From positions 11,410,001 to 11,474,000 of the forward strand of contig CM075990.1 in assembly GCA_038087875.1 (NCBI GenBank): DNA of 64,000 nt, read 5' to 3'. The notes under the pieces were generated by a model that made no database searches, was not told the origin of the DNA, and saw nothing but the letters and a program-made list of their open reading frames with translations. The translations under genes were made by a program, and so were the position numbers. Each line of letters starts with the position of its first letter. Within the stretch, counting starts at the first letter, position 1. Source of the stretch: Malacoraja senta (Eukaryota). Of this stretch, positions 1 through 64,000 are shown piece by piece.

Positions 1-19
1 AATCGAGCAGCAGAAGACA

Positions 20-280
20 TAAGTTTAAGGTGAAGGGGAAAAGATTTAATAGGAATATGTGGGGTATGTTTTTCACACAAAGGGTGGTAGGTGTATGGAA
101 CAAGCTGCCAGAGGAGGTAGTTGAGGCAGGGACTATCGCAACATTTAAGAAACAGTTAGATAGGTACATGGATAGGACAGGTTCGAAGGGATATGGATCA
201 AACATGGGAAGGTGGGACCAGTGCAGATGGGACATGCTGGGCCGAAGGGCCTGTTTCCACACTGTATCACTCTATGACTC
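20..280 (+). mobile_element. CR1-clade LINE 3' fragment (subfamily with GACTCT-type tail)
   Basis: Translates to the CR1 ORF2 C-terminus (KGKRFNRN..FFTQRVVGVWNKLPEEVVEAG) followed by the 3' UTR 'gggccgaagggcctgtttcc..ctgtat'. Near-identical to 58890-59180. Confidence 0.85.
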
Positions 281-282
281 TA

Positions 283-560
283 TCTATCTTTCCCTCTCAA
301 ACCCATTCTCCTGCCTTCTCCCCATTACCTCCGACACCCGTATTAATCAAGAATCTATCAATCTCCTCCTGAAAAATGTCCATTGACTTGACCTCCACAG
401 CTGTCTGTGGCAATGAATTCCACAGTTCACCACCCTCTGACTTAAGATATTCATGCTCATCTCCTTCCTAAAGGAATGTCTTTTAATTCCGAGGCTGTGG
501 CCACTGGTCCTAGACTCTCCCACTAGTGGAAATATCCTCCCCACATCCACTCCATCCAGG
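283..560 (-). mobile_element. CR1-clade LINE 3' fragment
   Basis: Minus-strand translation GRIFPLVGESRTSGHSL..QRVVN matches the other CR1 copies in the window. Confidence 0.8.
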
Positions 561-740
561 TTTTTACCAGGCTGGAACGGATGGCAACAGCTTCACACCG
601 TGTCCCAAAGCTCGTGTCCTGTCCTGCATCACCCAAGGCAGCAGAGACGTTATAGGAGAGGGCAAGCACCGTCACAAAGTAGCTCACGATGGTTTGGGTA
701 ACATTCAGGAATGTCTATGCATGTCACATCATGACTATTA

Positions 741-830
741 CTGAAGAAGGGTCTTGACCCGAAATATAATCTATACCTTTTCTCCAGAGATGCTGCCTGA
801 CCCACTGAGTTACTCCAGCACTTTGTGTCT
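741..830 (+). mobile_element. Penelope-like terminal repeat fragment with hammerhead-like core
   Basis: 'ctgaagaagggtcttgacccgaaa' followed by the family body 'ctccagagatgctgcctgacccactgagttactccagca'. Confidence 0.65.
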
Positions 831-1107
831 ATTTTCACTTCACCCATCTGTCCAAGCCCACTCTCCCCCCTCCTTTCCTATGTTCCTTTCCACCCATAAA
901 CCTCTCTCTGCCTTTACATTTCACTCCTCTGTCAAATCTGCTCTACTTATCTACATGCATTTTTCTTCTTAACTTTTTAGTCATAGAATGATGCAGTGTG
1001 GAAACAGGCCCTTCGGCCCAACTTGCCCACACCGACCAACATGTCCCATCTAAACTAGTCCCACTCACACGCGTTTGGCCCATATCCATCTAAATCTGTC
1101 CTGTCAC

Positions 1108-1604
1108 CAGAGGTTCACCAGACTGATTCCTGGGATGGCAGGACTTTCATATGAAGAAAGACTGGATAGACTCGGCTTGTACTCGCTAGAATTTAGAAGA
1201 TTGAGGGGGGATCTTATAGAAACTTACAAAATTCTTAAGGGGTTGGACAGGCTAGATGCAGGAAGACTGTTCCCGATGCTGGGGAAGTCCAGAACAAGGG
1301 GTCACAGTTTAAGGATAAGGGGGAAGTCTTTTAGGACCGAGATGAGAAAAACATTTTTCACACAGAGAGTGGTGAATCTGTGGAATTCTCTGCCACAGAA
1401 GGTAGTTGAGGCCAGTTCATTGGCTATATTTAAGAGGGAGTTAGATGTGGCCCTTGTGGCTAAAGGGATCAGGGGGTATGGAGAAAAGGCAGGTACAGGA
1501 TACTGAGTTGGACGATCAGCCATGATCATATTGAATGGCGGTGCAGGCTCGAAGGGCCGAATGGCCTACTCCTGCACCTATTTTCTATGTTTCTATGTTT
1601 CTAT
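1108..1604 (+). mobile_element. Young CR1/HER1-like LINE 3' end, nested in an older minus-strand CR1 fragment (approx. 980-1715)
   Basis: Open ORF2 C-terminus (RFTRLIPGMAGLSYEERLDRLGLYSLE...GEKAGTGY*) and (TTCTATGT)n tail. The older CR1 3' UTR resumes on both sides. Confidence 0.92.
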
Positions 1605-2382
1605 CCATGTACGTGTCCAAATGTCTCTTAAACATTAGGCTTGTCCCAGCCTTAACTACCTCCTCTGGCAGCTCGTTACATACATCCAGCACCCTTTGTG
1701 TGAAAAAGCTACCTGTTAATTTCTGAAATATTGGTCATAAATTTGGTGCAAAAATGCTCCAAAATAAGGTTCAGTATGCATCAGAGAGCATCTAAAACCT
1801 CTGAGCTTACATTATTTCACATTAAGTTTTTTGTAATCCTGTCATGCCACCCCCCTTTTTGAAAAGCTTCGTACGGGCCTGTAGTGGGTCCTTCTGGAGG
1901 ACCAAATTGGCCTATTCCTGTAGACATATCTACCTCTCTTTAGTCACCTCCAGTTTAAATTGCATTTGGAATATTTTGGAGGACCAAGAAACCAAGAATC
2001 CGTAGACACTCTAGGCTGCAGTCTTTGTACAACAGCATCTTGTTAACAACACAACACTTTGAGAATTGCTGCACTCTCTGCAGCCTGCATTGAAATTGTA
2101 ATTGGATTTGTGCTTGGAACAACGGGCTGTTGGTATCTGACAGACACTGTGGAGTTTATCATCTTCATCAGTGACTGACTCTCTCAGCAGAGGATGCAAT
2201 CTAACTCAGTATTCTTGTGCACTGTGTTACCTCCTGTGTAAAATGTCCTTACAAATCAAAAAGATAAAAATACAAAAAGCAAGACTTGTCATGGAACCAT
2301 ACAGGATGGAAACATGCCCTCCAACCCACTATGACTATGCTGCCCATCTATATCAATTCCATACCTATTCCTACCCTTCCAT

Positions 2383-2790
2383 ACATAGAAACATAGAAAA
2401 TAGGTGCAGGAGTAGGTCATTCGGCCCTTCGAGCCAGCCATTCAATATAATCATGGCTGATCATCCAAAATCCCCATATCCCCTGATTCCGTTAGCCCTA
2501 AGAGCTAAATCTAACTCTCTCTTAAAAACATCCAGTAAATTGGCCTCCACTGCCTTCTATGGCAGAGAATTCCACAGATTCACATTGTCATTGTGACAAT
2601 GAATTTCATTGTCTTATCTGGGACATATGACATTAAAAGACTCTTGACTCTTGACTCTCTGGGTGAAAAAGTTTTTCCTCATCTCAGTCCTAAATGGCCT
2701 GCCTCTTATTCTTAAACTGTGACCCCTGGTTCTGGACTCCCCCAACATCGGGATCATTTTTCCTGCATCTAGCCTGTCCCATCCCTTAAG
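2383..2790 (-). mobile_element. CR1 LINE 3' fragment interrupted by a short Rex1-type 3' tail (approx. 2585-2657)
   Basis: 'catagaaacatagaaaataggtgcaggagtagg' is the reverse complement of the CR1 tail. The insert ends in 'ctcttgactcttgact'. Confidence 0.75.
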
Positions 2791-3928
2791 AATCTTATGT
2801 GTTTTTATTTTTTATTACTCTGGAAGAAGAACGTGGAAGCAAGGAACTGCGGATGCTGGTTTACCTAGGAGAGACACAAAATGGACAGAAAGGGCAGTGT
2901 GACAATGGGAAGGGGAGTTAAAATGGTTAGCAACAGGGAGTTCCTGCAGGCCTTGCGGATTGAGTGCAAATGTTCGGAGAAGCTACAGTACTTTTCACTC
3001 CCCGAGATGTACGAATGATATATTATTAAGGAGTGATCCTTATTGTACTGTAGGAAATGTGGTTATTGATTTTCCTTCAGAAAGTGGAGTGCAATTTAGT
3101 AATAATCTAATCATCTGTTTTACAGTATATGTTGGCTAAAGAACAAATGCTGGTGAGTCACCGGGATAAGTTCCATAGTCTTCTTCAAAACTGCTGCGGG
3201 CACTTTCCCTCTAGTTGAGAGAGATGATGGTGTCTCAGATATGAAGGTCTGCCAACAACATGCATTCCCTTTTGTGCTACACTGCAGAATCCACATTGAA
3301 CTTTATGATGTTTCCATGTTCTCTTGAGTTGAGTTTAGTTTATTGTCACGTGTACCAAGGTACAGTGAAAAGCTTTTGTTGAGCGCTAACTAGTCTCTCC
3401 ATTCAGTAGCAAGGGTTAGAAGAATATGGGTCCACATGCCATTCTGAGTTCAAAGGATGTAAATGTCATGGAGAAGTCAAGGCTCTAATACATGTCTTGA
3501 TTAATACGGGTGTCAGGGGTTATGGGGAGTAGGCAGGAGAATGGTGTTAGGAAGATATAGAGCAGCCATGATTGAATGGTGGTGTAGTCTTGATGGGCTG
3601 AATGGCCTAATTCTGCTCCTATCACTTATGACCTTATGACATTTACTTAAATGAAAGGAAGTTCATTGTAAAAGCTGTAACGAAGGAGGGCCATTAACAT
3701 GAAATATAAGAACATGAGAGGTTTTGGCAGGGTGGACACAGAGTTGGAGAATCTAACACTAAGGGCCACACCTTTCAAATAAGGATTGCACATTTAAGAT
3801 AGTGAATGAGGTGAAATTTCCCTCATTTTTGGAATTTTTTGGAATTCTCTTCCTCAAGAGATGCTGAGTCTGAATATTGTTCAGCCCTTGCTTATCAAGT
3901 ATCCGTCTGTCTCTGTCTTAACAATATT

Positions 3929-4054
3929 CTCAGCAACCACACGGTAGGCGTCAGCAACCACAGGCCCAGACTCAGCAACTTCATGCCGTGCCTTGGCAAC
4001 TTCACTTGCAGCCTCGGCAACCACAGACCGGCCTTTGGCAACTACAAGCCAGTC
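3929..4054. repeat. Degenerate 21-bp tandem array, 6 units with an invariant GCAAC core
   Basis: ctcagcaaccacacggtaggc / gtcagcaaccacaggcccaga / ctcagcaacttcatgccgtgc / cttggcaacttcacttgcagc / ctcggcaaccacagaccggcc / tttggcaactacaagccagtc. Confidence 0.8.
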
Positions 4055-6372
4055 CTTGTAGTTTACCTGAAGCCGAGTTTAGAGCCCCCTTTACCTCTTG
4101 GGTGTGGAGGTTCAACTTGATATCACCCTTCTGCATCTGATGGCACCTCCAAGTGGATGGACATTTTGGACACTGAGGGGTCGAACATAATCCAGCCCGA
4201 TAGCTCACCGGTCTACCCTGCTCTCAAATTTTCCTTTGGTTGTGAAGGAACTTATTTTAAGTTTTGGAAACACTTAGGAAAGAACTGGAGTCAGAGTCTT
4301 TTCTTATCAAACTTATTAAATAAACAGCCCATCAGAAATAAAAACAAAGGCACAAATGGCTTTGTTCTGTGTTTTTAATATACACTAATGTCTGGAAACT
4401 GAAAGCCCAAATGCTTAGTGACTGGATGAGCTAGTCAATCTATAAAGCCCAGCTGTTGCTTCTGAAATCTCATTTTTACAACTTCCTTTTAATTTTAAAT
4501 GAAAGACAGAGGCTTATTACTAATGTATGGCCTGACTGCAGGAAGACAATTAAACTCCACAAGAAGTCTATTACAGCTAAAGAAATCAATTTTTATTCTC
4601 CTTGTGGGTCAGGGTGGGGGGAAGATGTCATGTCAGGAATTAACGTGGGAATACGTGGGATTCCCACACGCATTTGGGAATGAAATGGATTTTGTTCTAA
4701 TGGAGAGCTCCTTCCTTTCATTGATCCGAGTTCAACAGAGGCAACACGTGGGTGCAACTGGTGGAGCTCTTGCCTCACAGCGCCAGAGACCCGGGTTCAA
4801 TGCTGTCCTCGGGTGCGGTCTGTGTGGAGTTTGCACCTTCTCCTTGTTTCCTTCAGGTTCTCTGGTTTGCTCCCACAACCTAAAGATGTGTGGGTCAGTA
4901 AGCTAGTCGGCCTCTGTAAATTGTCCCTAGGGTGTAGATAAGTGATAACATCTGCAGCGACTTCAGGGATGTTTCAAAATTAGTAGCCCTGATGTGTGGC
5001 TGAAGTGAAAAGGTGTGATCACATGGAGAAACTAGTGACACTTCGACTGAGTTAAAAAAATAATTAATCATTGAAATGTTAAAAAGGTTAAAATGTTGAG
5101 GACCATGGATGGCACAGAGATGGAGCATTGTGTCCTAGGTTTACGTTCAGGTTTATTATTGTCATGTGTGCAGTGGAAAGCTTTATTTTGCATGCTACCC
5201 AATCAGACCAGATTACAGACCAGATCGCATGGGATCCAAGGAGAGATAGTTGAATGGATGGCAAAATTGGCTCCATGGAAGGAAGCAGAGGGTGATGATG
5301 AAAGGTTGCTTCTCAGACTGGAGGTCTGTGACTAGTGGTGTGCCTCAGCGACCGTTCAGGGTTCATTTAGAAGCCTGATAATGGAGATTATGAAGCTGTT
5401 CTTGAGTCTATGGGTGCGTGCTTACAAGCTTCTGTACCTTCTGTCCCGCCCGGATTGACCGGGTGGGACAAATCTTTGATTATGTTGGCAGCTTTTCCGA
5501 GGCAGTGCGAAGTGTAGATGGATCTGCTGGCAAGAGGCTTCCTCACCATTGGGAACAGATTTACAATAGTGTCTTTTCGACCGTCCAGTTGCATTCACTA
5601 AGAATTTCTGAAAGATGCAAAAAAGGCAATGCAAGTTATACTACAGTGTGCAATTTGCTTACACTTCCCACCATGTGGGTCACTGCAGAACCTGGGTCAG
5701 GATCATCCACTGTGTTGCATGGGATGTCAGACCCTTCAACACTTCCCCCACACGCTTGGTGTACAATGACCAACTCCAATTTTGGGGCCACACCTCCATT
5801 ACCCCAACCACAAATTGGACCTCAAGCCTGGTCAATAGTCAAGTCTGGGGCACGTAGCCCATACACTCCCTCTCTTAACTCTGGATGCTTTTCAGAGACT
5901 TCCTGTCATGCTCCACTCAAAGACATCATTGTGATATAACTGGGTGGAACTTATTGGTGTATATCTCAATATAATTACTATGTGATGCTTTCTCCATGTC
6001 CGTGCAAGCAAAGGATGAGTAAGAGACAGTGTGGAAACGGTGCATGAATATCCGCAGAAGCGGCGCCGTATTGCAGTAACTAAATATATTCAATACTTTA
6101 TTGGCAATTAACCTAATCTGTAATTAACATGAATTGATGCAGCTCAAAAACAGTACAACAAATCTTCTCCTGGAATTAATCCAAATGAGATCCTCTTTAG
6201 TGGGAACACTCAAACATAAATGCTTTCTGTTGTCAATCTGTTCCTGCCGAGGGGTTCCTTTAATCAGATCGAGCAATGAGTTTCAACTAAGTGCAGGTGC
6301 CATTAGGGAATAAACTGCATGTTACAACCTCACTGCTGTCTGGTGGAAGCAGGCTCTTCCATGAACTCAGTT

Positions 6373-7206
6373 CGGTGTGGCGGTGCCTTGTGGCAGCGGC
6401 TCGACTGCAGTCCGTCCGTCTTCTCTTTCTTTTTGTCCCGTTAGGTGTATGTTTTGGGTTTTAGTTTTTAGCTGTGTATGTGGGGGAGCGGGGAGGAGGG
6501 GGGGGGGGGGGACTTTTTAAACTTTTAAATCTCTTCCCTGTACGGGGACCCGAAACTTTTCCCTGTCTGTTGTCGTTGGGGCCTAGCACCGTGGAGCGGC
6601 CTCCAACCGGAATCGACCTGGGGCTCCAGTCGCAGAGCCTGCGGACCCACCATCGCGGAGCTGGCCGGCTTCGGAGCGTGGAGAGCTGTGGTGCCGCGCG
6701 GCTGTGACCCGACTTCAGAGCTTCAGAGGCTCCAGCCGCAGGCCCGGTGGACGGTAACATCGGGAGCTCGCGGGTCCATGTTGGGAAACCGCTTTTCGGA
6801 GCTCCCGCAACGGCAACTTCTCCCGCCCAAATCGCGGGGTTAAAAACGACCCGGAGCGGGGCCTTACATCGTCCGGCGCGGCTTTAACGGCCGCGGTCCT
6901 TACCATCGCCCGCCGGGGGCTCCAACATCAAGACCCGGAGCAGGGCCTTACGTCGCCCGGCACGGCCTTAACGGCCGCGGGACTTACCATCGCCCGCCGG
7001 GGGCTTTAACATCGGGAGAAGAATAAAGTACAGGGGAGAGACAAGACTTTGCCTTCCATCACAGTGAGGAGGTGTTTGGAGATTCACTGTGACGGATGTC
7101 TGTGTAAATTGTGTGTCTTGAGTTTTTTCTTGTTCGTATGACTGCAGAAACGTAATTTTGTTTGAGCCTAAGTTCAAATGACAATAAACGGTATTGTATT
7201 GTATTC
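6373..7206 (+). mobile_element. CpG-rich non-autonomous retroposon (unclassified) with an internal ~84-bp dimer
   Basis: Sharp GC/CpG-rich block. It ends in 'tgacaataaac' plus a (GTATT)n tail. Its 5' and 3' ends resemble those of 43796-44612 (minus). Tandem duplication at 6848-7013. Confidence 0.7.
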
Positions 7207-7351
7207 AATCTTATACAGTATGCAGTTAATTCTTCCAAATGTCATGTCCAGCTCAGAGCATCTAAGCACTTGTTTGCTGAATGCATATTTGAAAGCCAAG
7301 CTCAGATGGTTTCATCCATGCCTGATAATGCAACGCTTGCCTCTGAGTATA

Positions 7352-7630
7352 GTTTAGTTTAGTTTAGAGATAGAGCCAGGAAACAGGCCCTTCAGCCCAC
7401 CAGGTCCATGCCCACCAACGCACGCTGATTCTGTCCTACACACTTTGGACAATTTACAGAAGCCAATTAACCTACAAACCTGCACGTCTTTGGAATGTGG
7501 GAGGAAACCGGTGCTCCTGGAGAAAACCCAGGAAGTTGCAGGGAGAACGTGCAAACTCCATACAGACAGCTGCAGTCAGGATGGAACCCTAGTCTCTCCT
7601 ACTGTAAGGCAGAAACTCTACCGCTGCATT
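7352..7630 (-). mobile_element. HE1-type SINE
   Basis: (TTTAG)n tail, shared 'aaacaggcccttc' 3' segment and central 'ttaacctacaaacctgcacgtctttggaatgtgggaggaaaccgg' domain. Confidence 0.85.
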
Positions 7631-8597
7631 CCTGTGTAGCTCCCATGTTAACAGGCTGACCCAGTCCGTGCCAGTGTGGAAGTGTCACTTTCTGCATGAG
7701 ACCGTAGGAAATAGAAATAAGAATAGACTATTTAGCCCTTTGAGCCTGTATTCTGTCCAATAAACATGCTGCTAACTCAAATTTCTTCATCTATTCTCCT
7801 GCCAATTCTCCATGATTTGATTTCCTGATTGTTTAAAAGTCTATCTATATCTTAATCAAATATGTTCAAAGATTCAACCTCCACAACAAGGAATTCCAAA
7901 GACATATACCACTGGAAACAGGCACCTTTGGCCCAACTCATCCATCCCGACCAAAATGCCACATCTAAGTAGTCTTCCCACATTTGGCCCATGTCGCTCT
8001 AAACCATTCCCATCCATTTACTATCTAAGTGTCTTTTTAATGCTGCCTCGACGACCTCATCTGGCAGCTCGTTCCATATACTCACCACCCTCTGAGTGAA
8101 TAAGTTGATCATCGTTTGTATTAAATCTTGACTCGCTCACCTTAAAATTACCTAAAAGTCAACATAGTGGGATATAAGTAGATATTAGGACTGGCGACCA
8201 AAAGGGTGAACTGAGGAATAGTCCCAACCCAAAATTGCCTATCCAAGTTCTTCAGAGATGCTGCCTAACCTGCTGAGTTACTCCATCGAAGATAGACATA
8301 AAATGCTGAAGTTGCTCAGTGGGACAGGCAGCATCTCTGGAGAGAAGGAATGGGTGACGTTTCGGGTTGAGACTCTTCTTGAGGCTCTGTCACTTTGTGT
8401 CTTCTTCTTTAATAATGATGTTTCTCATTCTTCTTTGCAAAGTGAACAACTTACGCAAGTAGTCTGCTTTTTGCCCATTTATCTAACCTATCAATATCTC
8501 TCCACAATCTGTTAGTATTCTCCTCAAAGCGTGCCATTCCCCTGATTTTTCTATTGTACACAAATTTGGCTACTGTCGATTTATTTTCTTCCCCTAA

Positions 8598-9199
8598 TGG
8601 GCCTGTCCCACTTAGACGATGTTTTGACGACTGCTGGCGACTGTCATAGTCGTAACAGGTCGCCTAAAAAATGGCGACTGGACCCCCCCTACGACAATGT
8701 CTACGATAATGTCTACAACAACCTACCGCTCAGTCGACGTCCAGCTATGGCAAGCTACCGACAACCGACGACCCATGAGGACGTCCATCTACGACCACAC
8801 CTATGACAACCCACGACAATCTACGACAACCTACGTCCACCTACGATCACACCTACGACAACCTACGTCCACCCGTGACAAGCTGCGACAAGGTAAGACA
8901 ATTCAGTCGCCAGGTATCTGTCACAGGTTGATGTAGGTGGAGGTAGGTAATCACCAATAGAATTCACCGAAGTCAGCACTGGCGACAACCTACGTCATCC
9001 TGGCGAAAACCTACGACAAGCCAACTGTCGCCGAAAAGTTTTGAATATTTAAAAATCCAGCGGCGACCAGAAAAATGCTATGATTCTTTGAGCGACCGAG
9101 GAGACTAATGACCATACAGGCGACATCCCTGGCGACCATGGTGGTGACAGCCTAGTCGCCTGCAGTCGCCTAAAAAATCACCTAAGTGAAACAGGGGCA
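8598..9199. mobile_element. PIF/Harbinger-type MITE with internal ACGACAACCT-like repeats
   Basis: Termini 'tgggcctgtcccacttag' and 'ctaagtgaaacaggggca'. TAA on both flanks (8595-8597, 9200-9202). Same terminal motif as 11327-11632. Confidence 0.8.
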
Positions 9200-9352
9200 T
9201 AAGTCATTAATGTATGTACAGTGAACAGCTGTGGTCCCAGCACTCATCCCTGTGCTACTCACAACTCCACTGGTCGACGTTGCTAACCTGAAAATGACCC
9301 CCTTATCATTGGCCACTGCTTCCTCAAAGTTAGCCAGTCCTCTATTAATGCA

Positions 9353-9540
9353 TTTGTTAAAGAAGGAACTGCAGATGCTGGAAAATCGAAGGTACACAAA
9401 AATGCTGGAGAAACTCAGCGGGTGCAGCAGCATCTATGGAGCGAAGGAAATAGGCAACGTTTCGGGCCGAAACGTTGCCTATTTCCTTCGCTCCATAGAT
9501 GCTGCTGCACCCGCTGAGTTTCTCCAGCATTTTTGTGTAC
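9353..9540. mobile_element. Palindromic Penelope-like short insertion (young subfamily)
   Basis: Perfect 75-bp arms (9391-9465 and 9467-9541). Flanking 14-bp direct repeat CCTCTATTAATGCA at 9339-9352 and 9541-9554. Confidence 0.85.
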
Positions 9541-9657
9541 CCTCTATTAATGCAAATATATTATCTCCAAACCCATGAGTTTTTATCTTCCAAAATAACT
9601 ATTGTGTGGCACTTTGTCAAATGCTTCATGGAAACATAAATCCAACACATTTGATTG

Positions 9658-9925
9658 CCGGACAGTGGCGCAGCGGTAGAGTTGCTGCTTTACAGCGCCA
9701 GAGACCTGGGTTCGATCCTGACTATGGGTGCTTGTCTGTACAGAATCTGTACCTTCTCCCCGTGACCTGCGTGGGTTTTCTCTGGGATCTCCGGTTCCCT
9801 CTCACACTCCAAAGATGAACAGGTTTGTAGGTTAATTTGCTTCAGCAAAATTGTAAATTGTCCCTAGTGTGGCATGAACTCAGTGGGCCAAAGGGCCCGC
9901 TTCTGCACTGAATCTCTAAACTAAA
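9658..9925 (+). mobile_element. HE1-type SINE (internally deleted)
   Basis: tRNA-like head with A box 'tggcgcagcgg' and B box 'ggttcgatcc', conserved central domain and 'ctctaaactaaa' tail. Confidence 0.85.
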
Positions 9926-11326
9926 TTGAAGTAACCATTTACTGGTTCCCATCCCCTCTGGCTGGTGCTTCCTGAAGGACCACAAATGAAATACATTGCA
10001 CATGAAGCTATGCTGAATCTGGGAAATGTTTATTTTTTATACAGAATTATTAAAGCAGATTATCTGATCATTATGATATTACAGTTTGTCAGAGATATTG
10101 CAAAATTGTATGTTTCTTAAATTGCAACTGTGCTCGATGTTTAGAAGTGTTTAATTGCTTGGAATTCACTATGGGACTCACTGTGGCTGTGAAGGGCAGT
10201 GTCATGTTTTTAGTGTTGCCTTGTAAATCTGCTGCTTTCTCCTGTTCAAAATCCCAACATTTGTTCCATCGGCCTTTTGCTGAATTGTAAAGCATAGAAC
10301 AAATACTGGAGGCACTTAACGGGTCAGACAGCATCTGTGGATTGAATGGATAGACAACGTTTCAGGTCAGGTCCCTTCTTCAGACCCAAGTTCTTCAGAC
10401 CCTCTTACAATTCAGATTTGTAAAGTCCCTCTCAACACGGCCTTGTAATTGTAAAACCTTAAAATGTCACTAATAATTAACCAACGTATTTGCAGAGGAA
10501 TGGGAAACTAGCTTTCAGCAATTTTTGGTATACATGTCATTTTTTTTAGTCCTGATCCATATCTCGAGTTGTATCTCATAATTGCTTCTGTGTAAACTGC
10601 AGATGGTTTCCTTGTAACTTAGTCCTCCTAATGACAGATACCCATTATGGAGAAGTGATGTACATTAGTGCACAGCCCCCCCACCTGGGAATCAAAGCAT
10701 CCCCACTGCTTGACATAAATGGATAAGGGAGATGAAGTGCTTTGTGCATCTCCTGCAGGGTGACAGATGGCCGGGTCATGATGGTAATCGGTTGAAGGGC
10801 CTTTCTGTTGGTTCGAGGCTTTGCGCAGTCTCTCTGCTGTGGGGATGGGGGCAAGTGAACTGTACTTAAGCCCCAAAAAAAAATCTTTATTTTTTTTGGT
10901 CATAAAAAGAGACACCGATTAAACAGCAAATTGTCATCTAAAACTGAAAGAAAAAAAAAGTTCTGATATTCTATCGAAACAAAATTCCCTTTTGCATAAT
11001 CTTTTCTCGTCACTAAATACTGGACGGTTTAAAGGCGGCTAAAATCTGAATCCATTCATGATCACAAAGACAAAAGCTGTGCAATTAACTTTTTACAAAG
11101 CTAAATGTACAGTTGTAAGTTCATAAGTTCATGTGATAGGAGCAGAATTAGGCCATTCGGCCCATCAAGTCTACTTCGCCATTCAATCATGGCTGGTCTA
11201 TGTTTCCCTCATAACCCCATTCTCCTGCCTTCTCCCCATAGGCTTGACACCCTTACATCTCTGGAGAACATGGAGAGGTGACGTTTCGGGTTGGGAAACG
11301 ATGAAGGGTCACGACCTGAAACATTA

Positions 11327-11632
11327 AGGGCCTGTCCCACTTGGCGATTTTTTCGGCGACTGCCGGCGTCATATCAGGGTCGCCAAAAGATTTTGAACAT
11401 TTCAAATTCCAGCGGCGACAAAAAAATGTTGCGACACTTGAAAAAACACCGCTCGTCATATGTCATCACGCCGCATCTCAACGCGTCGTACGTCATCACG
11501 CCGCGTCACATCACCGCCGCGTCACATCACCGCCGCTTCATACGTCATCACGCCGCGTATTTTTCGATGACCTGATACGTCAGTCAATGACGCCGGCAGT
11601 CGCCGAAAAAATCGCCAAGTGGGACAGGCCCT
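11327..11632. mobile_element. PIF/Harbinger-type MITE, inserted into a Penelope-like repeat
   Basis: Perfect 46-bp TIRs (agggcctgtcccacttggcgattttttcggcgactgccggcgtcat). TTA duplication at 11324-11326 and 11633-11635. Internal (cgtcatcacgccg)-like repeats. Confidence 0.9.
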
Positions 11633-12179
11633 TTACTTGTCCACGTTCTCAAGAGATTCTGCCTGAAGTCCTGGAGACACTTCGCTGGCCCGGCAGCATC
11701 TGCAGAGGGAGGAACGGAGTTAGCAGTTTATTTTGATGTTTTTTTATGAGGGATGGTGGATGGAATTTCCCCCCAGCTGACAACACAATGCTTGCGTCAT
11801 CAGAGATAAAATAAATCTCAACTTCAGCAAATGCAAATTGCGAGTGTCCACACAATTGCAGCATAGTATCACACTCTCAGGAGGATGACTGGATGTTTGA
11901 AGCACAATGGGTTTGAGTTTTCAGACTTATATTAGTACAATACAAGTCAACTGGTTGAATAGATTAAATATTGGCTGGGGAACAGGGATGGGATGGGATA
12001 GGCAGTATTATCTCATTGCTGCTTTGGAACTGACATGCGCAAATACCATTCCTACACTACAGCAAAATTACTCCACTACAAACATCCCTTACTTGTTGTG
12101 GATACAGTCACAGAGAGACACATCAAGGAAATGAGTCCTGCAGCCCATCAAGTACATGCTGTCCAACAATCAAATATAT

Positions 12180-12427
12180 CAGCCTGAAGAAGTCCCAACC
12201 TGAAACGTCATCTATTTATGTTCTTTGGGAATGCTACCTGATGAGCTGAGTTACTCCAGCACCTTTTTTTAAATCAAACATTTATACTCATTCATTGTAG
12301 GAAGGAACTGCAGATGCTGGTTTAAACCGATGATAGACACAAAATGTTGGAGTAACTCAGCGGGACAGGCAGCATCTCTGGAGAGAAGGAATGGGTGATG
12401 TTTTGGGTCGAGACCCTTCTTCAGACT
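12180..12427. mobile_element. Inverted pair of Penelope-like terminal repeats
   Basis: Plus copy 'ctgaagaagtcccaacctgaaacgtc...' and minus copy whose reverse complement reads 'gtctgaagaagggtctcgacccaaaacatcaccc'. Confidence 0.7.
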
Positions 12428-14634
12428 CATTCTACATTAATCCTATGTATTTATTCTCCCCACATACCCTATCAACTCTTCCACAGATTCTACCACTCGC
12501 CTAGATTCAAATTAACCTGCTAACCCGCATGTCTTTGGGTTGTGGGAGGAAACCCGTGCATCCAGAGGAAACCCACGCGGTCACAGGGAGAACTTTCAAA
12601 GGTCAGTCAGATACGGTAATGTTTGAGGTCAAGATTTAGAGCAGGATTTCTGGCACTGTGAGACAGCAGGTCCATGAGACACCCCTGATTGTGCTGAGGC
12701 ACCTTAGGGTGCGATACATGCAACAGTAACACATTTAATGAACAATGATCACACAGTTATGGACCAGAGCTTGGCAATGGGATTGCTAGGGATGGTCCTA
12801 TTGACTTTTATAGATGTGATGAGTCGAATATTGTCACTGAGATCAATACATTTCAATGCTTGCTGAGAATACAGTTCCCTCACAAGAACCATGGCATCGT
12901 TTCAGATGTAGATGGTCAGATATTTCTATCATCATTCTATGGAGATGCAACCATTGAACATGTTCAAGCCTGATAGACAGATTGTTGGACCATAGCGGAA
13001 ACAAAGGGCTGGGGATTTCTGGCAGGGACATGGATCTGAGATTAAAGATATCTTTTGTTTCCTGTTCTTACTTTGCTTCATATGTTCAGATCTCGTTCAT
13101 CACACAAAGCCAATGGAAAGTTTGTTTTTTACTGACCTGTACAGCCATCCTCTCAATTAACCATCATGAAGTGATAAGGTGGCACATCACCTGAAATGTT
13201 CCACCCTTTATCACCAAAACAATTGTAGCAGACATTTTTAGAACTGTGTTTGGGGTAAACTGAAAGGGTGGAAGGATGACGGGTGCCAGGATGAAGACAA
13301 CCTGACCTTCTGTGTTTCATTGCATAGTGGCATTAACACAGCCAACAAGTTGTGGGAAGTCTGATTCATATCATTGGCAGCCTCATCAATCAATGTCATT
13401 GTAGGATCTTCCACCACACTGAAGGTTTCATCTGCTGCATATAAATTATAAATTGCCTGTGACTTGAGCCTGATCGGTTAATGAAACTCCAAAACATTCC
13501 TCTCAGTTTTGTGCAATTAGCTGAAAAATAACTTTAAAGTTCTTTTTAGCGCTCCAAAGTGATTTGGACCCATCCAATTAATAGTTGACGTGAACTTATT
13601 GTTACACTGTATGAAACAGGCAGCCACAATCAGCAGGGCAAGCACATGTTTTAAAGTGATTTTAAGAAGTAAATAATTGTCAAAATGGCAGTAGGATAGT
13701 GTTAGTTGTACGGGGATCACTGGTCGACGTGGACTCGGTGGGCCGAAGGGCATGTTTCCGCGCTGTATCTCTAAACTAAACTAAAATGTGGCGCCAGATA
13801 GGAATTCTCAACCTAAAGTCGACCCCTCAGACACTGCAGCACAGCCTCAGTACTATACTGCTGCACCAGAATGGCAATTAAACTCACAGCATTCTGAGGT
13901 AGAGTTTTGTCCTCCATGGTAATAATCCCAGGGTCTGCAGTAGTAATTGCCATCAGCTATCTCTCTGTGGCCACACTGTTGTTGCCTACCATGTATTCCA
14001 CGTTTTCTAGCAGACCTGATCACTGCATTTGCATCATATTGTACTGCCATCTATACAACAAAACTTTAGCTAAACCTATCTTTTCCTGATTAAAGAAAAT
14101 TGTCACTGTCAGCAGGGTACCAATGTTTCTTTCCTTCTCTTTAACCAAGCATAAACCCCTCTCCCAGAGCAGATGACATAAAGATGTATGTCTCCGGTAC
14201 CCAGGAGTGATGGACTTTGCACATTCATTATCTAAACTATTCAGGTGGTTTCCCGACCTTCCCCCAGGCGAGGAGTCTCTCACTGTGTGGAAAAAAGAAT
14301 TGACTTAACCCTTTCAATGAGAAGAGGTTGAAGAGGCTCGAGCTGAAATTGTGCAAAGCTAATTCTGCTCTGAGGGGGATAAAAGAACAAACAGGTTGAT
14401 AAATGGACTGTGGTGTAAACACATCAATGGAATGTTGCAACAAGGTGGTTAAACCTCCAGAATAGGAAGCAGCTCCTCCATATTTCATCCTTAATAGACC
14501 TGTTTTATTTTCACAGGTGAATGGCTGGCATATTGGAAGACAATATGAGGTGTTTGCAATGATGACAGTGATGCACAGATGTTGGTGGTCTAATCTTGCA
14601 ATGTTAAACTCGAATATCACCTCGGTCTTTTTCG

Positions 14635-14945
14635 TTTAGTTTAGCTTAGAGATACAGCGGGGAAACAGGCCGTTCGGCCCACCGAGTCAGCACCAACCAG
14701 CGACCCCCGCGCACTAACACTACCCTACACACACTAGGGACAATTTTACATTTATACCAAGCCAATTGACCCGTTACAATGTACAGAAGCTGTTTTGGGA
14801 GGAAACCAGAGCACTCGGAGAGAACCCACGTGATCACAATGAGAAAGTACAAACCCCGTACAGCGAGCAGCCATTGTCAGGATCGAACCTGGTTCTCTGG
14901 TGCTGTGAGGCAGCATCTCTAATGCTGCGCCATCATGCCACCCCA
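14635..14945 (-). mobile_element. HE1-type SINE
   Basis: Near full-length reverse complement of the SINE at 35217-35509. Confidence 0.85.
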
Positions 14946-15619
14946 TCTGAGGATATCTGAGAATCTGAGGGTAGTTAATGAAAATGTGGGACTGTTAAAA
15001 TAGGATGTGTGCATATGGAGGAGTATGTTTAGTACCGACTCAGTGAGCCAAAGGGGCTGCTTCCATGCTGTATGATATTTCACTGGCTTGTGGGCTTGGT
15101 GTGAAACTGGGAATCGAACTGTGCAGTGATTCTCGTGCGATATATAATTCAAGTTCAACAAAAAAAGCAATTACAAAGGAAAATCATGATATTACTGTGA
15201 GCACAAAGTCAGATTTTCATTCCGGATCTTCTGTGTATAAGGAAGAGGAGAGAGATAGAAACAAGGAACTGCATATATACTGGTCAATACACAAAAGGAT
15301 ACAACATGCTGGTATAACTCAGTGGGTCAGGCAGCATCTCTGGAGAACATGGATAGGTGGTGAAATGTGTAGATACTGGTCTACAATGAAGATACACACA
15401 CAATGCTGGATTACTCCAGCATTTTGAGTCTATCATATGGTTAGGTGGCATTTTGTGTTGAGACCCTTCTTCAGACTGATTGCATGGTGGGATGGAAGAA
15501 AGCTGGACAACGGGAGAGGCAGGACAAAGTGTGGCAGGTCAGGACAGAGGTGTTCAGCACAGGATCCCTTGGATATTTATTTACAAATGTTTGGCGGTCT
15601 CAAGAAACTGAAGTTTCAA

Positions 15620-15810
15620 ACGGTTCTTTATTCGGAAGTTCGGTTTTCAGTACACAGGTTATCTAGACACGTCTGGCCACATCGTTGGTCAGCGCTGAAC
15701 TGGCGTGCGAAAGTAAAACCGTGCGAAAACAAACAGCCCCTCCCGAGTCACGTGACAGCGGCTTCCGAACACCGGGTTCGATACGTGCGTGCGCCAGTAG
15801 GCGCCGCTAC
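15620..15810. promoter_or_regulatory. Small non-repeat CpG-rich patch with a palindromic E-box (GTCACGTGAC) and ETS-like sites
   Basis: GTCACGTGAC at 15747-15756, CGGAAGT near 15630, CTTCCG near 15763 and TGCGTGCGC near 15787. High CpG density, not matching any repeat seen in the window. Confidence 0.4.
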
Positions 15811-16004
15811 AAATGCACAGATTTATGGATGGTCAGGATCATGCATGAAGAAATGGCCTTTGCAGTGCTTAGGAGGAGTCTGCCAGCCAGACCAACCATG
15901 GATTCCAGCATTGAGAAATCACCTTGACCACCACTCTCTCTCCTTTCAATGAACTTTCACCCCTTTAGAATTACCTGGTTGTGATGGGTTGTTCTCTGCA
16001 AAAT

Positions 16005-16308
16005 GAAACATAGAAGCTTAGAAATATAGAAAATGGGTGCAGGAGTAGACCATTCGGCCCTTTGAGCCAGCACCACCATTCAATGTGATCATGGCTGATC
16101 ATCCTCAATCAGTCCTCCATTCCTGCCTTCTCCCCATATTCCTTGATTCCGCTAGCCCTAAGAGCTCTATCTAACTCTCTTTTGAATGCATCCAGAGAAT
16201 CGGCCTCCATTGCCTTCTGAGGCAGAGAAATCCACAAATTCACAACTCTCTGGGTTAAAAAAGTTTTTCCTCATCTCAGATCTAAATGGACTACCCCTTA
16301 TTCTTAAA
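16005..16308 (-). mobile_element. CR1 LINE 3' fragment
   Basis: Reverse complement of the CR1 3' UTR and ORF2 end. Confidence 0.8.
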
Positions 16309-16824
16309 AGGGGTGATTGGAGTAAGCTCAGTGAGGGAGCAGTGACTGTGAAATGTGAATCTCACGTTCGAGCCAGTGGACTCTGATTTTTCATCCATGA
16401 CTGTGTGCTTAATATCGGAATTTAAAACCTCATAGAAATTGTTTAATTACCCAATGATCAAGAGCTGGAAATTAATTACACAACTATCTTGCCAATCAAT
16501 AGTGCAGAGATATTTTAAGCCTTTGATAGAAATGCGAGATGGAGATTTCTCGAATGCAGTTGAATATTTTACAGAATTCTTTCTCTCATAGGTTTGTGGT
16601 TGTTTTGTGCCTATCTGCTTACCCCCAGCTTTGTTCTCAACCAGCACATTTGGGTAGAAATAGATAATTTCACTCTGATTTTTGCCAGCACTGGCTCTTT
16701 TAAATGTATTTATATTTCTGCTAATGATAAGTTAGTAGGTTGGAAAAGCTAAAGTGCCTTTCTTCCGAAGATCTGCAGAGATTAGTAGACAAGAGTCAAG
16801 AGAATCAATATTTTATTATTAGTA

Positions 16825-17060
16825 GAAACAAGGAACTGCAGGTGCTGGTTTATAGACCAAAGATTTATAGACACAAAGTGCTGGAGTAACTCAATGGGAC
16901 AGGCAGAATCTCTGGAGAAAAAAGAAGGGTGATATTTCGGGTTGGTACCCTTCTTCTTCTTCCGGTCTGAAGAAGGGTCCCAAACCGTAACGTAACCCAT
17001 CCTTTTTCTCCAGAGATACTGCCTGACCTGCTGAGTTACTCCAGCAATTTGGGTCTATCT
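16825..17060. mobile_element. Inverted (fold-back) Penelope-like repeat
   Basis: A minus arm 'ggaactgcag..tgctggagtaactca..ctggagaaaaa' and a plus arm 'tctgaagaagggtccc..ctccagagatactgcctgacctgctgagttactccagca' face outward from the hammerhead-like region. Confidence 0.75.
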
Positions 17061-18784
17061 TTTGTGTTTTGTTGTCATTTGTACCAAAAGGAACAATGAA
17101 ATTCTTACTTCCAGTAACACAGCAGGTTTGTAAATATAGTACTCAAGAGATGACACAATAAACATAGAAATGTTCGATAAAAACCCCCCAATATAGTGCA
17201 AAAAACAATACTCTGCCTGGTCTCCGGTGCAACCAAGGCAGTTCATAGTTCAGAGTTGAGCTGCAGTTCACAGTATTCAGTAGGCCAATGGTCAAAGATG
17301 TCCGTGAACCTGGACATTACAGTTTCAGACTCCTGTACCTCATTCCCAATGGCAGGAGTTAAATGAGAGTGTGGCCAGGGTGGTGTGGGTTCTGACAATG
17401 TTGACTGTATTTTTGAGACACCGCCTCCTATAGATCTCTTCCATGGTGGGGAGGTCAGTCCCTGTGATTGACCAGGCCGTATTTACCACTTTTTGTCACC
17501 TCCTTCGTTCCTAGCATTGACTCAAGCGAGCTCAGACTCTGGGAAAGTTCATGTTCATAAGCTCATAAGTTATAGGAGCAGAAATAGACCATTCAGCCCA
17601 TCAAGTCTACTCCACCATTCAATCATGGCTGATCTATCTTCCCCTCTCAGCCCCATTCTCCTGCCTTCTCCCCATAACCCCTGACACATGTACTAATCAA
17701 GAATCTATCAATCTCCGCCTTAAAAATATCCATTGACTTGGCCTCCACAGCCTTATCTGGGAAAGATGTGGGCCTTTTAGGACTAAGGAGAAATGTCTTT
17801 AAGTTAAGAGGCTGTGAAACGTTGGCGTTCTCTGGCTCAGAGGGCTATGGATGCAGTTGTTATGTATTCTCACGGCTGAGGTCGATGAGATTTTGTAAAC
17901 TAGAATTAATGAGAGATTTAGGTGCTTGGGCTGAAAATGGATATGGTGGGAGTCTGCACAAGGGGTGACTTATTATTTCTTATCTTTTTATGTACTTTAA
18001 TCAGTTAAAGAGAAAAGCAAGATTTACATTTCATGCAAATATCTCATCAGCCCTCTCAAATACTTCACAGACTGTGGCATTAAAGATCGCAGATGCTGTT
18101 CTGCAAGCAATAAACTTTTATCTTCAGCAGATAAGCCTAAAAATAGTCTAAATGTAGCAGAGTTCCATTACTATCTGCAGGAATGCAATGGATAGTGTAG
18201 AACAATGTTAATCTTTATGATCATCAGAACTGAGTGTGCTGGGTGACTGGTGAATTGCTCACTTTAGGTACAGCAAGCATAAGTCTTTCCATCGAGATAA
18301 TTACAGCTCAATAAAATAATAAATCCTCCAGTGATGATGTTGAAACTCCAATAACAGCTCTAATATAAAATGCTAAACTCCATGGTCCTGTCCTATGCGG
18401 GTCTTTTGAAGTCTATGAATGCTGGATCGTAATACCGTCTAAATGTTGACCATTTTTTATTCCTCCACTGATATAGTAGGAGTCTACACAAGGGGTGACT
18501 TATTATTTCTTGCCTAACCCTAACGACTTCTTCCAGCTGGTTATATTTTTGCCTTGTGTGAGTAGTGTTATTCTCTCATTAGATTATCTGTTGTAACAAC
18601 CTTCTTACTGATGTTCACTTCAAGGTTTTTATTTGCATTGAATTACATGGTTTCTGGGGGTCTAATAAGGGCGGTAAAAGATACTGGCTGAGCCTGCGAT
18701 TCATACATGTAAAGTTGAGGAGATTTTGACTGCCAACATAAAACATCACCTATCCATGTCCACCAGAGATGCTGGATCTCAGGA

Positions 18785-19240
18785 GGACGGCACGGTGGCA
18801 CAGCGGTAGAGTTGCTGGCTTACAGCGCTTGTGGCGCCGGAGACCCGGGATCGATCCCGACTATGGGTTCTGCCTGTACGGAGGTTGTACGTTCTCCTCG
18901 TAACCGCAAGGGTTTTCATCGAGATCTTCGGTTTCCTCCCGCACTGCAAAGACGTACAGCTTTGTAGGTTAATTGGCTTGGTACAATACAATACAATACA
19001 ATACGGTTTTATTCATCACATTGCACATAAAGTGCAAGTGAAATGAATTTGCCATGATAAAGAACACACAACACACAATAAAAAATTAACACAAACATCC
19101 ACCACAGCATTCATCACTGTGGTGGAAGGCACAAGTGTGTATTGGCCCTAGTGTGTGTAGGCTAGCGTTAGTGTGCGGGGATTGCTGGTCCATGCGGACT
19201 TGGTGGGCCGAAGGGCCTGTTTTCGCGTTGTATCTCTAAA
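18785..19240 (+). mobile_element. HE1-type SINE interrupted by a retroposon 3' end (approx. 18982-19133, minus)
   Basis: SINE head and tail are intact on either side of a (TACAA)n-tailed insert that resembles the 3' end of 6373-7206. Confidence 0.85.
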
Positions 19241-19625
19241 TTTTTAAAAAACGAAACAAAATAAGGACAAAGACATTCCTCCTGAATTATCTACCACAGG
19301 GATAATGATTAGTATTTATTCTTCAGTTGTAATGACCTGTAACTCTGTTCCTCCATTAAACTCCTGCATAAATTTAAGCACCTCCATTAGGAAACCCTAC
19401 AGTCTTCTCCCTTTTAAGTCAATTGATTCCCAGTATATTAAATCGTTGCCCTGTGGCTGTAACATCTCATGTCTAGTTTAAATTTTGCACCTTCCCCCAG
19501 TCCTCTCCTTTCCTCTTATGTTAACAAGATCACAGCTAGTCATAGTATTCCAATCAAGGTTTGATAGTATTTCATGGCACTCCCTCCTTTTCAATTCTAG
19601 ACATCTGAAATGACCTCCAGTGCCA

Positions 19626-20490
19626 TCTATATAACTAAAAGTCTCATCTTGACCACTTCCTTAGAAAAAATGCTACCATATATCGCCATGATTTGTGGCC
19701 ATCTTACTCACAGTCCTCCTCTGCTGAGGCAGCCCCGAAGATTTTTAAGATCGATGAAAAAAAAAAGTTATAAATGTTTAAAAAATCTTGAGATCAGCTG
19801 ATTGGTCCTCTCACCTGTCAATCACCAGGATGAAGGTAACGCCCCTTCCGGGGGGGCCAGGAGTATAAAGCCCAAATGGTATGAAATTGCATTTGAATTT
19901 GGTGGCCTGCACTCTGCTTGAAATGGTATGAAATTGCATTTGAATTTGGTGGCCTGCACTCTGCTTGAAATGGTATGAAATTGAATTTGAATTTGGTGGC
20001 CTGCACTCGGCTTGAAATGGTATGAAATTGCATTTGGATTTGTTGGCCTGTACTCTGCTTGAAATGGTATGAAATTGAATTTGGTAGCCTGCACTCAGCC
20101 TTAAATGGTATTTCAAGGAATAGCCGTGAGTGAACTGCCAGCCCACCAGGCCTGAGTGACTGAACTGCCAGCCCACCAGACCTGAGTGACTGAACTGCCA
20201 GCCCACCAGGCCTGAGTGACTGAACTGCCAGCCCACCAGGCCTGAGTGACTGAACTGCCAGCCCACCAGGCCTGAATGACTGAACTGCCAGCCCACCAGG
20301 CCTGAATGACTGTCCATACTAGCCCTCTGGAAACCAGTCCCTTTGGCCCTCAACACCCATACCAGTGCACCAGAAAGCCCCCCCCCCCCACTGGCCACCA
20401 ATATTGGAATTGGTGGAGAGGTGGAATATTGCGTTGGGGGACCAGCCCTCCCATGTGAACATGGGACCCAACTGGTCCCACTTAGTCTAG
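19626..20490 (+). mobile_element. Non-autonomous Helitron carrying two minisatellites
   Basis: Starts A|TCTATATAACTAAAAG and ends with hairpin GGGACCCAACTGGTCCC then CTAG|T. Inserted between host A and T with no TSD. Confidence 0.88.
19874..20312. repeat. Minisatellites inside the Helitron: ~47-bp unit (about 5 copies) and 30-bp unit (about 6 copies)
   Basis: 'aaatggtatgaaattgcatttgaatttggtggcctgcactctgcttg' repeats, then 'gagtgactgaactgccagcccaccaggcct' repeats. Confidence 0.95.
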
Positions 20491-20570
20491 TATTTATATA
20501 TATTTGTAATGGTCCTATGAACCTACATTGCTATTTTTGATTGTTTCTGTTGCTTTTATCTTGCTTCATA

Positions 20571-22537
20571 TCAAGTCAAGTCAAGTGAGTTTATTGTCAT
20601 GTGTCTCTGATAGGACAATGAAATTCTTGCTTTGCTTTAGCACAACAGAACATAGTAGGCATTGACTACAAGGCATTCTATAAATATATACACACATGAA
20701 TCAATATACTGATAAAGTGCAAATAACAGTATTGGCTAATAAGGTTCAGTGTTATGTCCGAGCCAGGTTTAATAGCCTGATGGCTGTGGGGAAGTAGCTA
20801 TTCCTGAACCTGGTCGTTGCAGTCTTCAGGCTCCTGTACCTTCTACCTGAAGGTAGTAGGGAGATGAGTGTGTGGCCAGGATGGTGTGGGTCCTTGATGA
20901 TACTGCCAGCCTTTTTGAGGCAGCGACTGTGATAGATCCCCTCGATGGAAGGGAGGTCAGAGCCAATGATGGACTGGGCAGTGTTTACTACTTTTTGTAG
21001 TCTTTTCCTCTCCAGGACGCTCAAGTTGCCGAACCAAGCCACGATGCAACCGGTCAGCATGCTCTCTACTGTGCACCTGTAGAAGTTAGAGAGAGTCCTC
21101 CTTGACAAACCGACTCTCCGTAATCTTCTCAGGAAGTAGAGGCGCTGATGTGCTTTCTTAATAATGGCATCAGTGTTCTCGGACCAGGAAAGATCTTCAG
21201 AGATGTGCACGCCCAGGAATTTGAAGCTCTTGACCCTTTCAACCATCGACCCGTTGATATAAACGGGACTGTGGGTCCCCATCCTACTCCTTCCAAAGTC
21301 CACAATCAGTTCCTTGGTTTTGCTGGTGTTGAGGGCCAGGTTATTGTGCTGGCACTTTATGGACAGTTGCTCGATCTCTCTTCTATACTCTGACTCATCC
21401 CCATCAGTGATACGTCCCACAACAGTGGTGTCGTCAGCGAACTTGATGATTGAGTTCGCACTATGTCCGGCTACGCAATCATTAGTATAGAGTGAGTACA
21501 GCAGGGGGCTGAGCACGCAGCCTTGAGGTGCTCCCGTGCTGATTGTTATCGAGGCTGACACTTTTCCACCAATATGAACAGACTGTGGTCTGAGAATGAG
21601 GAAGTCGAGGATCCAATTGCAGAGGGATGCGCAGAGACCCAGTTCTGCGAGTTTGGTAACCAGCTTGGAGGGGATAATTGTATTAAATGCCAAGCTGTAA
21701 TCGATGAATAACAGCCTGACATATGAGTTTTTGTTGTCCAAGTGGTCCAGAGCGGAGTGGAGGGCCAGCGAGATCGCATCCACCGTTGATCTGTTGTGGC
21801 GGTAAGCGAACTGCAGTGGGTCCAGGTTTTTGTCGAGGTAGGAGTTGATCTGCGTCATGATCAACCTCTCAAAGCACTTCATCACAACAGGCGTTAGTGC
21901 CACAGGTCGATAGTCATTGAGGCACGTCACCTTACTCTTCTTGGGCACTGGTATAATTGATGCCCTTTTGAAGCAGGTGGGAACCTCAGACCTCAGAAGT
22001 GAGAGGTTGAAAATGTCCGTAAAAACTCCAGCCAGTTGGTCCGCACAGGTTTTTAGAACACGACCAGGTATACCATCAGGTCCAGGCGCTTTTCGAGGGT
22101 TCACCCCTCTGAAGGATTTCCTGACGTCGGCCTCTGTGACTGAGACTGAAATACCATCACGGCGAATGGGGGCTCGGCAAGGCACATCGGTGTTCTCCCT
22201 ATCAAAGCGTGCGTAAAACGCATTGAGCTCATCAGGGAGTGATGTTTCGCCGACATTCGAGCTCCCTCCTGATTTCGCCTTGTAAGAGGTGATTGCATTC
22301 AGGCCCTGCCACAGCCGCCGAACATCTGTCTCTTCCTCCAGTTTGGAGCAGAAGTCCCTTTTGGCCTTTTTGATGGCCTTACCAAGGTCGTATCTGGACT
22401 TCTTGTAGGCCACTGTATCATCAGACATGAATGCCCAGTGTCTGGACTTCAGAAGAGTGCGGATCTCAAAGTTCATCCAAGGTTTCTGATTGGGAAACGC
22501 TCGGAAGGTTTTGGTGGGGATGCAGTCCTCCACACAC
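20571..22537 (-). mobile_element. Rex1/Babar-type non-LTR retrotransposon, 5'-truncated
   Basis: Long RT ORF, 3' UTR ending 'tgacaataaa' and a (CTTGA)n tail at 20571-20586. Confidence 0.88.
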
Positions 22538-22548
22538 AATAAGACCAT
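20752..22548 (-). CDS. LINE reverse transcriptase (Rex1/Babar type), uninterrupted 598-codon frame, endonuclease domain absent
   Basis: RT motifs KAPGPDGIP, YRPVAL, QFAYR, LFIDYS..FNTI, GAPQGCVLSPLLY and KFADD. The true start is missing because of 5' truncation. Confidence 0.9.
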   Translation of the reverse strand: MVLLCVEDCIPTKTFRAFPNQKPWMNFEIRTLLKSRHWAFMSDDTVAYKKSRYDLGKAIKKAKRDFCSKLEEETDVRRLWQGLNAITSYKAKSGGSSNVGETSLPDELNAFYARFDRENTDVPCRAPIRRDGISVSVTEADVRKSFRGVNPRKAPGPDGIPGRVLKTCADQLAGVFTDIFNLSLLRSEVPTCFKRASIIPVPKKSKVTCLNDYRPVALTPVVMKCFERLIMTQINSYLDKNLDPLQFAYRHNRSTVDAISLALHSALDHLDNKNSYVRLLFIDYSLAFNTIIPSKLVTKLAELGLCASLCNWILDFLILRPQSVHIGGKVSASITISTGAPQGCVLSPLLYSLYTNDCVAGHSANSIIKFADDTTVVGRITDGDESEYRREIEQLSIKCQHNNLALNTSKTKELIVDFGRSRMGTHSPVYINGSMVERVKSFKFLGVHISEDLSWSENTDAIIKKAHQRLYFLRRLRRVGLSRRTLSNFYRCTVESMLTGCIVAWFGNLSVLERKRLQKVVNTAQSIIGSDLPSIEGIYHSRCLKKAGSIIKDPHHPGHTLISLLPSGRRYRSLKTATTRFRNSYFPTAIRLLNLART

Positions 22549-22584
22549 TTTGAAGTTTTTTAGACGCAGTGTAAGTGAAACATG

Positions 22585-22968
22585 GAGTCATAGAGACGTT
22601 CAGCACGGAATCAGGCCCTTCGGCCCAACTTGTGCATGCCAGCCAGGTTTTATAATTGAGCTAATCCCATTTGCCTGCTTTTGCCCCTTATGTGTCTAAA
22701 TTATTTCCTGTCCATGTACCTGTCCAAATGACTTTTTACACATCAACATTGAACCCACCTCTATAGCTTCCTCAGGCAACTCGCTCCATATACTCACCAC
22801 CCTCTGTGTAAAGAAATTGCCCCATGATCCCTTTTAAATCTTTTCCATCTCACCTGATACCTCCTCCAGCAGCTCGTTCCACACACACACCACCCTTTGT
22901 GTGAAAACGTTACCCCTCAGGTTCCTATTAAATCTTTCCCCCTTCACCTTAAACTGATGTCCCCTGGT
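22585..22968 (-). mobile_element. CR1 3' fragments (two overlapping pieces)
   Basis: Minus-strand translation HQFKVKGERFNRNLRGNVFTQRVVCVWNEL and a CR1-type 3' UTR. Confidence 0.75.
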
Positions 22969-23894
22969 TAGTGAGATGTGGGAGATGGTTAGGACATGCA
23001 AGCCTTCCCTTTGCAACCACACCCAACTGCTGCCAGAGAATACAGTGAGTAGTTCTGGGGCACCTCCTCTTTGGAGAGATATCTTGGCTTTGGAGGGAGT
23101 GGTGTGTAGATTTATCGGAAGCATAACCAAGCTCTAAGGGTTAAAGAGAAAGAAGGGAGATCTGAGCAGCCTGTGTAGATGGCAATGAGTCATTCTCTCC
23201 TTCGAGTGAACTCTTTGGCAAGAGCCTTTGTTTTACTTCTGTGGAATGTTTGCTGCCAACCACAAACGTGCGAACACTGGACGGCAGTCAGGACATTGCT
23301 GGAAAATCCAGCTCCAAGATTCTGAAACGGTCTTCCTGCTCCTAATGCCAAGATCCTTCTGGCTCTGTCACTGCTTTCCCCTCCGCTGATCTCCACGGGA
23401 GCTGCGTCCCATGTTTCCAATCAATGCCCAAACACTTCATCACCTTTTCTTTGCAGTTTCCATGCACGCTGTTGCATGTTTAGAGAATATACGAGCAGGA
23501 ATAGTACAATGATTCAGTGGGTAGAGTTGACGCCTCACTGCTCGAGTGACCCAGTTCAATCCTGACCTTCCGTGCTCTCTGTGTGGAGTTCGCACATTCT
23601 TCCTGTGACCGTATGGATTTCTCTCGAGTGCTCACTTACCTTTGTACATCCCCGTGGTTGGTAATTCAATTGACCGCTGTGAATTATCCCTAGAATAGGT
23701 GGGTGTTAAAAAAAATCAGGCTGAAATAGATAAAGAGATGCTAGGAACTGCAGGTGCTAGTTTACAAATAAAGACAAAATGTGCTGGAGTAACTCAGCAG
23801 GTTAGACAGTATCTCTGGCGAGCATGGAGCATAGGTAAGGTTTTGGGTTGGGATCCTTCATCAGATTGATTGTGTTGCGGTGTGAAGAATAACC

Positions 23895-24440
23895 CCAAAT
23901 CAGAGGAAGGACATTATTGCCATAGAGGGAGTGCAGAGAAGGTTCACCAGACTGATTCCTGGGATGTCAGGACTGTCTTATGAAGAAAGACTGGATAGAC
24001 TTGGTTTATACTCTCTAGAATTTAGGAGATTGAGAGGGGATCATATAGAAACGTACAAAATTCTTAAGGGGTTGGACAGGCTAGATGCAGGAAGATTGCT
24101 CCTGATGTTGGGGAAGTCCAGGACAAGGGGTCACAGCTTAAGGATAAGGGGGAAATCCTTTAAAACCGAGATGAGAAGAACTTTTTTCACACAGAGAGTG
24201 GTGAATCTCTGGAACTCTCTGCCACAGAGGGTAGTCGAGGCCAGTTCATTGGCTATATTTAAGAGGGAGTTAGATGTGGCCCTTGTGGCTAAAGGGATCA
24301 GAGGGTACGGAGAGAAGGCAGGTACGGGATACTGAGTTGGATGATCAGCCATGATCATACTGAATGGCGGTGCAGGCTCGAAGGGCCGAATGGCCTACTC
24401 CTGCACCTAATTTCTATGTTTCTATGTGTCTATGTTTCTA
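23895..24440 (+). mobile_element. Young CR1/HER1-like LINE 3' end, inserted between the arms of a Penelope-like repeat
   Basis: Open ORF2 C-terminus nearly identical to 30170-30716 with (TTCTATGT)n tail. Penelope-like arms lie at about 23740-23870 and 24440-24525. Confidence 0.92.
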
Positions 24441-25197
24441 AGAAGGGTCCCGACCCAAAATGTCACCTATCCATGTTCTCCAGAGATTTGGCCTAACCCA
24501 TTGAGTTACTCCAGCATATTGTGTCTGGAGTTGTTAGACATGTGAATGGGTTATGGGATTGATGAGGTTGCTCTGGGAGCTAGCATTGACTCAATGGACC
24601 AAATGGACTTCTTCTATGTCATAGGAAAATATGAAATGTATGAGTATGTGGGCCATTTTGGATACATTTGCTGCTCCTCCATTGTCGCGGGGTCTAACTC
24701 TTGCTTGTCTCCCTGGCTTAATCCGAATGACTGCAACAATTGAAGTAGACTGTATACCACTAGCTTCTCAAAGGCAACAAGAATGTGTAATATATGCTCG
24801 TCTCGCCAGTCGGAAAAACAAACTATTTTTTTAAAGTACTAGTAAAAATTCCTCAATCCATTAACCAGTTCCAGCAATCAATTATGTGACTTCACTCCAT
24901 CTTCCTCACATGTTTGGTGAACAAACATATATTAATCCCAGATATAAAAAAAAGCAATTGCCATTTGCAGAATAGAGTTTAATCCATCTCATGTGGACGC
25001 ATGTCATAAATTTACTCCTTAAAAACCTGGCTATAATTTTTAGACTATGTTCTCTGGATATAGGCACCTCAACTAGTGGAAGGAGTTTCACCATCATCTT
25101 TAAAACTTTAATCAAATTTTGTCTTCATCTTCTATAGTTCAGGAATGCCACAGTTAGTGAAATCCCTCCCTGTAATTTAACCCTTTGTGCCCAGAAC

Positions 25198-25515
25198 TGG
25201 CAGCGCTGTGGCACAGCTGCTAGAGGGGCAGCCTCACAGTGCCAGAGACCAGGGTTCAATCCTGACCTCAGGTGTTGTCTGTGTGGGGTTTGAACGTTCT
25301 CTCTATGACCCCATGGGTTTCCTCTGGATGCTCCGATTTCCTCCAACATCCAATAGATGTGTGGATTTGTAGGTTAATCTGTCTCTGTATGCCCCGAAGG
25401 AGTCGTAAGGGGTGGTTGAGAAAATGGGATAACATAGATAGTTTAAATGGGTGATTAATGGTCAGCGTGGATTCGGTGGGCTGAAGGGCCTGTTTCCATG
25501 CTGTATCTCTAAACC
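25198..25515 (+). mobile_element. HE1-type SINE (older)
   Basis: Degenerate A and B boxes, central domain and 'gaagggcctgtttccatgctgtatctctaaa' tail. Confidence 0.8.
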
Positions 25516-26227
25516 AAATAGTTCTCTCCGTTCTAAAAGTGGTCTCTTCAGCGATTTGCATCGTGGCAGCTTTTAAGTGCTTCCATTAATATAAGGACCA
25601 GGTTTCTATTAAATAGTATGTGGTGTAGGAAGTTGTGTTGTGATTTAGTACTGAGATTTTGCTCTGATACTCTGAAAGAGTTTTTGATAATATTGAAAAA
25701 TAATACCATCATTAAAAAAAATTACATTAGATTTTGCAATTATTGTCACACTAATTTCTTTATCATGGGCTTTTTGTAGACGTAGAATTCATTCATTTCT
25801 CCTGAAGGAAGATTGTGTCTGTTTTTTTTATTAAAGAAAAATTTTGCTCATGGAGGTATTTTTATATTTGTCTCAGACTCATTGGCAGATAAACCACAGA
25901 AATAGATTGGTGAGAGTGTGACAAAATATTGAATCAAGATGCAGTCCAAACTGAGTGAATGCCTTCTGCCTGATTGAGCTGTTTAAATAGCTTTTCACAC
26001 CGTGGCTGGTACACAGTTAGATTTGTTAAATTGCTTCTTTTAACTATGATTTGTTGTAGATGTCTGTGGAGTAACCTGTAGCCCAGCATGAGGAAAGGAC
26101 TTGTGATGTGGCTGCCCGTGGTGGCAGTGAATGGAACAGAAACACGTGGCTCTGTAAACTGGAACCCGCTGTCTGGATGCTGGGTCCACTGGGCCCACTC
26201 CTCCTTCACTCTGTTTGCATCATAGGT

Positions 26228-26500
26228 ACACACTCACATGCACATACACGTGCACATGCACACATGCACACACGCACACACTCATGCACACACGCACACA
26301 CACATGCACACACACTCACATGCATACACACACGTGCACACACACATGAACAACACACTCACACACAGGCATGCATACACCCACACAAACACATGCACAT
26401 GCACAAACACACATGCACATGCACAGACACATGTGCACACACACACACACCCACGCACACACACACACACGCACATGCAAACACACACACACACATGCAC
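26228..26500. repeat. Imperfect (CA)n/(CACATG)n microsatellite
   Basis: Directly visible. Confidence 0.95.
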
Positions 26501-27084
26501 GGCTCGATTGTAATCATGTATTTTCTTTCAGTTGACTGCTTAGCATGACAATAAACTAACCAAAAGTCACTATTTTTCCTTCCTGGTTTGTCGACGATGA
26601 GAATTCTTCAATATGGTCGAATGACCAGAAATACAATTGAAAACTGCTAGAACTGCTCCACATATTGAGTTACTTTATCACCATCAGTTTCTATTTCAGA
26701 TTTCCAGCATTGTCAGTGCAGTGTAGTAGACAGGAAGGTGCCGGCATGCATATCAATTAAACATTAAGCTACTTACAGCAGTTTTTTTCTCCTCAATATA
26801 CCCAACATTGGGGACACTTTAACTTGTAATATAATAAGTAAACTCTAAGTCTATTCAAATAAATATTCTAATTCTTTCACTTACATTATCCCTTAGCAAA
26901 ACACAATAGATGAATGATACGTGTCATGTTAGAGGTATCAGTGTACCGTGCCGTTGCATATCATCACAAAGAGAACATTGAATATTGTTAACATTTTCTT
27001 TGTTTGGTGAACCAGTCCAACATAAAACAGCTTGTAGATTTTCTGAAAAGTACCGCACAACTTTGATCGGATTTTGCTGGCTAT

Positions 27085-27458
27085 CTGAAACGTACAGAAT
27101 AGTGAAAGGCTTTGATAGAGTGGATGTGGAGAGGATGCTTCCACTAGTGGGAAAAGCTAGGACTAGAGGTCATAGCTTCAGAAGTAAAGGATGTTCTTTA
27201 AGGAGGGAAATGAGGAGGATTTTCTTTAGTCAGAGGGTGGTGAATCTGTGGAATTCTTTGCCACAGAAGGCTGTGGAGGCCAAGTCAGTGGATATTTTTA
27301 AGGCACAGATAGATAGATTCTTGATCAGTGTGGGTGTCAGATGTTAAGGGAAGAAAGCAGGAGAATGGGGTTAGGAGGGAGAGATAGATCAGCCATGATT
27401 GAATGGCGGAGTAGACTTGATGGGCCGAATGGCCTAATTCTGCTCCTAACACTTATGA
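27085..27458 (+). mobile_element. CR1 LINE 3' end (second subfamily, TTATGAC tail)
   Basis: ETYRIVKGFDRVDVERMLPLVGKARTRGHS..FFSQRVVNLWNSLPQ. Similar copies at about 38250-38620, 62780-63155 and 46600-47018 (minus). Confidence 0.85.
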
Positions 27459-29523
27459 CAACTTTCTTCATGGCTAGTGGTGAATGTCATCACTAATCCA
27501 ACCTTGGGATCCATTCTACCCATTGTGTTTATCTAGTTTCACCTTGAATAACTGCAAGTGCAGTAGTTAATTTATTGAGCTTGTAAACCTGAGGAGTCCG
27601 CACTGGTAGACTAGAGACCCAAGTTCAAATCCCATCAAGGAAGCTGTGGAAATTAAATTCAGTTAATATTCAATTTTTTTTTTTTTAAGAGAACAGCTAG
27701 TTCAGCTAACATCTAAGGATTGATGATCTAAGGATTGTTGTAAACACCTATCTGCTTCACTAATTGGGGGGGAAATCTGCCTTCCTAACACAAAGTGGCC
27801 GACTGGTTGATGATAATTGACACTGGTATTGGTTTATCACTGAGATTTGTACTGAGATGCAGTGAAAATCTTTGATTGCGTGCCATCCAAGCAAATCACT
27901 TCATACCTCAGCAGATTAGGTAGTGCAAAAGAGAAAATATACAAAGTGCAGAATATAAGATACAGCTGCAAAGGAAGTGCAGATTTTAAAACCGTGCATG
28001 AGCACCAGTGAGGTAGATTGGAAGGTCAGATATTCAACTCTAACATATATAACATAGATTTGAAAATTGGGAATTAATTCCATGTTTATTAAATAGCCCA
28101 GCAAACCATACTTTTCATAGTGATGGGATCAATTCTCACCGGTTGTGGGTTACAAACCCCATTTTTGTATTGCCCTGGCCTCAGATAGTAGACTCCGGGC
28201 TTCCAAGCAATATAGTGTCAAGACCATCAGCTAAATAACTCTAATGCCATCTCCAGCCTCTAACCCTCAGGTTGGCTGCTCCTCTATAGGGCTCTTTTAA
28301 ACCATTACTATTGCCAGGATAAAAAATGTTACTCCTAACTCATTTATTTGTCATATTAATTGCCCCTAATTTTTGAACAAGTAATATATTGTCCTGGCCC
28401 ATAGACCACTTACATAATTTTAAAGATCTCTCTCAGCTTATCTCTTAGTCAAACATTTCTCAGAGAAAGGAGTCCCAGTGTTGCTTGCCTTCTCCTTATC
28501 GCCTCCTGTAGAATTATGTGGAAGGTGCACTCATCAAAGGGCCCAGATATAACCCCGGTACAGTGCGTTGGAAGGTCATAAGGTCATAAGTGATTGGAAT
28601 AGAATTAGGCCATTTGGCTCATCAAGTCTACTCCGCCATTCAATCATGGCTGATGTATCTCTCCCCCTCTAACCCCATTCTCCTGCCTTCTCCCCCTAAC
28701 CCCTGATACCCGCACTAATCAAGAATCTATCTCTGCCTCAAAAGAGGAAGAGACAGGATAAGTCCTGGTATAACAATGTGATCACTGATTCTACAATAAC
28801 AGTCCCATCTGGAGGACTAGCTCATTATCGACTGTGCCTTTTGCATTGTGTTCGTTAATGGGAAGATAGCGTGAAAGTGATTTTGAGCTAAAGATTGCAT
28901 CAGCCATCTTGAGGAGCTGTCTTGAGGGGCTGACTGGTGCTTCTTGCTCATGTTTCTTACGACTTATACAACGCCTTCCCCAAACCTTAATCATATCGAA
29001 GGTTAAAAGGATGGGAAGACTTCATAATCTGGTTTGGAAATATTTAACATTTCTTCATCATTTTTGGGTCTAAATTCTGGAAATCCTTGTCTTTCAGTAT
29101 GTACGAATGCCAGTACAAACAATATATACCTCTAAGTTTCCACAGTCTCCAAACTATCTCAGATGGTCCCGGTTCAGGATGATAGGTTAACACCACATGC
29201 TCAAAGGCAAATAGAGATTGGCAAATGGTGTCCTTGCCAGCAATGCTCATATCCTCAAAGTAGTGGACTTGTTTTCTTATTGTGCTTTTCTCCAATATCT
29301 TGTTTTTTTGCACAGAATTTTACTTTGAACTGTCTTGCAGAATGTATGTATTATTTATGTTTATATGTATTTGTCTGTGTCTATATGCCTGTACTGTTGT
29401 TGCAAGCAAGATTTTCATTGCCCCTGCACCTCACCTTATCTGTGCTTATGACAATAAATTCAACTTGACTTGATTTGACGAATAAATAAAGGACATCGAG
29501 TTTGTAATAAAAAGGAACTGCAG

Positions 29524-30615
29524 ATGCTGGCTTTCGACAAGGTACCACATAAGAGATTAGGATACAAACTTAAATCACACGGTATTGGGGGTTCAGTATT
29601 GATGTGGATAGAGAACTGGCTGGCAAACAGGAAGCAAAGAGTAGGAGTAAACGGGTCCTTTTCACAATGGCAGGCAGTGACTAGTGGGGTACCGCAAGGC
29701 TCAGTGCTGGGACCCCAGCTATTTACAATTTATATTAATGATCTGGACGAGGGAATTGAAAGCAACATCTCCAAGTTTGCGGATGACACTAAGCTGGGGG
29801 GCAGTGTTAGCTGTGAGGAGGATGCTAGGAGACTGCAAGGTGACTTGGATAGGCTGGGTGAGTGGGCAAATGTTTGGCAGATGCAGTATAATGTGGATAA
29901 ATGTGAGGTTATCCACTTTGGTAGCAAAAACGGGAAGGCAGACTATTATCTAAATGGTGGCCGATTAGGAAATGGGGAGATGCAGCGAGACCTGGGTGTC
30001 ATGGTACACCAGTCATTGAAAGTAGGCATGCAGGTGCAGCAGGCAGTGAAGAAAGCGAATGGTATGTTGGCCTTCATAGCAAGAGGATTTGAGTATAGGA
30101 GCAGGGAGGTTCTACTGCAGTTGTACAGGGTCTTGGTGAGACCACACCTGGAGTATTGCGTACAGTTTTGGTCTCCAAATCTGAGGAAGGACATTATAGC
30201 CATAGAGGGAGTGCAGAGAAGGTTCACCAGACTGATTCCTGGGATGTCAGGACTTTCATATGAAGAAAGACTGGATAGACTTGGCTTATACTCGCTAGAA
30301 TTTAGGAGATTGAGAGGGGATCTTATAGAAACGTACAAAATTCTTATGGGGTTGGACAGGCTAGATGCAGGAAGATTGTTCCCGATGTTGGGGAAGTCCA
30401 GGACAAGGGGTCACAGCTTAAGGATAAGGGGGAAATCCTTTAAGACCGAGATGAGGAAAAACTTTTTCACACAGAGAGTGGTGAATCTCTGGAACTCTCT
30501 GCCACAGAGGGTAGTTGAGGCCAGTTCATTGGCTATATTTAAGAGGGAATTAGATGTGGCCCTTGTGGCTAAAGGGATCAGGGGGTATGGAGAGAAGGCA
30601 GGTACGGGATACTGA
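29524..30615 (+). CDS. CR1 ORF2 C-terminal half (reverse transcriptase domain), open frame, 5'-truncated
   Basis: AFDKVPH, SGVPQGSVLGP, SKFADDTKL and RPHLEYCVQFW motifs. The ATG is contributed by flanking sequence. Confidence 0.9.
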   Translation: MLAFDKVPHKRLGYKLKSHGIGGSVLMWIENWLANRKQRVGVNGSFSQWQAVTSGVPQGSVLGPQLFTIYINDLDEGIESNISKFADDTKLGGSVSCEEDARRLQGDLDRLGEWANVWQMQYNVDKCEVIHFGSKNGKADYYLNGGRLGNGEMQRDLGVMVHQSLKVGMQVQQAVKKANGMLAFIARGFEYRSREVLLQLYRVLVRPHLEYCVQFWSPNLRKDIIAIEGVQRRFTRLIPGMSGLSYEERLDRLGLYSLEFRRLRGDLIETYKILMGLDRLDAGRLFPMLGKSRTRGHSLRIRGKSFKTEMRKNFFTQRVVNLWNSLPQRVVEASSLAIFKRELDVALVAKGIRGYGEKAGTGY

Positions 30616-30716
30616 GTTGGATGATCAGCCATGATCGTATTGAATGGCGGTGCAGGCTCGAAGGGCCGAATGGCCTACTCCTGCACCTATTTTCTATGTA
30701 TCTATGTATCTATGTA
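29531..30716 (+). mobile_element. Young CR1/HER1-like LINE, 5'-truncated, nested in a Penelope-like repeat
   Basis: Host repeat 'aaggaactgcagatgctgg' stops at 29530 and resumes as 'tataccaaagatggacataaaatg' after the tail. Confidence 0.93.
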
Positions 30717-31607
30717 TACCAAAGATGGACATAAAATGTTGGAACAACTCAGCATGTCAGGCAGTGTCTCTGGGGAAAGCTTTCTCCAGCGATGCTGCCT
30801 GACTGGCTGAGTTACTCCAGCATTTTGTATCTGTCTAAGGATATCAAGTGTGTAGGGAGGAACTGCAGATGCTGGCTTAAACTGCAGACAGACACAAAAT
30901 GCTGGAGTAACTCAGCAGGACAGGCAACATCTCTGGAGAGAAGGAATGGGTGACGTTTCGGGTAGATACCCTTCTTCAAGTTGCGTTGCCTCGAAGGTAA
31001 ACAAGAGACCCAATGTTTCCATCCCATGTTAATGACAATCTTCATAGGGATTTGAAAAACATTGTCAAATTTTCGAGGTTTGTTTTCCTTCATCTCTCTC
31101 TTTCTCTCTATTTCTGTTTCTGTTTGTGTTATCAAATTCATAAGATTCATAAGATGCAGGTAAATTTAAAGAAGATCCTGGGGCCAGATATGTTATAGTG
31201 TTGAGACTTACAGAGTTGCAGGGCTGGAGGATAAAAAGCACAAATCCATGCAGGGAGCTCAATGCAAAGATGAGAATTGTAAAATTGAAACATTGATCAA
31301 ATTTTCATTTATTACACCACTGTTCATGATAACATACCGTGCGCAGAAGAATTTAATATATTGACCAATATATCAACAGGCTTGATATTTTTAAGGGTAT
31401 TTCTTATACTTAAGGCACCTTGAGATATTTTTTAAAGATATCATAAGAAGACATTTGTTCTCTCACTGTCCTTTGGCAAATCTTTTACTCTTCCTCGCGG
31501 GTCGGACGGAGGAGCTGGGCCTCGCGGGTCGGAGTCCGGGTTGGCGGAGAAGCCGACGGAGCCTGTGGCTGGGGTCTGGGTCAGCACCACAGAGGTGTGA
31601 AGTGCGG

Positions 31608-31960
31608 CATCGACAGACAATACATGATTATAATCGAACCGTCCACAGTTTACAGATGCATGATGAAGGGAATATTGTGAATAACGTTTAGTGCAAGTCA
31701 AAGCCAGTAAAGTCCGATCAAAGATAGTCCGAGGGTGCCCGATGAGGTAGATAGTAGTTTAGGACGTCTCTCTAGTTGTTGGTATTATGGTTCAGTTGCC
31801 TGATAACAAACTGTCCCAGAATCTGCAGCTGTGTGTTTTCACACTTCTATACCTCTTGGCTCATGGGAGAGGGGAGAAGAGGGAGTGGCCAGGGTGCGAC
31901 TTGTCCTTGATAATGCTGGTGGCCTTGCTGAGGCAGTATAAGGTGTAAATGGAATCATTG
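31608..31960 (-). mobile_element. Rex1-type LINE 3' fragment
   Basis: Reverse complement carries 'aggccaccagcattatcaaggacaagtcgcaccctggccactccctcttctcccctctccca' (the IIKD..HPGH motif) and the 3' UTR. Confidence 0.7.
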
Positions 31961-33574
31961 GAAGTTAACATCATATACATTATACAGAGTGGGAAATAAA
32001 GACTTCACTGCTTACATGCTTTTGTTAGGAACTAAATGATCATAAATATAGGGTTTTTTTAAACAAAAGAAAGATGTTTTGAAATTTGTATGTGAGAATC
32101 ACAATCCATACAAATGAAACTAATCTTTTTTTTGGAACAGGTAGATTTCTAAGCCATAACTATGGCTTAGTACATCATGAAAGGTTAATTTAGACAGCTG
32201 AAAAACCACAATATTTTTCTCTTGATTATACAAGAGAAGGCTGCAAAATAATACAATATATGGAGGAGCAAAGAAAAACTGAGAGCAGCTTTGGGATTTC
32301 CTCATTAAGCTGGAAACTCTATACAGAAAGTTTGCTGTCAGATTCACTGAGGCAAAACAACAAATAATAATAGCTTTACAACTGCAATTTCTGGAGAAAA
32401 TGAGTTGTACAATCCTATTTAATTAGTTAAATTACCCCATGATAATGCTCTCTCGTGTCAGTTAAATCTCATCGCCATTCATATTCACCCACATGACAAC
32501 CCATATTTAAGACAAATCCACTACAGTAAGGCAATCTATGGCATGCATAAAACCAGGTTGCGTACTGCAAATTTTGGTCAGCATCTAAATTCAGAGCTAA
32601 TGAAAACTAGAACAGCACACAGTGTTCCGTGAGCTGTCGAACTACAAATCTGAGAGGCCAGACTTAAGGAGGCATCTGCATTCATCTTTGATATGTAGTT
32701 GGTGCTAGTTTCTCTGGGCAACTGCAGGTAGTTTGTTATAATGTGTGTTTCCATAACATGAATAGGTTATAACACAATTGATGGATTAGGAAACATTATT
32801 TGCATAACACAGGTCGCACTGGTCATAATACAATCACAATAGGGAAAACCTGTTTGCATTTGTTATTAAAGGCAACTTCAGTCTCTTATAGAGTCATAGC
32901 ATCATGGAGTCATAGAGTCATAAATCATGGAAACAGACCCTTCAGCCCAACTTGCCCACACCAGCCAACATGTCCCGCCTGCCTGCCTTTGGCTCATATC
33001 CCTCCAAACCTGTCCGATCCATGTACTCACCAAATTGCAATAGTCCCTGCCTCATCCATCTGACCAAAATGCCCCATCTAAGTTTGTCTCATTTTCCCAC
33101 ATCTGGCCCATGTCTCTCTAAACCTTTCCCATCCATGTACCTATCTAAGTGTCTTTTTAATGGTGCTATAGTATCTGCCTTAACTCTCTCCTCTGGCAGC
33201 TCTTTCCATGCGCCCACCACCCTTTGTGCGAATCTTGTAATTTGGTTATTTGTTGCGTTAACTCTAGTTAAGAGTCAAGAGTGTTTAATTCTCATGAGTA
33301 CCGGGACTAGAACAATAACATTCTTACTTGCTGCAGCCTTCGCAACTCAACAAATAAATATAAGGAAAATTATTATTTATACTCGATCAACCAGACCATA
33401 ATATTGCAAGCCAAAGAAGGCGGAGGTACAACTTTCCACAATGCGAGGAAGATAACCTTCACGCTATACCAGCTTGTACATGTACCAGCTTCTTTCTCTG
33501 GTTTGGCATGATATCTCTTTTAAACTACGCCCCTCCATATCCTTCCACATCCCAAAGAAGTATGGGTTTAGGTT

Positions 33575-33678
33575 TAAGTACGAGTCTGAAGAAGGGTTTC
33601 GGCCTGAAACGTTACCTATTTCCTTCGCTCCATAGATGCTGCTGCACCCGCTGAGTTTCTCCAGCATTTTTGTGTACC
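33575..33678 (+). mobile_element. Single-arm Penelope-like insertion retaining the hammerhead-like core, inserted in a SINE
   Basis: CTGAAGA at 33586, then 'agggtttcggcct', GAAAC and GTT. 13-bp duplication ATGGGTTTAGGTT at 33562-33574 and 33679-33691. Confidence 0.8.
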
Positions 33679-35216
33679 ATGGGTTTAGGTTCATTGGTCT
33701 CTGTCAAATTGCACTGAGTGAGCAAGGAGTGGATGCGAAAGTGGATAACATAGAACGTGTGAAAGGGTGATTGAAGGTCAGTGTGGATTAGATGGGCCAA
33801 AGGTGTAGACTAGTCTGAAGAAGGGTCTCGACTCAAAACATCATCCATTCCTTCTCTCCAGAGATGCTGCCTGTCCCGTTGATTTCGTCCAGCATTTTTG
33901 TGTCGAGGTGGGCCGAAGGGCCTGTTTCCACAATGTATCTTTCAATCAATCAATTATTCTAAACAGCAGTAAACACTGACATTTGGTCTGTGCAAAATTT
34001 TATAAGATGTTTTTGGAGGCACGGCATAGCTCTGGATTTTTAAAATACTGCAAGAATGTTGCACGCAAGGCCTTGAATGAAGTAATATTTGCATCCACAA
34101 TCTGGGCAGGAATCTGGCACCGGTTGTTTGTGTTTCTCCCATCAAGGACACAGCACAGAGTCTCCTCACATTCTAGCATTAACACCTTTTGTTTCCAAAC
34201 ATTGCGCTGGTGTCATTTCAACATGAATGTCATTTTAATAAGAAAAAGGCACTGGGCTCTACGGTCTGGTAGTCACCTTTTGTGAAGCAATTTAACAAAA
34301 CGCTCCTGAGTCTATGACAATTTGTGGATAAATAAAACAGGCTGTTATGCAGATTTAATGGAATTTTAATCGCTTTTGCATCTTATCTACAAACCTACAC
34401 AAAACAAGCTGTCTTTGAAATTGGTTTTCTTGTATGTACAGCTCTGGCTCCCAGACACAAAGCTGGTGTCAATCTGAGGGAAAAAAGGGTCTTGTACGTT
34501 GCTGTTGTTCAAGTGTGGCAGGTGCTTCTGCTACAGGCGAGCTTCTCTGCGGAACTGTTTCCTGGCTGAAAATAAGCTTTGTGAATTTGCTTTTACTGAG
34601 ACTTGCCGGATGATTCATCTGCTCTATAAAGGAAGGTTTTTTTATGTGATGTAAAAAGGAGCGAGTTTGTGCGATTTAAAATAAAGAGAATTTTGCAACA
34701 TCAAGTGCTTTACAGCTCGAGACGTAAGTTTGAAGTGTACACACTCAGGAATTCCCTCTCAAAGCTTTTACCTCTCTATTTTCTCTCTTGAAGATGCTCT
34801 TATAACATTTAATTTTAACAAGCCATTGGACATTCGTTCTAAATACTCACTGCGTAGCTTGATATAGTTATAGTTTTATTTTGTGCGGTGCTGTGTGGAG
34901 CTATGTATGTGGAAGCTGTTGTAGATGTTTAACCAGTTGATGCTGATCTCTCACTGATAAATATGCTTATTGCATAAATGCAAGAGCTTTATGCAACATC
35001 ACAGAGGGATAAATGCATTACAGTTATTGGCATAAAGTACATTTAAAGTGTCACATTTATTGTGATTTTGTGAAATGGGGAATTATTTGTTCATAGTTGT
35101 TCCCTCTTGAGTGCTATGACACAGTTGTGAAGAATTGGGTTGATTGCAAAGTTTCCTTTACATTGGACTTACCCTACATACTGCATGTTGGCACTGCATA
35201 CACTAGGCAAATTTGG

Positions 35217-35509
35217 GGGCGGCACGGTGGCGCAGCGGTAGAGTTGCTCCCTTACAGCGCCAGAGACCCCCGTTCGATCCTGACTACAGGTGCTATCTGT
35301 ACAGAGTTTGTGTGTTCTCCCCGTGACCAAGTGGGCTTTCTCCAGATGCTCCGGTTTCCGCCCACACTCCAAAGATGTACAGGTTTGTAGGTTAATTGTA
35401 AATTGTCCCTGGTCTACAGGATAGTGTTGATGTGCGGGGATCGCTGATCGGCGTGGACTTGATGGGCCAAAGGGCCTGTTCCCCGCTGTATCTCTAAACT
35501 AAACTAAAC
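35217..35509 (+). mobile_element. HE1-type SINE, full length
   Basis: 'gggcggcacggtggcgcagcggtagag' head, B box 'gttcgatcc' and (CTAAA)n tail. Confidence 0.9.
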
Positions 35510-36022
35510 AAATTTAAGTCCGATGCCTGCACAACAGGTTTCTTTTAAACATGAGAACCTCAGCAACATGTAACATCCATCAGTTGATAGACACAAAAAG
35601 CTGGAGTAACTTATCGGGTCAGACATCATCTCAGAAAAGGAATAGGTGATGTTTCGGGTCGAGACCCTTCTTCAAATTATCTATCAGTAAATGGATTGCT
35701 CTTTTTACTCAATCTGCAGCAGTGTATTTATTTTCTTGCAAAGAACTGCTTCAGGATTAAGCAATTCTTAAATTGTCATCCTGGTTTTCAAATTGCCTCA
35801 TCATCTCACTCTTTCCCTTCTCTGACGTCTCGATGTCCAGCCCTATAAACCTCCTAGATCCAAGTGCTCCTCGAAATGCGGCCTCATGTACATCCCTGAA
35901 TTTAATCATTATGTTATTAGTGGCTTGGTCTTCAGCTGTCTAAAACCAAAGGACTGAATTTTTCACAGAGACTTTGGTCCTAAGTCTAACTTTTCCTTAT
36001 ATGTCTCAGCGTTATTATTTTC

Positions 36023-36338
36023 TTTAGTTTAGTTTAGCTTAAAGATACAGTGCGGAAACAGGCCCTTTGTTCCACCGAGTCCACACCGACCAGCAATCCC
36101 TGCGCAATAACACTATCCTACACACACTAGGGACACGTTTACATTTATACCAAGCCAATTAGCCTACAAACCTGCACATCTTTGGAGTGTGGGAAGAAAC
36201 CGAAGATATCGGAGAAAACCCACGCAGTCACGGGGAGAACGTACAAACTCCGTACAGACAGCACCCGTAGTCAGGATCGAACCCGGGTCTCTGGCTCTGT
36301 AAGGCAGCAACTCTACCGCTGCGCCACCGTGCCGCCCC
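36023..36338 (-). mobile_element. HE1-type SINE, full length
   Basis: Reverse complement of the same consensus with intact A and B boxes. Confidence 0.9.
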
Positions 36339-36909
36339 TTATTTTTTCATTAATATCACTATTGTCAAATGGCTTAAGCTACTTTCATCACAATGAAAGG
36401 TGCTATTTAAGTGGAAGTTGCTGCTGTTCTTGCTATAAATGTTCTACATAAACTCTCTCGTGTTGGAATTGTTTTATATCGCGGTCCAAGAAACACGCCT
36501 ACTTCATCAGAGAGATAAATGCTAAAACGTGGAAAGTTTGCAGGTCCTGCAGCACATTGCAAGGACGTATTTACACTGCAAATGAAGGACTAATTATTGC
36601 AATCCCAACATTTGTAAATTGAGGTGCTTTCGAGCAATCTTTAAACAGCTGCTTTGTTTGATTGATGGGATGTTCCTGCCACATCAGTTGTATCTGCTCC
36701 CATTCGAGGAGCAAATATCCTGGCTGCTTCCTTTCAGTTTTGCTGGAAAATAAAGATCAGCATTGTGAGGAGTATACCCAAGCTTATTTGGTCATTCTGG
36801 CACATTTGGTACACAGGGTGGAGATGGGTTTCCTGAGTTAAAAAAAAGAAGTCAGTGAATGTAGATTCAGGTTCATCACTCTCCCAGGCACTTGGATCAG
36901 GCACAGAAC

Positions 36910-37215
36910 AGGGTGGCGCGGTGGTGCAGCGGGTTGAGCTGCTGCCTCACAGCGCTAGAGACCCGGGTTCGATCATGATTTTGGTTGCTGTCTGTGTGGA
37001 GCTTGCTGGTCTCCCTGTGACCGTGTGGGTTTCCTCTGTGTGCTCCAGTTTCCTCCCACATTCCAAAGGTGTACAGGTCTATAGTTTAATTGGCCTCTTG
37101 TGTGTTGGGGAGTGGATGAGAAAGTGGAATAACATGGAACTAATGTGAAAAGGTGATCAATGTTAAGTGTACACTTGATGGGCTGAAGGGCCTGTTTCCA
37201 TGCTGTATCTCAAAA
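36910..37215 (+). mobile_element. HE1-type SINE
   Basis: tRNA-like head 'ggtggtgcagcgg..gggttcgatc' and shared 3' tail. Confidence 0.85.
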
Positions 37216-37351
37216 CAAAATTAAATAGTCTACACTTTGGGATTTGCACTACCCGCTTTTGTATTTGCATATGATGTGATTTCTCTGAGTAGCAACCAAA
37301 CAAAGTTTTTCACTGTATCTTTCATTCTCATCGGTTATAGGAGCAGAGTTA

Positions 37352-37666
37352 AGGGCCTGTCTCACTGTATGAGCTAATTCAAGAGTTCTCCCGAGTTTCC
37401 CCTGATTCAAACTCGGAGAATTACGGTAATAGCCGCTCTTGGTACTCGGGGCTCTCGTGGAGATTTTTCAACATGTTGAAAAATCTTCACCAGTCTTCAC
37501 GAGCTTACCGCGTTTCCTGAGCACCTGCCGTTAGCGTTACGAGCTGCTAGGAGACGTCCCGAGCTCCGGCGTACCCGCTACATACATTCTACGTGCTTAC
37601 CACGAGTTTGATTTTTTTTAACCTCGGGAGAGCTCTTGAATTACCTCGTACAGTGGGACAGGCCCA
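37352..37666. mobile_element. PIF/Harbinger-type MITE (third internal type)
   Basis: Termini 'agggcctgtctcactgta' and 'tacagtgggacaggccca'. TTA duplication at 37349-37351 and 37667-37669. Confidence 0.85.
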
Positions 37667-38249
37667 TTAGTACTTCGATGTATACCAGCATCCACAGTTC
37701 CTTCCTTCGCATAACAAAATGTCCCATTGCAAATGCCATGTGTTCAAACTACAGTGAGTTACTTCGCACTGCCTTCATGTGGAGTCCTGTCATGCTGTGA
37801 TCTCCAAAAGCAAGGAAGAAAGTGAACCAGATATGTTTGTGTTTTTGGAACACTCTCTTAGTTTTATTGCTTTTTAACAAGGAATTCGCTCCACGTTTCT
37901 ATCATGAAGTGCTGAATTATGGTGAAAATCCACTTCAGCTTTGAATTGTGGACATATGTCACAGCTGGATTGAATTAATTTGCTTGAAAGAACCTGCGGC
38001 GATCCTGCGTAAAAGAAAAATGACACCCATTTCTATTCTTTCCAAGTATGTCACTTTGACACTTTTGTTGTGTGAGGTGGAACAGACTATATCGACACTG
38101 CTAATTATCAACAGTGTTGTGCTTGTAAAGAGGCGTTGTGAATCTTGATAAGTACAACACACAAGTCTTCGCTGTTAACTTGCTGACTTCATCAGTCAGT
38201 GGTGCCAGGCAATACACTGAGCCCTTGCTATCTGCAGATTTACCATCTA

Positions 38250-38622
38250 TGAATAGTGAAAGGCTTGGACAGAGTGGATGTGGAGAGGCTCGTTTCCACT
38301 AGTGGGAGATTCTAGGACCAGAGGTCATAGCCTCAGAATTAAAGGACGTTCCTTTAGGATGGAGATGAGGAGGAATTTCTTTCGGAGACGGAGGTGAATC
38401 TGTGGAATTCTTTGCCATAGAGGGCTGTGGAGGCCAAGTCAATGGATATTTTTAAGGCATAGATAGACAGATTCTTGATAAGTACAGGTGACAGCGGTGA
38501 TGGGAAGAAGGCGGGAGAATGTGGTTAGGAGGGAGAGATAGATCAGCCATGATTGAATGGTGGGATAGACTTGATGGGCTGAATGGCCCAATTCAGCTCC
38601 TATCACTTATGTCATGACCTTA
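38250..38622 (+). mobile_element. CR1 LINE 3' end
   Basis: Homologous to 27085-27458. Confidence 0.85.
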
Positions 38623-39871
38623 TTCACTTATGGATCTGTATTGTCATGAAATCAGATGTATATTACTGGGGGTGTCATGACATGCACATCCCAAGCCCCT
38701 TCCTGTGATGTTTGGTGAATCCAGTTTGGCATGAGATGGACTATATTTGATAACTTGCTGAGGGAAGTCTTAGGGAAGACAATGCTGAGTGGAGATTTGA
38801 TGGAAATATATAACATGATTACAAGTCTGGACCTACTATATAGTGAGACACTGTTTACAATGGCAGAAAGGTCAGGGCCACAGCACGAAACAAAGAGAAC
38901 TAAGAACAAAATGAGGAGATGCTTGTTTATGCGGCTTGACGTCAGAACCAGGGATGCACTGCCATTGTACTTTGTGAGGGAGGTAAGTTCCATTATGGCC
39001 AGTACGAAGAATTTGGATGAACGTATGAAGACATTTTGAGAAAGGCCCTGTGGGTGAAACTAGTGAGGTGTTTAGTTTAGAGATACAATGCAGAAACAGG
39101 CCCTTCGGCCACTGAGACCGGACCCGCCAGCGATCCCCACACATTAACACTATCCGACACACACTAGGACAATTTACAATTATACCAAACCAATTAACCT
39201 GCAAACCTGTACGTCTTTCGAGTGCGGGAGGAAACAAAATGCAATCACTTTCTCTTCTGGAATTCAGTTCTCTTCTTCTTGCTGGGACCAAGGTCAGCGT
39301 TGAGTAATACATTCAAAACTCAAAATGCAGGTTAGTCGGCAGGTTAAGGACGTGCAGCTCATAGAGAGTCATAGCCTCATACAGCGCAGAAACAGGCCTT
39401 TTGGCCCAACTTGTCCATGCCATCCAAAATGCCCCATCTAAGCTAGTCCCAATTACCCGCATTTGGCCTATATCCTAAGCCTTTTGTATTTATGTTCCCG
39501 CCCAAGTGTCTTTTAAATGCTGTTATAGTATCTGCCTCAACTACCTCTGCTGGCAGCTTGCTCTATGTATCCACCACCTTCTGAGTGAAAAGAGGGTTGT
39601 GCAATTCGTGCAAGTGGTGTTGATACAACTACCCACTACAACCTCCATCACTTGGTTGATGTTTGAGGGCTGTCTGATGGGCAGACTGGCTGTTGTTTTC
39701 CCAATATTACAACGGTGACATCAAGAGATAGTTTTTGAGTCAATTGTTTTTTTGGGATGCCTTGAAAGAAAGGAGAACTGCTCTAAATGAATGCACACTT
39801 TTATTCTGCTCTTAGGAAAATGAGGAGGTTTACAATGTCATGGAGGGTAAGAGGGCAAGAAATGTATTAAA

Positions 39872-40304
39872 CTAGACCAGGGGGGACCCGTTGGGTCCCG
39901 CCCCCTCAACGCGTGGTTGCGTGGGGGGGGGGAGGCCTTTGGCATCACACACACACTAACACCCCCCCCCACACACACACACACACACACTAACACCCCC
40001 TTGATATTATATTAATATTCTTAATTCGCTTCTTTTACCCCATCCCGCGCCCTATCCACTCACGCATAACCCCCAACTGCGCAGGCAAGGCTAGAGGACC
40101 AATCAGCTGATCTCAAGGTTTTTTAAAACACTCATAACTTTTTTATTGTTCATCGATGGGAAAAAATCCTCGGGGCCTACTCAGCGGAGGAGGACTGTGC
40201 GTAAGATGGCCAAAAATCATAGCGATACATGGTAGCGTTTTTTTCTAAAATCAATATACAGCGCAGACAGGAAGCGGTTAAGATGAGACTTTTAATTATA
40301 TAGA
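39872..40304 (-). mobile_element. Non-autonomous Helitron related to 19626-20490
   Basis: Minus strand starts A|TCTATATAATTAAAAGTCTCATCTT and shares ~200 bp of 5' sequence with the first copy. 3' hairpin GGGACCC...GGGTCCC at 39883-39899, then CTAG|T. Confidence 0.88.
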
Positions 40305-42099
40305 TGATTCCATGCCAATTGAGAATAACATAAAGTTGACATGGGTGACTGAAGTGGTGGGAATCTGCTGATGTGTACAATTGCCTGTGGTGAACAATGT
40401 TTAGAAAAGCTGCGAATATTGCAGGGTCAGTTCGATTCCACACTACTTAAGTGCAGTTAAATTCTCTCACTGTTTACATGACTTTTCCATGCATTGGAAA
40501 AAACCCTGATGTGCAAAATCAGTCAACATGTTCACATCATGTAAATACAGTGAGCGTCGTTTTTTGCTTTTAAAATTCTGCTTGACAAGCTTGAGTCTAA
40601 TTTTCTTCCTTGCGATCAGTCTTCTGACACACACATAGCCGATGAATAATAAAAGGCAATGCTGCAGTCCTTTTCACAGTACAAAGGGAAAATCCGAACA
40701 GCTTCCTATTCACATTTTTATTTCAGGTGTCAATTAGGGGAACAGACTTTCGGCATTGTGGATTTCCACGCTAAATCCACAGCATTACATCAATTAGCTG
40801 GTGCTTCCGAACAGGGAGCGAACTTCAACATGGATCCAAGCAGAAAATCTTTGATAAACTATATGGCAGAGATATCCAGTGAAGGAAGAAACATGTTTAC
40901 ATGAAAGATATACAGAAGTAGAAAGGACAGTTGTGTCATGGAGCCAAGACGCAAAATAAATTGTAGAGGGAAATTAATAAATATCTCAAGAGCTGAAAGC
41001 TACACAGGGAAAGCCACAGGATGAAGTGAATATTGCTTACAGAAAGGTCTGAGTGGCTTCCTTAGGTATAATTATGTATTTAGATTTTAGTTTAATTTAG
41101 AGATACAGCATAGAAAAAGTCCCTTTGTCCAACATATACATATACATATACATATACATAAAAAACAAACAAACAGTAATAGTGAAAAAAGACAAAACCA
41201 ATTCCCCTAAGTCTATGTAGTTCCGAGCTTATTGGAGGTTGTAGTGTTTAATAGCCTTAAGGCTGTAGGGAAGAAGCTGTTCGTGAACCTGGACGTTGCA
41301 GCTTCTGTGTACCTTCTTTGTGCTGACCTGCGGTTCGCTAGATCACTTTTCCGTGGAGTATCATTCTTTGAAACTCCCACCTGCTTAAACACTGACACAG
41401 AGACATGCCGGCACACAAGAGTTAAAGTTACAGACACAGTGGAGAAACAGAAGGCACAACATCTCTTTTGTTTTGGGACATTATTGTCCCATCTGTGGCT
41501 ATATTGCAGAAAGAGACAGCTTGTGTTAATAGTGATAGCAGGTAACAATAGGAGGCCAGCTGTTGGCAGATGCAATACTGCATCTTGTTAAATCTCTGAG
41601 AGAAGCAAGGAATTATATTAGAATGTTCCAAAATACTCGCTGTGAATGGATCAAACTAAGTGGTGCTGAGGTGGTAACTTACTCACTGTAAGCAGGTTGA
41701 CAGTTTCTCTGCAAGAGCAGATGGTGGAAGCTCAGGCCAAATGTGTACATTAAGGAAGGCTTGCATTTATATATCACCTTTCATCACCTTAGTAGACACG
41801 TTAGAGCCACTGAATTATTTTCTGAAGAGCCCCCATAGATATAATGTTGGATGCACAGACAGAAATGTGATCACTCTTAGACCATCTGTTTTTATCACGT
41901 TGACTACGAGATAAGTATTGAATACTATGACATGGATTTATTGCACAGTTTTGTTTTGTATATTTTTTGTTCTGAATAAAATAATATTGGGGGTGGGGGG
42001 GGGGGGAATTGGCTAGGGTGACATGGGTATTTGTTGTGGCATGAGTGAAAATGTTGTCTTATGTACAGACTACTGAATATGAAACTATTGAATGCAATA

Positions 42100-42322
42100 G
42101 TCTGTGGAATTCTCTGCCTCAGAGGGCGGTGGAGGCAGGTTCTCTGGATGCTTTCAAGAGAGAGCTAGATAGGGCTCTTAAAGATAGCAGAGTCAGGGGA
42201 TATGGGGAGAAGGCAGGAACGGGGTACTGATTTGGGATGATCAGCCATGATCACATTGAATGGCGGTGCTGGCTCGAAGGGCCAAATGGCCTACTCCTGC
42301 ACCTGTTGTCTATTGTCTATTG
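42100..42322 (+). mobile_element. CR1 LINE 3' end (CTATTGT tail variant)
   Basis: LWNSLPQRAVEAGSLDAFKRELD..GEKAGTGY* followed by the 3' UTR. Confidence 0.85.
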
Positions 42323-43489
42323 TAATAGTAAATTAAATGCAAGAAGAGTGCATGAAGTGTTTTATATATATATGGTTTTGGTTTTGTATATATTTTTATT
42401 ATGAATAAAGATTATTTTCAGCAAAACACTGTACTTGCTCAAAATATATATACACATACAATATTAAACACATTGATACCAGTACTGGACTGGTATCAAT
42501 GTGTTTAATTCTCCAGGAAGATGGGTGAACCTTCAGAAGTGGGGGGGGCAAGTGTGCTGCAAATTGTTCTGGGCAGATGACACTTAAAACCAGCTGTCTA
42601 CAATCCAATTTCATGGTCATTTTTTACCCAGGGGGGAGAGGACAGTAGCACAATGTTTTTTCTTGCATCTGGCTATTGGCATGAAAGAATCTCCCCTCTT
42701 CATTAAGCTGAAATGAAGTCAAGGGAAAGGAGGCCCGTGGATCAGGATGTATGTAGCAAGAGGCGGGACGGGGGAAATCTAAATCTTGTCCAATCTCCCC
42801 AGGCACTGTCTATAAATGGGTACAAAAGGGGAAGGATGTAGATGCTAATTAGTGTGTGGCTCTCTGATAATGCGATGCCGGGACTGCACTGAGTCGGCTG
42901 AAACATAAGCAGAGGAGTTTCAGCTACAACTTGTCAGAAGTGCAACAACATATGGTGGCGGACCTCGTAATCAAAACAAGCTGAGCGGAGTCTGTGGTCC
43001 GGTGAGAGGCCAGACAGAACAGGCATCTGCTGCTCCATAATTGATAGCAGCGTTGATGTTTGGGGAGCACTATGTAACTATTGACCCCATCAAGCTTTGA
43101 AATATGGCTTTCTGGCAGGGTAGGGGGTCCAAGCCGATTTACATGGAGACTTTACAAGCGTAAAAGTTCCTCAAATTACATAGAACATAGAACAGTGCAG
43201 CGTAGAAACAAGCCCCTCGGCCCACAATGTCTGTGCCCAAGTTAAACTACTCTCTACCTGCTTGTGATCCATATTCCTCCATTCCCAGAATATTTATGTG
43301 CCTATCCAAACGCCTTTTAATTACTATCGTATCTACCTCCACACCACACCTGGCAGCATGTTCCAGGCACCAACTTAATCTCCTTTAAACTTTACCCCCC
43401 CCCCCCCTCACCTTAAAGCCATTATCCAAACCAACGTGCTTATGCTCAGTAAGAATACAATACTCAGCTAAGATACATACATTTGACCA

Positions 43490-43705
43490 CAGATAGATAC
43501 AAAGTGCTGGACTAACTCAGCGGGTCAGGCAGCATCTCTGGGGAAAATAGATAGTTAACGTTTCGGATCGCGACCCTTCTTCAGATGAATTGTCCCGACC
43601 CGAAACATCACCTATCTATTTTCTCCAGAGATGCTGCTTGACCCGCTGAGTTACTCTAGCACTTTGTGTCTATCTTTTGTAGAAGCCAGCATCTGCAGTT
43701 CCTAC
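43490..43705. mobile_element. Inverted Penelope-like repeat with a complete hammerhead-like core on the minus strand
   Basis: Reverse complement of about 43554-43586 reads CUGAAGA-A-GGGUCGCGAUCC-GAAAC-GUU. The arms are inverted about 43590. Confidence 0.75.
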
Positions 43706-43795
43706 TTATAACATTGGGCCACAGTTCACCTCAGACAGCTGGTTAATTGAAGAGTAGGTCAGGAAAGAAGACAGAAGACATGAGAGAAGACAGAA

Positions 43796-44612
43796 ATAAG
43801 ATACAAGAGATACAAGATACATTTATTTGTTACATGTACCAATTGGTACAGTGAATTGTGTGGTCGCCATACAGCCACACGAATAATAAAGAGCATATAA
43901 CACAAAGTCTTCACACAAACATCCCCACACAGCGGGATCAAAGTTTCCCACTGTGAGGGTAGGCTCCAAAATTCAGTCATCCTCCTCTGTTGTCCTCCCG
44001 TGGTCGAGGGGCTCCCGAACCCCCCGCTGTCGCCTCTACGGGCGGCCCGATGTTCAGGCCCGCTCGCCGGGGTGATGGAAGTCCGACGTCGGGACTGGAG
44101 GACGTCCTCAGCAGCTTGGACATCCGAATCGGCCACCTCCTACCGGAGTCCGTGGCTCCCGAAGTGCACAGGCGGAGATTCAACGCTGGCGGCCCTTGGC
44201 AAAGGGCCCCTAGACTCCGCGAGGTTGAAGTCAGTGCCGCCTGCGCTGGAAGCTCTACGAACCACAGTTCCGATGTTGGAGCAGCAGGCCCAACACTCCG
44301 GAGCTTCAACGGTGATCCAGGTAAGGCATCGCGGTGCATCCAGCGCTGCGCCGCCGCTGCTGAAGCTCTGGTCTGGGTCCCCGGCAGGAAAGGCCGCTCC
44401 AATCCAGGAGGGGGGCGAGGACGCGACTTGGAGAATAGTCATGTCCTCGCCAGGAAGTGACTGGGAAACGGTTTCCCCCTTACCCTACACCCCTCCCCCA
44501 CATAGAAAAGCCAAAGAAATCTCCAAAACGAACTTGAAAACTGACTAAAAATAAAAAAGACAGAAAAACAGACAAACTGTAGGCAGAGGCTGCCATCAAT
44601 GCGGCGACCCAA
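43796..44612 (-). mobile_element. CpG-rich non-autonomous retroposon (unclassified)
   Basis: (TATCTTG)n tail, AATAAA, a subterminal CACAG..CTGTG hairpin and a 5' end 'atggcagcctctgcctacagtttgtctg' resembling 6373-7206. Confidence 0.7.
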
Positions 44613-44946
44613 GTGGAATAGTGAAGACTGGAGTGCGCAGCACAGTGGCGCAGAGTAGTCACTAGAGCTTCTTCCCAGCTCCAGTGACCTGGGCTCAATC
44701 CAGGCCTCTGGCCCTGTCAGTGTGGAGTTTGCACGTTCTCCCTCTGACTTTTGGGTTTCATAAGGTCATGATGATAGGAGCAGAATTAGGCCGTTCAGCT
44801 CATCATGTCTGTTCTGCCATTCAATCATGGCCGATCTATCTCTCCCTCCTAACACCATTCTCCTGCCTTCTCCCCATAACTCCTGGCACCCGTTCTAATC
44901 AAGACTCCGCCTATCTCTGCCTTAAAAATATCCATTGACTTGTCCT

Positions 44947-45146
44947 NNNNNNNNNNNNNNNNNNNNNNNNNNNNNNNNNNNNNNNNNNNNNNNNNNNNNN
45001 NNNNNNNNNNNNNNNNNNNNNNNNNNNNNNNNNNNNNNNNNNNNNNNNNNNNNNNNNNNNNNNNNNNNNNNNNNNNNNNNNNNNNNNNNNNNNNNNNNNN
45101 NNNNNNNNNNNNNNNNNNNNNNNNNNNNNNNNNNNNNNNNNNNNNN
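44947..45146. other. Assembly gap (200 N)
   Basis: Run of N. A CR1 fragment is cut off at the left edge. Confidence 1.
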
Positions 45147-47028
45147 CGAGGACTGCTTCATGGAGGTTTCCTTGAAGCAAATGGGGATAGTAGATTATTG
45201 ATGTGAGTGTTTAAGATGTCAGCAAAGACTGTGCCTGTTTATTGATGCATATTTAGAACTCATCCAGGGACTCAATCCGGGTCGGACACTTTCGCGTGGC
45301 CATCCTTCTTAAAAGCCTTGGATCTGGAGTTTAGAAGAGAATGAATGTCACTGCTCATCCAAGGTTTCTGGTTCGGACAGATTCCAAGTATCCTTGCCGG
45401 AACACAATATTCATTGCTTGTCTTGATGAAACCGGTGACAACTGGGTCTGAAGAAGGATCTCGACCCCAAACATCACCCATTCCTTCTATCCAGAGATGC
45501 CGCCTGTCCACTGAGTTACTCCAGCATTTTGTGTCTACCTTCGGTATAACCAGCATCTGCAGTCCTCTACTACACAACTGAGGTGTACACATTGTGGCTA
45601 AATGAAATGATCTGGAACCTGTTTCAGTCCCCTGACTCAAGGCAGTCTTGAGAAAATCTTCCAAGATCTTTGATTTTCTCCTACACACCAAAGACATACA
45701 GGTTTGTAAGTTAATTGGCTTGGTATAAATGTAAATTGTTCCAGTGTGTGTAGGATAGTGTTAATGTGTGGGATCGCTGGTCGGTGCAGACCAGAGATTC
45801 CACGCTGAATCTCTAAAACTAAAAAATAAAGCACAGAATAGTCACCTGGTTGGGCCCCTCTTGAAGCATTTCTGATGGTATTTGGGGAGTATGTTTTGTG
45901 AAGTTAGCTTGAATGAAGTTCTATCTCTCTCTCTTTCTCTAGTAACATATTCCATGGTGAGTGGACAAAGCCGCAGAAGCCTCCGCGGATTCACCTGATT
46001 CCACACGATGTCTTTTGATGCAGCAGACCTGTTACGGCTCATTTCCCAAGTTCATTTCCCCAGCACTCCGCTGATGGGTCTGAACAATCTCCCTGCAGCT
46101 GCATTTGGAAAGTGATCAGGTCCATTTTCTTCCCATCTGCTTTTCATACAAGATGAGTTTTCTCCCAGGGCAGAAGCTTTTAGTTGACACCAATTGACCT
46201 TTTTTACGTGCCATTGCTGCGTCAGCTTTCAGGAACTAGTTAGTCCCCAGCCCTGCTGTGGGCTGCACGTTTTGACATATTGATTAGCTGGTGCTGTGAA
46301 ATAGATGAATTTACCTACTCCACACAAATTAGTCCTTTCCGTATTGATTGAGGGCAGCAATCACTGCCAGTGACAGTCCACAGAAGACCATTAAATGTTC
46401 TCACTCCATCCTCAGTCCTATCCTCTGTCCCTCTTCTCCTCCCACCTATTTCTTCTGTCCTTCTTCCCTTCTATCCTCTTTTCCTCTTTTCTGCCTCCCA
46501 CCTCCTCCTTTTCCTTTTCCTCTCTATTGCAGTGTGTCCCCCCTCCCCCCCATTGCCTATTGCCCCTTCTTCCATCTTTCTCCTCTCCCCATTAAGGCCA
46601 TAAGATCATATCAGGTGCAGGAGCAGAATTGGCCATTCGGCCCATCAAGTCTACTCCACCATTCAATCATGCTGATCTATCTCTCCCTCCTAACCAATTC
46701 TCCTGCCTTCTCCCCATAACTTCTGACACCCGTACTAATCAAGAATCTATCTATAACTGTCTTAAAATTATCCACTGACTTGGCCTCCACCGCCTTCTGT
46801 GACAAATAATTCCAAAGATTCACCACCCTGTGACTAACAAATGTCTCCTCATCTCCTTCCTAAAGAACGTCCTTCAATTCTATGACCTAAGAACGTCCTT
46901 TAATTCTAGTCCTAGACTCTCCCACTTGTGGAAACATCCTCTCCACATCTACTCTATCCAAGCCTTTCACTATTCTGTATGTTTCAACGAGGTTCCCCCT
47001 CATTCTTCTAAACTCCAATAAGTATACC

Positions 47029-47465
47029 TGCTTGGGTAGCTTACAACCCAATGGTATGAACGTTGAATTCTCCAATTTTAAGTAACTAACTCTCCCCCCC
47101 CCTTTCTTTCCCCAACCCTTTTCCCCTCTTCCTTCCCCATGTCCCACCTGACCCCCACCTGTTTCTCCCCTTCCACTTACATTCCTTCTTCTAGCTTCAC
47201 AATTTACAACTCTTCAATGCTTTTGTGTCACACCTTCTGTCCTTTCAATGTCTGGTCTTTGTCCAACCATCAAAAACCCTCCTCACGTGTCTACTTCTTA
47301 TTTGCCAGGCTTTGTCCACCTCCCTCTTTTCCAGCTTTCTCCTTCCATCCCCCCCCCCCCAATCAACCTGAAAAAGAGTTTACCCAAAGTTTAACCTACC
47401 CCTGTTTTCAGAGATGCTGCCTGACCCACTGAGTTACTTTGTATACCAGTCTCTGCAGTTCCTTA
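47029..47465 (+). mobile_element. 3' end of a Penelope-like element: last ORF codons, pyrimidine-rich UTR and terminal repeat
   Basis: 47032-47085 translates LGSLQPNGMNVEFSNFK*, resembling the L-x-[TS]-L-x-P-x-G-[LM]-N end of PLE GIY-YIG domains. It is followed by the 'cagagatgctgcctgacccactgagttac..ctgcagttcctt' repeat. Confidence 0.7.
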
Positions 47466-48797
47466 TTTTAACATACATTTTCTATCTGCAGTATTTGCTA
47501 TTCGTGAGATGCACTGCAGAAACTTGCTAATCCTACTTGGACATCTCTCAAGCCTCCTATGTCTTTTGTGCCCAATCTATGGTCAGTGGTCACTTATTTT
47601 CACACCTTACCCTTCCATATCTCTATGTCTCCCTCTCTCCTGACTCTCAGTCTGAAGAATGGTCACGACCTGAAATGTCACCCATTCCTTCTCTCCAGAG
47701 ATGCTGCCTGCCCGCTGAGTTGCTCCTGCATTTTGTGTCTATCTTTGGTGTAAACCAGCATCTGCAGTTCCTTCCTACACTCTGGTCAGTGGGCTAGATG
47801 TGACCCTCGGAGACAACTCTTGACCAATGGTGACTCAGATCTGGATATTTACCTTGCAGGACCACAAGCCCCCCTCCTTGGTGATACACTTTGCTTCCAC
47901 ATTGTTGACTGTGGTTTACAGTGGGTTGCAGATCACGAGTGTTCGAGAATGGATAGTGGTGGGAGGCGATCAAGATCTTGAGAAGTTGGAGCAGTCAAAG
48001 AGGGATTAAGAGCTGGAATGGGAAGCAGGAGAGGAAGGTTTGGAACAGGGGCACAGAAGATGGTGATGACGACGAGCTTGAGGAAAGGTGTGTCATGCCA
48101 CGATCGAGATGAAGAGAGATATCCAGATTCAGATTGAGAATTTGGTTTGCAGACATAACAGATATAAAATCCCACTTAATTGCTCATTCACCACAACCCT
48201 GAACAGTGGCAGAACTCATCTGACTGAGGAATGTATCTTTTCTCTGTAGATGCTTAATTTTGGGCATTGACAGTTCCAAGTTATTCCTTTATCCCGTTGC
48301 TCTAACCATTGAAGGGAAAGAGATACCCCGGGGCCAGATTGGTCTGCATGTCCACAATTAATTAAATGTCCCATCAAATATTATCAAAGCAGAACCTCAA
48401 CGATTAATGTTTAAATCAATAGACTTTGTGGATTAACATTGCCTGTCAACAGCACCAGCTTTTCAATTGGTAGATATTTGCTGATCCCTAACCAATCATG
48501 TCAATCATTTGATTGCTTATTAATTACCCTCTGACTTGATTGATCCCTAGTTATATATTTTGCTGTATTTCTATAAAAGCAAATTAAGCTTTTTTCCCGA
48601 GAATCATTAATGCTTTGAATTAGAGTCATAGAGTGTTTCCACATACAGTGTGGAAACAGTCCTTCGGCCCAACTACAGAGACTACCCAGTGGGTGTTAGC
48701 ATTTATAGAGCTTCCCCAGGGAGTATATCAATGCTTACAGGATGTCCCTGGGAGTGTGTCTGTACTCACAGGTGAAAGAGGGACTCTGATAATGTTT

Positions 48798-48981
48798 TAA
48801 AGAAGGAACTGCAGATGCTGGAAAATTGAAGGTACACAAAAATGCTGGAGAAACTCAGCGGGTGCAGCAGCATCTATGGAGCGAAGGAAATAGGCAATGT
48901 TTCGGGCCGAAACGTTGCCTATCTCCTTCGCTCCATAGATGCTGCTGCACCCGCTGAGTTTTCTCCAGCATTTTTGTGTAC
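48798..48981. mobile_element. Palindromic Penelope-like short insertion (young subfamily)
   Basis: Nearly identical to 9353-9540, including the centre 'tttcgggccgaaa'. 14-bp duplication CTCTGATAATGTTT at 48784-48797 and 48982-48995. Confidence 0.85.
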
Positions 48982-50301
48982 CTCTGATAATGTTTACTGG
49001 CAGAACAGTGGAGGATGCCCAAGCCTACAAGGGTCTGGATTGTAAGTATTTGCACAGTGCTCTGAGGAGAATGTCAGTCCTCCTCGGCCTACACCAGCAT
49101 TTACTGACATTCTCTGGGAGTCCATTAATCTTTATATGCGGTTCCAGGCTCTTACAGAATGTCAATATTTTTTGGGCACAAAAAGCTTTGTGCTTGTGGT
49201 CAGAGGTTATGGGAGAAGGCAGGAGAATGGGCTTAGGAGGGAGAGATAGATCAGCCATGATTGAATGGTGGAGTGGACTTAATGGGCCGACTGGCCTAAT
49301 TCTACTCATCACTTATGATCTTGTGTGTCATTGCTAACTGGTGTTACACATAACAGGCCTTCACTAAAAGTGCATTGCGATTAACATATAACATCCCCGA
49401 AACTGCAAGTGGTACCATTTTAAAGGGAGGTCATAAGGTCATAAGTGATAAGAGTAGAATTAGGCCATTCGGCCCGTCAAGTCTACTCATCATTCAATCA
49501 TGGCTGATCTATCTCACCCTCCTAACCCCATTCTCCAGCCTTCTCCCCATAGCCTCTGACACCTGCACTAATCAAGAATCTATCTATCTCTGCCTTAAAA
49601 ATATCCACTGATTTGGCCTCCACAGCCTTCTGTGGCAAAGAATTCCACTAATAATAATAATAATGAATTTTATTTATGGGCGCCTTATACCGAGGTCTCA
49701 AGGACACCTTACAGAGATTTATAGAAAACATATAATCAGAATTTAAAAAAAATAAGTTATAAAGACCAATACACAAATCAGGGACAGAATTCCTTCCAAA
49801 AACACAAAAAAGAAAATCAGAAGCACAATTTGAGGAGATACTGTGCAGAAACTGTAGAGATACTGTGCAGAAACACCACTTCCTTACACACACTAGAGAC
49901 AATTTTTACATTTACGCCAAGTTAATACCTGATCGTAAAACCCTGAGAGTGGGTTAGCATTTGCAGTGAGTTCCTGGGAACGTGTCAAAATTAACAGACC
50001 GCTGAGAGTGTCCATTATTTACACAGTCCAGAGATTTCTGCCTGGACCCCACTCATTGGTCTTTTTTTGTGCATTTTCCTTCCTGAAGTCCACTTTAATC
50101 CATGGTCCAATTATCTTGAGACCTTTTCATGCATTCAAGTCTACATTGTAAAATTATTTACATTGTTGAGTCAAGAGAGTCACGAGTGTTTCATTGTCAT
50201 ATGTCCCAGATAGAACAATGAAATTCTTATTTGCAGAACAAAATATGTAAACATGGTACACTGTGAACAATATAATGAACAAAAAAAGTTCAGTGTTTGT
50301 A

Positions 50302-50362
50302 TACACACACACCCACGCACACACACGCGCACACGCACACACACACACACGCGCACACACAC

Positions 50363-50418
<56 letters not shown>

Positions 50419-50464
50419 GCACACACACACACACACGCACCCACACACACACGCACCCACACAC

Positions 50465-50518
<54 letters not shown>

Positions 50519-50530
50519 ATGTGTGTATAC
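50302..50530. repeat. (CA)n followed by (TA)n microsatellite
   Basis: Directly visible. It lies within a Rex1-type 3' UTR fragment starting near 50168. Confidence 0.97.
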
Positions 50531-51802
50531 TCACACCACAACCACCAACATTCTTCCTCACAAATGGACATCACGTTCTCACTGGTTTTCAATTAAAGGA
50601 CAATCATTATTATGAGCCGCTCGGATCTGACAGCAACGCACGATTGCCCCAGTTGCGTTACTGCATTACTTAACTGTTGAAAATTGGCAAATGTGCCACA
50701 CTAATACAACTGTGACTCGCATTGCCGTAGCTTGATGTACGTTGTGCACTGAAGCAGAAGGAACAGTGCAAGGATAGTCAATTCCTGTGATAAAGGACCG
50801 TAAAACAGCCACCGAGGCCGGGAGGTGAACTGATCTAATTCTGCGTTTTCCATTTTTCTGAAACAAGTCCAGTCACACTGGTAACTAGTTGGCTGCACTC
50901 TCCTCTCCCATTCCTGTGAAAGACACTCATAGATTCGTCCTGTCATGTTTTATTATCTCTCTGGATGAGCCAAGGGTTGATAGAAGGACATGAGACATTA
51001 GTAAATAGTGTGAATAACCTGATCTTTTCTGCAGTTGTCACCTTTGATCCCCCCTGAAGCAATGAGAGAGTGGGGAACAAGAATGTTTGATCCGATCAAT
51101 GAAACATCTTGATTCCTCTGCATGGCCTAAGGTTAATCTGTGAGTTAAAGAGAACTGGAAACATGTTTGACCATTTGACAAATAGATGCTCTTTAAGATG
51201 TTTTTTAAGCCCCATTCATGGTCAGAGTCCTTTCCTAGGCTGGTAAATGCAGATTTGTTACCATTTCCTTGCGTTTATGCCCCATCAAGACTGCAGCCTC
51301 CCTGTGAGCACAGGAACAAGAAGACATATTCTCTCTTTGAAGTGACCTGAGGACAAGCAGAATATTGATCGCAATGTATTTGGAGTTAATCTTTATTGAC
51401 AGCCTTTCTCATTAAGTCAGAAGAAACAGTTTATTAATCCCCAGATCTTCAGCGAAATGCTGACTGCACAAAATCTAGCTGCCTCCATAGTCCCAATGGC
51501 CTGACGTATTGGGGTGTTGTGTAAGGAACCGTTCCAAAACCATTGCACAGACATTTCCTAAAGTAGTTTGACTTTGGAGCATCTATAACTTGGGGATTGT
51601 TGTTTCAGAACCAGCATTCGCTGATTTCGGATGGAGATGACAAGGAATTTGTTCTATCCAATGATCTGTGGAGGCAGAGTCAGTGAATATATTCATGGTG
51701 AAGAGCTATTCATGGTGAAGTGTCCACAGACCAATATCCCTTTTAGATTTTCCTTCAAGAGGAGGTTAAAGAGCCAACCTTTCTTTCAATACATAAAAAC
51801 AT

Positions 51803-52460
51803 CTCAAGTTTGCGGACAACACAACCCTGATTGGACTGATCCAGGATGGGGAGGAATCTGCCTACAGACATAAAGTGACACAGCTGGTGTCCTGGTGCCT
51901 TCGTAACAACCTGGAGCTCAAATGCTCTTAAGACAGTGGAATTGATAGTGGACTTTAGGAGAGCTCCCCCTCCCCTCCACCCACTCACCACCACCAACAC
52001 CACAGTCACATCTGTGGAGTCTTTTAAGTTCCTTGGAACCATCATCTCCAAGGACCTGAAATGGGGGGCCACCATCGACTCCAAAGTCAAAAAGGCCCAA
52101 CAGAGGATGTACTTCCTGCTGCAGCTGAGGAAACACAATCAGCCACCAAGCATGACATCCGGAGGCTGCAGCGGATCGTCCGATCAGCTGAGAAGGTTGT
52201 TGGCTGCAACCTTCCCCCCATCGACGAACTGTACACTGCAAGGGCCAGGAAGCGAGCGGGTAAGATCATCTCTGACCCCTCTCACCCTGGCCACAAACTC
52301 TTTGAAGCACTTCCCTCTGGAAGGCGACTCCGGACTGTCAAAGCCGCCACAGCCAGACATAAAAACCATCCACGACTAGTAGCTCTACTCAATAACCAAA
52401 AGTCTGTAGCCTCCTTTTGTTCTGGTATTTTATTTCATTCACATGTTTAAACTATAATGT
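51803..52460 (+). mobile_element. Degenerate Rex1/Babar-type LINE 3' fragment
   Basis: KFADNTTLIG, ELIVDFRR, FKFLG, KKAQQRMYFL and SDPSHPGH..LPSGRR motifs with frameshifts. Confidence 0.85.
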
Positions 52461-52801
52461 CCTTTTTTTTATGACTTTCCTTCATGAGGACGTTAAAAAG
52501 CCAACCTTTCTTCAATACATAAACACACAAGAAATAGGAGCAGGAGTAGGCCAATCAAACCCTCAACCCTGATCAACCATCCGATATGATCATGATGATC
52601 AAGACTTGTTCTCAACGCCACGTTCCCAGTGTAGTTCAATTATCTGTCAACCTCCACCATGTATATGGAGACACCAGGAACTGAAGATGTTGGAATCTTG
52701 AACAAATCACAAAGTGCTGGAGGAACTCAACAGTTCAGACAACATCTGTGAAGGAACTTTGTTACAATTACCGTTTAGTTTATTGCCACGTGCAGAATAA
52801 A

Positions 52802-53843
52802 TAGCAATGTTACAAAATTTTGAGATTTAAAAAATAAAGTCTGCAATTTATCCCATCAGATAAAGCATAAAAAGAAGTTTAATTTGACACTTAATTCACT
52901 TTCATATCTTCAGTATTAAAAAAGTTATGGCCATTATCATACTCAGAAATTAGCATCTAGTTCCCTATTGCTTTTCCATTGACTTAACACAAAAGCTGTG
53001 ATCGAGGACAGTTAAAAGCCCATACCTTTCTTAAAAATTATGATAACTGAAAGAAATTTTCAGTTATTATAGATTGAAGCACTCTGAAACAAATATGAAA
53101 CAATCTTACTTCGAAGACATGAAAGTAAAGCATATAATTAGTTAGTTACCTAATTGTAGCTAATTACAAAATTCAATTACTAGATCTAAATATCTATCAA
53201 TTTCTTAAGAATAGATTAACATTTTTAAATAGCCTAAGGGTCCAAATAACATTCACACAATAATTTACAATATAACATAATTTTTAAATCTCATTTTCAT
53301 GAATTTACAGGCCAAATGGAAGGAATTGAATGTTTAATACCTGTAAATTAATGGGCATTTAAATCATCTTGTGAGTGAGGATTTCTGGAACGCGATCTTT
53401 TGGAACGTTAATTTGCGGTGAATTTAACCCCGTATTGGCATGAAAAATACTGCCGTTAATTCGGGGAATAAAATCACCGTGTCGCATGAAAAAATGTGAA
53501 TTAAAGGCTTCTTAAGGAGAACGTTTATACATTAGAATAAAGCACTTTCGTTTACCTGTCCCGTGTGTGAAATCCGTCCCCGTTATCGGCGTTGACGCTT
53601 CAGGAGCTGCTTTTAAAATGACTCCAGCGCTGACATTGACGATTTAATTTTTTTTTTTAATTCACAAAACGCCGGTAGGAACGATTTGTCTGCCAAGGCT
53701 TGTACTCGAACAAAATATCAACCAGGACAAGGGAGGAGAAACCCTCGTTTTAACCCCGCCCCCCCCTTAAAGACACTAAAATCGCGCACACGGCCAGTGA
53801 CAGAATTACAGCGCGACTGAAGGTAAGTTTTGTAACATACCTA
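52802..53843. mobile_element. Non-autonomous DNA transposon with TAG...CTA termini (hAT-like, superfamily uncertain)
   Basis: 16-bp imperfect TIR (TAGCAATGTTACAAAA vs TAGGTATGTTACAAAA on the opposite strand). GAATAAA on both flanks. It interrupts a LINE 3'-tail fragment. Confidence 0.75.
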
Positions 53844-55857
53844 GAATAAAGGTACAGTAAAAAGCTTTTGTTGTGTGCTATCCAGTCAGCAAAGAGACAA
53901 TACATAATTACAATCAAGCCATTTACAGTGTATGGATACATGATCAGGGAACAACATTTAGTACAAGGTTAAGCCAGTTTTTCATAAGATTCCAACATCT
54001 GCAGATTGTTTCTCATAAGATTCTAACATCTGCAGTTCCCTGTGTAATAGCCTCCATAGATATTGGCCTGACCCACTGAGTTCTTCCAGCACTTTGTCAT
54101 TTGTTCAAGATTCCAACATCTGCAGTTCCTTGTCTATCTCCATATACATGGTGGAGATAGACAGATAATTGAACTACACGGGGAAGGTGGCGTGAGACCA
54201 AGTCTAGATCATCATTATCATATCGGATGGTTGATCTGGGTTGAGGGTCTGTTTGGCCTACTCCTGCTCATATTTCTTGTGTGTTTATGTATTGAAGAAA
54301 GGTTGGCTTTTTAACACCCTAATGAAGGAAAGTCATGAAAAAAGGACATCTTTTGAGATTGGATTGATTGGCTTGGACTCATTCCTGGCTGAGAGGGGTT
54401 AATAATGACCCAAGCATTACCCTGACAATCCAATATTTAAGGCTGCCATTGTTGATCCTAATTTTTAATCCCAGAGTTATTTAATTAATTGAATTAGTAT
54501 TCCCCAGCTTCTGTGTTGGGACTTACACTTGTCACCGATCATTGGGCCAGGTCTCTGGCTACTGATCTACTCAATTATCCACTACACTTCTGTACCTGCT
54601 ACACTGAGAATAAATCTCCCCCAGAGAACGCAAAGTTCATTCTATACCCCAGAAGACTAATTGAATTGTAAAAATATATTTTTAAAGAGCATTGATTTTT
54701 TTCGCCACCTACTGTAATTTGACCCATTATCCATATCTAATTAGGAATTTCACTTAGAAAGGCTGCTCATTTAGTTGGCGTAAGAAATTAGTATTAGGCA
54801 GCCCCTGGAAAAGCAATCAAGAGACATTTTGTAAAGCAGCTCAACTGTTTGAGAAAATCCGTAGAACGTATTTATTTCTAAAACATAAACTGAACATCAA
54901 AGGAAAACTCCCTGAAATATTCATTCCAATAAGAACATAGTTAGCCTTTCCATTGTTAGTGTCAGCCTTTGATGGATGGCCCATCACTTTAATACCGAGA
55001 CTCTCTTATCTACAGTTTAGAGACATCCCCTTTATAATTTGATAATTTCCCAGAGTGATCATAAAGGTTTGAAGTGGAGACTGTTATTTGCTGCCCCTGA
55101 TATTGTTTATAAAATCATTCATTTCTCATTCATCCTTGGATTCCAATTAACTGTAAAGCAAGTTCAAATACAAACTCTAATCTCTGATTCCATAAGAATG
55201 AGATCTGGAGTGTGCCTGTGAATACAATTGGATTTTTATTACTGCAAGTCTTGTTATTAGAGAGAGATGTTCTCTTTTGCTCTGCCCCCGATAGAAAATG
55301 TACATATTCAGCTCTTAATTTGATCAATTGAAAGCCTCTGTCACTGGACTGGCAGCATTAGTATACAGAGTCAATTGGAGCCTTCAAGCTGGAATTAGAT
55401 AAACACTTTTAATAATAATAAATAATATTACAATAAATTTCCATTCAAGAATAAATGCTTAATGGAGAAAAATAATACCTGAGAGGCTGGGAGGAAAATG
55501 TATAAACAGAACAAACTAGGGGGCTTTTTGAAATTGCCAACAAAGGCTCAAAGGGCCGAATAGTCTCAGATTCCTCTCAATGATTCTATTTAAAATGCTG
55601 ATTTTTCAACTCATCTGAGAGGATGATCATAGTAAGAGAAGTCTCGTTGTGGGGGGATTCCTGTTGATTGGAGTTAGTGTAGGAAGGAACTTCAGATGCT
55701 GGTTTACAAACTGCTGTAGTGACTCGACGGGTCGGGCAGCATCTCTGGAGAAAAGGAATAGGTGATGTTTCATCAGACTGAGAGTCAGGGAGGGGGAAAC
55801 TAGAGGTATGAGAAGGTACAGAAGAAAGCAGAGTCTGCACCGATGACTCAGGAAAGG

Positions 55858-56382
55858 TGCCATAGAGGGAGTGCAGAGAAGGTTCACCAGACTGATACCG
55901 GGGATGTCAGGACTGTCTTATGAAGAAAGATTGGATAGACTTGGTTTATACTCTCTAGAATTTAGGAGATTGAGAGGGGATCTTATAGAAACTTACAAAA
56001 TTCTTAAGGGGTTGGACAGGCTAGATGCAGGAAGATTGCTCCCGATGTTGGGGAAGTCCAGGACAAGGGGTCACAGCTTAAGGATAAGGGGGAAATCCTT
56101 TAAAACCGAGATGAGAAGAACTTTTTCAAAACAGAGAGTGGTGAATCTCTGGAACTCTCTGCCACAGAGGGTAGTCGAGGCCAGTTCATTGGCTATATTT
56201 AAGAGGGAGTTAGATGTGGCCCTTGTGGCTAAAGGGATCAGAGGGTATGGAGAGAAGGCAGGTACGGGATACTGAGTTGGATGATCAGCCATGATCATAT
56301 TGAATGGCGGTGCAGGCTCGAAGGACCGAATGGCCTACTCCTGCACCTAATTTCTATGTTTCTATGTTTCTATGTTTCTATG
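55858..56382 (+). mobile_element. Young CR1/HER1-like LINE 3' end
   Basis: Open ORF2 C-terminus almost identical to 23931-24335, with (TTCTATGT)n tail. Confidence 0.92.
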
Positions 56383-57121
56383 TGAAGCCCACAATGGTCC
56401 ATTGTTGGCTGGGGACAGGGTGGTAACGAAGAAATACAAATGATGACATTAGCAGAGACATTTTCTACAGAGATGCTGTCTGACCCGATGAGTTGATTGG
56501 AATTAGTGGGCTGTTTGGAGCATTAGGTCTATTCACTGGCAACCACACCACCCTATAAACGAGATGGGGTTAGGAGGGAGAGATAGATCAGCCATGATTG
56601 AATGGCAGAATAGACTTAATGGGCCAAATGGCCTAATTCTGCTCCTATCACTTATGTAGGGTGAGGCAAGATGACACAGGAGACTGCGGAAGATGGAATC
56701 TTGAGCAAAAAAAAAGGTGCTGGCAAAACTCAGTGGGACAGGCAGCATCTGGGTAGACGATGTTTTGAATTACTACATGCCAGGTAGTGAAGGGACTCCC
56801 ATGGAAGTGTCGGACGAGGGCCTTCCAAATTTTTAATGATGTAAAACAAATTTTTTTTCATGCTACATGATTTGGTGGAGAAATTCTTGCATGTGTTTAA
56901 TGCCTTTGTCCTTTAGGTTAAAGGCAACTGAATCACCCTACCACAACCAGAGAGCAGTGCTGAACTAATGTCGATCTCATTGGTGATCCTCGGACTATCC
57001 TTGATTGGACTTTGCTGGTTTTACCTTGCACTAAACGTCATTCCCTTATCATAGATCGATTGTAATCATGTAATGTCTGTTGTCTATTGTCTTTCTGCTG
57101 ACTGGATAGCATGCAATACAA

Positions 57122-57340
57122 TGTGTAGGAAGGAACTGCAGATGCTGGTTTAAACCGAAGATAGACACAAAATGCTGGAGAAACCCAACGGGACAGGCAG
57201 CATCTCTGGAGAGAAGGAATGGGAGACATTTCGGGTCGAGACCCGAGAAGAACCGAGAAGGGTCGAGACCCGAAATGTCACCCATTCCTTCTCTCCAGAA
57301 ATGCTGCCTGTCCCGCTGAGTTACTCCAGCATTTTGTGTC
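57122..57340. mobile_element. Inverted Penelope-like repeat inserted in a Rex1-type 3' UTR (approx. 56930-57405)
   Basis: Arms meet at 'tttcgggtcgagacccgagaagaaccgagaagggtcgagacccgaaa'. Confidence 0.78.
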
Positions 57341-57425
57341 TAGCACGCAACAAAAGCTTTGCACTTTACCTGGGTACACGTGACAATAAACTAAACTGAA
57401 CTGAATTAAACAGAATTATAGAGGT

Positions 57426-57573
57426 GTTAAAGAAGGAACTGCAGATGCTGGAAAATCGAAGGTACACAAAAATGCTGGAGAAACTCAGCGGGTGCAGCAG
57501 CATCTATGGAGCGAAGGAAAGACACCATAGATGTCTTCGCTCCATAGATGCTGCTGCACCCGCTGAGTTTCTC
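57426..57573. mobile_element. Palindromic Penelope-like insertion with a different centre
   Basis: Same young subfamily. 15-bp duplication CAGAATTATAGAGGT at 57411-57425 and 57574-57588. Confidence 0.82.
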
Positions 57574-58889
57574 CAGAATTATAGAGGTAATGAGTTTGGG
57601 TTGTGGTGTCAAATAAACCTGAGGTACATTATGTAGATTGTACGCAGTCTAACACTAAGTTAATGAAGTATTGGGATGAAAGTCCAAGGTATGAATGGGC
57701 TTCCCTCTGTATCTTGGCGGTGTTTAGCTTCTCAAGCAGTGCTGGATATGTACTCATCTGGACAACCAGATGTACAACCAGATGTACTCAACTGGACAAC
57801 CAGATGAGTATGTGGAAATTCCATCATATTTCTTGACTTAACCTTAATGAAGGCTTTGGCGAGTAAGTAGTCTAATACTTATCGCATGATCCAGACTCTG
57901 ACCTGTTTTGTAGCTCGTGATTTATGTAGTTTGACTGTTAATAGATCTTGAGTTGCACATAAGCACAACACAACAAAAGTCATGAAGAGTGGAGTTAGGA
58001 GTAAAAAATCCTACCAATAAATGTTTGTCCTCATAGCATGGAGCATCATGTACCAATTATATGCAGTCAATTTAGTTTAAGTTTTGCCTACAGAAAAGAA
58101 TACTCACTAATTAAGCTTGTTCCAATGCCACTGCATTGAGATAACCATATAAGTAAATGGGAAATTTAATTGTATCAAACGTACATTAGAGAAGATTGAA
58201 ATATTCTCCTAGGCTGCATGCATTACCCATCAGCATTCACGAAGATTAATATTTCATTAAAATTAAATTTCCATGATGGTTTTAAAAGACCTTTTTTTGG
58301 AAGATAATATTGGATTTAAAGTAAAAATTATACAGCAATAACTCTTAAAAAATTCCCATATCTCTAAGCTGAATTCACACTGGTGAGATTCCTTCTGTTT
58401 AATTTCTTCTCAAGGTGGCTGGTAGCAATAAACAGTCTTTCCTATTCTGTTCTCATTATTATCCCATTATTAAGAGGATAAAATTCTTACTTGGATTGTT
58501 GGCTGACCAATGTAAGATTGTAATTAAAAAATAAAATCCTTGCTCCTGTGCCCAGGTATCACATGCAAGGCCGCACACCAGTGATCAGATACTGTTGAGA
58601 TGTAAGTGACCTAATTGGGATCTTTAATGGTACCGAGCCATGACCGCATTCTAATAAACCCTCTGGACCTAAAAATTAAATTTATGCCAAGCTTTATAAT
58701 TCCTTCTCATAAATATTTCAAAGATACACCTTTATTCTTTGAAAAGTTTATGATATTTTCACTTCTTGTACATGTTCCCATTTTTATTTTGCTACGTGGT
58801 CAAGGTATTAGCTAAATCGTTTATTTTTCCTTCCCGTTTTGTTGCCCCGTGAGAATTCCTCAGTGTTCAACTTGCCCAGAGTAGGGGAA

Positions 58890-59180
58890 TCGAGGAAATA
58901 GATTCAAGGTGAAGGGGAAAAGATTTAATAAGAATCTGAGGGGTAACTTTTTCACACAAAGGGTGGTGGGTGTATGGAACAAGCTGCCAGAGGAGGTAGT
59001 TGATGCTGGGACTATCCCAACATTTCAGAAACAGTTAGACAGGAACATGGATAGGACAAGTTTGGAGGGATATGGACCAAGCGCAACCAGGTGGGACTAG
59101 TGTAGTTGGGACATGTCGGCCAGTGTGGGCAAGTTGGGCCAAAGGGCCTGTTTCCACACTGTATCACTCCATGACTCTAA
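58890..59180 (+). mobile_element. CR1 LINE 3' end (GACTCT-tail subfamily, probable SINE partner)
   Basis: KGKRFNKNLRGNFFTQRVVGVWNKLPEEVV. The 3' UTR shares 'gggcc.aagggcctgtttcc..ctgtat' with the SINE tail. Confidence 0.85.
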
Positions 59181-59480
59181 GCCTCTAAGCCAACTTTACC
59201 TGAGTAGTAGGTTTTGAGGGCAGAGAAAAATAAATACACTTGCAAAGTGTTAATAACGACCGTCCCGGAACAGAAGACCAGAGAGCATTTTCAGTTTGAA
59301 CAAGGCACACAAGAGCCAATGGTCTGTGAAATTTTCTGAAAATGTGAGTAGAATATAAGCAAAGACGTTGATAACAACTTAATTGGAAGTTTGCTCTCCG
59401 GTGTTTGTTCACTGAATTATGAATCAAGAATTGTTTTGTGAAGCCATCATTGGCAATTAAACTGTGAAATACAAACTATA

Positions 59481-59544
59481 GTCTCCTTCGCTCCATAGAT
59501 GCTGCTGCACCCGCTGAGTTTCTCCAGCATTTTTGTGTACCTCC
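59481..59544 (+). mobile_element. Minimal single-arm insertion of the young Penelope-like subfamily
   Basis: 64 bp matching the palindrome arm. 14-bp duplication AAATACAAACTATA at 59467-59480 and 59545-59558. Confidence 0.8.
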
Positions 59545-62011
59545 AAATACAAACTATAACTGGACTTTCATGAGATAAAGAATCACAGTGCCAAAGTAGT
59601 TTTCTCAAAACCTGGATATTTTCAGTGGGGAGTTGACTTGCTTTGAAGGAATCCAAAGTCTTGGAGACTGAATAAATTGAAAACATCAAGACAGCAGCCA
59701 TTTGGTTGGAATGAGATTAGGAACAATGAGTCCATTCTGAAACATCTCCCTTGGCATCCAACGCACCATCAGCGGGGCGGAAGAGATAACTGTTTCTATG
59801 GTGATAAGAGATAAGTAGACGCCGGGGCTAAAACAGTGAAAAACCTATCACGAGACCATGTGTGAGAAATCTGTCCGGCAGCAATCAGTCCCACACCACT
59901 TTGCATTTGAGCAGTGCTGCTGGAGTCTGAGGAATCACAATATTCTGTTAGATTAGCTAAGAATATGTAAGACAAGAATGGCCTAATTCTGCTCCTATAC
60001 CTTATGAACATGAACTTATGAACTAAGGATTGTTCAACATGGCCATGGAGATCGATAAGACTAGAGACCTAAACATTTGACAAGGAAAAAGAAAAGCTTT
60101 GTTTCAGGAACACAAGGAATATTTGGAACCCACGCAGGGGTCCTGATCCTAGACATCCAGAAGGAAGCTTTGATGTTCTACCTTTCCATCCCAAAAGATG
60201 AAGTAACTCTTCTAATATCGATCTCCATGGCCTCCATGTTGAACAATCCTTAGTTCATAAGTTCATGTTCAGGAGGTATAGGAGCAGAATAAGGCCATTC
60301 GGCCCATCAAGTCTGCTCCGCCATTCAATCATGGCTGATCTATCTTTCTCTCTCAACCCCATTCTCCTGCCTTCTCCCCATAACTTCTGACATCCGTACC
60401 AATCAAGTATCTATCAATCTCCGCCTTAAAAATATCCTTTGACTTGGCCTCCACAGCCGTCTGTGGCAATGAATTAGTATTCCCCAAAGAATAATAGATG
60501 GTGTCAGTCTTTTCCCCAGGGGAGGGGAATCTAAAACTAGAAGGCATGTGTTTTTGTTGAGAGGGGAACATTTTAAAGAGGACCGGTGAGGAACATTATG
60601 GGGGTTAGGTATGTGGAATAACTCGTCAGAGGAAGCAGTAGAGTGGAGTACAAGTACAGGATATGAGACGTTTAAAAAAGTATATGCGCCAAAAGCAGGC
60701 AAATGGGATTAATTTAGGAAGGCACCTTGGTTTGTCAAGAGAGTCAAAAGTCACATATTGTCATATGTGCCAGATAGTTCTAGGGGCAGGTGGAATCAAG
60801 GGATATGGGGCGAAGGCAGGCACGGGTTATTGATTGGGGACGATCAGCCATGATCACAATGAATGGCGGTGCTGGCTCGAAGGGCCGAATGGCCACCTCC
60901 TGCACCTATTTTCTATGTTTCTATGTTTCTATAGAACAATGAAATTCTTACTTGCAGCAGCACAACAGAATATATAAATATAATACACTGTAAACAACAT
61001 AATAAATAAGGAATAAAAAGTTCAGTGTGTGTACACATAAAAAACAAACACTTAATAATAGTGCAATCATAACAATGATAGTCGATGTAGTTCGGAGCTT
61101 ATTGGAGGCTGTTGTGTTTAATAGCATAATGGCTGTAGGGAAGAAGCTGTTCAAGAACCTGGATGTTACAGTTTTCAGGCTCCTGTACCTTGGTAATGGT
61201 TAGCATGGGCTAGTTGGGTCGAAGGGTCTGCTTCCCTACTTTATAATACTCACATAACTTTCTGACTCAAGGACTTATATAACTGAGATGAGTGTGTCTG
61301 AACTAATGACGAGCTTGGCACTCTCTGTTAGCTCCAGCTCGCATACATGTGCTTGGAAGCCACGCAAACTCCCCCTCTCCTTTTAATGGGATCACAGTAT
61401 TGGACTCTGTATTTTCAAATTTCACATATGCTTCCAAGAGGAGGACCAAAAAGGAAAAAACCCTGGAGCCATATATAATGCTCGAGGAACCCGGAGAGCT
61501 TTAGAGCCATTTTAGAATCATTCTCCTTAACGTTTTACAAGCTGATGTAGATGGAACAATGAACAGGCAAGGAAGCCATAAAGATTAAGATTCATTTACT
61601 GTAATATGGTTCTTTAATAGCAAGGGAAATCATTGTTGTATTGACTAATCCTGCCACTTAAACTATAACATTAATAAAAAATTTATATTTCCGTATAATG
61701 TTGCAATATCATTATCCACCTGTAACAAACCCTTGCTCGCAATGTTTCATGTCCTTATGCAATATAATCATTGAGGAGAAGGCTAGACAGTCCGTGCTCC
61801 AGAAAACTAAGCATAAAATCTAATGCTAACACTCCAATGTCGGTCATAAGGTCATAAGTGATAGGAGCAGAATGAGGCCATTCGGTCCATCAAGTCTACT
61901 CCACCATTCAATCATGGCTGATCTATCTCTCTCTGCTGACTCCATTCTCCTGCCTTCTCTCCGTCACCCCTGACACCCGCAACCCCAGTGGTGTGGGTGC
62001 AGTACTGACGG

Positions 62012-62548
62012 ACAATAGACAATAGGTGCAGGAGCAGGCCATTCGGCTCTTCAAGCCAGTACCGCCATTCAATGTGATCATGGCTGATCATCCACAATCA
62101 GTACCCCGTTCCTGCCTTCTCCCCATATCCCTTGACTCCACAATCTTTAAGATTTCTATCCAACTCTCTCTTGAAAGCATACAGAGAATTGGCCTCCTCT
62201 GCCTTCTGAGGCAGAGAATCCCACAGATTCACAACCCTTTGTGTGAAAAAGTTTTTCCTCATCTCCGTTCTAAATGGCTTAACCCCTTATTCTTAAACTG
62301 TGGCCCCTGGTTCTGGACTCCCCCAACATCAGGAACATGTTTCTTGCATCTAACGTGCCCAAACCCATAATAATCTTATACATTTCAATAAGATAGCCTC
62401 TCATCCTAAATTCCAGAGAATACAAGCCCAGCCACTCTATTCTATCAACATATGTCAGTCCCGCCATTCCAGGAATTAACCTCGTGAACCTACGCTGCAC
62501 TCCCTCAATAGCAAGAATGTCCTTCCTCAAATTTGGAGACGAAAACTG
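62012..62548 (-). mobile_element. CR1 LINE 3' end
   Basis: Minus-strand RKDILAIEGVQRRFTRLIPGMAGL.. and (ACAATAG)n tail on the plus strand. Confidence 0.88.
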
Positions 62549-62779
62549 ATGTCATCTTTTGAATGAGTATTCAATGGAAGCATCTTCCGCGTTCCCACGT
62601 CACTGGGAAAATTACCTGCCGTGTTCCCTCATTAAAATACTAGCCACGCCTCCAGGGCGGTAAAATGCTCTGGGCTGATCTGATACATTAAAAGTGCTCT
62701 AATCGCCTACCAGCCTGTGCACACAATATGATTGATAACACGTTCATTAACTGCTTGAGATTAGTTTTCTGTGGTATAC

Positions 62780-63155
62780 ACCTCATTGAAACTTACCGAA
62801 TAATGAAAGGATTGGATGGAGTAGATGTGGCGAGGATGTTTCCACTAGTGGAAGAGTCTAGGACTAGCAGTCATAACCTCAGAATGAAAGGTCGTTCCTT
62901 TAGGAAGAATTTCTTTAGTCAGAGGGTGGTGAATCTGTGGAATTCTTTTCCACAGAGGGATGTGGAGGCCAAGTCAATGTATATTTTTAAGGCAGAGATC
63001 GATAGATTCTTGATTTGTACGGATGTCAGGGGTTATGGGGAGAAGACAGGAGAATGGGGTTAGGAGCGATAGGATAGATCAGCCATGATTGAAGGGCGGA
63101 GTAGACTTGATGGGCTGAATGGCCTCATGGCGCCTATCACTTATGGCTTTATGAC
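62780..63155 (+). mobile_element. CR1 LINE 3' end
   Basis: LIETYRIMKGLDGVDVARMFPLV..FFSQRVVNLWNS. Confidence 0.85.
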
Positions 63156-63421
63156 CAGGGTGCAATGAATTTTCCTGATCACATGAAGCTCACAGAGTGA
63201 ACTGTATACATTGTATGTTAAATACCACTGATGATCCAATTAATGATAAATAAATCAGCGGTAGTGCATAAAAGTGTTAAAAGGCAATAAGAGAGTGAGA
63301 GATTGGGGTAGAGTTAAGAGTAAGAGCACATGGGAAAGAAGTGTGAGAGTGGTAATTGGTTCAGGAGTCAGATAGGAGCAGGGTAGAAGCTGTTCTTTAG
63401 CCTGGATGTCCCATATGCCCC

Positions 63422-63609
63422 ATAGATACATGATAAGGGAATAACATTTAGTGCAAGGTAAAGCCAGCAAAGGCAGTTCAAGGATTGTCCGAGGGTCACC
63501 AAAGAGTCCTGAACTACAATCGACCTCTTTGATGACCCTCGGATTATCTTTTGTCAGACTTTGCTGGCTTTACCTTGCACTAAACGTTATTCCCTTATCA
63601 TGTATCTAT
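63422..63609. repeat. Inverted repeat (~85-bp arms, ~18-bp spacer) built from a Rex1-type 3' UTR
   Basis: 'atagatacatgataagggaataacatttagtgcaaggtaaagccagcaaag..gagggtcaccaaagag' versus its reverse complement at 63525-63609. Confidence 0.85.
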
Positions 63610-64000
63610 ACTGTAAATGGATCGACGGTGATCATGCATTTCCTTTCTGCCGGCTGGTTAGCACGCAACAAAAGCTTTTCACTGTACCTCGGTGCATGTG
63701 ACAATAACCTAAACTGAACTGAACTAGACTGAACTGAACTAAACTGATATCTTCTCCCAGATGGTAGAAGAGTGAAAAGTGAATGGCCAGGGTGGCAGGC
63801 ATCTTTGACAATACCTGCAGCCTTCTTGATTCAATGCACCATGACGATGGACTGAATGGAAGGAAATGACAAGCCTGTGATAGATTAAACATAGACATAG
63901 AAACATAGAAAGTAGGTGCGAGAGTAGACCACCAGGTCCATCGAGCCCGCACCGCCATTCGCTCATGGCTGAACACCAAACAGACACCCCTACCCACAAA

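Follow-up and report, generated by a model that had tools for sequence, protein, structure and literature searches.

Dispersed short repeats of the skate Malacoraja senta as probable terminal units of Penelope-like elements that open with a minimal hammerhead motif

Minimal hammerhead motifs are known from metazoan Penelope-like elements (PLEs), among them the fish elements Xena, Poseidon and Neptune, and their recurrent traits are a short helix I, the lack of helix III with a self-complementary, palindromic ACGU, and an extra base after A9 (PMC4209133). The Poseidon element PAc of Anolis carolinensis carries its hammerhead where the pseudo-LTR joins the ORF, and its copies stop at two adjacent sites, 30–40 nt apart, past the ribozyme, which gives an optional tail (Frangieh et al., 2024; PMC11167929). 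In the EN+ PLEs, 5' truncation is strong, partial tandems form pseudo-LTRs, the 5' end bears a copy that is inverted and 5'-truncated, and a 30–40-bp tail is often present at one end only (Craig et al., 2021; PMC8557442). Finally, animal non-LTR retrozymes are described as non-coding relatives of PLE pseudo-LTRs that carry a hammerhead, with tandem arrays that give circular RNAs (PMC7229834; Li et al., 2026, preprint). A repeat family of the skate Malacoraja senta, analysed in a window of 64,000 nt, shares all these features except the last one, as its units are dispersed and have fixed ends and target duplications. We consider it likely (probability of about 0.85) that these repeats represent the pseudo-LTR, or terminal, units of a skate PLE family, each opening with a PLE-typical minimal hammerhead motif which would cut the element RNA after GUC/GUU, probably only weakly and as a dimer or with the help of its own protein. 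No report of PLE ends with minimal hammerheads in skates was found in the literature searched.

The presence of the repeat family, which was the core of the original prediction, was confirmed. The pattern CTGAAGANGGGTCTCGACCCGAAAC, searched on both strands with up to 3 mismatches, gave 9 matches (positions 741, 8359, 12400, 30955, 33586, 33815, 35651, 43560 and 45448) and none in 100 dinucleotide shuffles. A profile derived from full copies identified 41 unit copies or fragments between 741 and 59540, occupying 3,767 nt (5.9% of the window). All 11 places given as examples in that prediction coincide with profile matches, and the family extends slightly past the range 741..57340 assigned to it, with a fragment at 2837–2883 and others up to 59540 (Table 1). 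The unit, of about 135 nt, starts with (A)TCAGT, continues with CTGAAGA-A-GGGTC-TC-GACCC-GAAA-CG-TC and about 67 nt more, and ends with an optional tail of about 37 nt. The hammerhead-like core is contained in 18 of the 41 matches. Most copies had been said to be mutated and, in fact, a strict minimal-hammerhead descriptor (0 matches in 200 window shuffles) was passed by only two of these 18, at 741 (+) and 43584 (−). The commonest damage was CpG decay, converting GAAACG into GAAACA or AAAACG.

Table 1. Probable terminal units and related PLE fragments in the window (window coordinates).
Position	Strand	Feature	Remarks
741..838	+	Unit copy, profile 9–106	Core matches strict minimal-hammerhead descriptor
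2837..2949	-	Unit fragment (profile 87–135) adjoining 22-aa PLE endonuclease remnant (2884–2949)	
8211..8386	.	Two overlapping tail-to-tail copies, 8211–8287 (+) and 8271–8386 (-)	Both cores decayed
9354..9547	.	Head-to-head pair; left arm with tail (profile 140), right without (107)	Flanked by 14-bp target duplication CCTCTATTAATGCA; arm junction within helix II
10295..10387	-	Unit copy without tail, profile 5–99	Decayed core
12179..12264	+	Old unit copy, profile 4–91	Partial helix II deletion
12296..12429	-	Full near-consensus unit with tail	Core with two CpG-decay changes; predicted cut between 12397 and 12396
15260..15479	-	Two decayed same-orientation copies, 15260–15360 and 15368–15479	
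16827..17064	.	Head-to-head pair; both arms reach 5' end, one with tail (134), other without (106)	
23740..23869	-	Old decayed unit copy	CTGATGA variant
24440..24527	+	5'-truncated copy without tail, profile 12–99	
30715..30839	.	Small head-to-head pair, 5'-truncated arms, profile 48–110 and 47–105	
30849..30979	-	Full unit with tail	3 core changes
33581..33687	+	Unit without tail, subfamily linked to intact ORFs	12-bp target duplication; helix II GGGTT/GGCCT, cut site GTT
33810..33904	+	Unit copy without tail	Follows unit 33581..33687 on the same strand, 229 nt downstream
35583..35676	-	Unit copy without tail	C3 to T
43483..43709	.	Head-to-head pair	Minus-arm core (43584) matches strict descriptor
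45444..45576	+	Full unit with tail	Decayed core
47029..47467	+	5'-truncated PLE fragment: last 18 endonuclease codons (47029–47082), 3' UTR, decayed unit (47365–47467)	
47590..47781	+	5'-truncated PLE fragment: 60 nt of pyrimidine-rich 3' UTR, full tailed unit (47647–47781)	10-bp target duplication
48797..48983	.	Head-to-head pair, built as 9354–9547	Flanked by 14-bp duplication CTCTGATAATGTTT
55676..55771	-	5'-truncated copy with tail, profile 29–139	
57121..57345	.	Head-to-head pair; tail on one arm (140), absent on other (102)	
57425..57582	.	Head-to-head pair, 5'-truncated arms	Flanked by 14-bp duplication AGAATTATAGAGGT
59484..59540	+	Short fragment, profile 43–100	

The identity of the units was indicated by the genes to which they are joined. 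An 892-aa protein with reverse transcriptase (RT) and GIY-YIG domains (P0004; RVT_1 38.2 bits and GIY-YIG 25.7 bits, both above the Pfam cut-offs) matched the genome with 46–47% identity over about 708 aa, and internal stops were absent in all 51 scored matching places, with open frames of 754–1302 aa. The skate ORF itself scored below the curated cut-offs (RVT_1 26.4 versus 29.6; GIY-YIG 19.2 versus 22.6). Six loci with intact RT + GIY-YIG ORFs were mutually 99.5–100% identical over 2.1 kb, and in all six the unit starts 113 nt past the stop codon. Unit and ORF share the same sense strand, and a sense-strand position is also that of the motif in the pseudo-LTRs of metazoan PLEs (PMC4209133). 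In the unit-linked ORFs the GIY-YIG domain is C-terminal to the RT. In tandem copies the unit recurs ahead of the next ORF as a pseudo-LTR, locus L096 having the order unit-ORF-unit-ORF, and loci L093 and L094 are full-length head-to-head pairs. Older, decayed ORF ends were located upstream of main-subfamily units and, within the window, the unit at 47365 is preceded, at a distance of 283 nt, by a C-terminal endonuclease remnant. The original prediction had proposed PLE termini or retrozyme-like units, and its first half is the one that held.

The distribution of copy ends agrees with this assignment. Of 192 copies, 105 start at profile 3–9, and ends are bimodal, with 81 at profile 95–112 and 85 at 128–142, which corresponds to about 67 and 104 nt past the predicted cut. 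In a related organism, poly(A) RNA reads stop fitting the unit at both end points. Among 311 unit matches, 57 head-to-head and only 5 tail-to-tail pairs were counted, and the arms of the former account for about one third of profile matches. A tail on only one arm was observed in 38 of the 57 pairs (21.5 expected), and a word of at least 9 nt was common to both flanks in 22 of 57, compared with 1.1% of re-paired controls. The typical pair is flanked by a target duplication, and these duplications, of 9–15 bp, were also found on single copies. The hallmarks of PLEs (inverted 5' copies, a tail of about 37 nt at one end only and target duplications of 9–15 bp) are all present. In contrast to the descriptions of EN+ PLEs (PMC8557442), the pattern is found here mostly on miniature copies of 100–260 nt, which makes it countable. 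Metazoan PLE motifs are likewise mainly dispersed and single, coming from truncated copies, and include opposite-strand pairs close together (PMC4209133).

Two other origins were weighed against these data. Retrozyme-like units would be small non-coding RNAs that excise themselves, form circles and give rise, when copied back, to tandem arrays; the type I hammerhead-like motif, the lack of coding capacity and the great abundance of the skate units would fit, and animal retrozymes have been proposed, in a preprint, to derive from PLE pseudo-LTRs (bioRxiv 10.64898/2026.07.22.740005). However, the 15 tandem-repeat rows of the window include no unit array, ends are fixed rather than permuted, starts at the cut site are limited to 2 of the 192 copies, target duplications flank single copies as well as pairs, and the units are continuous with a PLE ORF and 3' UTR, so that this reading is unsupported and very improbable. 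Even less probable is a tRNA-derived SINE, or a foldback or MITE-type DNA transposon, with a chance likeness to hammerheads. Weak A-box- and B-box-like words were read by eye on the antisense strand, many copies are palindromic with duplications on their flanks, and microRNA models gave sub-threshold matches to hairpin copies. However, ARAGORN detected no tRNA-like gene, the duplication length is variable, the arms are unequal and stop at the two fixed end points, and shuffled windows gave no descriptor match. This reading is contradicted because the unit is joined to the PLE ORF, as part of its 3' UTR and pseudo-LTR.

The motif itself was compared with its published counterparts. The skate unit presents the four motif-level traits of PLE minimal hammerheads (Cervera and De la Pena, 2014): conserved catalytic boxes, an extra base between A9 and G10.1 (an A in 97% of 156 copies), the G10.1-C11.1 pair, and palindromic 15.2/16.2 without loop 3; the CUGANGA and GAAA boxes and U-H are those of the metazoan motifs (PMC4209133). 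Two features originally taken as departures from the canonical fold, the weak stem I and the extra A that follows CUGAAGA, are both published traits of Penelope minimal hammerheads according to the same text. Helix I consists of 2 bp, a 2x2 mismatch and 2 bp, and is very weak, like that of the D. virilis variant. Helix II has 5 bp with a 2-nt loop (alternatively 4 bp with a 4-nt loop) and is shorter than the 6–8 bp described there. The skate also differs in having one very uniform consensus family instead of many covarying families.

The same elements might nevertheless carry a core that is now a non-cleaving relic, kept for protein binding, promoter function or template recognition, a possibility that we hold tentatively and as the less probable one. 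Conservation argues against such a relic: the core (profile 9–36) is identical in four cluster consensus lines, save one loop base in the fourth, whereas the flank behind it varies at several places (about 14% between two lines, counted by hand). The young intact-ORF lineage has kept the ACGU palindrome, G10.1-C11.1, the A9/10.1 bulge and every one of the eleven invariant bases of the core, and all four changes fixed between lineages respect hammerhead rules, as those in helix II (C to U, A to G) and at position 1.1 (A to G) retain pairing as G.U, on the sense strand only, and C17 to U is an allowed change. In addition, the Anolis motif cleaved once its protein was added (PMC11167929).

On the other side, the search with hammerhead models proposed in the original prediction gave no Rfam match at gathering score or at E<=10 over the window, nor at E<=10 in the 301 nt around a near-consensus copy. 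The covariation hoped for in stem II was absent as well: of 769 cells, 628 kept the consensus pair, 52 were changed on one side yet paired, 2 were changed on both sides and 87 were broken, as neutral decay predicts. ViennaRNA gave helix II a pair probability <=0.005 in two natural copies, a consequence of the pairing of GAAGAAGG with the downstream CCUUCUUC. Starts and ends of raw poly(A) RNA reads from a related organism gathered nowhere, the cut site included (threshold, one fifth of local depth), and the scarcity of copies starting at that site points in the same direction, as do the weak helix I and the short helix II. Published PLE minimal hammerheads are poor at cleavage in vitro (PMC4209133), Anolis ribozyme mutants showed unchanged insertion in vitro, and Anolis RNA-seq had no reads starting or ending at the ribozyme site (PMC11167929). 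The results on the skate motif count against ribozyme activity and not against the PLE identity of the repeats; its self-cleavage is a prediction.

The comparison with PAc suggests how the units may arise. The two copy ends, deduced from genomic copies unlike those of PAc, would be the two internal reverse-transcription start sites described for the Anolis element. The ORFs differ in position: in Anolis reverse transcription starts 111–118 nt within an ORF that begins at stem II, whereas the skate start codon lies 35 nt past the unit end and 136 nt past the predicted cut. Head-to-head pairs would result if both cut strands served for priming, and extension from both strands, observed in vitro for PAc, would yield pairs of the skate type. 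Short solo units may be cDNAs of a short RNA leader, from the RNA 5' end to the first internal start site. As in PAc, where it dominates (PMC11167929), uncleaved RNA would be the template, and the hammerhead, if active, would work at another step.

Finally, a spread genome sample of 399,200 nt contained 151 unit matches (3.8% of bases) and 15 intact cores. From these 15 in 0.4 Mb, about 73,000 intact cores are estimated by extrapolation, a larger number than the published ones for coelacanth (about 4,000) and Xenopus (9,000) (PMC4209133). The probable PLE ends of the skate thus belong to a system of known kind, with a copy number that is very high.

The hammerhead-like motif CTGAAGANGGGTCTCGACCCGAAAC was matched nine times in the window, on both strands and with at most three mismatches, and never in 100 dinucleotide-preserving shuffles, which upholds the original prediction of a motif repeated on both strands. 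The flanks of these nine copies could be aligned for about 135 nt downstream but not upstream, which places the motif at the head of a repeat unit. A profile of the unit, built from 31 near-consensus genomic copies, identified 41 copies or fragments in the window (3,767 nt, 5.9%), including all 11 places given as examples from the sequence alone, and the core was spanned by 18 of the 41. The strict descriptor applied to these cores, our own rendering of the text of PMC4209133, consists of CTGANGA with up to one extra base, a helix that has a G-C closing pair, 4 bp or more and a loop of 3-8 nt, followed by GAAA, a Watson-Crick 15.2/16.2 pair, T and then a base other than G. It was satisfied by two of the 18 cores and by none in 200 shuffles of the window; most copies are mutated, as had been claimed, with CpG decay as the main damage.

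The window also contains two small endonuclease remnants, one of them upstream of a unit. Two abundant fish repeats adjoin units, one with a GGTTTCCTCCCACA...CCAAAGACATGC word and the other with a GGGCCGAAGGGCCTGTTTCC word; both presumably are SINE or LINE tails, and the units seem to have been inserted into them. Two neighbouring tandem arrays are unrelated to the units.

Features of the window and of locus L096, a skate genomic locus carrying Penelope-like ORFs (locus coordinates for L096)
Feature	Position	Remarks
Core satisfying the strict descriptor	741	+ strand
Core satisfying the strict descriptor	43584	- strand
Endonuclease remnant	47029-47082	283 nt upstream of the unit at 47365
Unit with PLE 3' UTR	47647	60 nt of 3' UTR attached
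Assembly gap	44947-45146	200 N, slightly upstream of the unit at 45444
Abundant fish repeats adjoining units	12430-12570; 33690-33960	
Two tandem arrays	19874-20312	periods 47/94 nt and 30 nt; 95-97% matches
Hairpin copies	9412-9520; 48855-48957; 57478-57573	sub-threshold microRNA-model matches
AT/AC microsatellite	50447-50533	sub-threshold microRNA-model match
AC/AT and CA-rich microsatellites	50303-50533; 26228-26500	best 'microRNA' matches of the lax Rfam search; low-complexity artefacts
L096 layout	unit 1763-1897, ORF, unit 5759-5893, ORF	

Minimal hammerheads lacking helix III and loop 3 were described in the pseudo-LTRs of metazoan Penelope-like elements (PLEs) by Cervera and De la Pena (PMC4209133). 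As recurrent traits that work gives an additional base separating positions 9 and 10.1, conservation of the G10.1-C11.1 pair, a palindromic 15.2/16.2, a long helix II and a helix I that is short and ill-defined, with only 2 bp in D. virilis. Compared with this text, the skate motif has all the sequence-level traits. CUGANGA and GAAA followed by U16.1 and H17, in type I order, are found in the consensus and in young copies. The single unpaired base between A9 and G10.1 is A in 97% of 156 copies, and 120 of 153 cells have the consensus pair at G10.1-C11.1 (G17-C28). Neither helix III nor loop 3 is present; the self-complementary ACGU arises from GAAA-CG-UC or GAAA-CG-UU and would let two copies build helix III together. 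With 5 bp, helix II is shorter than the published 6-8 bp, and helix I is formed by 2 bp, a 2x2 mismatch and 2 bp (AUCAGU/ACCCAU), against a published 4-5 bp. The extra A after CUGAAGA and the weak helix I, which had been presented as departures from the canonical fold, turn out to be diagnostic of Penelope minimal hammerheads (PMC4209133).

Conservation of the core was also considered. It is alike in four cluster consensus lines except for one loop base, and the sequence that follows it varies at several positions between lines (about 14% by hand count of two of them). Between lineages, the changes C21->U, A25->G and A1.1->G are one-sided, with pairing retained as G.U in the sense strand alone, and C17->U is permitted in a hammerhead. 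Since three core changes would all be compatible by chance in about 6% of cases, by a rough reckoning, these changes are only a hint. Covariation of stem II, which the original prediction had named as a check, was absent: among 769 cells of 156 copies, two were changed on both sides, 628 kept the consensus, 52 were changed on one side yet paired and 87 were broken, as expected of dead copies under neutral decay. The test is low in power because it concerns a single family with mostly dead copies.

Upstream of the unit, several genomic copies retain a conserved tract of about 200 nt, rich in pyrimidines, and the degraded terminus of an ORF. A 272-aa ORF remnant showed 33% identity (E 7e-38) to residues 654-888 of P0004, the 892-aa reverse transcriptase (RT) and GIY-YIG protein used as query, which is above the Pfam cut-offs for RVT_1 and for a C-terminal GIY-YIG. 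Pfam gave no match for a 135-aa remnant and GIY-YIG alone, below threshold, for longer ones. The genome search with P0004 yielded 62,285 first-look candidates, which are not copy numbers, and all 51 places that were scored had 46-47% identity to P0004 over about 708 aa without stops, in open frames of 754-1302 aa (e.g. L096 1896-5645). The 1250-aa ORF of L096 contains RVT_1 at 734-903 followed by GIY-YIG at 1154-1187, both below the Pfam cut-offs; together with the match to P0004 (E about 1e-198), this is the single ORF of a PLE, with RT and then a C-terminal GIY-YIG endonuclease. Shark proteins indicate that elements of this sort also occur in sharks. Over 2.1 kb, six PLE loci on different contigs shared 99.5-100% identity, so that the family is very young, and judging from these sequences it looks recently, perhaps currently, active in Malacoraja senta.

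In all six of these loci the start of the unit follows the stop codon at a distance of 113 nt, on the strand of the ORF, with the core CTGAAGA-A-GGGTTTCGGCCC-GAAA-CG-TT. The repeats are thus end units of a PLE, with the minimal-hammerhead motif on its sense strand, and of the two origins first proposed that of PLE termini is supported. A MITE reading was rejected for the repeats on the same ground, and a tRNA-derived SINE was also rejected, as ARAGORN found no genes. The unit-ORF-unit-ORF arrangement of L096 is the classical Penelope layout; its two units are completely identical over 144 nt, the predicted cut separates positions 1796 and 1797, and the first ATG follows at 1932. Another locus, L095, has a unit at either side of the ORF, and in both loci pseudo-LTRs from tandem or partial-tandem copies are therefore recognized.

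Ahead of the unit, the final 40 nt of the 3' UTR are 77% pyrimidine with CAG at the end, which we take to resemble a splice acceptor, and the word TCAGTCT at the 5' boundary of the unit (boundary region, e.g. L096 1741-1770) presumably resembles an initiator. In D. virilis the 5' edge of helix I coincides with the end of an intron (PMC4209133).

The ends of the copies were determined in 192 matches from the window and a 399,200-nt sample taken at round coordinates from 17 contigs. Starts were concentrated at the 5' end of the unit (profile positions 3-9 in 105 of 192), and only two copies started at the predicted cut site. Ends were bimodal, at about 103 and 140: 81 fell at positions 95-112 and 85 at 128-142, with seven in between (113-127) and 19 before position 95. 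The two classes of ends define an optional tail of about 37 nt. Sequencing reads from other runs stopped fitting at the same three boundaries, namely the 5' end and the two ends. Copies thus end at two fixed points without starting at the cut site. These data also bear on the second origin first proposed, a retrozyme-like one: it was rejected, given that starts are fixed at profile 3-9 and that none of 15 tandem-repeat rows in the window is an array of the unit. Among 180 copies with an intact 5' end, 58 adjoin an inverted arm, 50 continue into the PLE 3' UTR and 72 have unique sequence upstream, and consequently short solo units with a 5' end fixed at (A)TCAGT exist.

PLE insertions, according to Craig et al. 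(PMC8557442), are recognized by 5' truncation, by pseudo-LTRs, by a 5'-truncated copy lying inverted at the 5' end, and by a tail of 30-40 bp that is often single-ended. Minimal hammerheads are described in PMC4209133 mainly as single dispersed motifs of truncated copies, with opposite-strand pairs 100-700 bp apart. In 600 kb, partly chosen for holding a copy, 311 matches included 57 head-to-head pairs of inverted units with facing 5' ends versus five tail-to-tail pairs. Full-length copies are also paired in this way in L093 and L094, two further loci with PLE ORFs, so that the inverted copy adjoining the 5' end is present. The outer ends of the 57 pairs fell within either end class in 100 of 114 cases. 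The tail was on a single arm in 38 of the 57 pairs (21.5 expected under independence), on both arms in four (14.3 expected) and on neither in one (8.1 expected), which agrees with the optional, often one-sided tail of PLEs. An exact flanking word of 9-15 nt was shared at both sides of 22 of the 57 pairs, against 1.1% of re-paired controls, so that each pair corresponds to a single insertion and a single target duplication. All these data indicate that a pair results from an insertion in which the partner is inverted and the tail one-sided. Flanking duplications were rarer at solo short units of the 600-kb set, with an exact word of at least 10 nt in 6 of 60 (control, 0.7%), than at head-to-head pairs, where words of at least 9 nt were counted. 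This scarcity may reflect the age of the units, short inverted arms that escaped notice or a different mode of origin.

The evidence bearing on cleavage was then considered. Covariance models, originally proposed as a check, did not recover the motif: the Rfam hammerhead models gave no match at gathering score or at E<=10 in the window, and nothing at the same E-value limit for a near-consensus copy with its surroundings (301 nt). These models expect helices that are absent from the skate motif. Among the sub-threshold matches to microRNA models, three are hairpin copies of the repeats and one is a microsatellite. Folding of two natural copies with ViennaRNA gave helix II a pairing probability of at most 0.005, because GAAGAAGG pairs with the downstream word CCUUCUUC. 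In cofolding, the predicted dimer made no use of the ACGU palindrome, so that neither the hammerhead fold nor the dimer was supported thermodynamically.

Raw poly(A) RNA reads from a related organism showed no spot within the unit where read starts or ends accumulated; they covered it about equally on both strands, and 95-97% of them extended beyond it into unrelated flanking sequence, suggesting that dispersed copies are read through. At 96% likeness this run covers the unit and hardly the ORF or the 3' UTR, and for this reason it is silent on the expression of young elements and on the transcription start. Words of the unit were found in sequencing runs X1-X24, labelled with at least nine organisms, and near-identical units thus seem common to several related species.

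For an element of Anolis, Frangieh et al. (PMC11167929) reported that both strands are cut and extended by the protein, that reverse transcription starts at two adjacent internal sites, the interval between them being the tail, and that the main template is uncleaved RNA. The Anolis ribozyme cleaved only with the protein, and RNA-seq revealed no ends where it cuts. The skate copies agree with these results, with end points about 67 and 104 nt downstream of the predicted cut. Both points would be internal start sites of reverse transcription, and head-to-head pairs would arise by priming on both cut strands. Short solo units may be cDNAs of the leader, extending from the 5' end of the RNA to the first start site that the enzyme meets, an origin that would explain why units are far more numerous than ORFs. 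The ribozyme, if active, would work as a dimer or with the protein, and template trimming would not be its role. As a whole, the miniature head-to-head insertions may record PLE integration itself: one protein complex would prime both cut strands, using two adjacent start sites, one per strand, which would account for the tail on one arm only; the product would mostly be misfired leader cDNA, which, in place of full elements, would form nearly 4% of a vertebrate genome, and the 5'-terminal hammerhead would be left unused for trimming. We hold this reading tentatively, with about three chances in ten.

The spread sample of 399,200 nt contained 151 matches (0.38 per kb, 3.8% of bases), with at least one in 35 of its 40 stretches, and 15 intact cores by the strict descriptor. 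Scaled to the 1.94-Gb genome, this gives about 700,000-735,000 units (about 3.8%), as an extrapolation and not a count, and about 73,000 intact cores, with a Poisson range for 15 events of roughly 41,000-120,000. The search for the endonuclease end gave 88,343 first-look candidates, which again are not copy numbers; these and the 62,285 obtained with P0004 point the same way, to high abundance. The extrapolated number of cores is roughly tenfold the top counts in the 2014 survey.

No account of this family was found in the portion of the literature on Penelope in skates and sharks available to us. Malacoraja senta, a cartilaginous fish, carries a very young and probably still active PLE with a textbook minimal-hammerhead motif. 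For annotation, PLE hairpins should not be taken for MITEs, SINEs or microRNA precursors. As the copies are tiny and numerous, the integration rules of Penelope can be counted from one genome, namely the two end points, the one-arm tail, the inverted partner and the 9-15-bp duplications, and the rules counted here agree with the sole in vitro study.
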